Source of the DNA: Amoebophrya sp. A120 | Taxonomy: Eukaryota > Protista > Dinoflagellata | Assembly (NCBI GenBank): GCA_905178155.1 | Contig: CAJINV010000002.1 | Coordinates: 62,001 to 126,000, forward strand | DNA length: 64,000 bases | Reading direction: 5' to 3' | Shown: one piece after another, positions 1 to 64,000 of the stretch | Layout of the letters: every line of letters starts with the position of its first letter | Position numbering within the stretch: position 1 is the first letter of the stretch | Translations under genes and position numbers: made by a program | Notes under the pieces: model-generated | Told to the model about the DNA's origin: nothing | Seen by the model: only the letters and a program-made list of their open reading frames with translations | Databases searched by the model: none

Positions 1-1040
1 TGATAGCGGCCTCCCCGCCTCGTCCGAGAGGTTCATCGTCGCCCCGCTGTCCAGAGTCATGCCGTTCCCCGCCGCCGGTTTACTGCCGAATAGCTGTACC
101 AGGGAAAGACGTCACGCTAGTATGTCGCACAATTGTCAATTGCACTTCTGGCACCGAGGCGTACATGTCGTTCTGCATGACAAATTCCGTCGTCTTCGCA
201 CGACAGCAGCAAAAGGAACATGATCACGTCAACTTTCGTCCTAGACGCGGGCACAGTTGCAATGCATATCTAAGACTTAGCCCAGTCAACGTGCAAATTG
301 TATCAAACGGGAGAGCGCAGTTGTTGTACAAAAAGCATGACGGTTTTATTTTGGTTCCTTTCTCGTAAAATTCGTTTCTGGATTTTGGACAAAAAACCAG
401 ATTTTTCCGCGATGGGTTCCTTCTTGGCCCCGATCAGCTGCTGTTGTGTTTTCGGAAAAGTACTCTTATGTTTCAGAATGAATCATACCACTTTTTGTTT
501 CTCATGCATAACTAGTACTGACAAATAGGTCGGTGAAGAGATGAATCTAAGGGATTTACCTTCTGTGCGTTCAGGTTCATCTGCATCAGAAAGAATGGAA
601 CATCACGAAGACGCTTTCTCATGATGAGAATGGAAATTTTCTTGGACACTAAGTAATTATACACACTGCACTTACCACCTGCGGATGCTGATGCTGCTTC
701 ATGGTCCAGGCGTGGTATTCCGACTTTATCCACTGCAAGGAGGTCTGGGTGTGGGGGACTGCGGAACTGCATTGCACATTTGGAATGAAGCCAAAATGTG
801 TGATGCACGAAGCAGAGGAGCGGCAGTTGTCTGTCATGCAAGAGCGCGATTTCCCATTTTCAAGCAAGCTGTCGAATCTTTTGTGCTATTCATCAAAAAA
901 GTCCTCCTCTTTCGCTAGGTGCGAAAATTCGCATTTCGTGGAGCAATTCTTCACATATAAGTAAAACGCGCTTATCCCAAACCCAGGCGTATTTTCAGTC
1001 GATATAGATGCTGGAGAAGTTGTGGCCTTTCGGCGGGGAA

Positions 1041-1307
1041 TATCAACTGCAAATATGTCTGGGCCTGGAAGAGTGCTAGACTTGTCATGCAGGTTTTTCA
1101 TGACCCATGAGGTCTGGTATGTAGGACATAGCATGACAGATTCTGTGATAGATCTATGATGCCTGTTCTGCATGAGAACAAACTGCGACGTCTCGCTTAG
1201 GTCACAAGTGCTTTTGGTAAATCAAGCAACACAGATTTTTACATGATTCAGATTTAGCATGACAAGTTCCAACCTTGTTCCAGACCCAGAGATATTTGCA
1301 ATGCATA
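1041..1307. mobile_element. TIR introner, family A
   Basis: TATCAACTGCAAATATGTCTGGG...CCCAGAGATATTTGCAATGCATA; perfect 5-bp DR GGGAA. Confidence 0.9.
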
Positions 1308-2594
1308 GGGAACTCTGGATCCCGCCATACTTCTTGTTTCCGCCGAAGCCCGAAGCAGAAGAGGTACCTGTTTGAAGTCAAATTTGACTTTATTCATGAT
1401 GAGTTTGTCATGCAGGAATGCTGCTTTTTTGAATCCTACTCAGATGTCCGAAAATAAAACGATTCCGGCTACAACGGCCTCTAGCAGCTTAGTACCGGTG
1501 TGGTGCGCTCCGGCTTGCGCAAAATTCGACGAGTGGCCATTGTACGAGTGGGAGGAAAAAGTGGTCTTCCCGTGCGGCACCATCGTCGCTGAAGGAATAT
1601 CGTTGTTGCAGGTATACTTATACTTGACTGTATCCGATTCCAGTTGATCGACAAGTTCGCACTTGTTGGTACAATGGAGCGCCAACTTCTTTTCGCTATG
1701 TGCAAAGTAGTACGGTGCTATCACAATCACAACAAGAACGGGCATAATATTGTAAACATTACATGATGAAAGAATGCTAAAATATTGCTTAAAGCGTATC
1801 GATCTGCGTCTCGTGCTTTGTGACTGTGTGATATAAAAGTTCTTCTTCTTTCCCAGAAAATAATAGATGCGGGAGAAAATACCGGAATTGGTGTGCAGCT
1901 CCTTTTGCTCGGGAATTCGTTGTAAAAGTGCAAAAATCTTCCACTCTCCCCACCTACAAGCCTTCTGTTGGCTAAGTAATTGGCTATGTATAATACCTAG
2001 TGCGTGACCTCCTGTGTAGCCACGGCGAAGAGCTTTGTCGGCAGCAGCGACGCACTTATTTGCATGTGCTATATCTGTAATGCTGTGCACCGAACCGCAG
2101 GCACGAGCATTGTGAGGCCGAACAAGCGGGCTTCTACACGCCATCACATGTTCACAATCTGCCTGCGCTGTAGCAACACACAGTACTACATTTGCATGGC
2201 AGAGCTTCAAATATTGTCATGCATGGTGCGTCACTATGCACTATGGTAATTGCACATGATGCACGGTCTGCCAAGCACTAGGGTAAATGTTGTACTTAGC
2301 ATGACAAATCTGTTCTACACTTTTCTATCTGGAACTGGAGAGGGTCGAAAATTTTTCACCGGCATAACTTGTCCAGATTCACTTTCGTTCCGGCTCCGAT
2401 CGGGCGATTGTTGTTCATCCCCACAGCTGCTTTATTGAATTTCCGGTTTAATGATGTTACAATCGCATTACAGATTTCTTTGTTTTGAGACGATCTGCTT
2501 GTGTTTCATGGAAATGAAGGAAATGACGTAGTTTTCGCATTACACATTTTTTTCTTGCAAATCACTTGAAGTTTGGAAATGTAATTGTCGAATA

Positions 2595-4770
2595 CCGTTT
2601 TCGGTAAAAGTAAGCATGTCACGGAGGTTCTCCACTTCCTCCTCCTCCTCTCGGGCCTTATGCGCTGGAAATACCTCACTTGGCCTGGATATCCTGTGCA
2701 AACACGTTCTCACCCCAGAGTCAGAATGGGGATCTCGCTACACACATCCAGAACTTTTGGTGGAGGATGTCACGCACTATGACAATTTTCTCTTTTTATT
2801 ATGGTGCAGTTTAGCAAGTACAGCCGCATCACATCAGCAAAGCCATCTACTTATATTTATCCTGTTTACAGCATTACAAATTCCAAAACAGCACGTTTGG
2901 AAATGCCTCTCATAGGAATGCGCATTAGTGAGGTTCCTGCACTTAGATGCAGATGCAAATCTGCATGACAGCGGTGGGTGTTTATGTACTAGCAACTCCG
3001 GGGTGCAAACGTTTTTACTCACGATACTGGATTTGAATGACAAACTTGGTTGGAGGGGCAGGTGGATGCTGCCTGTTGCTGGTGCAACGCCCCTCTTCAA
3101 TTTGATTCATTTGAAATGCTCTACGATCAGAACTATGACCTCTGTGGTGCATGTTGCGCGAAAGCGGAGCTTGCTCGTCGTGCAGAGATCCGATTCGCGT
3201 ATCCCATGCGTAGGCGGCTGCATGACATGACAATGTTTAGATGAAGCAGTCAAAACTACGGCTGTGGTATTTGTCAACTGGTGCACCCGTATCTGTGTAG
3301 TATTACTGCCTATTTGCAAATGCAATTATGCACGTGAGAGGTTGACAACTCTCCAGACCTAGATTGATATTTCGGGTTGGTACACTTTTTTGTACGCAGT
3401 CGCGACTGCCTCCTCTGCTGCCTTCAGCCCTGCTCTTTTCCGCCCTTATCCTGTAGAAGACTATCGCGCAGCTCCGTACGGCTCTTCTACCGATTCGACT
3501 ACATAAATTATTTTACTTTTTCCAAAATCAAATCAACATCACAACTTCAACTTTCCAGTCCATGACCTGCACACCTGCAAATGCGAACCATTTTAGTTTT
3601 TTCGGTTGAGCAGGAAATCCACTCCAAAGAAGTAAAGGGACGATAATCTATTTCCACAGGATACGTTCTCGATTTCTTTGATCTGAAAATCAAAGTTTTT
3701 CATTTCCAACTCCTTTTCCGCATGTTTTTGATTGAGAACCGCCATGACAAAGAAATGCAGCTAGCGTATTCTTTCGCTTGGCATTGTCTGCGGCACACGG
3801 ATTGTAATGCTGCTTGTGGTTCCAAAATTTGTCATGCTATTTGTGCTTATAGATCAGATGCGGCTTTGGGTTTTTTTTGCATCACAAATGAGGGGGAGGG
3901 GGACTTGTGCACTCTCATGAGCTCCGATTTCGGTTTATTCGCATCTGCAGAATGCCAAGTCCGATATGCTAGTAAAAATTTTGCGCACGATAACCGCGTC
4001 CCATTGGTTATTGAACGGTCAAGATCTAAACCGAGAAAGTCGATGAAATGATTTGTCATTCTTATGCATAATAAAATCGATATAAGTTGGTGTTGAGCCC
4101 TAAGTTTCTAAGAGGCGAACGAGAAATTTTGCAAGCATACACGTAAATCCAATTTTTCATGCTGTTTGGGGCAAAGTAGGAGACTACTTTCGCATCATTT
4201 ATCAAACCCCAAGAAACAAGCTCAAGTACAACCGGCCTCATGTGGCTGCTCTGCAATACAAGCTGTTTCCGCATCGTGTTTTATGCATGACAAATTCTTT
4301 CAACTCTGGTCGATTTCGATCCTATACGCCCCCATAGTCGTCGGTGGCCACCTTTTTCGCATTGAGAGCAGCTTCCAGCTCTTCATTCGCCTCGTGCAGT
4401 CGCGAAGCGGCTTTCAGCTTGGTCTTCCGGATTATCAAGTGCAAATATGTCTGGGTCTGGAAGCAGAAAACAAATATTTGTCATGCAGTTTCTGCAATTG
4501 GAATTACGAGGAGGCCTGGAAGGCACACAGAGCATGTTGACAGACTTTGCGCAGGCTTCATCTGTCTCCATGCCTTGCCTGCATGAGCAACGCCCTAGCT
4601 TGGAGACGAAAGTGGCTATCTGCTTTTGCATCCTAAGCAACACAGATTTATTTTCCCTGGTGTTCCAGATAATTCCGCATCACACACAGGTTTCTTGCAT
4701 CCTTCCAGACCCAGACACATTTGCATTTGATACGGATTTTCCCACTCGCCTCGTCCTTGCGGACGTGGCG
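2595..4770 (-). CDS. Fragments of a multi-exon coiled-coil protein (partial model)
   Basis: Removing 4433-4732 gives KRQRHVRKDEASGKI|RKTKLKAASRLHEANEELEAALNAKK; removing 3447-3663 gives IKEIEN|GKRAGLKAAEEAVATAYKK; removing 2690-3026 gives FKS|RPSEVFPAHKAREEEEEVENLRDML. Not all junctions resolved. Confidence 0.5.
2690..3026. mobile_element. TIR introner, family B
   Basis: TATCCTGTGCAAACACGTT...AACGTTTTTACTCACGATA; perfect DR CTGGA. Confidence 0.85.
3447..3663. mobile_element. TIR introner, degenerate
   Basis: TATCCTGTAGAA...TTCCACAGGATA; removal +5 nt gives a coiled-coil reading. Confidence 0.6.
4433..4732. mobile_element. TIR introner, family A
   Basis: ~29-bp TIR; perfect DR CGGAT; removal restores frame. 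Confidence 0.92.
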
Positions 4771-4942
4771 CTGCCGCTTCTATATGAAAAGAAAAGCACC
4801 ACTTTCTCCACTGCTAACCACGCATTACGAGCACGAATGCGTGTGGTCCGCAGAGAGGAAATGAGTTTTCAGGTCATACCCTCGGCGGTCCGGGTCCGAT
4901 CCGCGAGCGCTCCGTTGGTCTTCATCATACCAGGGGTCGTAC

Positions 4943-5220
4943 TATCCTGTGCGAAAACCCTCGCCCCCCACATGCTGTCATGCAAATCTTTCATCATCTG
5001 CGAGAGGCTCTTGAGCAGCTTTTCATGAGTGCCATTTTCTGGCAATTTGTCATGCTATTCCGACCGGGATAAGGCGACATCTTCGTGCTACTATCGCAGC
5101 GCAACCAGATAAGCACGAGAGCAGACCCCCCAATTCAAATTTGTCATGCGTGGCTCCCTGAGTTGCTACAACATTTGCGAAGGTGCATAGCAGGCGCGAG
5201 GAGCGATGTTGCACAGGATA
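4943..5220. mobile_element. TIR introner, family B-like
   Basis: TATCCTGTGC...GCACAGGATA perfect 10-bp ends; DR not conserved. Confidence 0.6.
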
Positions 5221-7055
5221 GTGGGTCGTGTCGAATCGAATCGAGGGTTTTTTGCCGTCTTGGTATGCAGTAGGCACTCCGGTGGTGGTGCGGGGGTACA
5301 ACAGTTCTTTCTACAAGAGAGACCTGGGAGAAACCAGTGAGAGAAAAAGCTCAGCAGACTAGAGCGAAAAGAAATATCTTATTGTGCGAACTTTTGATAC
5401 AGGGTAAGCGAACTTTTCTTATTCTTAGACTGAGTAAGGGATGTTGTAATTGTATTACTGAGTAAGCGATCTTTATTGTACGTATTCTTGAAACTTCAAT
5501 TCATGAGAAAGCGCCCCTTGCTGCTTTGAAAAAACAGAGTTTCTTGTTGGGAAAAGTGTGTGAAAATTCGCCGTTGGTTCTTCTTGGTCTTGCAAGCCAC
5601 GAGCAGGTGGAGATCATGAAAAAGAAATACGACGAAGTCCTCAAGTCAAATGGTTTTCAAGGTACTGGTACAACCACGAGTGAATCCAATATACAACTCG
5701 AACGAGCGAACGAGCAAAGCGAAACCCACGATCATATTGAGGACAGGAAACACTCACTTCGACGACGAAATACGCAATACAAGTTGTCGCTCTTAAAATA
5801 CAGATGCATATCATTTTTACTTTTTCCACGAACGACGAGCACGCACATAGATTTTTGTTACCCGCTCCACTCTTGGACGAATGTCGACTCTTGGACAAAT
5901 GTCGACTCAATTCCACGACCGTGACCTCTTATACCAAAAATCGCGAGGCGCCTATGACTCGGGACGACGCGTCGCGTTGACCGAAGAATACCGAACACGA
6001 GCAAAGCCGTGGACCCAATTTCTCTACTGGTTGACTGATTGGATTCTCACTGAATACTGTTGCCATTGCCGATCTGTTTCACAATTATTTCAGTTGCGGG
6101 ATTCAACACGAGACTCATGACGCAGTCTTTTTTCTCTTTCTCGCGGAGGAAACACATCAGAAAAGAAAAAGAAAAACTGCAACAACTCCGTGTTTATTTG
6201 TTCGCAATCACTCATGGGAGCGCGATGACACCTGTCGCGCTCTTCTTTCTCATAGCTAAACACCAGCCCCGCGCGAGCTGCTCGCCCCTTGCGCAGCTGC
6301 CGACCCGTACCACTTGACGAACTCGGTCGCGAGCCGGAGCAGCTCACGCGACCGCTCCCCCTTCTCCAGCTCCAGATCGAAAAACCAACGGTAGCGCGGG
6401 GCGCCGGTCGGCATCTTCCGGCTGTGAACAATCTCGCGGAACTGCTCCAGGCTGACCCGTATCACGGGAAACATATCATCCTCTAACGTGGTGTCAATTT
6501 TCTATGGAAGCGTCAGGACCGAAGTCAACAGAATCGAGCTAGTTTGTCATGCATAAAATCAATTGCCAGTCAGTGCCTCAGTCTCGAAGTGGCGCATGAC
6601 AAATTTCGGGAGCACCAAAATCCAGTCTGTCATGCCATTTGGGCAAAGAATACTGCCTCTGTAGTCAAGTTACTCTGGCGCAAAGTCCTCTTCTCCTAAA
6701 CAGGCTCGCAATCGGTCTCATTTGCCTGCTCCCCGACACAGGCGTTACGTGCCTTGCATTTTATGCATTACAAACAAGGTCCGAGCACGGGGACAGAGTC
6801 CCCGTGCGGCGACCTTCCGGCATTTGTCTGGGACGAGTTCGGGGGTTGTCGTGGTGGCGCACAGGGCGGGCAGGCCCCTGCAGCTCGGTGCCTCTGTGTG
6901 TCCTGCGCTCCCTGATCCGCGACAGACCTACGGACGGAGCCCCTCTGCTTGCCCACACTAGATCCGCTGGCCCACCGCGAACAGTGAAACAAAGAGAAAA
7001 GAAAGGAAGAAGCTGGCGCCGGGCCGGGTGCCGATAGCACCGGCGCCGCGTCTGT

Positions 7056-7775
7056 AGCTGGCCCCTAGGTCATGACGCGGGGNNNNNNNNNNNNNNNNNN
7101 NNNNNNNNNNNNNNNNNNNNNNNNNNNNNNNNNNNNNNNNNNNNNNNNNNNNNNNNNNNNNNNNNNNNNNNNNNNNNNNNNNNNNNNNNNNNNNNNNNNN
7201 NNNNNNNNNNNNNNNNNNNNNNNNNNNNNNNNNNNNNNNNNNNNNNNNNNNNNNNNNNNNNNNNNNNNNNNNNNNNNNNNNNNNNNNNNNNNNNNNNNNN
7301 NNNNNNNNNNNNNNNNNNNNNNNNNNNNNNNNNNNNNNNNNNNNNNNNNNNNNNNNNNNNNNNNNNNNNNNNNNNNNNNNNNNNNNNNNNNNNNNAAAGC
7401 TGGCCCCTAGGTCATGACGCGGGGACCGAGCCCCCGCGCTGCCCTAGGGCTTTTTCCCGTGGGCCGTGTGGTTAGTTTCCGGGAAAGAAGCGCCCGCAGC
7501 AGCTGGCCCCTAGGTCATGACGCGGGGACCGAGTCCCCGCGCTGACCTAGGGCTTTTGCCCCTGGGCCGTGCGGTTAGATAGTTTCCGGGAAACAAACGC
7601 CCAAAGCTGGCCCCTAGGTCATGACGCGGGGACCGAGTCCCCGCGCTGACCTAGGGCTTTCGCCCCTGGGCCGTGCGGTTAGTTTCCGGGAAACGCCCGA
7701 AGCTGGTCCCTAGGTCATGACGCGGGGACCGAGTCCCCGCGCTGACCTAGGGCTTTTGCCCCTGGGCCGTGCGAG
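7056..7775. repeat. ~100-bp GC-rich hairpin tandem repeat spanning an assembly gap
   Basis: Units start AGCTGGCCCCTAGGTCATGACGCGGGG at 7056, 7398, 7501, 7605 and 7701; N gap at 7083-7395. Confidence 0.92.
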
Positions 7776-7902
7776 AAGCCCGCCCACTCTGGATACTTGA
7801 GCCCGCTCTGGATATTTATTCGATTCGGATCCAGGTATGTTTTCTGCTCTGGATACTCAGGCTCTCTGCCCCCTGCTCTGAATGTGGTAGCCGAGGGCGC
7901 GC

Positions 7903-8250
7903 CGGGGGTTTGTCTGGGGTGTGTCGGGGGTGTCTTCCGGGGGTGTGAGACGGGGATCCCTGGGGTGTGACGGGGGGGTGTGTCGGGGGTGTGTCTGGGG
8001 TGTGTCTGGGGTGTGTCCGGGGTGTGTTCGGGGTGTGTGTTGCAACTTGCAAATCACGATGCTACGCAGCCACTTTGCATACCCCAGAACACACCCCAAA
8101 GCTTCAGCAGTTCTTGTCGGGGGGGGTGTGTCGGGGGTCTGTCTGGGGTGTGTCCGGGGTGTGTTCGGGGTGTGGCCTGCAAATTACAAATCACGATGCT
8201 ACGGACCTACTTTCCATACCCCAGAACACACCCAAAAGCTTCAAAAGTTC
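7903..8250 (+). repeat. G-rich ~11-bp minisatellite (GGGGTGTGTCN) within a duplicated ~135-bp unit
   Basis: Many GGGG-TGTGTC runs; the tail TGCAA.TT.CAAATCACGATGCTACG...CATACCCCAGAACAC occurs twice (~8042 and ~8178). Confidence 0.88.
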
Positions 8251-8264
8251 TGGTTTGCTGCAGT

Positions 8265-11008
8265 TTAAATAGTAATGTTTCGGCTTTGTCGATTTCGGTC
8301 CTGAAGACACTCCCATACCTTGTCGTCGGGGTGCAGTGGCTCCCGTCCTGCCCCGAGCCTGCTCGAGGCATTCTTGTAGCAGTCTCGCAGCCTTTCTCCG
8401 CTTTGGCTTTCGCCGCTCGTGTTGTATCAACTGGAAATATGCCTGGGCCTGGAAGCCAGCCTGTGAAGATGCTGGGTTGCTGTTGCATTGCAGTATTGCA
8501 GTTCGTCATGCAATACAGATCGTCGCGTGCAAGATAAACAGCACCGTCTCACGACGCTTCCAGGCCCAGACATATCCACACTGGATACTTTCACCACCAT
8601 GTAGATCGGCCCGCCCTGGCGTCGGAGCCGCGGGAGGTGATTCGCTGGAACGCCGCTCCTGGCGCGCACCGCGTCGAAGACGTCCGCGGCGCCGGGTAAG
8701 GCCGAGAAGACGTCCTCCCATGTGTGTACCTGCGAGACGAAGACGCGGTGAAAAATCCCGCGACACGAAGACAGCAAAACCAATATCCAGGCAGAAAATC
8801 CCTCCGCCCCATAGTTAAAATGGGGCCGTTGCTCATACTGTGTTCATGCCCATATCCAAAACAAGAATTGTGTGCGTCAGTCTGTCCTCGTTCTGTAGCA
8901 CCAAGCACTCGCGGTGGCCGCAAGCTACCTGCAGGTCGGGAGCTCGGGGACAGTGCAATACCCCGCTAGCAATATTATAGCACGGCAAAGATCTACTTGC
9001 GTGGGCAAAAATGCAGGACAAATTGTCAAGAGTTGGTGGCAGTACATGAGGGGACTGGGTTTATTTTCTTCACGATAGTCGCCGGACTACTTCGCGAATT
9101 TCCTTGCTCGGTTCGGACATAGAAGGTGTGCTCTTGAAAACAAGGCCGCCGTATGCATTCGCAAGTATGTCGGAGTCCGCTTCATGATTGCGAGCACGTG
9201 TCTAGTTATGCTTGGCTACTAGATGCACGCTCCGCAAACGTGCTGCTTGTTTGTCATGCACAGCTTCGTTTGTCATGCACAGCTTCAGCCTCTTTTCCAT
9301 GCACGTCTTGTACTTGTTGTTCTTCTACAGTATAGTAGATTTTGTCGCACGCGACGACGTTGCAGACCCCGACATTTTTGCAGCTCATACCTACTTGTTC
9401 TAATACCGACGTGCTCGTACCTGCTCGCACCTGCTCTAATACCGACCTTTTTTGCAAATCTTGCCGACCTGCTCGTAGCTGGTTTTGGTGTTGGCTGGAC
9501 GGTCCCGAAGTAGTGGCACTTGATGTCCCGAGCAGCGTGTTATTCTGCTGGTGGGGATGGAAACTGGGAGCATCGTGTGGTTGACCATGAGCATTCATCC
9601 CATCTACCTCCTCCTGCTCTTCAACTGGACTCTGGCGCAAGCTTTGCTTGTTTCTCCTCTGGGCGGAGGCGGACGGTTGCTGGCCGCCTTGGTGCGGAAA
9701 ATTGTTCTGAGCGTTGGTTTATCAAATGTAAAAGTGTGATGTGGGTCTGGAAGAATGCAACTTGTGATGCTGCATTTCGATTCCAGAAAAATCTGTATTG
9801 GATAGTACCAAAAGGAATGTAATTTTTGCTACGCGGAGAGGGCATTGGTCATGCGGAGAAGGGATCAAGAAGCTCTCAAAAAATCTGTGATGCTAGGGTA
9901 TGCATCACAGACATCAGGGCTCATGCAAAACGTGCATGCCAAGTGTCAGAATCTTCCAGACCCAGACATTTTTACAGTTGATATGTTTATGTCGGTTTCA
10001 TCCCCGAAAACCGCCAGGTCACGGTCGTCGTCGTCGTCCTGGTGACTTTATCCTGTGCAAAAGTATCGTACTCGTAGTAATTGCACTTATGCATTACAAA
10101 TCTTTTTCCTATTAAGGTCAATCAGCATTACAAATTCCATTTCTCATGCTGAGGAAATTTGTCATGCAATTTATACTAGTACGATACTTTTGCAATGCAT
10201 AGATTTTCCTGTCCAGCGACGCCCCCGGTAGTGTAGTTGCCGGAGCCACCAATACCCTGCTGGGATGATGTGCTAGCTTCTTCTACTACAAGAGTTGCCC
10301 CCACCATCCTCGAAGCCTCGCCTGCCGATGTATTCTGCTGCAGGTACTGTCTTTCTTGGTCTCCCATGCTGGTGTTAGCAGGGTTCAGTCCGTCCTGGTG
10401 CGAACCGCCACCCTGCAGATGCTCCTGTTGGTCGAAGTTTTCCGCAATGACAAGTGGCTGTTGATGGCCCATCTGCTCCTGCGGGGGAAGCTGTGTCGTA
10501 TCTTGCTGTGTCCTGGTGCTGTTCTGTTGCTGAGCCTGGTTCATGTTGCTGTTCTGCACGTCCTGTTGGAACTCGGTTTCGTCTCGCACCGGACTGTATG
10601 CATTGCAAATTCAAATATGTCTTGCTCTGGACCAAGACTACAACTTGTGATGCGTCCTGCAGATCGCACAGGAATTTGTCTTGCACGGGTAGCACAAGAA
10701 ACCCGCTTTTGGTCATGCTGAAGCGGTACTTATTTGTCATGCGAGATATGCATTGCAAAGCCCTTGCGACCCCTTTGATGCTCTGTCCAGCATTACATTC
10801 CTCGCCGGTCATCCAAAATCTGCATGACAGACTCCCGCACTTATCCAGACCCAGAAATATTTGCATTTGGTAGACTGTAGCTGCTGTCCATTACGTCGCT
10901 CGGATTACCCATGAAGGGAGCCGCCGAGTTCGCCGTGTGCAGCCCCTGCGGAGCCACCTCTTCATCGTAGTGCGAATTTTCCTGGCTTTGGTCCTGATTG
11001 ATGTCCAT
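8265..11008 (-). CDS. Multi-exon Q/N-rich protein with possible ubiquitin-like C-terminal region
   Basis: ATG at 11008 (MDINQDQ). Removing six elements (10597-10872, 10049-10201, 9720-9983, 9152-9389, 8784-9077, 8425-8587), each +5 nt, joins ORFs 10841-11182, 10176-10589, 9254-9640 and 8427-8783 in frame (e.g. SSYS|PVRDETEFQQ, GQEN|HQDDDDD) to TAA at 8265-8267. Confidence 0.75.
8425..8587. mobile_element. TIR introner, family A (short)
   Basis: TATCAACTGGAAATATGCCTGGGCCTGGAAG...CTTCCAGGCCCAGACATATCCACACTGGATA; DR decayed. Confidence 0.8.
8784..9077. mobile_element. TIR introner, family D (degenerate)
   Basis: TATCCAGGCAGAAAATCCCTCCGCCCCAT...ATGAGGGG...TTTTCTTCACGATA; +5 removal in frame. 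Confidence 0.65.
9152..9389. mobile_element. TIR introner, family A (degenerate)
   Basis: TATGCATTCGCAAGTATGTCGGAGTC...GACCCCGACATTTTTGCAGCTCATA; +5 removal in frame. Confidence 0.7.
9720..9983. mobile_element. TIR introner, family A (reverse orientation)
   Basis: DR TGGTT/TGTTT; interior is the reverse-complement homologue of 1041-1307; +5 removal in frame. Confidence 0.88.
10049..10201. mobile_element. TIR introner, family C
   Basis: TATCCTGTGCAAAAGTATCGTAC...GTACGATACTTTTGCAATGCATA; DR GACTT/GATTT. Confidence 0.88.
10597..10872. mobile_element. TIR introner, family A
   Basis: Perfect DR GACTG; removal joins two Q-rich ORFs. Confidence 0.92.
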
Positions 11009-11473
11009 TTGCACTGTCAAAAGGAAATCTGCCTTCGCCTTTAGTGTCGCAGCAAATTTGTCATGCAAATGCAGCACAACAGGACATCTATATTTTTGAC
11101 CTTGAGTAGAGGTCGTTACGACTCGCGGTGCGCTTCTTTTATCCAATTTGAACAACGGAATCTGATGCAACAACGAAGACATATTTCACTTTGGTACGAC
11201 TCACACCTAATCCGTCGCTGCGATCCACATGACTGTCGACGGACCTTTTTTGTTCATAAATCGGATGTTCGTCTACTTATTTGATCAGCACACCCACACT
11301 CTAGCAAGTGAGCGGGTACTAATTGTCGACAAAAAATAATGCGCGATAGACAACACAACTTGTACCAGTAATTCGTACACGTACTTGTAGTTGGTTACTA
11401 TAGTCAACGCACGAGGTGTAACTAAATCCAGTCTCTAATGGAGATCGAGATGAGATGGTAGAGAAACAGATTT

Positions 11474-14400
11474 TTACCTGCGCTTTGACGAACGCCTGCT
11501 TCTTATCCTGGAGAAAAACGTCCCTTTTCCAGAGTCAAGATGGGGGCCCTGCAATACAAGCCTAGAAGTTCTTTTGGGAGAAGTTACGCATGACAAGCTG
11601 CAGTCCGTACAGGTTAGCAAGGACCGCCGGATTTTTACAAATCCAGCTTACAGCATTACAAGTTCATCAAAACACGACTGGAAATGCCTATCATGGGGGT
11701 GCGTATCACATATGTCACTGTAAAGTAATTTCAGATCTGCATGATACCTCTAGGGTGGGGACGTTTTCACATAGAATACTGCTCGACGAACACCTGCGCT
11801 TCCTCGACCTCCCGCGTTGTTGCCCGTCCCCGTCTTGTATCTGTATACATCCCAAACATGTCTGGCTCGAGAAGAGTGCACTTTGTCATGCTGCTTTCGG
11901 CTTGTTGTAAAAAAATCTGTATTGCATCTGCAGAAAGTGACTGCGGAGTCCAATTTTTCCTTCGCGACGTCGAGAGCATTTGTCATGCGGGTCAGAAGGC
12001 ATCAAAAAATCCGCAAAAAATAAAAAATCTGTAAATGCAGCTAGTTGTCGCATACGCATTGCAGACATCATTGGTCGTCTTCTTGCAAAATGTGGATAAA
12101 CAAACCTGGCAATCTTCCAGACGACCGAGACACCTTTGCAATGCATAATCTGCGCGGGGGGCTCGACGTCCGGATCTTCGTAACTTGAAGCCGGATTCAA
12201 GTTTATCGGGTCTTGCTGTGCCGCGACATCAGCACTAGTCGCGGTACCTGATTTTTCAGCGGTAGCGTGCTGGCCTGCAGTGCCTGTCCCCGGCGAAGAC
12301 GGCTGCCCCGTTTGGCTCGGCGGTTGTTCGCCAGCTGTCCCTTGCTGCAGAGCAATTCGCGGTGACGCCGCTTCAATGGTTGTGGTTTGCTGCTGCGCAG
12401 CAGTGCCAGCCTGCTGGATCAAGGTTTGCCGCTGAGGCTGAACCGCACTTGCATCATTTTGGTTGTGCTGCAGTGGCGGATTATTAACGTCGGGTAGCTG
12501 TAGCGGAGCAACTGGTTCTTGGACCGAGCCGGCACTATTGAATGACGGTCGCGGGGGGTGCTGCAGGTTGTCTCCAGCACCAGCTCCAACTGCAGCCGTA
12601 GCTGCTCCAGAAGTTGGAACTTCCAACTTCCGAAGTGTCCGCGACTGATCCATTTCGGTCCTATTTTCTCGGTGCTGACCATGCACCGTTGTGTGGCCGA
12701 AGTTCGGGTTGTTTTGCTGGTTATTGAAGCGCTGCTGACGTTCTTGCTGCTCGGGATTAATAGGGTCATTTACATTACTGAAATTTTCCTGCTGCGTGAG
12801 TAGCTGCTGTATCAACACACTCTGCAAATAGTACGCCTGCACAAAATCATGATGGGTTTGCTGGATCTTGTTGTCACCTTCTCCACCCTGGTTTAATACT
12901 TCTTGCTGCTGAGTGAGAGTGTTGACGGCATTGCCCATCTTCAAGTGGTTCTGAAGCAGGGACTGGAGCAGGCTCTGAGCATTAGCATTCATCACACCTC
13001 CCTGCTGCTGCTGCTGTCGAGCGTTGTTCATGTTTTGTACGCCACCAGCTTGTAGTTGCCCCTGGTTGTTCATCAAGCTATTCTGCTTGTTTTGCTGCTG
13101 CGACGCCAGCGGCTGCTGTCTCTGAGGTGGGTCAAACTGAGCATACGCCGAGCTTGTGGTGCCCGTCACATGCATGCGCGGCGCCGGTTTGGAAGTTGTG
13201 TTGGTGTTGGAACCAAGATTCAAACTTAATTGATTTTGCTGTGCCGCGACACGCACAGTAGTCGCGTTATTACCTCGTCCGGAACCAACGACGGCACCTC
13301 CCTGCTGATTTGCAGTTCGTACACCACCCACCGTCGAGTCCTGGCCTGCCGGGGTACTATTCTCCATCTGCTGCTGCATTGTCTGCAGCTGGAAGAGCTG
13401 GAGTGCCTGCTGCAGCGTCAAGCTACTCGTGGTTAACCCCGGAACTAAATCCTGTTGCGTGCCCGGCGCCGGTGTGGAAGTGTTGGTGTTGGAACCAAGA
13501 TTCAAACTCAACCGACTTTGCTGTGCAGCGACACGCCCAGTAGTCGCGTTAGTTGCACCTCCGGCACCAACGACAGTACCTCCCTGGTGCTGATTTGCAG
13601 TTCGTACAGTGCCCGCCGTCGAGGCCTGGCCTGCCGGGCTACTATTCTGCATCTGCTGCAGCTGGCCACCTACAATACCGGTCATCGTCGTGCTGCTCAT
13701 GGTTAACCGCGGAACTACACCTTTTTGGGTCGACGGCCCAACAGCAGTCTGCAGTTGCTGCTGATTCAAGTTTTGAGTCGTGGTTTGCTGCATCTGCTGT
13801 TGGTTGTTCATGCTCACGGTGAGATTTTGCTGCTGCTGCTGTATCCGAAGCTGCTGCTGTTGATCTTGAGATAAAGATAAATCCATCTTCTGCTGCTGCC
13901 CGACATTACTCAGACCACTCGCCATGTTGCTTTGCGCATTGAGCATTTGCTGTTGAGGCATTTGCTGTTGCTGCTGGAGCTGTATCGTGTTCTGCTGCAT
14001 CGTGGTCTGTTGGGGAAAAAAGCTGTTCATAGTCGTTGTTCCCTGCTGCTGCTGCTGCTGCTGCTGGAACTCATTTTGATGCTCAATGCTCGTCCCCATC
14101 AGGTTATTGTCGTCCATGTTTTCCTATGCATTGCAAATATGTCTGGGTCTGGAAAGTTGTCATGCTAATGTCCAAAGGATACACGAACTGCGTTGCGCAG
14201 CCGCGCATGACAAATAGCCATTTTAAATGACAGACAAGTGCTGTTGTAGCGCAACAAGCATGACAAACTTGTATTCTTCCAGGAGACCACCCAGAAATAT
14301 TTGCATTTGATATGACAAGCAGGATCGGGTCCGGCGCTCCCGGGTTCAGCTGCTGCAGGCCGGATGTGAAGGAACCAGCAGAGAAGTTTGCGTGCCGCGT

Positions 14401-16145
14401 CAGCTGCTGATTATATCCTTGCACACCTTCCTGGGGTTGGGCTGTGCCCGTGTTCTGCTGCTGGTCGTTCATGTTGCCCTGTTCTGTCAGCAGTTGCTCA
14501 ACACCATCAACAGCTGTCTGCAACTGCTCGGGTGAGGACGGGCTGCCAACAGCTGGGGGCGCCGGAGAGGGTGGCGGAGAACTGCCGGAATCTGCAAGAG
14601 GGTCACCAAGCCTGCGGTGGCTGCGGAGGAGGTCCAGGTGGTCTTGGACGCCCAGCTCCTCCGCCATGTTGGCCAGCGCCGCCTTGTCCTGCTCGACCAA
14701 CCACCAAATCCCCTCCCTCGTCACATCGATGCGTTCGCAGCTGCCTAGGTCGATTGCCTTGAGTTCGCGAGCGCCCTGCAACGCGCGAGCAGTGTTCCTG
14801 CGGGCAAAATCCCGATGCAGCCACCCCCCATTGTGGATATGCATTTACAAACCTCCTGCCCGGGTTCTTCAATTGCAGCAGAAAAAATTTCGTGTTTCAT
14901 CTGCATGTAGTTCCGTGTCCAGTTGGCATCAACCTGTACCGCATGATCAGAAGGGAATGCATACGAGTAGATCATGGGCATGACTGCATAGCCGCAGCAG
15001 CAACTGTGCCGCGCTGCCATGCGTGGAAGAAAGCCATCGCGGGGTAAGTATTCATGCAAAAACGTCACAGCTCTGTGCTGCTCCATGACCAGGCACATTT
15101 GTGGTGGATAGTGGATCTGGTCAAGCAACGTCTTGGCCTCCTATATGGAGGAGTTCTCAAACTTTACATTCTCAACCTGTTTGCATGAGTCAATTTATAT
15201 ATGCAACACTATAGGAGCAGCAAAATTGCAGCTGGCCGGGGATATCACTGCTGCTGCCTCTTGCATTACAGACTTGGGGTTTTCATGCTAATTACCCTTT
15301 CAGTAATTTGTCATGCAAGCCAGCTTCATCGTGTGGATGTGGAAGCCGATCACAATTTTGCATGAGAAGTCACGTAATAGTTGTTGAGAATGTAACGTTT
15401 GAAAATCCCATACTCTCGATGTAGTCCTCGCGTTCAGCTAAGGAGGACTCCCGGCTAACCAACTCCGATCCGCTTCTACTTAACTTCTCCATTCGCATCC
15501 GGCATATCGATCCGGCGCCCAAGATGTGCATTGCAAACGTGTCTGAATCTGGAAACAAATATACATCAAGTGTATGATGCGTAATATGTACTGGATTGTG
15601 ATTTTTTTTGAAACTTCTGTTCTATGTATATGCTTATGCATAGCTGCGAGGCTGCATGAGAGGTTTTTAAACGTGTACATGATATTGGTCTTGCGCCTTC
15701 CGCATGACAAACTTCGCTTTTGCATGACAGACGGCTTTTAGACGAGTGTACTTTCGGAAGCGCGCAATACAGATCTAAGAATCTTACTTCTGAATCATGC
15801 CAGATATGCATGATAAATCTTGAATTGTATTTCCAGACTCCGATATGTTTGCAGTGGGTACAGGATGTCAACCGATTCGACGTTCACCCAGCCGTCAGGT
15901 TTCTCCTCCATGAAGGTCCGAGAGAGATTATCGCACGCGAGAAAGAAATCGGTCGCGCATGATGTCGATCATAGTTGAGAATCATAACATGACACAGTTC
16001 TTGGGCTACATGCCCGGGCGATCCTTTTTCGCTGTGATAAGTCTCAATCTCCTTCAATTGCGCCGGAGAAAAGTGACACTCGACACCCCTGGCCTGCTCC
16101 TGCTGGACGAAGGCATATGAGAGCGCACAAGATCCTCCTCCCTCT
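11474..16145 (-). CDS. Multi-exon atypical protein kinase-like protein with ~700 aa Q-rich tail; probably extends upstream to ~16930
   Basis: Exons joined by removing elements 15929-16039, 15525-15860, 15144-15412, 14838-14963 (or -14990), 14125-14312, 11844-12147 and 11504-11778, each +5 nt. Reads MCLVMEQH...HNGGWLHRDFARRN...LKAIDLGSC, then the poly-Q ORF 11886-14117, ending RGRSRKRRCSSSSRRSSKRR-stop. Confidence 0.7.
11504..11778. mobile_element. TIR introner, family B
   Basis: TATCCTGGAGAAAAACGTCCC...GGGACGTTTTCACATAGAATA; DR CTTCT/CTGCT. Confidence 0.85.
11844..12147. mobile_element. TIR introner, family A (degenerate)
   Basis: Perfect DR ATCTG. Confidence 0.85.
13185..13715 (-). repeat. 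Intragenic ~290-bp duplication in the Q-rich exon
   Basis: PAGQASTAGTVRTANQHQGG...RVAAQQSRLSLNLGSNTNT versus PAGQDSTVGGVRTANQQGG...RVAAQQNQLSLNLGSNTNT. Confidence 0.88.
14125..14312. mobile_element. TIR introner, family A (short)
   Basis: Clear TIR, DR decayed (TTTCC/TGACA); +5 removal joins ORFs 14104-14844 and 11886-14117. Confidence 0.85.
14838..14990. mobile_element. TIR introner, degenerate (right end 14963 or 14990)
   Basis: TATGCATTTACAAA...TGCATA; either end +5 nt removes an in-frame TAA just before the HRD segment. Confidence 0.5.
15144..15412. mobile_element. TIR introner, family E
   Basis: TATGGAGGAGTTCTCAAACTTTACATTCTCAAC...GTTGAGAATGTAACGTTTGAAAATCCCATA. Confidence 0.8.
15525..15860. 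mobile_element. TIR introner, family A
   Basis: DR CAAGA/CAGGA; +5 removal in frame. Confidence 0.82.
15929..16039. mobile_element. TIR introner, short degenerate
   Basis: TATCGCACGCGAGAAAG...CTTTTTCGCTGTGATA; +5 removal bypasses a stop. Confidence 0.55.
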
Positions 16146-16624
16146 CATACATTGAATTTGTAATGCGCAATACACCGAACAACATGTCCAGGTGTGTTGT
16201 ATTCTCTAGTCTGCATCACAAATTTTTGGAGCCACAAACACTGCTGCACCTTGTGAGCGGATTTGTCATGCAGAACCCAGAGTTGTATGGTATTTCTGCT
16301 GTTTTCTGTGTTGTCCTTGCTCATGCCCTTTAGATGAGGTGGCGGGACGAGTGCTGTCGTGCACTCTCGTATTTGCGTCGCGGCTGCTTCGAATGCTGCG
16401 AGTAGATTCTCGTCGGCCGGCAATCCCTATCCTGAATGAAAGCCTCCCCACCCCACACATGTCATGCATCTGTGCATACCGGAATGAGCATCTTGCTCGG
16501 AGCTCTACATGAAAGGCGTTTTTTCCTACTTGTGTTTGGTTTTGGATTTGGATATCTTTCACACGTCTGTAAGAAATAAATCAGAACCAGGGCGGCGCGG
16601 ATTTGTCATGCGTCTGGACGAGCT

Positions 16625-16930
16625 GCGCTGCGTAGACACGCCCTTTCTGTGTGAGTACCAGGCGAAAGGCTGGGCACGTTTTGCATGATTGACACTCAAC
16701 ATCGCGATCAGGATGGGCTGGGAGGGTATTTCCTTCGGATATCTCGTTCAGCTGCGCGAAGTTCACGACATCGCGACCCCCGTCGACTGGTGTGGAAGGC
16801 TGCCACACCAGACCCCTTTCGTCGCAATAGCGGGCGGCCGCGTGGGCGACCAGGGGCGCCACGAGATACTTTTCCGCGGCCTCATCGGATACCACGACGA
16901 AGCTCCCGCCGCTTTCCCAGCCACCACGCG
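16625..16930 (-). CDS. Probable upstream exon of the 11474-16145 kinase-like gene
   Basis: SFVVVSDEAAEKYLVAP resembles VVFYDVESGRAEKYLFAAG in the paralogous kinase at 39110-47423. Confidence 0.4.
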
Positions 16931-18929
16931 AAACGAGAAATCGCATGCTCAAAAATATCTGGTGATGAAGCACAAAGAAGAAAAATTACAAACAAGTCGC
17001 TAAGAAAAATTACAAACTACAAGTCGCTGGGAAAAAGAACTGCCACACATGCTGACAAAACAAAATGGTTACAAACAAGTCGCTAGGAGAAGGAACTCTA
17101 ACGTACGGCACGTGGTAACAAAACAAAACATGCTTTGCTTTTGTTTTCTTGCGAGAAGAAACTAAATGTCCGATGCTGATTTGTGATGCGAAAAGTACAA
17201 TATTCTGCAGTTACCGATTGGATATTCGCCTGCGAGAGAATGTGGGTGTTGAAGCGGGAGGTTTAATTATTCAATCATGTCCCGCCAGCATTCAAAGTAG
17301 CGGATGTGTTGTTTTTCGAAAGCCGACGGCTAAAGTCTACCGGGATGAATGTCGGTTTTTCAATCTGACTGTAGGAAAATTAATAAGTACTTATTCGTGC
17401 ACAGCAGACTTCTTCACTTTTTGTGTTGCTAGGTCATCGTGAACATCAACAAACCTTTTCCTAGATGATCTCCAGCGCTCCTCCATCCTTTTTATCCATG
17501 CGTCTGTCCCGACCTTTCAGGCCACCTAAAAAGAGAGACGTAGTGAAGCAACCAGAAAAAACAACAAGATCCAGCATCTGTGATTACAACGCCATGTCCA
17601 CGTCAAGCGAGATCTTCACACGACTGATTTGCTCTACGGGTAGAACTACGGTCGTGTAGATAACGACAAATAGCGAAAAACCTCCGGCGGGATCGGGCTC
17701 CAGCTGGTAGTGATCAGCTATAGTAGCAGATACAACTCGTGCCAGCACACAAACAGCCGTCCCTAGATCATCGGTTCTACTGCGCAGTTGTCTTTTTCTA
17801 TACATTTGACGTGCCTCTAAAAATCCTTGGTCGATACGATTTTCTTGTCAGCATTGTACAATTGGTTCGCAGTTGTAGAGCAGGTTTTCTGCCCGTGCCC
17901 TGTGAAACCTTCCTTTTTTCGTCTAGAGATCATACCACGCCGTTTTTACAGCTTCGCTGCTAGTCAGAGGTGGTTTTTTCTCTTCAATAGCTCCTTCAAT
18001 CAAGAGCTACTTTAATACATTCATTTTGGTACAGTAAAATCAAAGCATAGATTGCTAGAAGATTAGATGATACTAGTTGTAGTTGAAAAACATCCTTCAC
18101 CATATTGTACACACTTTTGGTCTTTCCGCCCCCTTTGCATCCGCATGCGTAGATGCTACGCCATGCAGCCGAGGGAGACACTTTTTTTTCAGTTGTAGAA
18201 GTAAGTAGTAAGCTGTGTAGTACCAAGCAAGCAAGCTGTTTAGAAGTAGATTCGATTTGTTATTGCACGTTCAAGATTTTTTTTTCCGTCGGTGCTGGTT
18301 CTGTAAACAAGCTGAAACGCAGCCACCAGACGGCGCCAAGCGCCTCTCCACGAGGACTGCCTGACAATGAGAACAAGAGTTGTAGTAGGTGGAAGTAAAA
18401 GGTTTGTTCGATGTCGCACCATAATTGAATACTATAATTGATCTCAACAACACAGAAATCTCCTCGGCTCATCCGCCCGTCAGCTTAATAGAAGGACCGC
18501 CCTTCCTGCTGCCGAAACCACGTTATCATTCGGAAAACTACACGACCAATCCATTTTAGAGCAGTCCAATTATTCATTACCTCTGCAGAACAGCAAGATC
18601 CGGAAATCTGTCATGCCGGACGCGGGAAAATTATTCAGTGAGGTTCTCTCCACTTTGACTTTTATTCGCGCTGTGTAGTAGATTTAGATGCAAATTACTA
18701 TCTCTACTTCTTCCTCATGAGACTGGTGTCGGTCGTGTAGAAGTAGTTTCCCGTGGCATAGGGTCGGACTGGCCCCACAAGCTTTCCGTGTGGTCCACCT
18801 GGTTGGTGAAGAGCGCCGCTTGGGGCAACCGATTGTTGTGGTTCATCTGGGTCTCCTGCTGCAACCGGCTGCTGTTTGCCGGCACTGCCTGCTGGGACGA
18901 CGGATTGCCGCGGTTGAATAGGTTGCTGG

Positions 18930-19201
18930 TATCAAATGCAACTATGTAGTCTGGGTCTGGAAGAATGGAGGAGTTTGTCATGCAGATTTTGCATCACCCA
19001 TGAAGTCTGGCACGTGGGACCCAGCATGACAGATTCTATGAGATGACCTTTATCATGCCTATCGTGCATGAGAAACTGCCTCTGAACTTGTCCGAAAGTG
19101 GACATTTGTTGGTAATCATGCAACACAAATTTTTGGCACGATCCAGATTCAGCATGACAAGTTTCATTCTTTCAAGACCCAGACATTTTTGCAATCAAAT
19201 A
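18930..19201. mobile_element. TIR introner, family A
   Basis: Close full-length homologue of 1041-1307 and 47035-47302; DR not conserved. Confidence 0.85.
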
Positions 19202-21397
19202 AGCAAATGTGCTCGTCCCGCATATAGAGTTCGTTTTTCTTTTCTTTGCTTAGTATAGAGTTCTCAGACGTTACACGACTGTCAGCTGCTACATCATTTG
19301 TCATGCTTAACAGACTGCTTTAACAGCTGCGACATCATTTGTCATGCTGCATATTCGCTATCGCCCCCCGCACGATCAAGGTACTTCGCATGACAAGTCT
19401 CTCATGCGGCGCATGGAAACCCTTGTTGCGAAATCTGTAATGCAAGACGCGTTACAGATTTCGCATGATCCTCTTTTACTTTGTACTAGCTCCTGTTCTC
19501 TCTTTTACTTTTGCTGTTCTTGCATCACAAATTAGCGATGCAACAGCTGGCCATCCTGTAACGTTTGAGAGTTCCATATTGCACCCGAGGTCTGCGACAG
19601 ACCATCACCCGCTTCCTCGTTACCTGAATTTCGGTTTCTTCAAGTACTCCGTTTTCATTGTCGCTAAAAAGCTTATCATCTTCAAGAAGCATCACGAATT
19701 TTTTGATGCAGGAAGCATGACAATTTCAATTTCTTTAGTAGTGCCGTCCGGCTTGTCCTTTCATATGGGACGTGCTACCATCAACATTTCATCTATAATC
19801 TTATTGTACCAGAATCCGCATCGTAATATTTCATTTCGGGATCTTGATATCCTGAAGAAAATCACCCCCCGCACTTTTTTGGAGTGGTGCATCAAACAAA
19901 CGCAAGACCTGGCCATGATTATTTGCGCATTACAAATTCCTTTGCGCATTACAAAATCCTTTGCTCTGAAACACGGCAATGAGCACGAAAAAGAGACACA
20001 AGGTTCATTAAGGGTGATTTTATTGCTCCGGATACGAGTCCGTCCTTGTCCTTTTTCCCCTGCTTGCCTGGTGGTTGTCCACGGAAAAAAAACCTGTGTG
20101 CTAGTGGTACGGACGATTGTAGTACTACCTCACATCTACTTTTTCTGGGACTACAAGTAGTAGAAGTCCTCTATGCCAGGAACAGAATTATGAAGGTTGC
20201 GTTTTTTTCCCTCGATGTCACAACAGAGTTTTTTTCTGTTTGGTACACTACCGTCGCGACCCCCCGCACGGCCAGATGTGTTGTTCGTCGAGCCACCCCC
20301 GCCGGTTATAACATTCAAGACCGACCTATAGTGGGAAAATTAGCCTAGTAGAAGTGCCTTCTCGTCGTGAAGATTTGTGATGCTGTCTTGAAGTAAGTTT
20401 CGTATAAATAACCAGATTAAGTATTCTAGCTGCGACTCTGCAGCAGCTTCAAAAATTTTCGCATGAACAAAAACTCGGTTTACTCACCCGTGGAGCAGGA
20501 TGAATGCGTAGTCATGCTGGACAAGCTGCATGACAAACCTACGTTGAAGACGAGATGTATTTCTGAACAGGCTTTGTTCTTTTTCGTATTGCATGCTTGT
20601 GTCCGGGGGCGGCGACCACCAGCTGCACTGGATTGGAGACCCAATCCCAAGAATAAGTACGATAGAGCTCTTCTTGCTCCCATCTGACACTGCCAACATC
20701 GGCAATAAAGAACCGCTAATAATAAATCGGCCTCCCTGCTCTAGAATGAGTACTTATTCTTCATCTCTGACCTCATGGTGGACAGACTACATCTGTGTGG
20801 TGCATGCACATGAAAGATTCCACCCTCCGTGATTGGTCACGAGCCAGCATTTTGTTTTTCATATCGGTACTACCATTCGCAGAACCATACCCGTTCGCTG
20901 CTTCGTTGTTGAAATCGCCATGCGCACCTGCATTGTTTGGGACAGTTACTTCTCCGAATCCAGATGGATCAACTGAAGAAAAATTCATCCCTGCTTACTG
21001 GTACCTAGATCGATGCAGGGGAGACAACAATGCGCAAATTAAAGACTGAAATGTTGAAACTTGCTTCAAGAATATCTGCATGACAGCCTTGTTCTCCTTT
21101 GCACTAGAAAAGAGAATCTTCCTTACCAATCTGCCACCCCAAATCCCGGTTTTTCTGCGCGAGTTTGGGGATTATCAGCCTGAAAAATTCTAGCACAGGC
21201 TAATCTGTCATGCAAGTTTGGTTCTTGGTGAATTACGAAGAACGAAAAAAGCAGTCAAACCCCATGTCTCGTTGCTTGGGTCGTAGATGAGAGCATCGAA
21301 AACATCATTCATCACACAGCATTATGGATGATTTTGCTACAGACTTCTCAGTGCAGCACTAAAAATAACGGTAGGCTGCCACTTATGCTAGCATCTT

Positions 21398-24300
21398 TCA
21401 GATGAATAGCCAGCAGTTGCATTGTGGGAGTATGGAGGAATAACACGGAGGCGCGCTTCTGCTCTTTTCTTCGTCATCCTCTACTTCGAGCTTCACAGTA
21501 CTATCGGGACGAACCGCTGCAGATTAAAATAATCAAAAGTTCACTTTCACGACATTTATGCAGAAGAACAAATCTGCGCCATGACAAAAAGGCTCGGAGA
21601 TGAATCAAGCACGTGCTTCCTGGTCTTTCTTCGTGATATCTGTCTCCATCGCCAAACGCGGCCTTATATTTCCGCTCTTGCGCCGTTATTTGCGCGTCGT
21701 ACTGCCCTATGGATTGCAAATACATCTGGACGATCTGGTAGGTCGAGTTTGTCATGCGAGCTCTGGACGACAAGGAAGAAACCTGTATTGCATGAGCAAC
21801 AAAAGAGATTCGCCGACGCATCGCAAAGTGCGCCGGTGGAAACTTGTGACGCTGTAGCCCGCACTCCAAATCTTCGCTTCTGGGCCATACAAATGCTGAA
21901 CGACAAGCCGTAGCAAGACAAATCCAGAGCCAGAGTTTTTTTCTGTTGATATCTACGATTCTGCTTGCCACGTCTTTGGCCTCTAGTTCCAGGCGCGCTT
22001 CCTCTTTATCCTCAGTAAAAACGTCCGCTCCCACCAATTTGTCATGCTGATCTGCATCTACGGGATAGTGTAAGCGCTTGTGATGCGCATCCCCGGAAGA
22101 GGCATTTCTACTCGTCTCTCGGTGCAAATCTTGATCCTACAAAGAAGAGATCTAGCAGGAGCTTCTTCATGCGTCTGAGAGAAATAGCTTGGGATGCATT
22201 TACATTCTTCCCAAAACTTCTGCATTTGTGTTGCCAACTTCTAAACGTGAAAAAAGTCGGGGGAACAATAGCGTTTTTCCACAGGATAATCTTCGCCCTG
22301 TTTTCTCTTCTGTTGCTTGTACGACGCTATGTGCTCTTGCGCTTCGGCCATCTGCGGCCCGAGGGCTTTTTCGATCCTTCGCAGGTCGCGCTCGCGCTGC
22401 AGCTCGGCGGCAGGTATTCAGCAGACGAAACGCAGACCTTCACTGAAAAAAAGTATCGATTTGCGATGCGGGGGTTTTCGGTAACATCACAAAAAAGCTC
22501 ATCTGTTTCGCTGTTCATCAGCATGACAACTTTAGTAGTTATCGTGCCTCGTCAATCTCTACTCAATGACGCGAGCTACAAGTACAGGAGACTTTGGTCT
22601 CCACGATCGGAACTTGCATCGCGTATTGGAAGATAATGCATTCGTGTACGTCTATATTTCATACGAAGTTTCATACATTTTCATGGTGACAGCGACAGGA
22701 TCCGCAACACAAGTTTTTTTTTTCTGGCATGGATCTGCATTTTTCTTGGATAGCGCGGACAGCCCTCTGGTACACATTATGGAGTTTTCAAATGTTACGT
22801 TTGCAACTGTTAAGTACATGAATTGGTAATGCAAGAGTGGCAAAATTGAAAGGGCGGAGATTGAGCGTTTTGCATTACAGACTTGGGCTAGATTCGAATA
22901 CTATTTAGCGAGTCGCGACCCTGTCATACGAAGCAGCCTGATCAAGGTCATATAGCTACTCAGTGCAAATTTGCATGACAAATCCATGAAGCAGTTGAGA
23001 GTGTAACGTTTGAGAACCCCATACGCCTGGTCCGCCTCTTGTTGCTTCTGGTCCAGCTCGCGCTCCAGCCGCGACAGTCTCTCTTTTGCCTCCTGCTCTT
23101 TTTCACCTGCACGGATTTGTGCCTCTTTCGCGGTGGAAGCCTTCTCCTTGCAATCCCATCCTGTGCGAAAACGTCCCTGCCTGAAAATATCGTAATCGTG
23201 CTGCGCTCGAGAAGCCGCATCACAAATCTTGAACCGTATGGTAAATGTAGCGTGACACTAAATTCGAAAACAATATTAAGTTAGAAAATGGTGGTCCTCA
23301 TGTAGTGGTAGTTGGGGCTGCGCATGCAAGGTGCCTTCAGCGTGCAAATCTGCGTGAGCGACGACTTGTCTGGGTTGGGCACGTTTTATACACGGGATAT
23401 TTCCTTTGCGCGCACGATCGCACTTGTGCGGGAGTCTCGCAGCATCTTCAGCAGCGCTAGCGCTTGATGCTGCGGCGATTGGTATTGGATATCAGTCGCC
23501 GCGGCATCTGCCCGGGTGTAGTCCGCACCGAGGGTCTCCCATGCCGTCTGGTCAGGGGCGGATTTGTATCAAAAGGAAAAATCCCCCCTCCCCATATCAA
23601 AGCGGAAATCTGTGATGCAGATTTGTTGTCACAAATCAGCTTTGTCATGCTACACGGGAAAAGATGCGGACTGTAGTGCTGGGTGGCGTGGGGGAGCCTT
23701 GCATCTTCAGCATGATAGGAGGCAGCTGAGAGTGGGAAACAGCATGACAAATTTCCTGCAAACGAGACCACGACTGCGGCTCTTGGCCTTCTAGCATGAC
23801 AAGTCGATTTGTGACCTCAAATCCTGCATCACAGATTTCCATTTCGATATGGGGAGGGGGGATTTTTCCGTTTGATAATTTGTTTTCCTTCGAGTTGGAC
23901 GCGATGTTGTCAACACTGGATAAATTGCAAATAGTATCGTACAAGTACCAATTCTTGCATTGCAAATTTGCTCAGAAGGGGCATCAAACCATAAGTGTAT
24001 TTGTAATGCAGGTCGTTCTTCATGTAGTACAGATTTCTCATGCGGTTTTGGGATCAATAATCAGTGTATTTGTAATGCTGGTCGTTCTTCTTTTTGTACA
24101 GATTAATATTTACATTGCTTGACTTCTGGGTTCTGGTACGGCAAACCCCCGGCGACAGGTGACCTCGACAGGTGACCTTGACAGGTGACCTTGACAGGTG
24201 ACCTTGACAGGTGAACCGCGACAGGTGACCTAAGCCCTAAGGCTAGCGCGGCCTACGCCCCTGTCTTTTATGAAATAAACACGAAAACGAAATATTTGCG

Positions 24301-25431
24301 ACACGACGAAAAATGGGAAAGATAAAACTGCAAAAAAAAAACAACACAGAAAATCAAAATGAAAAAGATAAAAGCGCAAAAACGCAAAGAAACTGCCTCT
24401 ACAGAGAAAGGAATATTTGCGCTGCCATGCAAAAATAGGAAAGGGCTTATCTCTGCAACGCGCATCCGATCCAGGGGATAGCTGCTTGCTTTTCCCTGCG
24501 TTACTCATGGGAAATGAATTTTGGCGCAATGCTAGAGAATTTGTTTGCCGCCACGCAGAGCTATTTCAATTGCTTCAATTTTTGTTTTGTCTTGCAAAAT
24601 GCAGGGCACCAAATTCATCCGTTTGCCACTAGCGCTTCGCGCACTAAGTCACTATGCGCGCGCCTGGTGTGAGGCGAGGGGCGGACGCTGTCCGCCCCGA
24701 TGCCGAACACCCCTCCCCCACTAGCGCTTCGCGCACTAAGCCACTATGCGCGCGCCTGGTGTGAGGCGAGGGGCGGACGCCGTCCGCCCCGATGCCGAAC
24801 ACCCCTCCCCCACTAGCGCCACTAGGGACGGGCACAAGGCCCCAGCGTGGGGACCCTGTCCCCACGCGTGGGTCTTGTTTCTCATGCGGTTTTAGGATAG
24901 GGATAGCAATAGCTGCTCCCAGCACAATACTTTTGCAGAAGATACAAGTCCGTTGTTCCCGCCGCCCCCGGGCTGCAGCAGCATGGCTTGTTTCTGCTTC
25001 TTCTCCCCTTCACCGGTGGCCGGAAACTGAAGTATCGCACAGAAAATCCCTAGCAGTGTTCTTGTACTTGTATTTGCAAAGCAAACAACATGAAACTACG
25101 ACTGCGGCCCACGCGCAACTACATTTTGATTTTTTAGTGCAAAAGAAAGGGGGCGGCGTGGCCCCTACTGGCATGCTCCGTAGATGGTCCCCTGGGAAGA
25201 ATGGATGAAGAAAATGCTACAGGTTATTTTTGTGTTGCAACGAGGAACCATGACAACATCGCTAGTACTGTCTTTCTGTGGGATAGTCATATTCAGAGTG
25301 TGCTGGTGTTTCTTGTTCGGTAGCACCGGCGGGTTCATCGGCAGCTTTGATTGGGGTTGGTGTGCGGCAGGTTGCTGCTGTCCGTTGTGGGATCTCATCG
25401 GCTGGCTCTCCGCACCTTGGGCGAAAAACAT
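21398..25431 (-). CDS. Multi-exon coiled-coil protein of unknown function
   Basis: Nine TIR introns (25033-25285, 23919-24944, 23567-23877, 23157-23399, 22778-23023, 22415-22752, 22007-22288, 21708-21951, 21502-21638), each +5 nt, give an open frame: ...AKEAQIRAGEKEQEAKERLSRLERELDQKQQEADQAYQRAVRAAELQRERDLRRIEKALG...EARLELEAKDVASRI... Confidence 0.7.
21502..21638. mobile_element. TIR introner, degenerate
   Basis: TATCGGGACGAA...TTTCTTCGTGATA; +5 removal gives DR|VKLEVEDDEEK. Confidence 0.45.
21708..21951. mobile_element. TIR introner, family A (degenerate)
   Basis: TATGGATTGCAAATACATCTGG...CCAGAGTTTTTTTCTGTTGATA; +5 removal keeps frame. Confidence 0.7.
22007..22288. mobile_element. TIR introner, family B
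   Basis: TATCCTCAGTAAAAACG...CGTTTTTCCACAGGATA; DR CTCTT/ATCTT. Confidence 0.82.
22415..22752. mobile_element. TIR introner, degenerate
   Basis: TATTCAGCAGACGAAACGCAGACC...GGATCTGCATTTTTCTTGGATA; DR GCAGG/GCGCG; in frame. Confidence 0.6.
22778..23023. mobile_element. TIR introner, family E
   Basis: TATGGAGTTTTCAAATGTTAC...GTAACGTTTGAGAACCCCATA; DR CACAT/CGCCT. Confidence 0.85.
23157..23399. mobile_element. TIR introner, family B
   Basis: CATCCTGTGCGAAAACGTCCC...GCACGTTTTATACACGGGATA; DR AATCC/TTTCC. Confidence 0.8.
23567..23877. mobile_element. TIR introner, family D
   Basis: ~31-bp near-perfect TIR beginning TATCAAAAGGAAAAATCCCCCCTCCCATATC; perfect DR ATTTG. Confidence 0.93.
24154..24230. 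repeat. 13-bp minisatellite GACAGGTGACCTT, about 6 copies
   Basis: Read directly from the sequence. Confidence 0.92.
24626..24819. repeat. 92-bp tandem duplication with a GC hairpin
   Basis: CCACTAGCGC starts at 24626, 24718 and 24810; each unit contains GGGGCGGAC-N3-GTCCGCCCC. Confidence 0.92.
25033..25285. mobile_element. TIR introner, degenerate
   Basis: TATCGCACAGAAA...TTTCTGTGGGATA; +5 removal in frame. Confidence 0.65.
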
Positions 25432-26578
25432 CTTGGTGATTTCGTAACGTACTTCTGCTTCCAAACGTCGTTCACGAGGAATCTAGCAACAACTGCTTAG
25501 AGCTTGACTTACTTCTACTGCTGTTCATAAATTACAAGATGAAGTTGCAGGATGTAGTTTATTGCGTACGGAAGTAGACTTCGGTTAAATAACTTTTGAG
25601 GAAAGAAGAAATCTAATCTTGTCACTTGCACGACCCTACGAAGTTGTACGAGAAGCATCCGATTTTTTTCGAAGTCTCCCCGGGTCTCTCGTCAGTCTCT
25701 CATCCACACTACGACGACTCCGACCACGTGTAAAGTATGTAGTAGTCCCCAGAGTCAAGAAACCGAGAAGCCGATAAATTAAACTTTTGCTGGTATACAT
25801 TGATTCGAAGGTCAATGTAGTTGCATCATATCATATAACGAGTCGATCGAAGAACACACTGATCAAGTTCTTTCAAGGGTGAAGCCAATAGGCTTCCATA
25901 GCTCACTGGCACAACTTTTGCCAGCGCATGCTATAACACTCAAAGGGATGCTGACACGGCGGCCACTACTAAAAATCTTTGCTGTAGTATATTCTGCGCT
26001 GCAGGTAGAGTTATTTTCATCCGCGTTGATCGTGAAGCGACTAAAAAAACATCCTCCCCCAACCGGTCACTCCGCGGCACCCGCCCACTCCAGCTCTGCA
26101 CAGAGCCTGCGCCACCGTGCCTGGGAGGGCTCCCCGGCTCTGCGCTGGAACTCGAAGACCTCCCCGATCGTCTATCAGAACGCAAACCGCCCCGGCCCCA
26201 GAAAATTACCGTAGGGGATTTTCATGCCCTTCGTGCACATGCAAGTTTATTGATGTACAGGAGGACAGCGAGCGTTTGTACTGCAAAAAACTAGGGGTTG
26301 CGAAGCTCGCCCTGTAGCGGCAGCAGCTGCAACAGCCCAGTTGTAAGACTCTGGATCACGACTAAGTCACGGAAATAATTGTTATATCTGGATGATGTTC
26401 TTGCCAGAGGACCTGTAGTACCATTTGCATTTGCAGAAGTTTCCACTAAGTAGTTGCCCGCGGTACTGCAATCTATCAAAGTTTCTGACTACGGGGCACT
26501 CTGTTTCAATCTTATACCGTTGCCATGCGCAACTTTGCGATCTCCGCGTGGGTCAGGGCGTAAAAGCGGTAAGTCTGC

Positions 26579-26842
26579 CATCCTGAGCAAAAACGTCCCT
26601 AACCCAGAGTTGTCATGCAGAGTTGCAATTACAGGATCGCCTGTAATGCGGATCCCCAAGAGAGCTAGTTGCAATGATATTTTGGCATTTCTAATGCTGT
26701 AAACAGGATACTGTTACTGGGGCGATGGCCGCCCTTGCTAATGTGCGAGAAAGTTGTCATGCGTGACTTCCAAAATTTCTGGATTTGTGTTTCATGCTGA
26801 TCCTAACTTGATTCTGCGATGGGGACATTTTTACTTAGGATA
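26579..26842. mobile_element. TIR introner, family B
   Basis: DR TCTGC/CCTGC; removal gives MELLVQSLQ|AYRFYALTHAEIAKLRM on the minus strand. Confidence 0.85.
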
Positions 26843-29747
26843 CCTGCAACGACTGCACCAACAGCTCCATCCAGTGAAAAAATAATTGCACCCCATATTC
26901 ACGACGTTGGTGAGCACCCAGTACTTACCACAAGTCCAGATTCTGATTCTGTACAAAACACGCATGACAAATGGGGTCCTGCTCCACACAGCACTACTTG
27001 TGAGTACTGACTGAACTGCCACTTATTTTCCTCACAGAGCCAACTTGCTATAAATAAAGTAGAAACTATTATGAAACTCCGGTTTTCGTGCCTGGGAGCG
27101 GAAAGTTGCAGTAGTCGTGTGATGTTCTAACAAATGCAGATTTGGACAGCAAATATGAAGATGAAGTTCTTTTACACAAGATAATTTTGTCCTGTACCTT
27201 CATGGCGTTCGTGCCGCGCATCAACTTTCGGAAAGGCCCTGCTGCCATCAATTCTGGTGGCATATGCGGGAAAAAAAACACACCAATACTGAATTATCCG
27301 AAATCGTCTCTAGTATAGTGCGTTGGGTTGCGAGCCGGGGCCACATGACAACGGAAACGTGAAGGTCTGTCTTGTTTCCGATATTTGCAACTCGCCAATC
27401 TGAATCGTGGATGTTCCCGGAATCTGCGAACCAAATACTGGGCATGACGAGTTACATATTCTTGACACTGCAGCATGGGTGTTTTTCTCCGTGATACGGT
27501 ATGACAACCTCGGTTTCCCCGTCCTCCATAATGACATCCTCGTCTTTGTGATGCATTGCAACTAGGTTGCCTGGGTCTCGATACTTGTGACCATGCTGGA
27601 GTACAACGAAACACAAGGACGCCGACACCTCAAGTGACCGTCCTGGAGCATGAAAACTTTTTGAACTGCCAGCACGTGTTAGCTATTTTGCATCACAAAC
27701 AGTGAATTTGCGTGACAAGAAACGGGGGATCCTGGTCATGCGCATGACAGATTTGAAATTCATACTAGCCAAACATGGCACAACTTGCAGTCTTCCAGCA
27801 GACCCAAACATATTTGCGCTGCGTACTCCTGTTCTGACGCCTCAGCGACCACCCCCTGCGCTGCGGATGAGAGATTGGTAGTGCCCTGATATTCTTTGCC
27901 CATTTTGTGAAGGGTCGTGTCGCTAAAAAGCAACGGTTCTAGATAGACATAGATTCTTTCCTCGAGATATAATCGTCTCGACTTGTCATGCGTCTCTACG
28001 TGTAGGAACAAAATTAATTTTTGTGTTAATGCTTCTGAACAGACGAAATACGTACGATAGTAGAGAAAGAGATATAATGTATGATCCTGCTGTACCTCGT
28101 CCTGTCAATACACAGCTACTGTGTCAAGAACAAGCGCATCGGATGAAACTAAAAACAAGGACGCCTAATAAAGAACAACTGAGTTGAAGGTGCAAAAATA
28201 GAATCGACTATCGCAACCCCCTGCTACAATCGAGATCGCGTTGATGGTGGCTACTAGTTTATTCTTAGCACAACCAGATCGGTTTTACTTTTACTCCTGG
28301 GATCTCCGCAACGCTGATCATCTGTGCCTTCCAGACTAAAACACAAGATCCGGGCACATCAAACGCTTCGGGCCTGCTCGGCAATGTAACTGGAGTTACC
28401 GTCTTAGACTGCACAAAAAGAACTCTTTTCTCCAGAACAGCGACGCTTTTTATTGCCGCCATCTGCTACTAGAAATTCTACTAGCAGGGTATGTCACTGC
28501 AATATCAAACTCCCTTTCAATCCTACCGAAGGCCCAAAGCCTGGTCGAAGTGGGGTTCGAATGATATCCCTGTAAAGCTGCTGTTGAAGATCACAATAAA
28601 TTTATCTTTTTTACACTTCTATACCGCTCACCTACTCTTCTTGTGCCGCTGCTTAGACACCATGGAGACACTTCGTTCTTTTTGTCGCGGCTTTATTTTG
28701 TGCACAAGTATCAATTTTGATGGTATCTTGAAACAGCATCAATCTGGTGCTGCAGGCCTCGCGGTCATCGCTTCATTTAGTGTGGATGATTAGGAAGTAC
28801 AAAACATCAAACTGATCGTTGCAAGGTATTGTAAATTTTGCGAAAAGTTCGAGAAAACATTGTGCGAAACATTAACATTGCCATAGTTGAAACAAAACGA
28901 ATTTGATGTTGCTCGCAACATAACTGTGGCTGATTGCATATTAGGCATTTTCAAAAAAGTTCTAGGAAAGGGTGAATATAGAAACTTGTCTGTCGTGTTC
29001 ATTTTGCAAGATTTTCGTGAGAAGTTCGGGCAAGTAGAAACTACCTGTCTGTGTTCGTTTTAAAGAAACGCTGTTGGAGTCAGAACTATAGCGAAACGTA
29101 TGTCGAATTTGTTGATATTTGCAACTGAAACTGAAACTGAAACAGTAAATTTTTTGAAAAGTTTGGGTAAAAGTGAATGAGAAACTTTTTTTCAAAGAAA
29201 CGCCGTTGAAGTAGTAGCAGTAGTTGTAGCAGTAGATGAAGTCAGAGCTAGAACGAGGAAATACAACCCGTATAAATTCCGTTTGTCTTCAGTGTTGGCA
29301 CCAGGACTGCATGGATTCTGCTACCTTCACTTTCCGCCTTGGAGGAAGGGGGTCGTGCTGGGTGCGTACTATCAGAAAGAGGAGCAGCCGCTCATGCCGA
29401 ATTGAGGTCTATTTCTTTCACAAGCAATACATAGGCTTTTTTCTTCCTGTCAGTCTGTCATGCATGACAAACAGATTTTCATTTCATGCAACCCCTTCTG
29501 GCTTCCTTCTGCATGACAAAAATACTGGCAGAGTGGGCGAGCTGCGACTCATAAAAACATCACGGACTGTCGGCTGAGCGTTCGTGTCCACGAGAAAAAC
29601 CTCGCCTTCCCCCAGCACATACGGCGGGAAAAATCATTTTATTTTTCATGTGCCGATGGCGATGCCATCTGATCATGAAAAAAGTGTTTCTCCATGCAGC
29701 GCTGAATGTGGGAGGGGACGAACAGAGAATAGCACGGCATACGCTTG

Positions 29748-30012
29748 TATCAAATGCAAATATGTCTGCATCTGGAAGAGTGCGCGACTTGTCATGCTGC
29801 TTTTCCATGGCCCATGAGGTCAGGAATGCAGGACCTAGCATGACAGATTCTGTGCGATCTCTCTCATGCCCATCCTGCATGAGAAACTCCCTCCCGACTT
29901 GGTCAAAACTGGACGACTTTTTGTAATCAAGCAACACAGATTTTTGCATGCTTCAGATTTAGCATGACAAGTTGCGATCTTCCAGGAGACCCAGACATCT
30001 TTACATTTGATA
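29748..30012. mobile_element. TIR introner, family A
   Basis: Perfect DR GCTTG; homologue of 1041-1307. Confidence 0.92.
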
Positions 30013-30766
30013 GCTTGGAGCCGAAGTTGCGGAGATTCGAATTCCACACTGTATGCAACGAAAAAATGTGCCCATGCAGTCAGTTATGGGAGGAGGTTTT
30101 ACGGTGAGATGCAAGATAAAATTTACGAAGTCATGAATCATGGGTAAGTACTGTTTTTGCCATGCGAGAAGGACAGCATGATTCGGCCAGACCATGCAGT
30201 ACACGACCTTTCCATGATATGGGCACAAGCTTCAACGTTGGATAGTGTATCAATGTTGGGAGCGGTTGTTGTGATTTGATCAGAGCAATTAAATTTAAAT
30301 CATACCAACAAAATGTGACATGCAAATGCCACCACGATTTCACACTTTGGAACACGGCGGTGCAGTTCATGCATGACAAGCAGTGAGTCGTGTGCTTCTC
30401 GGGGTCATAGTGATAGTATATTTTCTCTGGCAAAAGAAGAGGTGAAGGAAAATGTGCATCAAAGTCAAGATATTGCATCTTCAATACCGCCGGCGCGACG
30501 AATCGCGATGTAGTCGCAGATCTGGATGCTGCGAGTCCGAGTGGTTTTTTGGACCCGATGCTGCTGGACGCCTGTAGTTATCATTTCAAAAGGATCTAAC
30601 TGCCCAATGCTCGTCATACTAGGACCAATCAGGCAAGAGCCCCATGATTTTGTGTTTCATGCGTGACAAACAGAAATGGAACGTTGGCTGATCATCGTCT
30701 TCAGTTTTTCATTGATTTTTCTCTTTGCAGCGGTAAATCAAAATAAGTAAGTATTGCATATAGTAC

Positions 30767-31460
30767 CTGCGGCACGAACCGACTGGTAACATCCGATCCC
30801 GACACGAACGGGGACTGGGCATCCGACCCCGGCACGTATCAATCCAAAAGGGCCCACCTTGCCTATCAAATGCAAAAATGTCGGGGTCTGGAAGATTGCG
30901 GGACTTGTCATGCTTGTCTGGCATGACTAAAAAGTTTGTGATGCGCGTCCAAGGAGAGACCATTTTGCTTGTCATGCAAAAACGCAGTTTGTCATGCGAA
31001 AAACGCAACACAAAGAAGCGCAGATATTTTTCATGCTTGGCTGTGCATTACAGAGCATTCACCATTCCCAACGCAGCATTACAAGTTTCCAGACCCAGAC
31101 ATTTTTACAGTTGATAGTGTCCCTCCGAGCACCAATCACGCAAGAACGCAATGCTTCTTCATATTTATGGATTGCGAAAATGTCTGGGTCTGGAAGATTC
31201 TTACCTTTGTCATGCATTTCTGACATGACTCGAGAATCTGTAATGCATGGAGACGAAATAAAGCCTCTCCTACCTGTCATACAAAAACGCAGTTTCTCAT
31301 GCGGAATACGCAACGCATAGCAGCTCAAAAATTTGTCATGCTTGGCTGCGTTTTACAGTCCGGCTACCATCCACTTTTAGCATCACAAGTTTCCAGACCC
31401 AGACATTTTTGCAATGCATAATATTGCAGCACCAGAGACCATGTCGCCTCTTCCTGCTGG
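30767..31460 (-). CDS. Exons of a multi-exon gene of unknown function (partial)
   Basis: Removing 31166-31420 and 30864-31116 (+5 nt) gives QEEATWSLVLQY|EEALRSCVIGARRDT|VGPFGLIRAGVGCPVPVRVGIGCYQSVRAA, bounded by AG and GT. Confidence 0.4.
30864..31116. mobile_element. TIR introner, family A
   Basis: ~28-bp TIR; DR TTGCC/GTGTC; same subfamily as adjacent 31166-31420. Confidence 0.88.
31166..31420. mobile_element. TIR introner, family A
   Basis: Perfect DR ATATT. Confidence 0.92.
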
Positions 31461-32279
31461 GAGAAAATCTAAAACTCGATTTTCCCTCTGTCTACTTCCG
31501 CATCCGCACAGAGGAAGGGGTTCATGGTGTAAAAAATCGAACTCCATCAAACGACCGGCGGTGGTACAATATTCTATCTAATGACACAGACAACATATAA
31601 ACAAGTGTGCAGATTTGTGAGATTCTGTTCTTGAAGATTGATACTAGTGAAGACAAGCGCGGCGAGTGCCTCTGACTGTTCCTTGATAACGAGATTACTG
31701 GACGGGCTTGAAAAAACTGCGGACCACGGTTTAGTACTATGCAGACGAAGTGGTCGTGGTCAAGAAAGAAGCCCGATTTCCAAAACGTGTCCCGCGGATC
31801 ATGGTTTTTTTTGCTTCGGGTTTTACAAGTACATATGTTCTGCTATCAATCTCCGCATGACAGAATTCCGCTCCGGACGAAGTATGCATGACAAAGTCCT
31901 CTTTTCCTGACCGTTTTTTCGAAGTTGCATAGACATCCCGGTAGATGAAGAGCAGCTCGAGGTGGAGGTGGCCGCAGCAGAGTTGGTGCTTTGTGCAAAC
32001 GCAAAATCAATCTTTCACCACAAGACCTGCGGCATCTTGCATACGCGGCTCAGTGAGTAGTTCACGATGCAAGATGAACGCACTCTTTTCTGATGAAAAA
32101 TAGATTTTACTCTCCTACACCGGCGTTGACGATCGTGCGGACGTTGTGCTAGAAAAACTGTACGTCTACTTCACAGGGGGTGCAGTAGATTTGTCATGCA
32201 GTTTTCGACTCTCCCATTCGCTGGTACCATTACAACTCATGCAGAACGAATACGGAATGAAGTACGTTCGTCAACATAT

Positions 32280-32567
32280 TATCCTGAGCAAAAACATCCC
32301 CACCCCATGTTCAAGTTCTGGGAAGTTTGCAACACAGATCCAGAAGTTTTGGAAGTCTCGCATGACAAGTTTTCCTCTGTATTGCAGCGCCGGTCAGCTT
32401 CAGCATGGAGAGCCGCATCACAAATCCATCTCTTTATCTTGTTCCCAGCATTACAAATGCCAAAAATTGATGGAAAATGGTTCTCATGAAAATGCGCATC
32501 GCAAATGCTTCTGCAATTGCAAATCTGCATGACAAACCTGGGGTGGAGAAAGTTTTTACCCAGCATA
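32280..32567. mobile_element. TIR introner, family B
   Basis: TATCCTGAGCAAAAACATCCCCACCCC...GGGGTGGAGAAAGTTTTTACCCAGCATA. Confidence 0.8.
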
Positions 32568-33929
32568 CAACGTGACATGACACAACGTCAACCTGTGACT
32601 TTATTGAGACGCACAGTTATTCTGTTTCCTAAGAATTGGTTCGCATTAGATTATCGATCAGGTTCGTGCCAGTGCTGGCGGCGTCGCCCATCGCGATTTC
32701 TCCCTCGATCACGTTCAGATATGCAAGGAAACGTTTGAGCTTTTCGACGTAAAACTGCGATGTTGATCCGGAAGAATTCATCCGTTTGGAGGACGAGTTG
32801 GTTCTCGTTGGAGGAAAAGCGTAGTCAAATAAACGTCGCAAGAACTACAAACTCTTCGTAGAAGCTGCAATAGTCTTCAGGATCAACAGGCACAGCCATG
32901 ATCGATGACTAGGGAGCGCAAAATTTTCGTGGGATATGTCGTCTAAGGGGGTGATGCCGTGGCGGGAGTGAAAACCTGTGTTTTTCTTTTTCATTTCAGT
33001 GTCGGTGGTAGAATAAACTTCTTTATGCCTGCTGATTATTCTGTAATGCGATTATTTCATGCTGTTGTCTATGCACAGATATGCAACACAAATTCAAATC
33101 AAATTGAATCTATCAGGACTCACATGCATCACAGCTCCTTGTTGCTCACAACAAATGAGTTGTATTACTGTACCATCATTCTGCACATTGCCTGAGCCCA
33201 AGATGGTCTGCGACAGCTGGTCCGAAACCGCCTGGCCATTCACGGACGGAATGTATCGAAGTGAGAATAGCATCTCCCAACATCCCGTAGAATATGACAA
33301 AGAAAATTTTTGCATATGCAAACTGACGTTTGTACGAAGTGAATCCTGCAGACGAAATTTCTTTCGGATACGGGGAAGGAGGTGGCATTCGCATCTTGAT
33401 AAGAGCAGGGTGTTGCTCAGCTGGTCGTCCCTCGGGGGCGTGCCCCAATATCCAGACGAAGAGACTCGCGGACCGCTCCAGAGACGAGGCACAACATTTT
33501 TCCGTCATACAAATTCAAATTTAATGATTACTACAAGCGCCGGCTTATCATCCGCTGGTGGGGGTCTGCGCGACAGCGTAAAAATTTGGGACGCGTGCTG
33601 CAGCGCACGAGGAGGGAGGGCGTAATGCTTGCATGTCATGCAAAACGCAGTAGTAGTCCCGTCGATGCACAGAAACACGCGTCTTTTGCGTGAGGTCATG
33701 GCAAGATTTTGGTCTGGAGAGATTCAAGCATCTTCCTCTCGATATACCCGTGCGCTGTACCTTCACCTTGGAGGCTCCGGGAGCGCTGAGCGCTTCCCAA
33801 ACGTGGTCCACTGTTTGTGTTTATTTTCAGCAATGAATTTTGAACTTCATCCTGTTGTAAACATAAGCGCTCATGCGACAAGACGAAAAATGGAGTTGCT
33901 GCATCCCAAAACCTCAAATATTTCCGTAT

Positions 33930-34626
33930 AATTAGATCCAGGACCACAGTATCGAATGCAAATATGTCTGGGTCTGAAAGACTGCGCAATTTTGTCATGC
34001 CTCTTTTGGATCACGCAGATGCTCCCTCTGGAATGCCGCGCGCAAAAGCATGCTTTGTTCAGGTCTCTTGATTTGTTGCTGCTATCCTACCAGAAATATA
34101 AAGCTCGCTACTTGCGCAGCAACAAGTGGACAACTTTTGGCAATGCCAAAAGTTGTCCACTAGACAAACACACTATGATGTTTGCGCACGACTCCAGAAT
34201 CCGCATTTCAAGTTCGAATCCTTCCAGACCCACACATCTTTGCAGTGGATAGACAGTAGTACTTGGACTCCCAGCACTGCTGTTGTTCACCTGGCTCAGC
34301 AGTTCCGCGTGGTCGTCTGGCGAAATCGCCTTCCGTCCCCTCTTATCAAATGCAAAAATGTCTGGGTCTGGAAGATTGCACGGTTTGTCATGTACATTTT
34401 GCATGACCCGGGATGTCTGCGATGTATGCCCCAGCATCACAAATTATTTGCGCGTATCTAGATGCCTATCCCGCATGAAAAATGTCCTCTCCACGGAGCA
34501 AGAGCTGGACGCTTCTTGCTGCTCATGCAATACAGATTTTCTTAAATTCCAAAAATAGCATCACAAGTTCTAACCTTCCAGACCCAAACATTTTTGCAAT
34601 CTTCCATACCTCTTCAATGCCACATC
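33930..34626 (-). CDS. Exons of a multi-exon gene of unknown function (partial)
   Basis: Removing 34344-34608 and 33950-34251 (+5 nt) gives LKR|GRKAISPDDHAELLSQVNNSSAGSPSTTV|VLDL. Confidence 0.45.
33950..34251. mobile_element. TIR introner, family A
   Basis: DR CACAG/GACAG. Confidence 0.88.
34344..34608. mobile_element. TIR introner, family A
   Basis: Perfect DR CCTCT. Confidence 0.9.
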
Positions 34627-35879
34627 TGAATGTGAGTTTTGTCACTAAGTTTTGCTGCTACACATCGCCTCGGCATCACAATGGACACAGTGCGAGAGGT
34701 GAACTCAAAGCCAATAAATTGAAAGGACGTTGTTGTATTGATGATTCTTCTGTTGGATTGTCTGCCGAAACAGGCACTTTTTATAAATTTTGCTGGTGCT
34801 GATCATGGTACTTTTTATTTTCCTGTTGGTAAAAAGCAAGAAAAGTCGAAATGCCTAGGGCTAAAAACAATTTAAAAACAAGGAACGACTGACTATACAC
34901 TCGTCGTCAACTATGCTGTGCAAAAGTGTCGCATTCGTACGAATTGCACCGGGTTCTGCAGCAATGCTACAAGAACAACTTGTGCTTCCCAACCTATCTT
35001 CGAAATGCAAACCAACATGACAAGAAATGCTAATGTAGACTTGATTATGCTTTCCTGGTGCTGTACTGCAATTCATATACGAGCGCGATACTTTCCCAAT
35101 GCATATGCACCGTCAGTGACCGATTCGCCGTCAATTTTTCCAGTTCCTTCTGGATAATCTCCTCGCGTGGAGAGGAAAAATGTCTGGGTCTCGAAGAATG
35201 TTGCCATGCATAACTGTCGTGCGGGATGACAACCAAATAAGAATACATAGAAAATCTGCGATGCGGACAAGATAAAATTAGAGAAAATCATCACTGATTT
35301 TTTTACAAGAGCCGCATAATGCTTACGCCCGGTGCGTAACAAGAGTCTAGCAATTTTTCACGTTCATCATGCAACACAGATTTCATTTTTGTTCATGTAT
35401 GTAACACAGTTTTTGTTTGTACGATCATCATCATCCAGATTGAGCATGCCACTGAGTGTATCCTCGTCCCAGATCCAGATGAAATATTTCCAATGCATAA
35501 CTTGTCACACTGGAGAATCTTGTGATGCGGCTTATCACGAGGAAAAAATCCTATCTCCCCGCACTTCATGTTCAAATGAAACACGTATCGTCAACGTCAC
35601 CATCGGATTCTTGTAAACGAATTCCTCTGTCATGCAAAGCATCGCCCGCGCCCCACAACACCAAACAGGTAACAACTGCCAGGCGGTGGGCGAAGAAAAA
35701 CTCACCTGGAAAGAACGCATCCGAATGGTCGGGAGTACAACTACTAGGGACGATGCGGATGCGGTCCTGCATTACTTATTGGATGTCAGACGTTGACGTG
35801 GACGTGGTAAGAAGTCTCGTGATCATGTTAGAACGACTAAGTACGTGCAGGTCGATGGGATTGTTTCCGACATGATATA

Positions 35880-36854
35880 GCTCTTCTTCCGCGGACTTCG
35901 CCTTCGTGTAAGCGGCCTTCGCCAGTTCGGTGTCGAGCGATTCCACCTCGAGTTTGGCTTGGAGGTATTTGGCTTCTAACTCGGCCAGTTTGTCGTGTTT
36001 TTGCGTCCTGAGTAAAAACGTCCCCACCCCATAGTCAAGTTGGGAAATCTGCAAGACAAGAAATCAGCCGTTCTTGTGCATGACAAGTCTGGGCTCGGAA
36101 TGTAGTCGCGTTTAGCTAGTGCAGCAGCATCACAAATTTAGTACCTCATGCTGATTGTAGCATCACAAATTTCAAAGAGCACTGGAAAATGCGTCTCACT
36201 CTCATGGGGATTTACCATGCACATTACTTTACCATGCAGAGGTGCATTACAACTCTGGGGTGGGGACTTTTACCATGCAGATTTGCATGACAAGAACTCT
36301 GGGGTGGGGAAGTTTTTGATCAGGGTATTCTGCCGTTGCCGATTATCATGCTCAGTCACGACCAGGGACTTGTGCGCCGCGAGCTCCGCTTGCAACTTGA
36401 GTTTCTGTTGCTCCTTCTCTTGCAAGTCCTGCTCTTTCGCGTTCCGCACCTATCCTGAGCAAAACCGTTCCCATCCCATAGTCAAGACGGGAAATCTGCT
36501 AGACAAATCAGCCAGCTTCGATTGTTGCGCATGACAAGTTTAGCTTCGTAATGTAAAAATCCTGTTTGGCTTGTTCAGCAGCATAACAGATCTGGTCCAT
36601 TATTCTGATTAGAGCATTACAAATTCCAAAACACGACGTAGAAAATTTTGCTTGTCATGGAGCTGCTCCGCATGAGAAACATTTTGAGCGTGCAGATTTA
36701 CATGACGACTATGGGGTTAGGACGGTTTTACATGGGATATCAACAGCTTCAAGTTGTTCCGATGCTCATCGGCGGCGAAGTTGGACATATCCCGTTCTTC
36801 GAGACTCCGCGTGAAGGCATCGAGGGCGACGTCAGTTTCTGCGCGGTAAGGCAT
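35880..36854 (-). CDS. Multi-exon coiled-coil protein, 5' part; continues downstream
   Basis: MPYRAETDVALDAFTRSLEERD...LKLL|RNAKEQDLQEKEQQKLKLQAELAAHK...RQ|KHDKLAELEAKYLQAKLEVESLDTELAK after removing 36451-36739 and 36004-36327 (+5 nt). Confidence 0.7.
36004..36327. mobile_element. TIR introner, family B
   Basis: DR TTTTG/TTCTG; in-frame removal; right-end sequence internally duplicated. Confidence 0.85.
36451..36739. mobile_element. TIR introner, family B
   Basis: DR GCACC/TCAAC; in-frame removal. Confidence 0.85.
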
Positions 36855-37384
36855 CTTTACGTGTTTGCTCTACGAAGGATTAGTATGAAAAATTCAAAAC
36901 TACTACTTTTTACACCACCTATTGCTCTCGAAGTACTTTCTACTACTGCTGCTAGTCTATTGTTCCTGCTTCCTCTAGTCGTAAAGAAGATGGGCCTCCA
37001 TACGTTTATCAACTTCTCTGGCTATTGCTTCTGTGTTTGGACTTGCTGTTTGCTGAAACGCGCAAGAATGGTAGTGCATCTACTGGCTTTGACACGAGAG
37101 TTTGAATTTCTCTCAGAAAAATCGGCGTCAAGAACTCTCGTCTCTGTTTTCGCTCTAGTCGCCCAAGAGCACGAACAACGTTTACAAGCTGGAAAAAGCT
37201 GCATCACGATAGGCGTAGTCCCGGTCTAGCGATATCGATGAGTTTATTTTGTGTGGTTCATCTTCTAGCTGCAAGGACTACACATTAACACGACAAATAA
37301 CGCCACGAATAAACGGGTCCGATACCAAGCATGGCTGCTTCTTCACTCACAATTTTGGGCACGGTGGATGAAAACCGCTTTCTG

Positions 37385-37865
37385 ATCTATGATGCAATTT
37401 TTGCAAGAAGAAGCTTCGGGCAGAAAAATTCGCTCTGGTGCACGCCCGGAAACCGATTTTTAGGTCGGGAGCAGAAGTTTGTCATGCTTCTGCCCGAAGA
37501 CCTCCCTCCCGCCCAAAAAACCGGTTTCGGAGCAGACCCAAAAACCGTTTTTCTGACCGGGTAGAGAAATCTGTNNNNNNNNNNNNNNNNNNNNNNNNNN
37601 NNNNNNNNNNNNNNNNNNNNNNNNNNNNNNNNNNNNNNNNNNNNNNNNNNNNNNNNNNNNNNNNNNNNNNNNNNCATGCTTCTGCCCGAAGACCTCCCTC
37701 CGGCCCAAAAAACCGGTTTCCGAGCAGACCCAAAAACGGTTTTTCTGACCGGGTAGAGAAATCTGTGATGCAATTTTTGCAACGCGAAACAGCGGCCAGA
37801 AAAACGGTTTTTGTGAGATTGGGCGGAGAAGTTTGTCATGCTTCTGCCCGAGCAACCTCCTCCTG
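37385..37865. repeat. Tandem repeat (~160-190 bp period) spanning an assembly gap
   Basis: CATGCTTCTGCCCGA at ~37483, 37675 and ~37837; GATGCAATTTTTGCAA at 37391 and 37767; N gap at 37575-37674. Confidence 0.8.
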
Positions 37866-39109
37866 GCTGAAAACCTGCTCCTTGCTCCCAAGCTTCAAAT
37901 GCTACACGAATTCGACGCCAACACTTTGTTCCGAGTTTTGGTTCTGCATGGTAGACAGAGGAACGCAGGTTTCCGACGCTACACACGGACTGCCTCTACG
38001 CTAAATTCTATCGTCAGTCGTGCTTTAAACGGAAACGGCCGAAAGGCTTCAGCAACCCAACCGAACGTCCTGACACAAAATGAACCGAAGACAAACCGAG
38101 GTACCACCGTGCCACATTTCCATCTACTTGAAGTTCAACATCGTGAGACAGTTTGGCAGCGGCCATATCCTCATCATGTCAGCCAAGCAACAGAACGCAA
38201 CAACGAAATCTCTCTGGCTTTGCTCGACGAGTAGCGTATGCATATTCTGCTACTTGTTACTAGCGCCACCTGTGACGATCCGCACCGAAAACAGATCGAG
38301 GCTCCAAATGTGAACCTACTACATCAACTTCCAATATTCAGAATTAAAAACGAGAGTCGACGGTCTTCCTGCTTGTTTGGCGCACTGATTCAGATTTTGT
38401 CTTCAAGGAGCTGCTGCCTTCATTTTCATAGATTTTCAGCATTAAGTGGTTGCTGGGGCTCACCTAGCAATAACTCTGAGAATAGAAGAAGAGTATTACG
38501 ATCTAAACCTCGATATTCCGCCTTCAAGATGGTTTATTCGAATAACGGTTCTCTGCAGCTGGTGTTGCGTGTCCACAACGTTCGAGTTCTCTTTACTCCG
38601 TCCTGGCATATTTGGTAGAAAGGCAAAGTGGCTGTGGTATAGCTGTTTGGTTCTTGACGAGTCGGCAGCACTAAGTGTCCGGCTCAGTTGTTGTACTTAT
38701 CACTCCGTATTTATCGTTACGAAAATGTAGTCCTAGCCTCCGTCGTGCGGCCGGCTATTTCATTTTTCTCTATCAAAGGAGGCGAGATTGACCGTCCTTG
38801 TACTTCTCCCTGTAGTTTTTAGATTCGAAGATGATCCAATCGAGAAAAAGCAGCTTGCTGCTTCTGAGGGGGTAACACCGCGGCGAGACATGCGGTTGGG
38901 GTAGGTCATTTGTTTCTCGGTGTTCCTCTTCGTCTGCAAGGGGTGGATGTGCGTTTTGCTGCGATGGGCTGTGATGGGGTGGTCGTCAGAGGTTGTGGTG
39001 CTGAAGCACACGGCTCGCTCGCGACGTAGTTGCTCCGTTTTTCCGGTTCTGAATGACTACGTAGACCAAAGAAGAATTCATTTTTCTGATCGTGAAATTC
39101 CTGGCTGCA

Positions 39110-42100
39110 TTACTGTTTCGCAGCGCCACCAGCGCGCTTCGGGTACACTTTGTCCGTATCGGGAGGAACAAAAATCCCGGCTCCCCGTACTCGAAATACA
39201 GTTGCATGACATCACTTGCACAGCTGCGTACTTAATGCTCTATCGCTTGTGAAGTATCCAGCATGACAGATCGGGTGTACTTATGATATATTTCCGGCAA
39301 CGGGAGGGGATCACTCGTCTCTTGGATATATCACCTGGTTCTTCAGCTTGTAGAACTTGTAGTGCGGGTGTTCATGGTCCACGTTTAAAATTTTTTCGTA
39401 ATCTTCTTGCGTCTTCGGGTACTTCTTCAGGTCCTTGTCCGGTATGTTGTCCTCTTTCCTGCGGAGAAAGTTCTTGATGCCCACGATGTTGTCCTCGTAG
39501 CCGTCGTATCAAATGCAAATACGTCTGCGTCCAGAACCCGGTTTGAAAGATTGCGAGATTTATTCTACTCATGTTTGTCTGAGAAGAGACAGAGAGCGAA
39601 GTCTGTCATGCTGGTTGCACTACAGCCACAGCGCAATCTATCCGTCACCCAAAGACGTGACTTGTCAAGTGGCAATTTATGCTAGAAGCCGTAATCACGC
39701 AGCAACGCCTTGTCAACATAGGTGGGTTCTTTGTAGCGCATCATCCACGCTCTAGCATGATCACAGTTTTGTTCCAGACCCAGACAGATTTGCAACTCGT
39801 ACGTTCTTGCGGGGGTCGAACAAATCGTCCAGCTGCTGCTTGTTCCAAGCCGTGTTCGCGCTCACTTAAGTATCCTGACTAAAAACCTTCTCACCCCATA
39901 TTCAAGAGGACGCGGAATTCACTACGCAAACTCTCAGAGGCGGTGGTTGGAATTCACGTATCATGACGAAAGTTGTTCCAATAGGTAGCAGCTTGGCTAG
40001 TGCAGCGCATGGACTTATGCAGCTGATTACAGCATGACAACTCTTCAAATCCGTGCGTCACAGAAGTAGATTTGCGTGACACTAAAGATGGGGTGGGTAG
40101 TACGTTTTTACACAGCATATTCATTTTTCCCAGCCCTCGTTCCTATGGTTTTGAAGATAATCGCATCGTTCTCTGTCGTCCTGTCCTCCTCGGCTTTTTC
40201 TCGAGTGTACCTGTGCAGCAAGGCCCAGAGAGAAACCGCTTTGTCGTTTTTGGTGTAGAAGTTTCCCGGCGTACGACCGACGACAGCGCCACCTGCTCGC
40301 ACCGGAGGATTCGCCTTGGCTTGATGCGGAACGGCCGGGACATATCCTGTCCAAAAACGTCCCAACCCCATAGCCAACTTGGGAAATCTGCGACACAAAT
40401 CAACACACGGTAGCTGTTGCGCATGACAAGTTTGCCTTCACAATTTACTCCCCTTTGGCTAGTGCAGCAGCATCACATCAAATCTAATTTGTGATTATTG
40501 ATTTTTTGAGCATCACAAATTTCCAAACAGCACTACAAAATGCGTCTCGTGGGGCTCCGAATGAGAGACTTTTCAACAGCATGCAGATTTGCATGACAGC
40601 TGTGGGGTCGGGGCGTTTTTACACAAGATAGGGCAGGTGGAGCGGCTTTTTGAGCGGCTGCTTTTGGAACAGCGGCTGCGTTTGGAACAACGGCTTCCTC
40701 TGGGGCGGCTTTATTCCCTTTCGAAGCGACAGGTCCGGTCGATTGAGGCTTCGGCACAGCAACTCCAGTGCCTTTTGTTCCTTTCTTCCCGCCGTTGTCC
40801 TCGCCTTTATCATTATTTCCACTTCCGGGTCCTTTTCCCTTGGTATGGTTCTGTTCCGCGGCTTGATGCGGTGCTGCTTTTGTGTGGATGCCCGTGGCTG
40901 ATTCGCCTTTGCTCACATTTCCGCCGCCCTTTTGCGCTCCCCCGTTGTTCAAGCCGTACTTGGCATTATTTTGCGACACCACTCCTACAGCGGGATCACG
41001 ATTTTTCCCACCTTTGCTCACAGGAGGCCCGCTGCCTTTCAATCCGTCCTTGTAGCTAACCAAGCCGCCCTTGATGTGCTGCGGCGCCGCTGGTGGTGGT
41101 ACTGCAGGCTTCCCATCTTCTTTGGTACCACTCCCGCCGGCATTCAATCCGTTCGTGTCACCTAGTACCGAGCTGCCCTTGTGTAGTTGGGGTGCTGCGA
41201 GCACAACTGGATGGTTTTGAGGAGTTCCATCTTTGGTCCCACCGACTTGTTGGACTAACCCCTTCTTGTAGTTCACCAAATCGCCCTTGTGAAGATGTTG
41301 CGGTGCCGCTAGAAGTGGCACTTCTGCATGATTTTCGTGTTTGCTCCAACTCGCGGCGTTGTTTTTGTGTCCGCCATAATTGCCTTTTTCCGTTCCGCCG
41401 AGCACAACTGCATGATGTCCACCTTTACTCAACTGGAAAAATTCGCCGTTTTTGTTCCCGCCATTGTTACTTTTGCCGTGTGGCGGCTCGTCCGCTCCCT
41501 GTGGTAGTACTGCATTCCTCGTGAAACCGCCTACAACCAGAGTTGGGTCGCCATGTTGATGTGGGTCGCCATGTTGATGTGGGTCGCCATGTTGATGTTG
41601 CAGTACTGTGCCGCTCCGAAACATCCCTCCGAAGGGAAGCCCAACTTGAGGCACTTGTAGTTGCAGTTCCCAAGGAGGACGAGAAGCGCCGCCGGACTGC
41701 GATTTGTTCGTTGCTGTACCGAGCTGAAGAAGAGCTGCGGATGGCGGCGGACCACCCCTAGACTTCTGCACCGGAGGGCCAGACGTGGAAGCAGTTGGGC
41801 GGGGAACAAGAACATCGTCATCCAGTGGGGATCGCTTGTCAATCGTGCCTGATAGTAGAAGACGCTAGAATAAAAGCAACAACTTCACGCTTCGTCAATG
41901 CTGTGCAAAGAAAAATATATAAAACAAGACCATGACCATGCTGTGATCCATCATGTTCATGACAATCAAACCTCACCTCCAAAACCGCAAAACAAAAAAT
42001 TTCACCCGGTAAAAAAATCAAAAGAAATACGTTTGTTCGACGAAGATGATTGCGCGTGGCTGCCGGTGCTGTTGTAGAATGCCATGGGGGGCTGCTTTGC

Positions 42101-45100
42101 TGGAGGCGGCAGATTATTTGCTGGTTCTGCGATTCCACGGTCCAATATCGCAGGAAAACAAAAAGCTGTTTTGGTGTGAGCTGCCAGGTTTATTGTTCAT
42201 GTAGCTGCACGACCGCGGGTTCGCTCCAGCACATCGCGAAGCAAATAATTTGCAGAGCTGCGAACTTAGAAATTATCATCACAAAGAAATGAGAGAAACA
42301 GGGGGCAAAAACAAACGCCTCTCAGCTTTCAATTTCATGCGTACAAGGTATAGCGAGCTCCTTCCTGTTGCATCCTGAGCATCAATGCAGCTCCTATCCG
42401 CCAAAACAGTTTTTGGTGTGGATATTGGATCCTCTCGCGATCGCCTGCTGGTGGTGCGATGGGACCGAAATCCGGTTCTCGAGCGATCGAGCTGCTGCAT
42501 TGAAATCGTAACTCCGGGTATGCATTGGAAATACGTCTGGGTCTGGAAAGTTGTGATGCTGATGTCCGAATCGTGGTACGCAACCTGTATTAAGGAGCCG
42601 CGCATGACAAGTTTCTGGACCGCATGACAAATGGCCTTTTTGCATGCCAAACAAATGGCACTGTAGCGAACCAAGGAGCATGACAGATTTTTTTGTCTTG
42701 TCGGCCAAGCATGAGAGACTTCCTTGCATTCTTCGAGACCCAGACATGTTTGCAGTGGATACCGGAACAACTTGAGCAACTGTGTGGCAAATTGGAAATC
42801 CGGCTGGCCGCTGCACAACCTCCTGAACGCCGCCAGTGGCTGCTCGGGCGTTTCTATGCATGGCAAATACGTGGTCGTGGCCTGGGTCTGGGAAGACGTG
42901 ACGCTTGTGCGCGGATGACAAGCAACCTCCGCAGCTACGGCGCAACGCATGACAAGTTCCTGAGCGACAACGACGTCTAGTTGTAGCGGAAACCGTGTGA
43001 AGGTGAGAAAAAGAAAATGAATTTCATTTATCTGAATGACAAACAAATGGTAAGTGTGGTGCTGTGGTGCACAACTCATGACAGACTGCATCCTTCCAGA
43101 CCACCTGAAAAACATATTTGCTAGGCATAACTTCTCCCATACTGGCAGCAATTTCGTGTAAGTCGAGCATCAACATGTGAAGGTTAGCCTTAGCGCCGCT
43201 GATCAGTTCGGTCTCGCGCTGCAGGGCAAGGAGGGAGTTGGCCCGCCGCGGGTTCGTGTTTGTCCGTACTTGATCTTGCCTCTGTTGCGGCCGGCTGTTG
43301 ACGTTTAGCATGTTCGCTTGCTGCAGCTGTTCTCCGGAAGGGTGGTGTTTGTATGGGAAAGAAAAGGGGGAACATGTTGCATCCTCTGGTCCCATAGTCA
43401 AGTTGTTAATAGATGTGCTCTGCGAGGATGCATGATTTTACTACAAGATATGCTCTGAAATTTCCACGCCGATACAGCTCTCGCTTTCGCACTCATTTGC
43501 AACACAAATTTGAATTCTCTTTAGCAAATCTGGCATCACAATGTGATCTTCACATCACATCTTCCATTGAGTATGGGAGGGGAGCTTTGGTTTCGTTTCT
43601 CTGATAGCTGGTGGCGGCCCGCCTCGGAAAGAGCCGTCCGGGTAGTTTGACTGATGGTTCCTCCGGTGGTGGGGTCAAAAGAGGAAGAAGACGATGAAAC
43701 TTCACCAAGCATTGCTTGTCTCCTCGACCCGGCTTCTACTTCACCATAATCGCACAGAAAAAAGAACAGTTGTATCAATCTGACCGCCTTCTTTTTGCGA
43801 TGCAAAATCATAAAGTCCTGGTGCTGGCGGGTTCAATATGGCCCGCTTTCTCATTCGATGCGGAACATGCAAAACACTAAAAGTAGTGTTTCTTTTCAGA
43901 CAATCTATTATTTGCTGTGCAGAGCAGGTGGAGGTAATTTTTGCATAGCAAATCTGTGGTACAACTACCAAGATTTTTCTGCGTACTGCTCTACGCTCGG
44001 CGTCGCTCGGGGTGGCGGTGCTTTCCCCGCTCGCTGCGCAGGAATGAAGGGAGGCACTTCGGATGCGGCCTTGGACGTTGTGAAGGGAGGCGCTCGACGA
44101 CCGTTGATTTCCTGTTGCTGTGACGAGGGGAGAAGTGGATGCCCGAGCGCGTCCAATTGCGAGGCCTGCTGTTGTTGGGCAGGAGCCGCAGGGGCCGCAG
44201 TGGTAGTAGTGCCGCCGCCGGTCGACGCGCGCCGGGCCGGACTTCCGCAGGCACGATCCTGGGCTGCTTGTTTCCTTTTTTTGAGGTATTCCTCAGATTT
44301 CTCCATGTGAAGCTGGACTTTTGCCGCCTTTTATGAGAGTGCACAACTCCCCCTCGTCCCCCTCATTTGTGTATCATGAACAGCACACGTGTATGCTGTG
44401 CATGACAGGCTTTTGCACGAATTGTAGTTCTATTTGGGCTTCCGCTTCCAGAATGTGTCATGCAAACAGTGCTACGAGGCAGCATCACAGCTGGATTTTT
44501 TTTGATTTTGCATGACAAATGAGGCGGAGGGGGAGTTGTGCGCTGTAATACCTCAGAGTCGAACATAAGTTGCTGCAACAGCTGCTGTATGCATTGCAAA
44601 TATGCAGTCTGGGTCTGGAAGTTTGTCATGCACGATTGCACATAAGCATGATCCGCGCCGCTTTTGTTTGTACTGCATGCTCTAGCATCAGCATCACACC
44701 TTTCGCACAGGCTTGCTCATGCCTATCCCACATCAGAAATGCGTTCTCGGGTGGCAAAAATCCAAGCACCTTTTCCTGCTCATGCAATACAAGTTTTTGG
44801 AGCATAGAGAGTTTAAGCATCACAACTCCCATTCTTTCCAGACACAAGGACATATCTGCAATGCATATTCTCCTCCAGCGAGGCTGCATCTGCGTTCACT
44901 ACTCTCCCTACCCCGAAGTCGAAAAGCACCAGCTCGTGGACGCTGTCTTGCGAAGTTGTTGTATCCGCCTGTTGTATAATATCCTGTGAAAGAACTACAG
45001 TATCGTACTCGCTGTATTAATCGCAATAGAATACTGCATGACAGATCTTCTACGTGTGTACAATATTCAGCATTACAAACTCCATTTTGGATGCTAGGAA

Positions 45101-47423
45101 ATATTGTCTATGCAATTTCTGTTAGTACGATACTGTTACTTTCTTTTGCAGTGCATACTGCGAAATAACTCGTCGCAGGCCGATGTTCCGAAAAAAAACG
45201 TCCTCGTGCACGAAGTCGACTTCGGAGTACAACTCCGGTATCCTCTGTAAGAACGTCCCCACGACCCCCGAGTCGAGACGGGGGGAACTCTGCCATACAA
45301 GTCCGGCAGTGTAGTTGGGAGTCACGCATGACAAGCTTCTCGCTGTACTGTAGTGCAGGTTAGAAAGGACAGCCGCATGAAGAAGCCATCTCCCTATCCT
45401 GTTTGCGGCATTACAATAAAGGCCAGAACACAATTAGAAATGCCTCTCTTGGCTTCTACGCACGCGCATTACAAGCGTTCCTGTGTTGAGTGCAGATCTG
45501 CATTACAGCTCTGGGGTGGGGACGTTTTTACACGGGATATCCGGTAGTGCTTCTTCTGCCAGCCACTTCCTGACCTTTGCTGGCTTTACCAAGCCGAGGA
45601 TCTGGGCGCCGCACGCCTCCAGCCTCTCCATTGAAATCACAGCGAAGCAGCCGAAGTTCTCGGAAAAATCAGAGATGGCGACGTCCCGCGGAAAATTTTT
45701 GCTCCCCAGTGCGGCGGCCTTCTGCGTGACGACTAGTTCTTGCGCACCGCAGGGCGGCAGCGGACAGGGAGTGTTCTTTTTGACGTAGCGCTCCGCGGCG
45801 TTTCGCATTGCAGCACGGATTTCTGGCAAAGTCTGTGCGGTTTGCATTATCACAATGAAAAATCCCCCCTCCCCATACCAAAACGCAGATCTGTGTAGCA
45901 GGATTTGGGCGGCCCACAAATCATGTTGTCATGCTAGAACAAGGTAGTCCTCGCAGCTGGCGACGTGGGAAGGCCTTGCATCTTCAGTCGATGTTGACAG
46001 GAGGCAATTGGAAGTGGGAAACAGCATGAGAAAGTGCCTGCAATCAAGGCCGCAACTACGTCTCTTGGCCTTCTAGCAACACAAGCCGATTCCGATTTGT
46101 GTACGCAAATCCAATTGCATCACAAATTTCCACCTTTCCGAGTATATGGGGAGGGGGGATTTTTCTTCACAATATCCATCGCCGCCCGCGCCTCGTCGTC
46201 ACCCGGGAAATGCCAGGAGAAGTTGTCTGCTTTATGGTCAGGAAAAATTCCCCCTCCCCTCATGCACCAGCAGGAAATTTGTCATGCTATTTCAGGCAAG
46301 AGAGCAACAGTTGTTGGCTCGCATCGTGCTGAACAAAGCACAATGCGAAAGCCCCTTTGACGTTACAGCTTGGTCGCTGGTGAAGATCTTCACGAGCAAA
46401 AACTTTGCAAGAGGGTGGCGCTGTCTTTCTTGTCGTGTTGTATCTGGGGGGGGCTTCGTGTTTCACTTTGATACGCCTGCACTTCGGGCGGTGGCAGGCG
46501 AAAACTGTCTTTCCCCGTCGCAGGATCCGGGCCGACCTTGGCCGGCTTCGCCAACCACGTGACCTCGCCCTGTCCCACGTGGCTGGCGAAACCGGCCGCG
46601 AAGAGGTACTTCTCCGCCCGGTATCCACTGCAAACATGGGTCTGTCTGGGTCTGGAAACTTGTGTTGCTGACATTTGCATTACAGACTGCCTCATGCTGT
46701 GATGCCGTACAGGCAGCCTGCCTGTACGGCATTACAGCATGAGATGAAGTTATTTCCCTCAGCTTCCTGCGGATTCCTACTTCGTATTTAGCATTACAAA
46801 CTGCCATCCAGCAGCACGATAAAAAAAGAAAAACTGGCCAAGAATCGTACTCATGCATTACAGATTCAGATCTTGATGTCCTCATTTAACTACAACTGCT
46901 CGTCCCGCATCACAAATTATCCAGAGGACCCAGACATACTCATTTATTTGCAAGGCATACCCGTCCACTTTCCACATCATAAAACACCACGCGCGAGGGT
47001 GTGTTCAGCTTGTCGACTATTTCCCATTCTCCAATATGGATTGCAAAAATGTCTGGGTCTGGAAGATGGTCAGTTTTGTCATGCAGGTTTTCCATGGCCC
47101 ATGAGGTCTGGTATGTAGGACATAGCATGACAGATTCTGCGAGACCTTTCCAATGCCTATCCTGCATGAGAAACTGCCTCTCGATTAGGTCAAAAGTGCA
47201 CAACTTTATTTGGCAATCACGCAACACAGTATTTTGCCTGATTCAGATTTAGCATGACAAGTTCCATCCTGCTCCCAGACGCAGACATTTCTACATTTGA
47301 TATCCAAGGTATTGCGACGTCGTCCCCGGTTCTTCCCGGAGGGTCCGTTCCTTCCTGAACGGGTAGGTCGCGGGAGTGACGTGGAACCCGATCCGCTCGG
47401 GCGGTCTCTCTGGCTCCTGCGTA
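39110..47423 (-). CDS. Multi-exon atypical (RIO/Bud32/ELK-like) protein kinase with long G/N/K-rich tail and possible C-terminal SURP-like domain; 5' end not resolved
   Basis: Removing 17 TIR elements (each +5 nt) and one GT-AG intron (41849-42030) gives one open frame to TAA at 39110-39112. Motifs assembled across junctions: AEKYLFAAGFASHVGQGEVTWLAKP (subdomains I/II), AVISMERLE (V), LYSEVDFVHEDVFFRNIGL (catalytic loop), LVLFDFGVGR (DFG). Includes listed ORFs 45503-45919, 43965-44306, 43024-43401, 40533-41771 and 40108-40398. Confidence 0.8.
39157..39328. mobile_element. TIR introner, degenerate
   Basis: TATCGGGAGGAACAAAAATCCC...GGGGATCACTCGTCTCTTGGATA; +5 removal leads to a terminal exon. 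Confidence 0.5.
39507..39801. mobile_element. TIR introner, family A
   Basis: DR CGTCG/CGTTC; in-frame removal. Confidence 0.85.
39871..40119. mobile_element. TIR introner, family B
   Basis: DR TTAAG/TTCAT; in-frame removal. Confidence 0.8.
40343..40630. mobile_element. TIR introner, family B
   Basis: DR GGACA/GGGCA; joins ORFs 40533-41771 and 40108-40398. Confidence 0.88.
41544..41598 (-). repeat. 18-bp coding tandem repeat (HQHGDP x3)
   Basis: TGGGTCGCCATGTTGATG repeated three times. Confidence 0.9.
42146..42424. mobile_element. TIR introner, degenerate
   Basis: TATCGCAGGAAAACAAAAAGC...GTTTTTGGTGTGGATA; in-frame removal. Confidence 0.55.
42519..42761. mobile_element. TIR introner, family A
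   Basis: DR CCGGG/CCGGA; in-frame removal. Confidence 0.9.
42855..43129. mobile_element. TIR introner, family A
   Basis: DR GTTTC/ACTTC; in-frame removal. Confidence 0.82.
43352..43606. mobile_element. TIR introner, degenerate
   Basis: TATGGGAAAGAAA...TTTCTCTGATA; DR GTTTG/GCTGG; in frame. Confidence 0.6.
43748..43985. mobile_element. TIR introner, degenerate
   Basis: AATCGCACAGAAA...TTTTTCTGCGTA; +5 removal joins SVEQ|EVEAG. Confidence 0.5.
44332..44550. mobile_element. TIR introner, family D-like
   Basis: TATGAGAGTGCACAACTCCCCCTC...GAGGGGGAGTTGTGCGCTGTAATA; DR CCTTT/CCTCA. Confidence 0.8.
44588..44867. mobile_element. TIR introner, family A
   Basis: TATGCATTGCAAATATG...CATATCTGCAATGCATA; DR TGCTG/TTCTC. 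Confidence 0.87.
44980..45157. mobile_element. TIR introner, family C
   Basis: TATCCTGTGAAAG..CAGTATCGTACT...AGTACGATACTG..TTTTGCAGTGCATA; lies between the kinase catalytic loop and DFG. Confidence 0.8.
45239..45539. mobile_element. TIR introner, family B
   Basis: Perfect DR TCCGG; joins EALP|ELYSEVDFVHED. Confidence 0.92.
45848..46174. mobile_element. TIR introner, family D
   Basis: DR TGCAT/TCCAT; homologue of 23567-23877. Confidence 0.9.
46233..46473. mobile_element. TIR introner, family D (degenerate)
   Basis: DR TGCTT/CGCCT; in-frame removal. Confidence 0.75.
46622..46959. mobile_element. TIR introner, family A
   Basis: DR CCCGG/CCCGT; joins ESGR|AEKYL. Confidence 0.87.
47035..47302. 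mobile_element. TIR introner, family A
   Basis: Perfect DR TCCAA; close homologue of 1041-1307. Confidence 0.93.
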
Positions 47424-49364
47424 CTATGGGGGTGTCATGCTCGAAGTAGTCGTCAAAGATGAAATTATAGTTTGTCATGCATAAAAGTAAAAGGCGACGC
47501 AAGAAGTGCCTCTGTTGCACAGGACGCAAGGGAGGCAGATTGTAGTGCTGACAAGGGTCGAGCGTTGGGCGGCTGATTAGCATGACAGAGGAGAGCCCTT
47601 TTGTCCCAAACACAATGACATACTTGCTTTAGAGGAAATTTGTCATGCGCCGACTCTAAACAGAAATGGTATCAGTTTTATGCATTACAAATTTTCTCAT
47701 CTTTGTTGATTTCGATCCTGACACCCCCATAATGCGACCCCGACATGAATTCGTTTTTCTTCTTGGTTTTCGTTTTATCTCACTTCAAATCTTCTACTTA
47801 GGTGTTGAAAATGTTGAAATCGCTTGTCTCACAAAAAAACCATACTCAGTTACTGTGATCTGCTCCTGCTATTATACACTTTTGAGTGGATGGTGCACAG
47901 ATTAAAATTTTGAAAAATTGCCAACAAGATGAAGCTACTGTACCGGATTATACGCAAAATCAACATTTTGCTGTTCGCTGAATCAATCAAGCCCTTCATG
48001 CCTACGAGTCGTCGAACAACAATAAAGTGCTCATCTTCAAATATTTCTACAAGGCTGCGGGGGGGGTAACACTCACACAGCAACTCGAAGCAACTATTTA
48101 ACATTTTCTGTAGGACCTCGCATTCGCTCGCATTCTCTCGCCCCCGTCGAATATATCATAATAGGACTCCCAAATTTGACTACAACAAAAGCAAACTCGA
48201 ATTGTACGAATTAAAACAAAAACCGACGCCTCCCGACGACACGACTGACACGTCTATTGCCCCACGGATTTATCTAAGCGCAACGTCGGAAATGTTTCTG
48301 AATTATAAATTTGGTTCGGCAAAAAATATCAACGAGAACCGACGCATCTTTTGTTTTTAGGAGAACCAAAAGAGACTGACCACGTACGACCCAACAACGA
48401 GTTCGTCCTTGCTGTGACGACCATCCTCGTTCCACGTTTGATTTTCAGAAAAACCTAGTATACAGTTGTTCATTCATCATCTGGAAGTCTTGGTGCAGCC
48501 GCTATTCTGTACAGTACGTTTCTTACGAAGCGGCAAAGCTATTTCTATTTATTCATTGCTGAACAAAAAACTGGCATTTTGTATATTACGATCGTTTGAT
48601 TAATTTTGATGCAACTAGTACGACCCCTTCGTGCGAACAGAAATTCGTGATTGAGAAAATTTGTTGTAATAGTCTGAAACAGAAAGAGAAACCGAAACTG
48701 TGAATGCGTGAAAGCGCACTAGAACGAAACATTTTGAAACGTGTGTTTGTAGAAGTGATAGGATTACTGACTCAAGCCAATATAAATCTTCGATTGCAGT
48801 TGAAATTGTACGACTCGTCTGGCGAAACCTTCGATTGATTCTTGTGCGAAAACGTTCCTGTACAAAAAATCTGACTTCGAAAGCCGACAATATTCTGTGT
48901 AGTAAGAGAAAACTGTTGCCTGCTGAAGTAAACATAAATGCTTTGTAGTACAGCGTACCTGTTTGTTTTACGCGTAGGCACTTGTTACGTACCCAAATTA
49001 ATTCCGTCTCACTGCACGTCGGCCCCTCCGCTCCCCCTACAGCTCCGAATGCGCCCGTGATGAGCGTGTTGTGGTGCAGCTCGTTGAAGATAGGTGTCGA
49101 ACTAACTGGCCCTCCATGATCAGCCATAGTGATTTTTGGTGTCGATGCAGTTCCAGGCTTTGATGTGTTTCAGCCACTTCTTCTAGCTGCTGTCCTCATC
49201 ACATCTCCGATCCAGCAAGAAGAAAACTTCAGTTGCACTGCTGCTGCTACTACTGCTCAGGATGATTGATGCAGTTCTTGCGTGGGAGTAAGTAACCGGA
49301 TCGTCCTTTCTACCAGTAGCTAGATGTCGTCAAGGAGAAGTAGTAGGAGTAGATGTTCATCATG

Positions 49365-49656
49365 GATCAACAGCAAATACGTCTCTGTCTGGCAGACTAT
49401 GCGTTTTTGTCATGCATCTTGTGGACCACAGCCACACAGATGGCCTGGAATGCAAAAGAAACATCTTCACAGACTTTGCGAGAGATAAGTATGGCATTCC
49501 GCATGCCCATCCCGCATGAGAGATGAGTCGCCCTTTCCGTAGCAAAATAAGTTGACAACTTTCTCGGTGCTCATGAAACGCAGATATTTTCATTGCGATG
49601 CAGATTTAGCATGACAAGTTGCACTCTTCCCGACCCAGACATACTTGCAAGAGATA
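49365..49656. mobile_element. TIR element, family A (degenerate)
   Basis: GATCAACAGCAAATACGTCTCTGTCTGG...CCCGACCCAGACATACTTGCAAGAGATA; host frame not resolved. Confidence 0.7.
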
Positions 49657-50684
49657 ATATGTTCCTGGCTGCATCATCATCTTCGATTCGCGACCGTGTG
49701 GTAGTTCCTCGACGTTGTCCTGCTGCAGTAGCTGCTTTATTTGTAGAGAACCACGACGCACCACAAGCACGACTACAGGGTTCATCTCGCCAGCAGTGCT
49801 TCATCTGCGCGGATGAGGAGGGTCGCACACCATGACGACGACCTAATTTTGGTGCAGAGAAATGCTGCTATCGCTATGCAGGAGTGGTACAAGAGAAGCA
49901 CGGGTTGTGCAACATCATCACTCATCGAAGGTATTTCTCAAGCCAACAGCGCACACAAAAAATACGTCTCAACCCCGGCGCCACGATTTTCGCTTCTTCG
50001 TAAAAAGGCCCTCTGGTGTTGCTTTCGTTTTTGTCTGACAATAGTGTCAGTGTGCCTGCTTACGTGGATATCCCCTCGTCCGGCGGTGGCGACCTTCGTT
50101 TTGTCAGGGAAATTGAATATTAAATGTTGCTTAGAAGGGGGGGGGGTTGCAAAGCAAGAACATTACCATCGTCGATCATGATGACAAGCGGCTCCCACCT
50201 TACCGTTTCTACTACAACACAAAAAAAATACCTGATTGTTCGACTGTTTGAAAAATCTACACTTCCGGCTGCTGCAATCGTTGTTTAGGTTTATGTCTAC
50301 TGGGGGTCGAGGACAGAATTGGTTTTTTTATCGTGCAGTAGAGTCCCGGCAGGTCAAAACAGGGTGGTCCACTCGGATTACAAAAATTGTTTTATAAAGT
50401 AGTTTTGTGAATGATTTTGCTGTAGTGCTGTTTTTACTCTTATTTGCTTCTCGGCACCTCTCGGCGGCGCTGCTGCCCACGACTGCAGAAAGATCGTATG
50501 TATAATTGTCATCTATTTCCGTTGCAGCTGTTCTGTTTGTGTTCGTGTTCAAATTTTGTCTCAGGGGAAGAGGACAATTACTGATGCGTAGTTGTTCCGA
50601 AGTGGGTGTGTTGCTTGTGGCCAAAATTGGTCTTCCCGCAGAGTTATTGCTGCTCCCACTTTTTATTCACTCCTGTTGATAATA

Positions 50685-53600
50685 TCAGGATGGCTGCTGC
50701 TGCAGCTGCTGCTGCCCCTGTTCTTGCCCGTGCTGGTGGACCAAACCCTGCTGGGAATTCGCGTTCCTGCTGAAAATATTACTCCCACCGGCTTCATATC
50801 CTGTGCAGAAGTATCGTAGTCGTATACCTAGATTGCACTTGCATATTTTGTCTTTTTCTGCAAAGATCAGCATTACAAATTGATTTTTTCTTCTGGGTTC
50901 AAAAAGTTTCGTGATGCAATTCCTATATCGTGGTACTCGTACTGCGATGCTTCTGCAGTGAATACGGTTGCGATGGGCTGCGACGCGGCCTGAGCCTGCC
51001 CCGCAGCGTTCACCCCGAATGCGAATGCACGGTTGAAGCTACTCCCCTGGTTATTTGCGCCGATGCCAATCGATTGACTGTTGTTGAATATTCCTGCTCC
51101 AAAAACTACATTACGCGCGGCCACGACGACCGGTGCGGGTCCGGCGTCGGCTTGCGGCATCAGTTCGTCCTCCTCGTGGACGCCGGACGAGGATGCAGCA
51201 GCCGGCCCGTTCGGTGGTTGCGACGTTGTAGTCTGCTGGACATATTTATTTTTTTTTCGCGATGAAGTTCGAACAGCACCAACCAGCAAGACGAAGCGAG
51301 CAACTGGTGGTGGTCAAAATGCGGACAAAACAAAAGCTCTCCTTCTATGTCCTGTGTGCATTACAAATTCCGCGATCAAGACATCAATAGATGCAAGTAC
51401 CTGATTTCCCCCAAAAACATTCATAATCCGACTGCCGATCGGATTCAAAGTAGTCGTCGTCGTCCCAATCGTAGTACTCGCCTTGAAAGAAGTCCCGGCT
51501 CCACTGGGATTGAAAACCGCCGGTTGCTGCAGGGGCAATTTCGCGGTTGTACCAAAACCCAAATAGCCGCCGCCCGTGGAGAGCCGGCCGGCGGACGACG
51601 TCGCGGCCGATGGCAAGGAGGAGCTTGATGCGCCGGTAGAAGTCGTGGGAATTATCTTGTTGTGCTGGCTCGTGTTCGGGAATGATCTTCCACCCAGATT
51701 GAACTGTAACGGGGGAAGCGCCTTCGTCGTGTTCTGCAGGGTAGTTGTAGAAATTGGGGCCGCGTGGTACAGCACTCTCTGGTTCTTATTCACGTCGGGG
51801 GCATGCGCATGATGTGATGTGGTCGAACCCGTTGTTCTGTTCTCGTGGGGCGGATAAACGCTCGAGACTGATTTATGCATCGCAAATAGGTCTGGGTCTG
51901 GCTCTGGAAACTTGTGATGAGGAATTCTACGTGATCGGCGAACTTCTACGCCAGCCAAGCATGACAACTTCTATACGACGCTCTCTAGTCATGCGCAGTG
52001 CGCACTACAAACTGCGTTTTTGAATGACAAATGAAGTTGCTTGGGTTCTTCTGCAGTTCGTCATGCAATACAGATTTTGTAGGAGTACCAGACAACCAGC
52101 ACAAGTTCCACTTTTCCAAACCCAGACGCAGTGGCAGTTGATATGATTTCTTCTGCTGAAAATCGTCCACGCACGCTTCTTATCAAATGCAAATATGTCT
52201 GGGTCTGGAAATTTGTCATGCCGAAATGTGCAAGAGAAAGTACGCTTCCTTATGCAGGAAAGCATGACAAGACAAGTTTGCAGGACGCTTTCTCATACGA
52301 ACTCTGCATGAGAAAATGCGTTTTTGTATGACATGAGAGGCTACCAGTTTTGTTGGTCATTCAATACAGATTTCACAGGAATGCAAGATGAGCATCACAA
52401 GTTCCAACTTTCCAGACCCAGACATATTTGGATTTGATACCTCCTCTTCCAACCGCCGGGTCGGCCGTATGGAGTTCTCAAACGTGATATTGCGAGGAAA
52501 AATCCCCCCTCCCCATATCGAAAGTAAACTTGTGATGCTGGATTTGCGTACACAAATCGACTTGTATTGCTAGAATGCCAAGAGACGCAGCTGTGGCCTG
52601 AACTGCAGGCAGTTTGTCATGCTGTTTTCCACTTCCAGTTGTCTCCTCTCTTGCTGAAAGTGCAAGGCTTTCTCACGCCAGCCAGCACTACAGTCCGCAT
52701 CTTTTGCCTTCTAGCATGACAACGTGATTTGTGGTAGCAAATCATGCTACACAAATCTCCGTTTTGGTATGGGGTGGGGGCTTTTTTCACTCTGATACGT
52801 GTGGCTCTCAGCTGTAGTTACGTGAACTGGTAATTTGCAATAGAGAGGCATCAAAATGAAAATTGGCCGAGATGAGTATCTTCTTGCGCCCCTAGCATTA
52901 CAAATTCGGCACAGAAGATTTCTGTGCGGTGTAGCCGTTCAAAAATTTGTCATGCGAGGTAGCTGCGTCGTGTAGACGGACCTTGGTGTTGACTTTGCAT
53001 GACAAATCACGCAACAGCCGCTGAGACGAAGGTCGCGTTTCAGAGTTCCATAGACCGCGTTGATTTGTTGTTCTGCTCACCCTCATTCGCAGCAAATAAA
53101 CTTTCCGCGCTTCCGGCTTCTTGGTCGGCCTGGCCGATATCAACCAGGTTACTATTTGAGCGGTTGTTTACAAACTCTTCCTCGTATTGCTTCTGTACGT
53201 GACCGGTAAGGGAGGCCAGTGCACGTGCGTTTAATCCCGCGGTCGCGGCGGGCGCAGCACGAGAAGATGAGGAGGAGCTACCGGAATCATGAGAAGTTGC
53301 CGACGAAGACGAAGAGGTCAACAGCTCGGGTTGTTGTTGTTCTTGTTGTTCTGGTCCACTTCTATTCATCCTCATCGTGGCAAACGGATTATTACCCTGC
53401 AGCAAACTCCTGCCCCTGCTAGATCCTGTTGTCCCCAACGCCGGTCGTGGTGGCTGTGGGAGAAATGGGGAAGAGGTAGATGGGTAGTTGTTGTGGTTCT
53501 CCTGCAGTCGAATACGCTTGTCCTCCCACCCACTTGACGAAGAGGAAGAAAACGAGTTGTTCTCGTAGTTATCGGCAGAGATTGGTGAAAACGCAGCGGC

Positions 53601-54040
53601 TTGGTCTCCTGCTCCAGAACCATGGGAGGTGTCCTATGCTTTGCAACAGTATCGTTTGTTCGTGCTAGTATACAAAATTGCATCACATCAAATTTTCTCA
53701 AAAGGAAAACTGGAATTCATAATTCTGACACACCTAAAAAAGGGATGTTTGTCATGCTTGATAGCAAAATTACGACGAGTGCGATACTTTATTTGCACGG
53801 GATATACCAGGAGATATTACGATGTTGGTTCTTGGCTGCGTGCCGAATTGCATCACCATTGACGTGATGCCGTGATTTAGTGCTTCCCCCGTGTTGCCCC
53901 ATCGCTCGGCTTTCTTATCGTATTTCTGCTGCAGGTGCCGGTATTCCCGCACCCGCTTATTGGACGTCTGTGCGATTTCATCCTGCTCTCGTACGATATT
54001 TTGTCCTATGCTGTGCAAAAGTGTTTTCAGCACTTGCTGC
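50685..54040 (-). CDS. Multi-exon S/T/N/G-rich low-complexity protein with scattered FG/F motifs (weakly nucleoporin-like)
   Basis: ORFs 53770-54033, 53040-53438, 51985-52170, 51314-51967, 50873-51289 and 50685-50873 join in frame after removing elements 53635-53804, 52468-53052, 52181-52439, 51874-52143, 50797-50964 (+5 nt) and a putative GT-AG intron 51236-51400. Confidence 0.65.
50797..50964. mobile_element. TIR introner, family C
   Basis: TATCCTGTGCAGAAGTATCG...CGATGCTTCTGCAGTGAATA; in-frame removal. Confidence 0.78.
51874..52143. mobile_element. TIR introner, family A
   Basis: Perfect DR TGATT. Confidence 0.9.
52181..52439. mobile_element. TIR introner, family A
   Basis: Near-perfect ~30-bp TIR; DR CTTCT/CCTCC. 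Confidence 0.9.
52468..53052. mobile_element. TIR introner, family E, outer element of a nested pair
   Basis: TATGGAGTTCTCAAACG...CGTTTCAGAGTTCCATA; DR GGCCG/GACCG; in-frame removal. Confidence 0.85.
52488..52797. mobile_element. TIR element, family D, nested inside 52468-53052
   Basis: Reverse-orientation homologue of 23567-23877; DR CGTGA/CGTGT; splits the outer element's left TIR. Confidence 0.88.
53635..53804. mobile_element. TIR introner, family C
   Basis: TATGCTTTGCAACAGTATCG...CGATACTTTATTTGCACGGGATA; in-frame removal. Confidence 0.75.
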
Positions 54041-54194
54041 TAGAACTGCGATTTTCGTTGAAGAAGCTGTAGCAGGAGCGGTACTTCTCATGTAAGCGTC
54101 ATGTTCTTACGTTGTCCAGAGCCAGACCGCCTCTTGCTGTATTGCAATATTTTTTGCATGAAATCGTGACCACGCAGTTCATGCCTGTGCGATA

Positions 54195-54572
54195 GATACT
54201 TTTACGCCGGCTATCTTCCTCTTCCGCCCTCTCGCGTTCCTGCCGACGCTCCAGCTCTTGCCGGCGGTGGGTAGCCACCTCCCGGGCCCAGACGTCCCTT
54301 TTGATTTCCTCTTGGAGCGCCAAATCGGCGGCCTCCGCGCTTCTCTGCAGGTACGCGGATTGTCGCATAGCGGCCGCGTCGCGGACATTGCGTGCACGCC
54401 GCTGCTCCGTTTCGCACTGCACCTGCAGCGTTGCCTCGTAGAGGCGTGGATCTTTTCTCGTATACCCTTCCACTCCGAGCCGGGGCACGTACACGGGCCC
54501 AAGACCCATGCTGCGCGCGCGGCCCGGTGCTGGGGGAGCTGGGTCGTCAGGGGGATCGGATTCAGAGGACAT
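54195..54572 (-). CDS. Charged helical protein exon, possibly the 5' exon of the 50685-54040 gene
   Basis: ORF MSSESDPPDD...RRQELERRQERERAEEEDSRRK has protein-like composition; I could not resolve its junction to the next exon. Confidence 0.45.
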
Positions 54573-57459
54573 GTTTCGATACGGAAGGTTCTTTTGCCGA
54601 AGTAGGTATTAAGCACGGCTGTCTATATGATAGTTCGAAATAGAGGCGGCCGCCGCCACGTCCTTCTCCCTAGTTTGACATGGACAGCAGTGTAAAACTC
54701 GCCTTGGTTGTTTGTTAGCAAAACGAGAGGTTTTCTTTTCCTCTGTATTGGGTTATTTCGCGTGCGCATGGGCGTGACCACGTCCCCTTCTCTCCGATCG
54801 GACAGTGGTCGCACGAAATCCCAGAAATATATGTCGTACGTACGAAGAGGATATCTCAGCAACTTCGCTCGGCTTCTCCGTCCTCTCAGAAATGCAATTG
54901 CTCGGCTTCATATAAAAGTCCCGATCACTCCATGGTGCTCTTGCTAATGATAGACACATAGTGTCGACGACGAATCTGAATATCAGGGACCGAGTGTCGC
55001 ACGATGCGGCGAAGGCGAAGACTAGTTCGAAGCAGAGTAGTTGTCTCGCAACCGATGCGCAACAAGAACAACTAGAACTACGCACCATTTTGGCGGACTC
55101 CACATTGGGGACACCCTGCGTGCCCGACCATGATGTGTATGAGGTGAAAGTACGTAGCTCAGACGCAGGCTGCGGCAACTTCTTTTCGGCCCCGCCGCGC
55201 CAGTGCAGAATAGTGACACCACTTTAATACGCTTGGGACAGTGGCGGGTCTCCGCGACAATAAGTGGCACACCGGCGGGCCCACAACATGAAGTCACGCC
55301 CAAGGGCTCTTTGCGACACGATCATGACAGAGGCGCAGGCGAGGGTCGGCACGGGGGACACGGCCGGCAAGAGCGCGCGCGGCGTGCGCCCACGCACACA
55401 CTGATGGGCCCCGCGGCCACCTCGTCGCGCGGGTTCCGGCGCTAAGGAGGCAGCGGGCGTGGCGTGCCACCACCAGAGCCCTGTGACAAGAGTCGCGCGC
55501 GCCTCTCGCAGCTTCTTCCACCTTGTTTGCCCCGCTTCGGGTGGTCCGGCGTGAGAGGCGGTGTAGCCCAGCTCTAAGTTGAGCTGTGCCGCGGCCGTTG
55601 ACAGCGTGAGGAAAGTATCTCCATCATGCGCCAACCAACGCAGAAAGTTCGCGCGGCTGTGGCTGCGGCTCTTCCGTATGCAAAGAAGCCCCGTCGCGCC
55701 ACCTAGGGGCTGCGCTGCCACGCGCCTGCGCGCGCCCGCTGGCGCGCAAGATGAACGGGAGGCGCACGTCGCCGCCCCTGATTATATGTCCTGCTTGCTG
55801 GAAACGCACACTCTACGCATGAAGAGGATCTCGCGGAAAGTTCACTCAGCTTTTTCACCTCGCAAAAACGCAGCTACTCGGCTTCATATCTAAGTCCTTA
55901 TCACTCCACGCCGGTCTTGCGAATGCAGTTGTAGACAAGAAGGAAACTACTTTTTCATGAACAAAATTCGAGTATTCTGCACGAAGGTCTTGCAATAGAA
56001 CACACTTTTTTTTATCTTTATGAACAAACTTGCTTTGTTGTCAACTACTCGTCGCGGGCACTGTACAACTAGAGCTCCATGCTGTACTTACTTTGGTTCA
56101 AGTACAGCAACTATCCTCATTAGTGTGATCCTCAATATTTTCATCATCGTTTATTACAGTTTTGTTGTCTGCTGGTGGTCGAAAGCCAGCATATTGACCA
56201 GCCTTGTCATCTTCCTTGTTATCTAGCCTTTTTCGTCGCACCCACCCTGAGGAAGCACCAGTTTGATTCTTGTACTATTGGTGCGTGATCTTAATCAAGA
56301 CATCCGGGCGAAACAGTGGATTTATCACACGAGTCGGCGCGAAGATGACGAAAAGGGGAGGTCTCTAAATTGCATTTATTTCGTGTTGATGCTCTTTTTC
56401 TCCAGTTCAAAGACGTAGTGTCACGACTGTCTAGGTTCGCGATAACGAGTTTCACATCATGATTGCTGATGCGACAAAGCCGTGTCCTCTAGGTACTACC
56501 TTCCAGTTGTTCATTTTGACGTTACTCCAGGTACTTCCAGTTTCCGGTGAGGGGCTGGGTGACAACGAAAATCTGCAACTCCTGTTCTTCGGCCGTTTCG
56601 CGGTCCACCTCATCTCCGTCACTACAGTGCGGCGCCGCCATATGGAGGGTTCATCAGGATCGAACCGGACAAAGCTGAAATAGTGATTATGCTTAGCCAT
56701 GCATAAAACCGGTAACCGCTGTTTCCCAGTTTCTAGGCAGCGCATGACAAATATTGGCAGTACCTAAATCCAGTTTGTCATGCTGTTTCGCCGAAGAAAA
56801 CATCTTTTTCCATGGTCCTACTGCAGCAGCTTTCTCTCCATCTCTGAACAAGCTTACAACCGGGCTCACTTCCCTGCTTTCCAGTACATGCACGTCATGC
56901 CTCCTCAATTTCTGCATAAGTAATGAAATATTTCAACTTTGCCGATTTGGGTCCTGACGCTCCCATACGCCAGTAGGTCTGCGATTGGCATGTCGCTCGT
57001 CGGGTCCAACTGCTCGCCATTGCAAAAATATATCGTGCTGAAAAAGCTTCTGCAATAACCCGAGCAAAAAAAATTTTCAGGCTGCGAAGGAGAACTACAA
57101 CTTCTCAAGTTTTTCTTACCGCATGACATCAATCTCAAACACATTATATAAACATTTTTGGCTCGGGTGAAGATATTTCTTTTTCACACGATAGAAAACA
57201 GCAGCTTGGTTCCCCCAGCAGACGACCGTATCAGACTGAAAAGACCCCGAGCTGTGCAATCGATCAAAGGTGGTCTCTACAAGGTGAAAAAAACACTCAA
57301 GATGAAATACCGGATACCGTATAGAAAGGAAATATTCCTTCACAGCGGCAGTGCGCATGACAGTTCGTTTCGAACAATGCGGCGAATATGCATATTTTCT
57401 CCGTACTCCGGGGTGTACTACGGGTAGAATCAACAAAATTGATTGACACATAACTGATT

Positions 57460-59778
57460 TCAAGATAACCTTCTGACGTCGTGCACGCACCTGGTACTTT
57501 TGCAAACTTGCATATTCTGGAAGCAGTCACGAATGCAGTGTCGGAGGTAGTACGGGTCCATGAGGTCGAACTTGGCAAGGAGGGGGTCATGCCTCGGAAA
57601 CCGCTTTCGGAGCTCCTCTTTGACGAAGTATTGGTCGATCAGCTGTATCCCCTGCAAAAGCATCGCGGTCGTACTGTGACTAAAAAGGTAAAGATAAAGT
57701 AACTGCAATACTGCATGACAAATCCTCTCGTCACGACATAAACATCATTCATACATAGAGTGAACAGATCAGTATTTCAAAATCCATTTCTCCTTCTGCG
57801 TGTTAGTGTTACGATGATTTTACAATGCATAGGCCGCTTGGCGGTCTCTAGGACGTGGCTCGCATGTCGCACCAGGACTTGTTTTCCCCAAGCGCGTGAG
57901 TCCCACTGGACTTCTCGATGTGCCCACACGTCGGCGACGTGTAGGAAAAAATCTCGCTCTGACGCGTCGCAGTCAAGCTCGACAACCACCTCGCCGTCTT
58001 GCAGGCTAATGCCGTCGAAGGCCTCCAGAACGCTCTTCTTCTGTAATGTAGTGTTGCTCAGGAGAGGAGTGACGAAAAAACTTCATAATCTACAAATAGA
58101 ATGCGCATGACAGATTCCCACGATGGCAACCAGCATGAAATAACAATAAAAGCGATAATGCTCTTTTACAATTATATTTCGAAGGTACTTGCTGCGCAGA
58201 ACACTCCGACACCAAATAATCCAAGACATTTCAATACAAGCTGTGAGTACCGAAAATCCGGTGGCAAACTCGAAATATGGCCCGTCCCCCGTTGAGAGCA
58301 GGTGTATGCATTGCAAATATCCCTGGGTCTGGAAGAATGCAAAGTCTATTCTATCCACACGACTTTTGCATGACACATGAGAAGGCTAGCATGCAGGCTC
58401 TAACGTCACAGGTTTTCGTGCAAATATACCTTATTGCTGCCTATCAGTTACTATTTCCATCTCGCATGCCAACCCCCCGCTCTCTGTAGCAAGAATTTTT
58501 CACCGACTTTCCCTGTTCACGGATGACACACATATTTCGAGTGATCTGAAATGCTGCGCATCACAAGTTTACGCCTTTATAGATTGATCCAGACAACATG
58601 TTTGCACTGAATAAAGCTGCGAGCGCGACGCTCAGGTATTATATCTGTGAGACGGCCAGATGCCCTATCTTCATCCCACCTCGCGTGGTCCGCATCACGA
58701 TGTTCGCGTTCCGCCGTTGCGCCCGATATGTCTCTGAACCTGGGACTGATCCAGTCGAGCAGGGCCTGAAGCTCGGCAGCGGTGTACTTCATCCGGAGAC
58801 AGCGGTCACCTTCTGCCCTGATGCACCTCGCGGCCAACTCCTCGTTCGAAGTCGGGCCCTGCAAAAATTTCACGGGATATGCGTCGCGATAGGAAAGAGT
58901 GTGCAGAAACCTCGTCGTGAAGAAGAGGTCGAAATGAAACCCCTGGCGGACGAAGCCTACTACTTGGTCGGGCTGCGATGAGCGGAAGCCCTTCACTCGC
59001 AACTCCCCGCAAAACTCTGGGGTTATTAAACACCGCCGCAAAACTTCATTTGCAGTATCTGGCAGGCCGTCGAAGTGCATCCGGACTACGGGAAAGTCCA
59101 CTCTGCTACACCCGGTCTCGTCCGACGGGTCGTCCGACTGGTACCACTTAGACTCGAGCAGCTCTTCTCGTTGGATGAAGTGCTCGTACTCCTGGCCGGT
59201 CCTGTAGACGAAACTGTTGAAAGCTTCGCAGTATGCAATACAAGTATGTCTGGGACTCCAACTTTGGAAAAATCAGTAGGTACTTACTTGTCATGCTCAG
59301 CCGGGCCGATGGGCAACTTGAATTTCGGATGCACAGCTGTTGAGAATCAAATTTTGATGACCGGCTCATGAATCGCTATTGGTAAGCAAGTAGTATCAAG
59401 AACTCCTGTTTCATCAGCCCCAGACACAATTGCAGTTGATACACAGGCATCCTTGACGGTCGGTTCGTCTGCTGTAAGCAGCTTGCCAGGCGCCCCGAAA
59501 TCCGGATGAAAGTTGAAGAGCAACTCGTCGCCGGCATTGGTGAACCGCACGGACGGGGGGCCGCGCACCTCAGGTGGCGGGGGCGGAACATCGGACTGCG
59601 GCTCAAATGCGGCGGACGTCGATGTTCCAGGGACGGGAAAAGACCGTTTCATCGCCATATGATCTGCATCAGCCGCCATGGCCGCTAGTTCCGGGCATTG
59701 CTCGCCATCGACCAGCCTGCCGTGGCACGGCACCTCCAATAACAGCTGCTTGCGCATGGATGAGGTTTCCTGGGTCAC
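57460..59778 (-). CDS. Multi-exon protein of unknown function (partial model)
   Basis: ORFs 59347-59778, 58577-59101 and 58083-58376 join in frame after removing 59232-59441 and 58305-58613 (+5 nt): KDAC|EAFNSFVYRTGQEYEHFIQREELLESKWY...VDFPVVR. Further protein-like exons lie in 57777-57989 and 57460-57708. Confidence 0.55.
58305..58613. mobile_element. TIR introner, family A
   Basis: TATGCATTGCAAATATCCCTGGGTCTGG...CCAGACAACATGTTTGCACTGAATA; in-frame removal. Confidence 0.8.
59232..59441. mobile_element. TIR introner, family A
   Basis: DR CGCAG/CACAG; in-frame removal. Confidence 0.85.
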
Positions 59779-60625
59779 GTTGCCTGACGGTGCTGCAGTG
59801 AAGTGTCGCCAAAATGATCAAATCCGAGCAAATCTGCATTACTACACGTGTCATGCACCGGTCGGAAGATGTAATGACTTTCGCAGAATCTTAAAAATCA
59901 CACTCACATGCTCTCCCTGACCATCGAGCGTCATGCTTACACTTAGCAGCTTCGTCTTCCGGGTAGAGTTGAAGTTGAATTACTGCAACGACAAATAGCA
60001 ATAAGTACCGTCCCATTTGATAGGTTTTTTCGCATGGCTGTAGTTCGTCAGGAGACCGCTGTTCATTCCTTGGTCATCCACCTCCACGAAAGGCTGTTGC
60101 ACCGCTGGGCAGGTGTTCACGTCGTGCATGGGGAAGGTAATCCGGTCATGGATATGCCAACAAAAGGTCACAACGCCAAAGAAGAAGAGGTTCTATTTCG
60201 GTTCTATTTTTTACAAAAGCTGAAGATGGTAGTGATTGAATTTCGTTTTTCTTTGTGACCCGGTGGTGATTTCATGAAAATGCTGTCGGAAGGCACTGTG
60301 ATCTTTTCCTGTTATCATATCGTGGTCGCTCCTGACTGTCATCGGGGGTCATTCCTGCCATCGGCACATCCTCACTCAGTGTCGAAGCCGGTCCTGTTGA
60401 AATGATTTTTGTTTTGTTTATTCTTCGATGTCGTGCGAAAAGATCGTCTTACTCGTGGTGTAGATTGCCCCGATGCCACAGAGGCCACGATGAAAAAATT
60501 TGCAAAATAATGTCATGCTGACATTCCTTACACTACCGTAAGTTCACACTTATACTACTCGAAGACGAGTGCCATGTAGCTACACGGGTATGATTACAAT
60601 ATAGAAAATCAATTTCAAAATCAAA

Positions 60626-62392
60626 TTATCTTCTAATACTAAAAGATGAAGCGAGCGATGGGTTTTCCAAATGCGGAACGTGGCGGAAAATCCTCTGAAG
60701 CTGCGTCGCAAGGGCTTCCTCCTGAGGCAAGTTGATGAGCTCTTGCAGTAAATCCCCATCTTCGTGGAGGTGTTTCTGCACTTGCATCCGCTTTGCGTCG
60801 ACGTTTGCCTGGGCCTCCTTGAGCTGTTTCTCCGCAGCATCCAGATCCTCGTTGGCCGCCGCCACCTTGTGCAAAGCTTGCAGTCGTAGGGCCATCATCT
60901 TCTCGTCCTGTTCCTTCTGCTGTCCGTCCGATTCCGCTGGTTCATTGTCACGAGCGAAGAATACAAGTCGATCACGTTTTTCCTTTTTGTTGGTGGTGCC
61001 ATTCAAATTCTGCTCCACGCGAAGACGCTGGATTGGCACCGGTTCTTGGCGCAGGTGGCGTAGAAAGTCCCTGGGGTCGGGACCGAATTTTATGGGATGT
61101 TCGGGTATCCACGACACTGAACGCTCCGCAAGTGGTCGGCGGATGTTGTCTACTTCTTGTGGGAGAAGCGTTTCGCCCGGAAAAGCGTTTTGCTCGAAGC
61201 TGTTTTGTTCTCTGAAGACGTCCTGAACAGCGACATCAGCGGACGTCGGTGGCGATGATAAACCCCCGTCGTTGACCATTATCCTGTGTAGAAACGTCCC
61301 TATCCCGGACTTGCGATGCAAAATCTCATTACATGGGGAAACTACGTCGGTGCGCAATTATCCAGTCCTGACTTTTGCGAACTGACTTTGCAATGCGTCT
61401 TTGATTGCCAAGCAGCAACAAACCCCAGATCGAAACTTGTCATGCCGGATTCGCAAAAGTGCTGCGCTAGTGTAGCTCCTGCACCGATCCCATCTAGTAC
61501 CTGACCACGGATAGTACCTTTTTACACTGGATATAATCAACCTGAACTGCGTCTTCCGGTTCATTGTACAAGTTGGTTCGCTCCTGGTCGAGCACGCGCA
61601 CGAACTCGTCCCAGTTAGTGAACGGAGCAGGTTCTCGTTCGGACAACACTGGTAGTTTCGCTGTGTGATGATCTCCATCGGAGGACGACGACCCGCGTGC
61701 AGTAGAGGATGCTGATGCGTCGCGCTGCTGCTGGCTGTGGCTTTGGCTTCGGCTTCGAAGAATCAAAGGAAGAATAAATTTGTTGAAGTCGGCTTCCCGC
61801 AGGGCGGCGATGGTTGTCTGGCCGGTTCTTGTAACCTCCCTTCTTTGGGCAGAGCCGTTTGCAGCCTGCCGGCGCGTTTGTTGTATTCGTAAACACGCCA
61901 TAGTCTGTTGTATTCGTAAATCCAGCATCCCGTTGTAGTTCTGTTGCTCTTGTTGTTCGTCCCGGTCGGCCGGCTCATTTTCGTCAGAAAAAAGTGCGTT
62001 CATCCTATCACGCTCCGTTTCATCACTGGTAGCCGAATTCTGCTCCGCGTGCAGGTGATGTATCTGTTCCGCAAGCGGCATCGCGTAGGTGCGATTCAGC
62101 ATCTCGATTTCCTTTCTGTCGAGCCAGTATGGGTTGCAAATATTTCTGGGTCTCCTGGAAGAGTGCAAGACTTGCCATGCAGGTTTTGCATGACCCATGG
62201 CACCAGTGACGCATGACAAAGTCCCTTTCCATTGGGGCAGAAGTAGACCCCTTTTGGTAATCATGCAACACAGTACAAGATTTTTGCATCACGAGCCGAA
62301 CTTAGCATGAAAGCCTGCAAGGTTCCATCTCCAGACACAGACACATTGGCAATGCATAGCCGCGACGTGAGATGCTGTACGCTAGACGACAT
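60626..62392 (-). CDS. Three-exon protein with internal repeat and C-terminal coiled coil
   Basis: ATG at 62392 (MSSSVQHLTSR|LDRKEIEML). Removing elements 62128-62358 and 61280-61533 (+5 nt) joins ORFs 61494-62264 and 60626-61357 (VDY|NDGG). Confidence 0.7.
61280..61533. mobile_element. TIR introner, family B
   Basis: TATCCTGTGTAGAAACG...CTTTTTACACTGGATA; in-frame removal. Confidence 0.78.
62128..62358. mobile_element. TIR introner, family A
   Basis: DR GCCAG/GCCGC; in-frame removal. Confidence 0.85.
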
Positions 62393-64000
62393 GCTGGAAG
62401 GGGTAAAAAGGTGTTAGTGGTTCTTGTTCTGTGGTATTGATGTTCTTGTTCCTGGACTGAAAGAGAAGAAGATAAGCAGTAGCAAATATTTCCAGGCGTG
62501 AAAAAGTGCAATTGGTCATGCAATCTCTGTACCACACAAAAATCTGTGTTGCAAATTGTTTTTTGCTGGCACGACAGTTTCCATTTAGTGCTGCCAAGAA
62601 TAGAAAAAAACGAGTTCCAGTGCTGCCAAGAATAGAAAAAAAAGCTGGGATGTGTTTGGTTGTCACAAAGGGGTAGAAATTGTGGTACCTCTTTATGTAT
62701 TTTCGTATAAAGAAAGCAATTTATAGAACTGTAGATTCGAATATCGAGAATTCCTACACCAGAAAACGAACCCCTGTCTGCTCTCGCAACTGTTTCGACG
62801 TCACCCACGATGCATCGGCTGAGCCTCTCTAGCCGCAATAGCGTAGTTGTGTCACATTGTGTTTGCTCCTCGTTCTCTCCGATCCTTCGTCGAACATCAA
62901 ACACAAAAAACTATCTCTCACGTTGAGAAACAACAAGAGCTTGCATCAAGAAGTGCACCGAAGATCCTGAACGACGAATAAAGGTCCGAAAAAGAACCAT
63001 CTCTCTCATACATCCTATCTTCACCTGAAGAAACTCAAACTTTAACGTCCTTGTAAAGTACTTTTCCCCTGCTGGAGCAAACGTTTCGTACGACTTCCTG
63101 CAACAACTCTTCCAAGAATCGGAAAGCTCAACAGAGGTCGTGCTCAAAAAAAGAACTGACATTGGGCCTTCGCTGAGGTCGAAATGTCGCATTTTCCGTG
63201 GCTGTACGAAGCGTTCTTGTACCATAGGGCTACATCAGTAGTAGGCCGGAGCCAAACGCGAATCTGGTGTCTCGAATATCATTTTTTCATATAGTGAAAT
63301 GGAAGACATTGACTTCACATTTTCCGCATTAAGCGTCGTCGCCGTCGTCGTCTTCCAACTGTCTGGCACGTTCCTGCCATTCGCCACTCTCCACGTACTC
63401 CACCAGTGTTATGGGGTTCTCAGACGTTACATACCCAAATGTCGTGTGAATTTGTCATGCAAAAACACCACCACCATCCTCACGATCAAGCTACTCCGCA
63501 TGACAAATTTGCGAAGGGCTAAGCCGCGACTAAATCTGCGCCGAACTTGTAATGCAAAAGGCGCAATCTTCCTCCTTTCACTTTTGCCAGTCTTGCATTA
63601 GAGTGGGGTAACAATGAAATCCTTATCCGCCCCCGCGGCGGATAAGCCAGGGGGGGGGCCCCCCCCGCCTTATCCGCCGGCGGGCCGTACCGTTATAGCC
63701 GCAACAAAGTGGCCGGGCGCCACCACCGCGCGCCTGGAGGACCCGGAAATGCCGACAACGCCCGGCATGTTGTGGGCAGATTTTGAAACACCACAAAGAC
63801 CGACGGACGGCATGGCGCCGCCGGTCTTTGTGATGTTCCATTCCTTGAAGGTAGCAGGCGCAGCAAGTGAAGGCCCCACACTGGCGGGACTGCTTCGGAC
63901 CTAAAAAAACCCGCCAGCAGATATTTGCCACGCAAAAGGTGAAACAGCTTGGGAAACCCGCCAAGCAACAAGCGGCCGAGCAAATAGCAAGCTAGCAGCG

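What the first reader, a model, noticed from the sequence alone, without database searches (positions are those of the whole stretch)
1041..62358. Pervasive transposon-like introns with TAT..ATA inverted ends and 5-bp duplications, removed by an 'element + 5 nt' rule without GT-AG
Seen: about 65 elements of 110-340 bp (one 585, one 1026) in at least five TIR families that share only a TAT-N7-AAA-type terminus. Twelve have perfect but mutually different 5-bp flanking repeats (GGGAA, CTGGA, CGGAT, GACTG, ATCTG, ATTTG, GCTTG, ATATT, CCTCT, TCCGG, TCCAA, TGATT), which is the pattern of target-site duplications. At about 50 junctions translated by hand, deleting the element plus 5 nt gives an open frame, and there is no consistent GT/AG at the boundaries. 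Established (from memory, unverified here): non-canonical IR/DR introners with TAT-N7-AAA ends were reported in Amoebophrya sp. A120, with the removal mechanism unknown. Inference: non-autonomous TIR transposons are tolerated in exons because an unidentified machinery recognises the ends and removes them precisely.
Basis: partly seen in the sequence, partly recalled or inferred. Interest (0 to 1): 0.92.

Follow-up and report, generated by a model that had tools for sequence, protein, structure and literature searches.

The report
Transposon introns with one fixed cut
Genes of the marine parasite Amoebophrya are riddled with small transposon-like inserts that are cut out of the RNA at one fixed position relative to their ends, ignoring the usual GT-AG signals, most likely by a loosened form of the normal splicing machine.

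Summary
The window encodes an Amoebophrya sp. A120 protein, and these are the introner elements published in 2021 (PMC7789003). I count about 75, against 0 in shuffles. The target duplication is strictly 5 bp (223 of 286 perfect in related contigs). RNA contigs skip element+5 nt; a DNA-like run keeps the elements.

What I did not find in print is that the cut is fixed, not variable as published. On the transcript the intron reads N-TAT…ATA-NNNN: 1 nt outside the repeat at the 5′ end, 4 nt at the 3′ end. All 19 RNA junctions at elements allow this and 8 allow nothing else; 13 more sites agree. U+2, A+3 and A−7 are invariant (32 of 32), while the bases facing them drift (p≈1e-5), which a bare hairpin does not predict.

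Best reading (0.6): a relaxed U2 spliceosome uses NUA as donor and A−7 as a fixed-distance branch point, so an insertion in either orientation restores the exon. Lariats are untested and no transposase was found. This scan earlier noted similar repeat-bounded non-canonical introns in other genomes.

The parts
18524..18760 (-). TIR element; intron 18520-18761, unambiguous 1/4 cut
   Evidence: RNA joint in X3 and X6
18930..19201 (-). TIR element (family A, 8-nt spacer at one end); intron 18926-19202, unambiguous
   Evidence: 5′ TAT placed by eye
19254..19578 (-). degenerate TIR element, intron allows 1/4
19624..19809 (-). canonical GT-AG intron without TIR (fixes transcript direction; A at -7)
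19848..20034 (-). TIR element, intron allows 1/4
20076..20245 (-). degenerate TIR element (TAC…ACA), unambiguous 1/4
20928..21126 (-). canonical GT-AG intron without TIR (A at -7)
21173..21408 (-). TIR element next to a 17-nt micro-exon (21410-21426)
   Evidence: table 5c
21431..21638 (-). TIR element with poorly pairing arms, unambiguous 1/4
21708..21951 (-). TIR element, allows 1/4
22007..22288 (-). TIR element (family B), allows 1/4
22778..23023 (-). TIR element, joint read from a loose contig end
   Evidence: table 7
23157..23399 (-). TIR element (3′ end ATG), unambiguous 1/4
23567..23877 (-). TIR element (family C), perfect duplication ATTTG
23919..24944 (-). 1026-bp TIR element holding tandem repeats, allows 1/4
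25033..25285 (-). TIR element, unambiguous 1/4
26579..26842 (-). TIR element whose 1/4 intron happens to read GT…AG
   Evidence: table 5c
26868..27183 (-). TIR element next to a 15-nt micro-exon (26848-26862)
   Evidence: table 5c
39157..39328 (-). TIR element; one of four whose 1/4 removal leaves exactly the 454 nt in the RNA contig
39507..39801 (-). TIR element (5′ TAC)
39871..40119 (-). TIR element (family B)
40343..40630 (-). TIR element (family B)
49365..49656 (-). TIR element (3′ end ATC), unambiguous 1/4; DNA-like run keeps it
50797..50964 (-). TIR element (family D)
53635..53804 (-). TIR element (family D); with the next one leaves exactly 197 nt
54007..54213 (-). TIR element (5′ TAG)
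56641..56967 (-). TIR element, perfect duplication CGCCA
57031..57193 (-). TIR element, allows 1/4
57229..57514 (-). TIR element, unambiguous 1/4
57646..57831 (-). TIR element; element+5 matches annotated protein P0121
58305..58613 (-). TIR element; element+5 matches P0121
59232..59441 (-). TIR element; element+5 matches P0121
61280..61533 (-). TIR element; only the 1/4 cut gives P0121
62128..62358 (-). TIR element; element+5 matches P0121
1041..1307 (.). family A element, perfect duplication GGGAA (DNA evidence only)
2690..3026 (.). family B element, duplication CTGGA (DNA only)
4433..4732 (.). family A element, duplication CGGAT (DNA only)
10597..10872 (.). family A element, duplication GACTG; an RNA piece stops at 10591
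11844..12147 (.). element, duplication ATCTG (DNA only)
29748..30012 (.). family A element, duplication GCTTG (DNA only)
31166..31420 (.). family A element, duplication ATATT (DNA only)
34344..34608 (.). family A element, duplication CCTCT; the 1/4 cut would read GT…AG
   Evidence: prediction
45239..45539 (.). family B element, duplication TCCGG (DNA only)
47035..47302 (.). family A element, duplication TCCAA (DNA only)
51874..52143 (.). family A element, duplication TGATT; an RNA piece stops at 51868
727..52797 (.). further elements from the DNA scan, not RNA-tested: 727-1004 (doubtful), 3447-3663, 4943-5220, 8425-8587, 9152-9389, 9720-9983, 10049-10201, 11015-11196, 11504-11778, 14125-14312, 15525-15860, 16428-16741, 27550-27825, 30864-31116, 32280-32567, 33254-33401, 33950-34251, 34912-35105, 35242-35499, 35533-35877, 36451-36739, 42146-42424, 42519-42761, 42855-43129, 43794-43952 (doubtful), 44588-44867, 44980-45157, 45848-46174, 46622-46959, 52181-52439, 52488-52797
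56525..62123 (-). host gene for the 1006-aa A120 protein P0121, interrupted by eight elements
17770..25513 (-). host gene covered by one 2144-nt RNA contig, with at least 14 element introns and 2 canonical introns

Best explanation
These are MITE-like DNA transposons with TAT…ATA ends and 5-bp target duplications that are removed from the RNA in one fixed register (N-TAT…ATA-NNNN), most likely by a relaxed U2-type spliceosome. Shown: removal of element+5 from RNA but not from DNA, the 1/4 register, insertion in both orientations, and invariant U+2, A+3 and A−7 with free terminal dinucleotides. Inferred: the 5′ end NUA serves as donor with +1 free; the A of the 3′ repeat, 7 nt from the junction, is the branch point; and the 3′ cut is set by distance, not by AG. 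Because the inverted repeat supplies both signals whichever way it lands, and 1+4 equals the duplication length, any insertion would restore the exon exactly. Inferred more weakly: repeat pairing, or a repeat-binding protein, brings the ends together in place of U1, which was not found in A120.
For: 19 of 19 RNA joints at elements skip element+5 and allow 1/4, 8 uniquely. Contig arithmetic fits exactly for six more (454=454, 197=197) and is consistent for two. The annotated protein fits at 8 of 8, uniquely at 2. Among 32 anchored introns: +2 T 32, +3 A 32, −7 A 32, but +4 T 29, −6 T 31, −5 A 27. Among 320 family-matched elements with repeat positions 1-3 unscored, third-base variants fall 10:0 in the 5′ arm and first/second-base variants 2:14 in the 3′ arm (p=1.2e-5; related contigs alone 6:0 and 2:11, p=0.001). 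Two of the three terminal pairs tolerate a mismatch and were not seen with the wobble, against pairing alone. 11 of 31 spliced elements have predicted pairing ≤0.11 at repeat position 3. All nine leading non-canonical types in A120 are NT-NN (Table S4 of PMC7789003). A120 keeps U2, U4, U5, U6 and 83 of 89 spliceosomal proteins. Precedent: Giardia introns have a VTATGTT donor and an invariant branch-to-3′ distance (PMC6679479). 3 of 4 canonical introns here also have A at −7.
Against: Splicing without G+1 and without AG departs from the textbook second step (own knowledge). There is no enrichment of AG in the duplication: 18 of 230. The bases before A−7 (T/C/G, then G/C) are a poor U2 branch consensus. 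Arms stay more complementary than shuffled partners even in old elements, which fits a hairpin-guided route or mere ancestry. One canonical intron (51233-51400) lacks A−7. 3 of 320 3′ ends lack it, and 8 multi-base end variants were left out of the test. Gene direction in related contigs comes from a codon model that called 30 of 34 window elements correctly, with training overlap. The stretch 20247-20925 is unresolved: my guessed introns give 2224 nt against 2144, and one two-exon solution worked out by hand would begin TTC, breaking the +3 A rule.
Confidence: 0.6

Rival explanations
1. A dedicated, spliceosome-independent nuclease/ligase, as proposed for Euglena nonconventional introns, reads the terminal hairpin or motif, cuts 1 and 4 nt outside it and releases a circle.
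For: Fixed spacers from an inverted motif define the Euglena code N3CDG…CH'G N5-6|R (PMC12501133). Terminal dinucleotides are free here. Arms are more complementary than shuffled partners. U1 was not found in A120.
Against: Conservation is strand-asymmetric and falls on spliceosome-like positions. About a third of spliced elements have little predicted terminal pairing, and two folded examples are no more stable than shuffles (z 0.83 and 0.23). GT-AG introns with these repeats exist: 26579 here, and 15% of A120 canonical introns. The Euglena paper cites the rarity of such hybrids as its sign of a separate system.
Confidence: 0.27
2. The elements are excised from DNA (transposase-like, ciliate-style) in part of the life cycle, and the RNA reflects rearranged DNA.
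For: The ends look like transposon ends, and the DNA-like run is a single contig set that can drop rare variants.
Against: Run X1 has no depth at the four RNA joints and its contigs run through the elements (37822-41573, 47241-49630, 49601-52204, 52769-56783). The register follows transcript direction while elements lie both ways (44:32, 24:22, 18:16). One RNA contig keeps the stretch 22382-22753 while already joined at 22773, as a partly spliced molecule would.
Confidence: 0.04
3. Cut positions are variable, as published, and the fixed register is an artefact of a small sample or of contig assembly.
For: Fig. 3 and S23 legends of PMC7789003 call splice sites variable relative to the hairpin. 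Only 15 of 626 and 15 of 30 joint rows were shown, both RNA runs come from one study, and contigs hide minor isoforms.
Against: The register was written down before the second lay and held at all 15 new element joints, 6 of them unambiguous. The duplication itself creates apparent sliding of 0-6 nt.
Confidence: 0.07

Closest known systems
Introner elements of Amoebophrya sp. A120 (Farhat et al. 2021, PMC7789003; sections 10, 11, 12, 16, 36 and supplement passages read)
   Same: Same organism and same elements: TAT-N7-AAA inverted repeats, short direct repeats, RNA-supported non-canonical introns.
   Different: The paper gives direct repeats of 3-5 nt, 'variable' splice sites and no clear dinucleotide signature. 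Here the duplication is strictly 5 bp, the register is fixed at 1/4 and U+2/A+3/A−7 are invariant.
Polarella glacialis introner class 12, NNAGG frame (Roy et al., 10.1101/2020.10.14.339549; passages read)
   Same: 5-nt duplication; donor made of the last duplication base plus the first element base; acceptor at bases 3-4 of the downstream copy, the same 1/4 geometry.
   Different: Class 12 needs G and AG in the target and works in one orientation. Here any target and both orientations are used.
Giardia lamblia / Trichomonas spliceosomal introns (PMC6679479; passages read)
   Same: Donor VTATGTT with a loose first base; invariant branch-point to 3′ distance; ends brought together by pairing in long introns.
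   Different: Those keep AG and a full branch consensus, are few, and are not described there as transposon-derived.
Euglena nonconventional introns (PMC12501133; passages and discussion read)
   Same: Inverted motif at a fixed spacing from both cuts, free terminal dinucleotides, direct repeats, MITE-like origin proposed.
   Different: Different motif and spacers (3 and 5-6 against 1 and 4), a purine needed at the next exon start, and circular excision products reported.
Fritillaria borealis non-canonical introns (10.1101/2025.08.15.670264 passages; review PMC11282704 passages)
   Same: Transposon-derived non-GT/AG introns removed by an adapted U2 spliceosome.
   Different: Preferred AG-AC/AG-AT ends; U1 retained; divergent U2AF paralogues.

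Membership tests
Amoebophrya A120 introner elements | Terminal inverted repeat starting TAT-N7-AAA | tested here: met
Amoebophrya A120 introner elements | 3-5 nt direct repeat at the exon/intron border | tested here: met
   5 bp only
Amoebophrya A120 introner elements | Repeated families, removed as RNA-supported introns, in A120 | tested here: met
MITE / non-autonomous TIR transposon | TIRs, fixed-length target duplication, short and non-coding, many copies in both orientations | tested here: met
   length+5 falls evenly in the three frames (104/80/102)
MITE / non-autonomous TIR transposon | Cognate autonomous element with a transposase | tested here: inconclusive
   No transposase domain in 122 long ORFs from 485 kb of related contigs or in 28 window ORFs; no whole genome held
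MITE / non-autonomous TIR transposon | Empty orthologous site in DNA | tested here: inconclusive
   No locus orthologous to the window. At protein level only element+5 removal restores the conserved CCT-beta sequence in L071
U2-type spliceosomal intron | GT (or GC) donor | tested here: not met
   G at +1 in 9 of 32; T at +2 in 32 of 32
U2-type spliceosomal intron | AG acceptor | tested here: not met
   2 of 32
U2-type spliceosomal intron | Branch adenosine, lariat intermediate, U2/U6 pairing | not testable with these tools
   Invariant A at −7 is a candidate only; no raw reads cover the window
U12-type intron | RTATCCT donor, own branch consensus, U11/U12 present (consensus recalled) | tested here: not met
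   C at +5 in 19 and at +6 in 17 of 32 only; U11, U12, U4atac, U6atac reported absent
Euglena nonconventional intron | N3CDG…CH'G N5-6|R code | tested here: not met
   Motif TAT/ATA with spacers 1 and 4
Polarella introner class 12 (NNAGG frame) | Target NNAGG required | tested here: not met
   GT-AG outcome in 9 of 230 related elements and 1 of 32 anchored here

The most novel reading that the evidence does not exclude
Amoebophrya A120 runs a spliceosome that has dropped G+1, the AG acceptor and possibly U1, and reads a transposon end as its splice code: the same TAT repeat is the donor at one end and the branch point at the other, with a 7-nt ruler matched to the 5-bp duplication. Any insertion, anywhere and either way round, becomes a perfect intron, which would explain tens of thousands of new introns.
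Probability: 0.45. Interest if true: 0.85.

Novelty: new variant of a known kind. Interest (0 to 1): 0.64.

Why it matters
About 65% of A120's 66,565 RNA-supported introns are non-canonical and were published with unknown borders and mechanism. A single positional rule fixes those borders and lets genes be annotated from DNA alone. It turns the open question into direct tests: a branch at A−7, or circles. If the spliceosome does it, it shows how far its two best-conserved signals can be relaxed, and how a transposon can become harmless at any coding position.

Tried and rejected
No whole genome is held and the related contigs could not be searched for U6, so snRNA pairing and a genome-wide transposase search were not done. 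Rfam found nothing in the window. The repeat end is absent from viral contigs. No transposase domain was found in 122 + 28 ORFs. The run search listed no holder on record as RNA; X3 and X6 are 'RNA?' by the tool's guess and are treated as RNA because they skip introns and lack cover in some bins.

Rows dropped before counting: 10 X1-only joints between repeat copies and 44348>44505 (inside a repeat, 22-nt side), 9970>14124 (between repeat copies). For four joints (18925, 19249, 56635, 57224) the automatic end call was weak or off and the TAT was placed by eye.

Rejected: nearby GT-AG as the true borders (possible for 1 of 32); target preference for AG|G; a U12-type reading; a composite A+D mobile unit at 9720-10201 (spacers unrelated, each element has its own duplication). 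Reconstruction of 20247-20925 failed by 80 nt. The figures of PMC7789003 (logos, snRNA alignments) are images and could not be seen; they may show part of this pattern.
Full report
Observation. An exact scan for TAT…ATA pairs with flanking repeats found 10 at 5 bp and none at 2-4 or 6-9 bp. A relaxed scan gave 67 elements against 0 in three shuffles; with RNA-anchored ones that it missed the total is 75, about 32% of the window. The 1026-bp element is 23919-24944; a 585-bp one was not found.

Identity. A window exon is 100% identical to a protein annotated in Amoebophrya sp. A120. Farhat et al. 2021 (PMC7789003; sections 10, 11, 12, 16, 36 and supplement passages read) describe 29,850 introner elements in A120 with TAT-N7-AAA repeats and 3-5 nt direct repeats. 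They call splice sites variable relative to the hairpin, found no U1, no minor spliceosome and no transposase in A120, and leave the mechanism open. The elements are therefore known.

Related DNA. A metagenome scan with the commonest end gave 139 stretches; 137 loci (485 kb) were analysed. A CCT-beta gene there is 99% identical to the A120 protein, and only removal of element+5 restores its conserved sequence. Of 286 elements in four families, 223 have a perfect 5-bp duplication, against at most 1 at 4, 6, 7 or 8 bp. Families lie in both orientations relative to inferred genes (44:32, 24:22, 18:16, 11:9, 7:6, 5:6). These are the marks of non-autonomous inverted-repeat transposons. No transposase domain was found in 122 long ORFs.

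RNA. Two stretches (37700-57600 and 7800-27750) were laid on public runs. The DNA-like run X1 passes through the elements and has no depth at the RNA joints. After dropping repeat-to-repeat rows (11 of 15 shown, 1 of 15) and splitting two joints at micro-exons, 21 joints remained: 2 canonical GT-AG introns, which set the minus strand as sense, and 19 at elements. All 19 skip element+5. On the transcript all allow N-TAT…ATA-NNNN, and 8 allow only that. I noted this register after the first lay; it held at all 15 element joints of the second. Contig lengths fit exactly for six more elements (454 and 197 nt) and are consistent for two. The annotated protein P0121 agrees at 8 of 8 elements, uniquely at 2. 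Spliced products give long open frames. One stretch, 20247-20925, could not be resolved (80 nt too long).

Which bases matter. Across 32 anchored introns the terminal dinucleotides are free (27 types, 1 GT-AG), but +2 T, +3 A and −7 A are invariant while +4, −6 and −5 vary (29, 31 and 27 of 32). In 320 family-matched elements, scored without the first three repeat bases and oriented by a codon model, single changes at the third base occur 10 times in the 5′ arm and never in the 3′ arm; changes at the first or second base occur 2 and 14 times (p=1.2e-5; related contigs alone p=0.001; 8 multi-base variants left out). A hairpin alone would favour G-U wobbles at −7 and +3, which were not seen, over the mismatches at +4 and −6, which were. 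Eleven of 31 spliced elements have almost no predicted pairing at the third repeat position, although arms remain more complementary than shuffled partners. All nine leading non-canonical types in the A120 table have T at +2, as the register predicts. AG is not enriched in the duplication (18 of 230).

Mechanism. Shown: RNA-level removal, the 1/4 register, orientation independence and the three invariant bases. Inferred: a U2-type spliceosome with a NUA donor and a branch A fixed 7 nt from the 3′ cut. Giardia offers a precedent for a loose first base (VTATGTT) and an invariant branch distance (PMC6679479, passages); Polarella class 12 has the same geometry but needs NNAGG (10.1101/2020.10.14.339549, passages). 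The main rival is a Euglena-like dedicated nuclease/ligase (PMC12501133, passages and discussion). Lariat or circle detection separates the two. These introns fail the GT and AG tests for U2-type membership; the claim is that they are likely handled like U2 introns.

Novelty. Paper searches and passages of PMC12130899, PMC9860276, PMC11282704, PMC11453091, PMC12787238, PMC12621601, 10.1101/2025.08.15.670264 and 10.1101/2024.09.05.611473 showed no statement of a fixed register or of A−7 for Amoebophrya. The library lacks most subscription papers, and the figures of the 2021 paper could not be seen. Earlier notes of this scan report repeat-bounded non-canonical introns in other genomes and none in this one; they were not tested here. 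Verdict: known elements, a cut rule not found in print, mechanism inferred.

Noticed in passing
L001-L139; also window 9984-10048 and 31117-31165: Neighbouring elements are spaced in a narrow band: 53 of 174 gaps are 40-80 nt, none under 20, only 11 at 150-300, whatever the families. This suggests insertion targeted next to existing elements or to linker-like DNA (linker preference of introners recalled from Huff et al. 2016, not read).
   Followed up: partly
window, inside elements: The motif GCAT(G/C/T)ACA occurs 33 times in 5,737 nt of element introns, 2 times in 385 nt of canonical introns and 0 times in 7,672 nt of exons; in families A-C it faces inward from both ends. Candidate shared transposase-binding site.
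   Followed up: partly
window 21410-21426, 26848-26862, 22754-22773: Micro-exons of 17, 15 and about 20 nt between adjacent introns.
   Followed up: yes
window 20247-20925: Exons here must total about 117 nt; no solution that follows the rule was found. Possible exception, including a GC-type donor candidate at 20596.
   Followed up: partly
window 7396-7773, 7903-8251, 24153-24231, 24626-24819, 37400-37860: Tandem repeats (96, 11/137, 13 and 92-bp units), two of them inside the 1026-bp element; a repeat beside the second N gap carries the same TGTCATGC motif.
   Followed up: no
window 47035-47240 and 52181-52210: Raw RNA reads of run X9, which does not cover the window's exons, match family A ends with other flanks, so that culture carries the family at other sites.
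   Followed up: no
L018:632-1465, L036:3862-4492, L055:2779-3926: Longer elements (631-1148 bp), two with perfect 5-bp duplications; possibly nested copies.
   Followed up: no
window 11889-14123 and other exons: None of 28 window ORFs matches Pfam; host proteins are Q/G-rich and apparently lineage-specific.
   Followed up: no

What the first reader, a model, noticed from the sequence alone, without database searches (positions are those of the whole stretch)
39110..47423. A hidden kinase gene split by 17 introners is the strongest internal test of the rule
Seen: no listed ORF shows a whole kinase. Applying the +5 rule 17 times (plus one GT-AG intron) gives one stop-free frame with kinase motifs in the correct order, some of them assembled across junctions: SGR|AEKYLFAAGFASHV..WLAKP, ISMERLE, EALP|ELYSEVDFVHEDVFFRNIGL, ISQ|QQAD..LVLFDFGVGR. 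All of families A-D are used. Inference: chance phase agreement at so many junctions is very unlikely, although I chose a few degenerate boundaries partly by frame. The HED loop and short C-lobe suggest a RIO/Bud32/ELK-like atypical kinase.
Basis: partly seen in the sequence, partly recalled or inferred. Interest (0 to 1): 0.8.

Follow-up and report, generated by a model that had tools for sequence, protein, structure and literature searches.

The report
Kinase-like gene split by transposon introns
A 1,203-codon gene with a likely divergent kinase domain is interrupted by 18 hairpin-ended transposon copies of an already published kind (Amoebophrya introners) that are cleanly missing from probable transcripts although 17 lack normal splice signals, and the only cut position fitting every checked junction is a fixed one, likely read by a relaxed spliceosome.

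Summary
Gene structure confirmed. Splicing gives a stop-free 1,203-aa frame. Probable-RNA contigs skip exactly element+5 nt at 16 of 18 introners directly and 2 by arithmetic, plus the GT-AG intron; a DNA-type run is unspliced.

(1) An 18th introner and the ATG (47746) lie upstream of its interval.
(2) The cut is 1 nt before TAT and 4 nt after ATA: this fits 16 of 16 junctions, cutting flush at TAT fits 10 of 16.
(3) Frame alone fixes the length only modulo 3.
(4) The catalytic motifs lie within exons, not across junctions.

A kinase-like core (NFP, ME hinge, HxDxxxxN, DFG) is modestly supported (z 4.1; above all 162 non-kinase decoy windows). RIO is not supported and Bud32 was not tested. The proposed Gly-loop and lysine motifs are two arms of one RNA hairpin, so they are doubtful. 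No homologue was found. A probable paralogue lies at about 11.8-17.0 kb.

The elements match published Amoebophrya A120 introners. I did not find the fixed register stated in the papers read; this scan noted it before on other DNA of this genome.

The parts
39110..47746 (-). Coding span of the gene: 20 exons, 3,612 nt, 1,203 aa. Kinase-like domain about aa 60-310, long low-complexity linkers, short helical-looking block about aa 490-580, unclassified C-terminal region about aa 1050-1203
   Evidence: contigs
47733..47857 (-).
   Evidence: X2 contig piece 47733-47857 and joint 47420|47733 in X1-X3
47421..47732 (-).
   Evidence: 312-nt skip; fixes register -1/+4 uniquely
47031..47303 (-). Introner intron 2, AT-GG, perfect 5-nt flanking repeat
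   Evidence: 273-nt skip
46618..46960 (-). Introner intron 3, GT-GG
   Evidence: 343-nt skip
46540..46597 (-). Exonic 23-bp RNA hairpin whose arms encode the AGFASHV and TWLAKPA stretches
   Evidence: (z -4.8, 0 of 200 shuffles)
46229..46474 (-). Introner intron 4, GT-GC
   Evidence: 246-nt skip; rejects a cut flush at TAT
45844..46175 (-). Introner intron 5, AT-GC
   Evidence: 332-nt skip
45541..45843 (-). Largest kinase exon: YVKK (candidate lysine), E168 (candidate alphaC Glu), NFP, ISMERL hinge
   Evidence: residue roles inferred
45235..45540 (-). Introner intron 6, AT-GG, perfect flanking repeat
   Evidence: 306-nt skip
45185..45208 (-). Catalytic loop H243-x-D245-xxxx-N250
44976..45158 (-). 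Introner intron 7, GT-AT, flanking repeat 0/5
   Evidence: 183-nt skip; fixes register uniquely
44912..44920 (-). DFG motif (D278)
44584..44868 (-). Introner intron 8, AT-GC
   Evidence: 285-nt skip
44328..44551 (-). Introner intron 9; at the -1/+4 register its ends are GT-AG
   Evidence: 224-nt skip
43744..43986 (-). Introner intron 10, GT-GG, degenerate ends TAC...ATT
   Evidence: 243-nt skip; fixes register uniquely
43348..43607 (-). Introner intron 11, CT-AA
   Evidence: 260-nt skip
42851..43130 (-). Introner intron 12, TT-AA
   Evidence: 280-nt skip; fixes register uniquely
42515..42762 (-). Introner intron 13, GT-CG
   Evidence: 248-nt skip
42142..42425 (-). Introner intron 14, AT-GG
   Evidence: 284-nt skip
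41849..42030 (-). Ordinary GT-AG intron
   Evidence: 182-nt skip
40339..40631 (-). Introner intron 15, CT-TC
   Evidence: adjacent contig pieces 40337|40631 in X1 and X4
39867..40120 (-). Introner intron 16, AT-TA (ends predicted)
   Evidence: arithmetic only: 64 unlisted contig letters equal the predicted exon
39503..39802 (-). Introner intron 17, GT-AC (ends predicted), 5' end TAC
   Evidence: arithmetic only, as above
39153..39329 (-). Introner intron 18, AT-GA
   Evidence: adjacent pieces 39152|39330 in X4; fixes register uniquely

Best explanation
This is an 8.6-kb gene whose 18 transposon-like inserts are absent, each with exactly five extra bases, from probable transcripts, giving a 1,203-residue protein that likely carries a divergent protein-kinase-like domain, and the inserts are likely cut by a relaxed spliceosome one base before TAT and four bases after ATA. 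Shown: the exon chain, the removed lengths, and that -1/+4 is the only single register fitting all checked junctions. Inferred: each element inserted with a 5-nt target duplication; the intron takes 1 nt of the upstream copy and 4 nt of the downstream copy, so one copy's worth is restored and the frame is kept whatever the target sequence. The element's TA supplies the +2U/+3A of the donor, the first A of ATA (always at -7) would be the branch adenosine, the terminal hairpin would bring the ends together in place of U1, and the 3' cut would be set by distance rather than by AG. The protein is likely an intracellular, minimal ELK-type kinase (catalytic Asp, Asn and DFG intact, no APE segment) followed by about 900 mostly low-complexity residues; its activity is untested.
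For: Lengths predicted before laying RNA match 15 of 15 joints shown in three runs of one sample, and 4 more (2 direct, 2 by sum; X4 is a second sample). DNA-type run X5 covers the region unspliced. X1-X3 have zero depth in upstream bins 47888-48300 and in several intron bins. Register: -1/+4 fits 16 of 16, 0/+5 fits 10 of 16, and 5 junctions allow only -1/+4. Flanking repeats are eroded (51 of 90 positions match; two are 0/5) yet removal is exact, so microhomology is not the cue. +2T, +3A, -7A and -6T are each 18 of 18, while +1 and -1 to -4 are free. Across 25 elements in two minus-strand genes, all 4 variant 5' triplets keep TA and both variant 3' triplets keep the -7 A; by hand this is (1/2)^6 under a symmetric null. 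All nine predominant A120 motifs in Table S4 of PMC7789003 have T at +2, and U1 was not detected there. Kinase: glocal score 23.7 against a Pkinase-core profile, z 4.1, 0 of 300 shuffles; above 162 of 164 decoy windows, the two higher ones being UbiB-like kinases by their motifs; E. coli UbiB scores 23.6. A two-sequence profile aligns to Pkinase with probability 77%, E 2e-5.
Against: The runs are 'RNA?' by guess, come from one study, and are contigs rather than reads. The one confirmed RNA run laid (X8) had no reads on exons. No single contig bridges the short tandem repeat near 41550-41600, so kinase-to-C-terminus continuity rests on the open frame; the DNA run breaks at the same place. The invariant bases belong to the inverted repeat, and I picked ends resembling TAT/ATA, so their conservation partly follows from ancestry and selection. 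No lariat or branch point was seen. One element shows no terminal pairing in its predicted fold. The kinase evidence is weak: ordinary hmmsearch does not separate it from shuffles, single-sequence hhalign fails, and no homologue was found. H158 is not conserved, and the Gly-loop and lysine are unassigned.
Confidence: 0.68

Rival explanations
1. Same gene and register, but the introners are removed by a non-spliceosomal, structure-guided endonuclease and ligase that measure from the terminal hairpin.
For: 17 of 18 lack GT-AG; by my count, 14 of 18 pair 12 or more of their first 20 nt with their 3' end; U1 was not detected (PMC7789003); Euglena has a spacing-defined non-canonical code removed by unknown machinery (PMC12501133 abstract).
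Against: +2U is the base shared by all spliceosomal donors (established knowledge); variant ends respect +2/+3 and -7 asymmetrically; an ordinary GT-AG intron shares the transcript; most spliceosomal proteins and U2, U4 and U6 are reported present.
Confidence: 0.22
2. The N-terminal domain is a pseudokinase or a kinase-derived scaffold, or the motifs are chance and it is not a kinase fold.
Against: D, N and DFG are intact with canonical spacing; a short catalytic regex matched 6 of 20,000 shuffles of the full protein (the regex was written after seeing the sequence); NFP and the ME hinge fall in register; the paralogue keeps HRD, N and DLG.
Confidence: 0.4
3. The intron-free contigs are DNA (precise transposon excision or a processed gene copy), not spliced RNA.
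For: The runs carry no library record and 'RNA' is a guess.
Against: All inserts and the ordinary GT-AG intron are missing together at 100% exon identity; 5' ends differ between runs; there is no upstream cover; the DNA-type run shows only long unspliced pieces among those listed.
Confidence: 0.04

Closest known systems
Introner elements among the non-canonical introns of Amoebophrya sp. A120 (Farhat et al. 2021, PMC7789003; seen: passages, sections 11 and 16 whole, supplement passages including Table S4 rows; figures not seen)
   Same: Inverted repeats starting with TAT followed by an A-run, 3-5 nt direct repeats at the boundaries, about 240 nt, many families, non-GT-AG ends; top A120 motifs all have T at +2.
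   Different: The paper calls splice sites variable relative to the hairpin and places inverted repeats 1-5 nt from the sites; here one register (-1/+4, net element+5) fits 16 of 16 junctions. Figures 3, S19 and S23, which I could not see, may already show this.
TIR/MITE introners generally: Micromonas, Aureococcus, and genes with tens of introners in A120 (PMC12130899, PMC11282704; passages seen)
   Same: Non-autonomous TIR elements with target duplications that become introns; many per gene.
   Different: In Micromonas the element gives one splice site and the duplication must supply AG; here the 3' dinucleotide is free.
Euglena non-conventional introns (PMC12501133; abstract and outline seen)
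   Same: Paired terminal motifs at fixed distances from the cuts; coexistence with GT-AG introns.
   Different: Different motif (CAG/CTG) and spacing (3 and 5-6 nt); no invariant +2U in the stated signature.
ePK-like kinases (ELK/PKL; Kannan et al. 2007, PMC1821047; passages and section 9 seen)
   Same: P104, H164, D166, N171 and D184 equivalents are present, with candidates for E91 and D220; no extended activation loop or APE motif, as in non-ePK families.
   Different: No family assignment; H158 absent; G52 and K72 ambiguous; a long low-complexity tail.
WNG kinases of coccidia (PMC6442604; passages seen; lead first recalled from memory)
   Same: Alveolate-parasite kinases in which a helix replaces the Gly-loop; here a predicted helix precedes and covers YVKK (low confidence).
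   Different: WNGs are secreted, coccidian, and have an acidic residue for the DFG glycine in WNG1; this protein has DFG and no hydrophobic N-terminus by eye. Homology was not tested.

Membership tests
Amoebophrya A120 introner elements | Terminal inverted repeats starting with TAT, with a run of A about 7 nt later | tested here: met
   16 of 18 start TAT and 2 start TAC; description
Amoebophrya A120 introner elements | 3-5 nt direct repeat overlapping the exon-intron boundaries | tested here: met
   51 of 90 positions match against about 22 expected; 13 of 18 have 3 or more of 5; two have 0 of 5
Amoebophrya A120 introner elements | Repeated in the genome in families | tested here: met
   many related copies across the window; very high repeat depth in X5
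Amoebophrya A120 introner elements | Removed from RNA without GT-AG | tested here: met
   the RNA status of the runs is a guess
Amoebophrya A120 introner elements | Host is Amoebophrya | not tested
   inferred from element anatomy; no genome is held and no marker gene was checked
Spliceosomal intron | Lariat with a 2'-5' branch at an adenosine; U2/U6 dependence | not testable with these tools
   only an invariant A at -7 and U at +2 were seen
Protein kinase-like (PKL) superfamily | Catalytic H-x-D-xxxx-N and the DFG aspartate, in order after the alphaC-beta4 proline and hinge | tested here: met
   P184, H243, D245, N250, D278
Protein kinase-like (PKL) superfamily | Gly-loop glycine, beta3 lysine and alphaC glutamate | tested here: inconclusive
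   candidates G76, K91 or K154/K155, E168; hairpin-encoded motifs; lysines not kept in the paralogue
Protein kinase-like (PKL) superfamily | Bilobal kinase fold | tested here: inconclusive
   only one exon could be folded (pLDDT 57.5); its fold searches were uninformative
ePK/PknB | Extended activation loop with APE, and W-[SA]-x-G in the F helix | tested here: not met
   no APE or W-S-x-G after DFG in the product; features
RIO kinases | Similarity to the RIO core profile, including its non-DFG motif | tested here: not met
   z -1.2 against a profile of 16 proteobacterial RIO proteins; archaeal and eukaryotic RIO were not sampled
KdoK/WaaP | Similarity to the Kdo core profile | tested here: inconclusive
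   z 2.5, 3 of 300 shuffles; the reversed sequence scored almost as high
Bud32/TP53RK | Similarity to the Bud32 profile; short stand-alone kinase of KEOPS | not tested
   no Bud32 sequences were obtained; a 1,203-aa orphan is unlike the short conserved Bud32 (recalled)
WNG kinases | Helical lid in place of the Gly-loop; secreted; clade membership | not tested
   no WNG sequences were available; features

The most novel reading that the evidence does not exclude
Amoebophrya A120-type introners are spliced by a U1-less spliceosome acting as a ruler: it reads only +2U/+3A and a branch A at -7, both supplied by the element's own TAT...ATA ends, with no AG requirement, so any 5-nt target is tolerated without a frameshift. 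The gene also represents a lineage-specific family of minimal kinases with a remodelled N-lobe that standard searches cannot see.
Probability: 0.45. Interest if true: 0.75.

Novelty: new member of a known kind. Interest (0 to 1): 0.45.

Why it matters
How Amoebophrya removes tens of thousands of non-GT-AG introns without a detectable U1 is stated as open in PMC7789003. A fixed -1/+4 register turns it into concrete tests (branch at -7 A, need for +2U, no need for AG) and explains why these elements can land anywhere in exons without shifting the frame. It also gives an annotation rule that recovers genes hidden from ORF and profile searches, such as this one and a probable paralogue in the same window. 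The kinase itself is an unclassified orphan of modest interest until folded or assayed.

Tried and rejected
No run on record as RNA held the stretch. X8, a confirmed RNA run with the same species label, gave 191 partial reads on one introner and none on exons, which is no evidence either way. X7 gave only short pieces.

Homologue searches with single exons were blank: Pfam (8 exons; one E 0.14 hit), NCBIfam, the 5.8-billion set, PDB sequences, plasmids, and viral, metagenome and genome contigs. The one hit among the 1.84-billion representatives (P0001) is a tandem-repeat ORF with best pairwise E 0.019 and was rejected.

ESM Atlas gave no usable hit for the kinase exon. For a C-terminal exon it gave integrase arm DNA-binding clusters at 0.94 with only 95 of 256 shared features and inconsistent families, so I did not accept them. 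The single-exon AlphaFold model was low-confidence and matched nothing. Local hmmsearch and single-sequence hhalign, local and global, did not detect the domain. Local pairwise alignment of the two window kinases was not significant (168 of 1,000 shuffles scored as high); the global alignment was (0 of 1,000, z 4.9).

Profiles used 28 of 30 Pkinase, 16 of 18 RIO and 28 of 28 Kdo loci; truncated loci were dropped. An unspliced reading frame scores 22.8 on the same kinase profile, because the core introns are multiples of three, so that score does not test splicing. Rfam found nothing in the window. No whole genome is held. The spliced domain was not folded or scanned against family libraries, which leaves fold and family open.

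Full report
Observation. The window is eukaryotic-looking DNA full of 150-340 nt repeats with terminal inverted repeats that begin TAT and end ATA, often flanked by 5-nt direct repeats (45 elements in a strict whole-window scan). Removing each element plus 5 nt gives an open frame of 1,203 codons from ATG 47746 to TAA 39110. Random per-junction offsets never reached full length (0 of 20,000). Uniform offsets of +8 and +11 are also open to the natural stop, so the frame argument fixes the removed length only modulo 3.

RNA test. I wrote the predicted introns down first, then laid public runs. Contigs of X1-X3 (one sample; RNA by guess) at 100% identity show 15 joints, with one further row not shown. 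Their lengths equal the prediction in 15 of 15 cases: 14 introners and the GT-AG intron. X1 and X4 give two more introner joints by adjacent pieces, and the last two by a 64-nt unlisted stretch equal to the predicted exon. The DNA-type run X5 covers the region in unspliced contigs; it may be the source of the assembly. X1-X3 have no depth upstream at 47888-48300. Limits: contigs rather than reads, one study, and no record across the short tandem repeat near 41550-41600, where the DNA run also breaks. The confirmed RNA run X8 did not cover the exons.

Register. Because the flanking repeats are eroded (51 of 90 positions match), the joints show which copy is kept. A cut 1 nt before TAT and 4 nt after ATA fits 16 of 16 directly seen joints; a cut flush with TAT fits 10 of 16; five joints allow only -1/+4. 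This changes three residues relative to 0/+5. At this register only 1 of 18 introners is GT-AG. Positions +2T, +3A, -7A and -6T are invariant (18 of 18), while +1 and -1 to -4 vary freely. In 25 elements from two minus-strand genes, the four variant 5' triplets are TAC and the two variant 3' triplets are ATT and ACA, so +2/+3 and -7 are spared. This is weak, selection-prone support for splice signals over mere repeat symmetry. I recorded the register before consulting earlier scan notes. Those notes report the same register on other pieces of this genome, and one supplied the 'UA and A at -7' wording, which I then checked.

The protein. Residues about 60-310 hold, in order, NFP (P184), an ISMERL hinge, H243-x-D245-xxxx-N250 and D278-F-G, then a D-x-x-S-L helix ten residues later and no APE. 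No library or database search with single exons found a relative. I built profiles from proteobacterial Pkinase, RIO and Kdo loci. Ordinary hmmsearch did not separate the domain from shuffles. A glocal score over the alphaC-to-DFG segment gave z 4.1 for Pkinase (0 of 300 shuffles), 2.5 for Kdo (3 of 300) and -1.2 for RIO. The score of 23.7 exceeds 162 of 164 decoy windows; the other two are UbiB-like kinases by their motifs, and known ELKs score alike (UbiB 23.6, Kdo median 21, RIO median 19). I put a kinase-like fold at about 0.8 and catalytic activity at about 0.45. The N-lobe is unresolved: the AGFASHV and TWLAKPA stretches are the two arms of one 23-bp RNA hairpin (z -4.8; 20 of 22 pairs against a maximum of 17 in 200 codon shuffles), which makes it unlikely that both are inherited kinase motifs. 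YVKK with E168 is an alternative, but a low-confidence model puts YVKK in a helix. The rest of the protein is mostly low-complexity, with two unclassified blocks.

Probable paralogue. A second minus-strand gene at about 16970-11800 opens for 1,100 codons when seven elements are removed by the same rule. It has HRD, N and DLG and a Gln-rich tail, shares AEKYL, and aligns globally to the first domain at z 4.9, though not locally. The two-sequence profile matches Pkinase at 77%, E 2e-5. It lacks lysine at both candidate sites and was not tested with RNA.

Mechanism. Most likely, non-autonomous TIR elements insert with a 5-nt duplication and are spliced out by a relaxed spliceosome. The element gives the donor's +2U/+3A and a putative branch A at -7, the hairpin juxtaposes the ends, and the 3' cut is set by distance. 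Taking 1 nt from the upstream copy and 4 nt from the downstream copy restores one copy's length, so the frame survives any target. Lengths and register are shown; the spliceosome, branch point and hairpin role are inferred. The main rival is a structure-guided endonuclease and ligase.

Comparison with what is known. The elements match the A120 introner elements of Farhat et al. 2021 (PMC7789003: TAT-starting inverted repeats, 3-5 nt direct repeats, U1 not detected). Genes with tens of introners in A120 are noted in PMC12130899. Farhat et al. call the splice sites variable relative to the hairpin, yet all nine predominant A120 motifs in their Table S4 have T at +2, consistent with the register found here. 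I did not find the fixed register stated in the passages read from searches. Their figures, the supplements of PMC12130899, and Roy et al. 2023 (preprint seen as a listing only) may bear on it. A search for Amoebophrya, kinase and kinome together returned no paper. Reviews PMC11282704 and PMC11453091 were seen as passages.

Verdict. A real, RNA-supported gene and a clean confirmation of the element+5 rule, with the register corrected to -1/+4. The intron system is published; the kinase is a plausible but unclassified ELK-type orphan, not RIO by the test run. New member of a known kind; interest 0.45.

Noticed in passing
window 11800-16970, minus strand: A second introner-split, kinase-like gene (HRD, N, DLG; Gln-rich tail), probably a paralogue; open for 1,100 codons after removing seven elements at -1/+4. 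A further element at 11844-12147 with a perfect flanking repeat lies near its end.
   Followed up: partly
window 46540-46597: A 23-bp exonic RNA hairpin whose two mismatches are both G-U pairs on the transcript strand; possibly a template-switch product or a functional structure.
   Followed up: partly
window 38700-39109 and beyond: The RNA-type contigs run at least 400 nt past the stop inside the laid stretch, and X1 has 339 more letters beyond it, suggesting a 3' UTR of about 750 nt or more.
   Followed up: no
window 46652-46844: A 193-nt low-depth X1 contig lies wholly inside introner intron 3, which contains an internal 26-bp palindrome (46691-46743); it may be unspliced RNA, excised intron or DNA.
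   Followed up: no
window 41546-41600: An 18-nt tandem repeat encoding His-Gln-His-Gly-Asp-Pro units; it breaks both RNA-type and DNA contigs.
   Followed up: no
window 41849-42030: The ordinary GT-AG intron also begins G-TAT but has no A at -7 and no clear inverted repeat; it may be an old introner or a standard intron.
   Followed up: partly
window 7396-8190 and about 37400-37800: Tandem repeat arrays next to assembly gaps (91-nt units and 11-nt G-rich units near 7.4-8.2 kb; another array near 37.5 kb).
   Followed up: no

What the first reader, a model, noticed from the sequence alone, without database searches (positions are those of the whole stretch)
52468..53052. Nested introner: one element inserted into the terminal repeat of another
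Seen: a family E element (52468-53052, DR GGCCG/GACCG) is interrupted 20 bp from its left end by a complete family D element (52488-52797, DR CGTGA/CGTGT). After the insert the E-type TIR resumes (CGTGTGGCTCTCAGCTG, resembling CGTTACACTCTCAACTG at the end of 22778-23023). Removing inner + 5 leaves a normal 270-bp E element, and removing everything + 5 joins STRS|TRRLEEE in frame. Inference: either ordered two-step (twintron-like) removal, or only the outer ~20 nt of the TIR are needed. It also dates this D insertion after the E insertion.
Basis: partly seen in the sequence, partly recalled or inferred. Interest (0 to 1): 0.8.

Follow-up and report, generated by a model that had tools for sequence, protein, structure and literature searches.

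The report
Mobile intron spliced from another intron
A small transposon-derived intron sits inside the end of an older one in a gene of what is likely the marine parasite Amoebophrya, and contigs from likely RNA runs show both the fully spliced message and a minor form missing only the inner intron, so the cell likely removes the inner one first, which gives a handle on this organism's unexplained non-standard splicing.

Summary
The nest is real. A 310-bp D element (52488-52797) sits 20 bp inside a 270-bp E element (52468-53052), in a minus-strand gene.

Likely-RNA contigs join across the whole nest (52462>53053) in 4 of 4 runs, giving the predicted frame. A minor contig lacking only the inner element plus 5 nt (52481>52797) appears in 2 of 3 runs in the narrow lay; a fourth run fits it but does not prove it. 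All four runs come from one study. The DNA-like run shows neither joint.

The minor form keeps the derived repeat copy CGTGT, in the register of the gene's other introners. This favours RNA splicing over an empty allele.

Inner-first removal therefore likely happens, but an obligatory order is not shown. The outer end stem is predicted with the insert in place, and spliced neighbours have weaker stems.

A second, sequence-only nest lies at 2659-3382. Nested introners are reported in Micromonas, and unchecked scan notes report larger nests elsewhere in this genome. My searches found no report of such an intermediate for Amoebophrya-type introns.

The parts
52468..53052 (-). Outer E-family introner (TAT..ATA, 270 bp without the insert)
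52463..53052 (-). Whole composite intron as removed in likely-RNA contigs (590 nt = element plus the 5-nt repeat copy on the transcript's 3' side)
   Evidence: joint 52462>53053, depth 132 / 58.1 / 80 / 31.3 in X1, X2, X3, X4
52488..52797 (-). Inner D-family introner, 310 bp, inserted at positions 16-20 of the outer arm
52483..52797 (-). Inner intron as removed in the minor likely-RNA form (315 nt; six equivalent registers)
   Evidence: joint 52481>52797, depth 5.4 (X1) and 7.1 (X2)
52483..52487 (+). Left repeat copy of the inner element, CGTGA (ancestral-type letter A; removed with the inner intron)
52798..52802 (+). Right repeat copy of the inner element, CGTGT (kept in the intermediate)
52463..52467 (+). 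Left repeat copy of the outer element, GGCCG (removed)
53053..53057 (+). Right repeat copy of the outer element, GACCG (kept in the exon)
52440..52462 (-). 23-nt micro-exon downstream of the nest in the transcript
   Evidence: joints
53053..53629 (-). Exon upstream of the nest in the transcript
   Evidence: contig pieces
50685..54572 (-). Host gene: 676-codon frame over 8 exons and 7 introns (six TAT/TAG-type introner introns counting the nest as one, one GT-AG intron); low-complexity protein; no Pfam family at cut-off in the 3 exons scanned
2659..3382 (-). Second nest, outer element (382 bp without the insert); sequence only, older and more decayed
2690..3026 (.). Second nest, inner element (337 bp, repeats CTGGA/CTGGA), 31 bp from the outer left end

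Best explanation
A D-family introner lies inside the terminal repeat of an E-family introner, and the cell likely splices the inner one out of the pre-mRNA first, which rebuilds a normal E intron that is then likely removed more slowly to give the in-frame message. Shown: the nest in DNA sequence, the fully joined form, and the form lacking only inner+5 nt. Both cuts follow the same rule as the gene's other introners: the intron starts at the TAT in transcript direction and ends 5 nt past the ATA. Inferred: the D element arrived by DNA transposition with a 5-bp target duplication; its own ends are enough for removal even though its flanks are intron, not exon; most message passes through the inner-less form because the inner cut is faster. 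The order is likely set by speed rather than strictly required, because the outer TA..A-run core (positions 1-15) and its end stem stay intact outside the insert.
For: Whole-nest joint in 4 of 4 likely-RNA runs. Inner-only joint in X1 and X2 with 41-42 letters on the short side and no mismatches; not in X3 or in the DNA-like X5, with all 3 joints of that lay listed. In X4 a 244-nt contig lies on 52797-53035 with 5 further letters not shown, which fits but does not prove it. The X2 contig (334 nt) starts with 6 letters that do not continue into the neighbouring intron, and 6+42+286 is the length expected if that neighbour is already spliced; the 6 letters themselves were not displayed. All 7 introner joints of the gene fit the drop-left rule, and 6 of 7 exclude the other copy. 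The intermediate keeps T at arm position 20, whereas 7 of 7 other E-type arms in the window, the element's own right arm included, have A (one false match, 31931, left out), so it is not the ancestral empty site. In X1 and X4 the four low-copy introns of this gene are joined across, and the bin depths equal the exon share alone, so the rebuilt E intron is the only one of these seen retained. Folding: 18.9 expected end pairs with the insert, 20.6 without; the outer 20-nt duplex (-17 kcal/mol) is stronger than that of three spliced neighbours (-5.0, -8.3, -10.9).
Against: Only contigs were informative: they drop rare forms and their depths are crude, so the step 'pre-mRNA with the insert is rarer than the intermediate' rests on an absence. 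RNA status is the tool's guess (supported by precise skips, one of them a GT-AG intron). X1-X3 are one sample and X1-X4 one study. X3 lacks the intermediate. No RNA contig shows the inner element at this locus, so the RNA cultures are not proven to carry it. Removing the insert nearly doubles the longer arm duplex (45 nt: -24.5 to -38.2 kcal/mol), and the insert splits the E-family-conserved motif at arm positions 13-21; both fit a real dependence on order.
Confidence: 0.55

Rival explanations
1. Obligatory twintron: the insert breaks a part of the outer arm that splicing needs (the extended stem or the conserved motif at positions 13-21, 25 nt from the 3' cut), so the outer intron cannot be removed until the inner one is gone.
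For: The intermediate exists and is the only retained form seen among the gene's low-copy introns. The extended duplex is much stronger after inner removal. The insertion site lies in a motif that is near-constant in E arms. The inner element has kept working splice ends although its flanks are non-coding.
Against: The end stem is predicted with or without the insert. Spliced neighbours 53635, 54007 and 51874 have weaker ends. Published inverted-repeat motifs are 8-20 nt (PMC7789003), which fits inside the 20 nt left intact. No 3'-specific branch-point-like motif was found (11 of 37 arms at each end).
Confidence: 0.2
2. Mainly one-step removal: the whole 590 nt is cut at the outer ends, and the inner-less form is a side product or a slowly cleared retained-intron RNA (it carries a stop soon after the junction).
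For: The outer ends are intact and predicted to pair. The retained form has in-frame stops. The inner element is completed only about 20 nt before the outer one during transcription, so it has little head start.
Against: It needs the interrupted E intron to be spliced as well as or better than the rebuilt one. No contig with the inner element retained at this locus was seen in X1-X4, although absence in contigs is weak evidence.
Confidence: 0.15
3. The minor form is an ordinary retained E intron transcribed from DNA that lacks the D element, either an empty allele in the RNA cultures or a precise DNA loss.
For: RNA-like and DNA-like runs come from different samples and studies. No RNA contig spans an inner/outer junction. 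Part of the inner element is covered at about 4 times single-copy depth in X5, which suggests near-identical copies and a family active fairly recently.
Against: The form keeps the derived T copy in the splicing register. The two repeat copies differ and the inner arms match only 21 of 30, which argues against a culture-age insertion. The listed exon and retained-intron pieces of this locus match the window with no other letter. X5 carries the right inner/outer junction at single-copy depth (43.7) and shows no such joint.
Confidence: 0.07
4. Misassembly of repeats.
For: The left junction (52425-52500) is not shown covered in X5, which is a hole rather than a conflict. The X5 contig reaches only 29 nt into the inner element (the tool's bridging rule is 31). 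X5 may be the sample from which the window was assembled.
Against: RNA-like contigs independently link exon, outer left end and outer body. A 4015-nt DNA-like contig links the inner right end to the outer body. The target duplication is in place on both sides.
Confidence: 0.03

Closest known systems
Amoebophrya sp. A120 introner elements / non-canonical introns (Farhat et al. 2021, PMC7789003; abstract, 12 of 17 passages and 3 supplement legends seen)
   Same: TAT start, A-run about 11-13 nt in, terminal inverted repeats, short direct repeats over the boundaries, about 240-nt size, removal from RNA without GT-AG.
   Different: 'nested' occurs 0 times in the main text and in the supplement text held (figures not visible). 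No inner-first intermediate appears in what I read.
Nested or merged introner elements of Micromonas CCMP1545 (Verhelst et al. 2013, PMC3879977; 2 passages seen, supplementary figures S16-S17 not seen)
   Same: One introner inserted inside another.
   Different: Those are spliceosomal introners (recalled: canonical ends), and the passage uses nesting to argue about when elements move, with no splicing intermediate described. Here both levels are non-canonical and the intermediate is seen.
Fungal stwintrons (PMC5587772, PMC6616335, PMC8469720, PMC12403724; search listing and abstract starts only)
   Same: Nuclear intron within intron, inner removed first, outer rebuilt by the first cut.
   Different: There the inner U2 intron splits the donor, branch point or acceptor, so the order is forced. 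Here neither intron has GT-AG ends, the terminal core is not split, and the needed elements are unknown.
Organellar twintrons and 'zombie' twintrons (Zumkeller et al. 2020, PMC7049729; 12 of 16 passages seen)
   Same: A mobile intron invading another; the same question of whether outer splicing depends on prior inner splicing.
   Different: Those are group II/I ribozyme introns. This case is not a zombie twintron, since the inner intron is spliced.
Euglenid nonconventional introns (PMC11282704 passages; PMC6221363 abstract)
   Same: Transposon-like ends, end-pairing stems, unknown removal mechanism, splicing order studied through intermediates.
   Different: Different lineage and end motifs; I saw no nested case in the passages read.

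Membership tests
Amoebophrya A120-type introner element | Inverted repeat of 8-20 nt or more at the two ends, starting with TAT and with an A-run | tested here: met
   Both elements; in the E family the A-run is at 13-15 rather than 11-13
Amoebophrya A120-type introner element | 3-5 nt direct repeat at the boundaries | tested here: met
   5-nt repeats, 4 of 5 identical at both levels
Amoebophrya A120-type introner element | Removed from RNA without GT-AG ends | tested here: met
   Joints in likely-RNA contigs
Amoebophrya A120-type introner element | Repeated family | tested here: met
   D relatives at 23567 and 45848; E relatives at 22778 and 19254; other copies in X5
Amoebophrya A120-type introner element | Host is Amoebrophrya-type dinoflagellate strain A120 | not tested
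   Inferred only from the element signature; no taxonomic search was run and no whole genome is held
Twintron (broad sense) | An intron inside an intron, both removed from RNA | tested here: met
   Inner-only and whole-nest joints
Twintron (strict sense) | Inner splicing precedes outer splicing | tested here: inconclusive
   The inner-less form is seen in 2 of 3 runs; the precursor-product relation is not shown
Twintron (strict sense) | Inner removal is required for outer removal | not testable with these tools
   Folding gives no need for it at the terminal stem; needs excised-intron reads or natural dead-inner nests
Stwintron | Both introns are canonical U2 introns and the inner splits the donor, branch point or acceptor | tested here: not met
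   Ends are TA.. and not AG; terminal core intact; no 3'-specific branch-like motif
Zombie twintron | The inner intron is no longer spliced | tested here: not met
   Inner-only joint in X1 and X2

The most novel reading that the evidence does not exclude
An obligatory twintron built from two non-canonical, transposon-derived nuclear introns. The inner element breaks a part of the outer arm that the unknown Amoebophrya splicing machinery must read, so natural nests across the genome would map that part base by base, like a linker-scanning experiment done by evolution.
Probability: 0.22. Interest if true: 0.72.

Novelty: new variant of a known kind. Interest (0 to 1): 0.55.

Why it matters
How this lineage removes tens of thousands of introns without GT-AG ends, with no U1 snRNA detected, is an open question (PMC7789003). 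This locus gives three constraints. First, an introner is cut out precisely when both its flanks are intron sequence, so coding-exon context is not needed and the signal likely travels with the element. Second, the cut register is the same at both levels and is set by the element ends, not by repeat identity. Third, a 315-nt insert 25 nt from the 3' cut does not stop correct maturation. With 2 nests among about 72 elements in one window, the genome likely holds many more, and they can be sorted by insert position and by whether the inner ends are intact. That would test, with existing raw RNA reads, how much of the arm splicing needs.

Tried and rejected
No whole genome is held, so nests could not be counted genome-wide; only the window was scanned.

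No RNA holder is listed on record. Raw-read run X9 laid 1 read of 3,295,382 and says nothing.

X5 shows no cover at 52425-52467; this is a hole and proves nothing either way.

Branch-point idea: the subterminal motif GCATNACA looked like a branch site that the insert would push away from the 3' cut. It occurs equally at both arms in 37 minus-strand elements (11 and 11 exact; 21 and 16 with one mismatch) and several times inside elements, so I rejected it as a 3'-specific signal. It is more likely a transposition motif (inference). The 37 were 35 of 70 elements called minus by a noisy reading-frame test plus 2 RNA-verified ones.

Host protein: no Pfam family at cut-off for 3 of 8 exons scanned; one weak hit, E 0.041, below its cut-off.

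Six lower-scoring nest candidates (28.3-33.9) were not accepted.

In the second nest, the left 26 nt and the 60 nt after the insert do not beat shuffles (23 and 14 of 200), while the right arm does (0 of 200). That nest rests on the arm alignment and the reading frame.

Roy et al. 2023 (Curr Biol, Polarella introners) is not held and may mention nests. Passages of PMC12768974, PMC12130899, PMC9860276, PMC3935182 and PMC12501133 gave no nested-introner splicing case.

Full report
Observation. The window is dense with short elements that begin with TAT, end with ATA and have inverted arms and 5-bp flanking repeats. About 73 were called, covering about 30% of the window. At the finding, an outer element at 52468-53052 (flanks GGCCG/GACCG) holds an inner element at 52488-52797 (flanks CGTGA/CGTGT) 20 bp from its left end. 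With inner+5 removed, the 270-bp remainder aligns end to end with E element 22778-23023. The 50 nt after the insert continue the E arm better than 2000 of 2000 shuffles. The inner element is a D relative of 23567-23877 and 45848-46174. A scan that asked, for each of 70 elements, whether another element encloses it ranked this nest first (40.8) and a second nest next (38.6); six others scored 33.9 or less.

Host gene. Contig pieces define 8 exons. Joined, they give a 676-codon minus-strand frame, 54572 to 50685. The minus strand is supported by the frame and by one GT-AG intron in that direction (51233-51400); contigs do not show strand. In transcript direction the insert lies 25 nt before the outer 3' cut. 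The exon after the nest is 23 nt long.

RNA evidence. Eleven runs were listed and six were laid. X1-X4 are guessed to be RNA and behave so, skipping the gene's introns precisely. X5 runs unbroken through introns and behaves as DNA. X9 gave one read. The whole nest plus 5 nt is skipped (52462>53053) in X1, X2, X3 and X4 at depths 132, 58.1, 80 and 31.3, and not in X5. In the narrow lay at 98% likeness only three joints were found, and all were listed. One is 52481>52797 (315 nt) in X1 (depth 5.4, 41 letters on the short side) and X2 (7.1, 42 letters), with none in X3 or X5. In X4 a contig lies on 52797-53035 with five further letters not shown; in that lay 108 of 123 joints were not displayed. 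As crude ratios the minor form is 4%, 11% and 9% of the two forms in X1, X2 and X4; contig depth is a poor measure. X1-X3 are one sample and X1-X4 one study.

Is the minor form spliced RNA? Three points say yes. (1) All 7 introner joints of the gene, the inner one included, fit one rule: start at the element's first base in transcript direction and end 5 nt past its last. Six of the seven exclude the opposite choice. (2) The form keeps T at arm position 20, while 7 of 7 other E-type arms in the window carry A (one false match left out), as does one further copy seen as a loose end in X5. A is therefore likely ancestral, and an empty allele should show A. (3) The X2 contig begins with six letters that do not continue into the neighbouring intron, and its length (6+42+286 = 334) is what is expected if that neighbour is already removed; the six letters were not displayed. 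Against: no RNA contig shows the inner element at this locus, and the DNA-like and RNA-like runs are from different samples.

DNA evidence. A 4015-nt X5 contig at single-copy depth (43.7) runs from 29 nt inside the inner element through the outer body into the exons. The left junction is not shown covered. X5 may be the source of the assembly, so it is not independent, but the RNA-like contigs independently link exon, outer left end and outer body. Misassembly is unlikely.

Is the order forced? Not shown. Folding predicts the outer terminal stem with the insert in place (18.9 expected pairs, against 20.6 without), with the inner element forming its own hairpin. The outer 20-nt duplex (-17 kcal/mol) is stronger than those of three neighbours that are spliced (-5.0, -8.3, -10.9). 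The conserved core of all arms (TA, then an A-run; positions 1-15) lies outside the insert, and the published inverted-repeat motif is 8-20 nt. On the other side, removal of the insert strengthens the 45-nt duplex from -24.5 to -38.2 kcal/mol, and the insert splits an E-conserved motif at positions 13-21. In X1 and X4 the four low-copy introns of this gene show bin depths equal to the exon share alone, so the rebuilt E intron is the only one of these seen retained. A kinetic argument (inference): if the inner-less form outnumbers the form holding both, the inner cut is faster than the outer. Then, unless the interrupted outer intron is spliced faster than the rebuilt one, most message passes through the intermediate. 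This rests on an absence in contigs and bounds the ratio only weakly, perhaps two-fold. A branch-point idea was tested and dropped.

Second nest. Outer 2659-3382 holds inner 2690-3026 (CTGGA/CTGGA) 31 bp from its left end. Removing the whole nest and the next element opens a minus-strand frame with 0 stops; removing only the inner element leaves 3. Its left arm is decayed and no reads were laid on it. Both nests lie within 31 nt of the same end; the chance is about 0.04 for any end and 0.01 for the same end, computed after the fact on two cases.

Comparison. The elements fit the description of Amoebophrya A120 introners (PMC7789003); the organism was not tested directly. Nested introners are reported in Micromonas (PMC3879977), and twintrons and stwintrons are well known. 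This case works like a twintron and meets the broad definition. It fails the stwintron test (no canonical ends) and the zombie test (the inner intron is spliced); strict membership is open. Seven literature searches and the passages read showed no nested or inner-first case for Amoebophrya-type introns. Roy et al. 2023 was not available, and supplementary figures of PMC7789003 and PMC3879977 could not be seen; these may bear on novelty. Unchecked scan notes describe LINEs and large transposons nested in introners elsewhere in this genome with the whole nest likely spliced. They are leads that one-step removal can occur; I did not test them. A word search for an inner-first intermediate in scan notes found none.

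Verdict. A real, RNA-supported intron-in-intron of non-canonical introners with a visible inner-first form; a new variant of a known kind. Interest 0.55; 0.72 if the order proves obligatory (probability about 0.22).

Noticed in passing
window 2659-3382: Second introner-in-introner nest (inner 2690-3026, perfect CTGGA repeats, 31 bp from the outer end); whole removal opens a coiled-coil-like minus-strand frame.
   Followed up: partly
window 50792-54213: All seven introner joints in this gene start at the element's first base and end 5 nt past its last, even where the two repeat copies match in only 1 or 2 of 5 letters (50797, 53635), so repeat identity is not needed for the cut.
   Followed up: yes
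37 minus-strand elements across the window: Possible end asymmetry: TA is invariant at the transcript 5' end (37 of 37) while the third base varies; at the 3' end the third base is invariant (37 of 37) and the first varies. Fisher p 0.11 and 0.054; the profile used to pick elements may bias this.
   Followed up: partly
window-wide: Many elements sit very close together: 22 of 70 gaps between neighbours are under 100 bp (smallest 25), giving micro-exons such as 23 and 32 nt. Both nests are also near element ends; new insertions may favour element ends.
   Followed up: partly
window-wide: The motif GCATNACA / TGTNATGC recurs about 33-50 nt inside both arms and several times within elements of different families; a candidate transposase-binding repeat.
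   Followed up: partly
window 52530-52641: A 113-nt part of the inner element is covered by one X5 contig at depth 182, about 4 times single copy, which suggests near-identical D copies elsewhere.
   Followed up: no
window 7396-7789 and 7881-8187: Four ~100-bp direct repeats and a G-rich 11-bp tandem array next to an assembly gap at 7083-7395.
   Followed up: no
window 24140-24240: Tandem 14-bp units containing GACAGGTGAC followed by an A-rich stretch, apparently between genes.
   Followed up: no
window 36004-36327: The right arm of this element appears doubled (two TCTGGGGTGGGGA segments about 50 bp apart).
   Followed up: no
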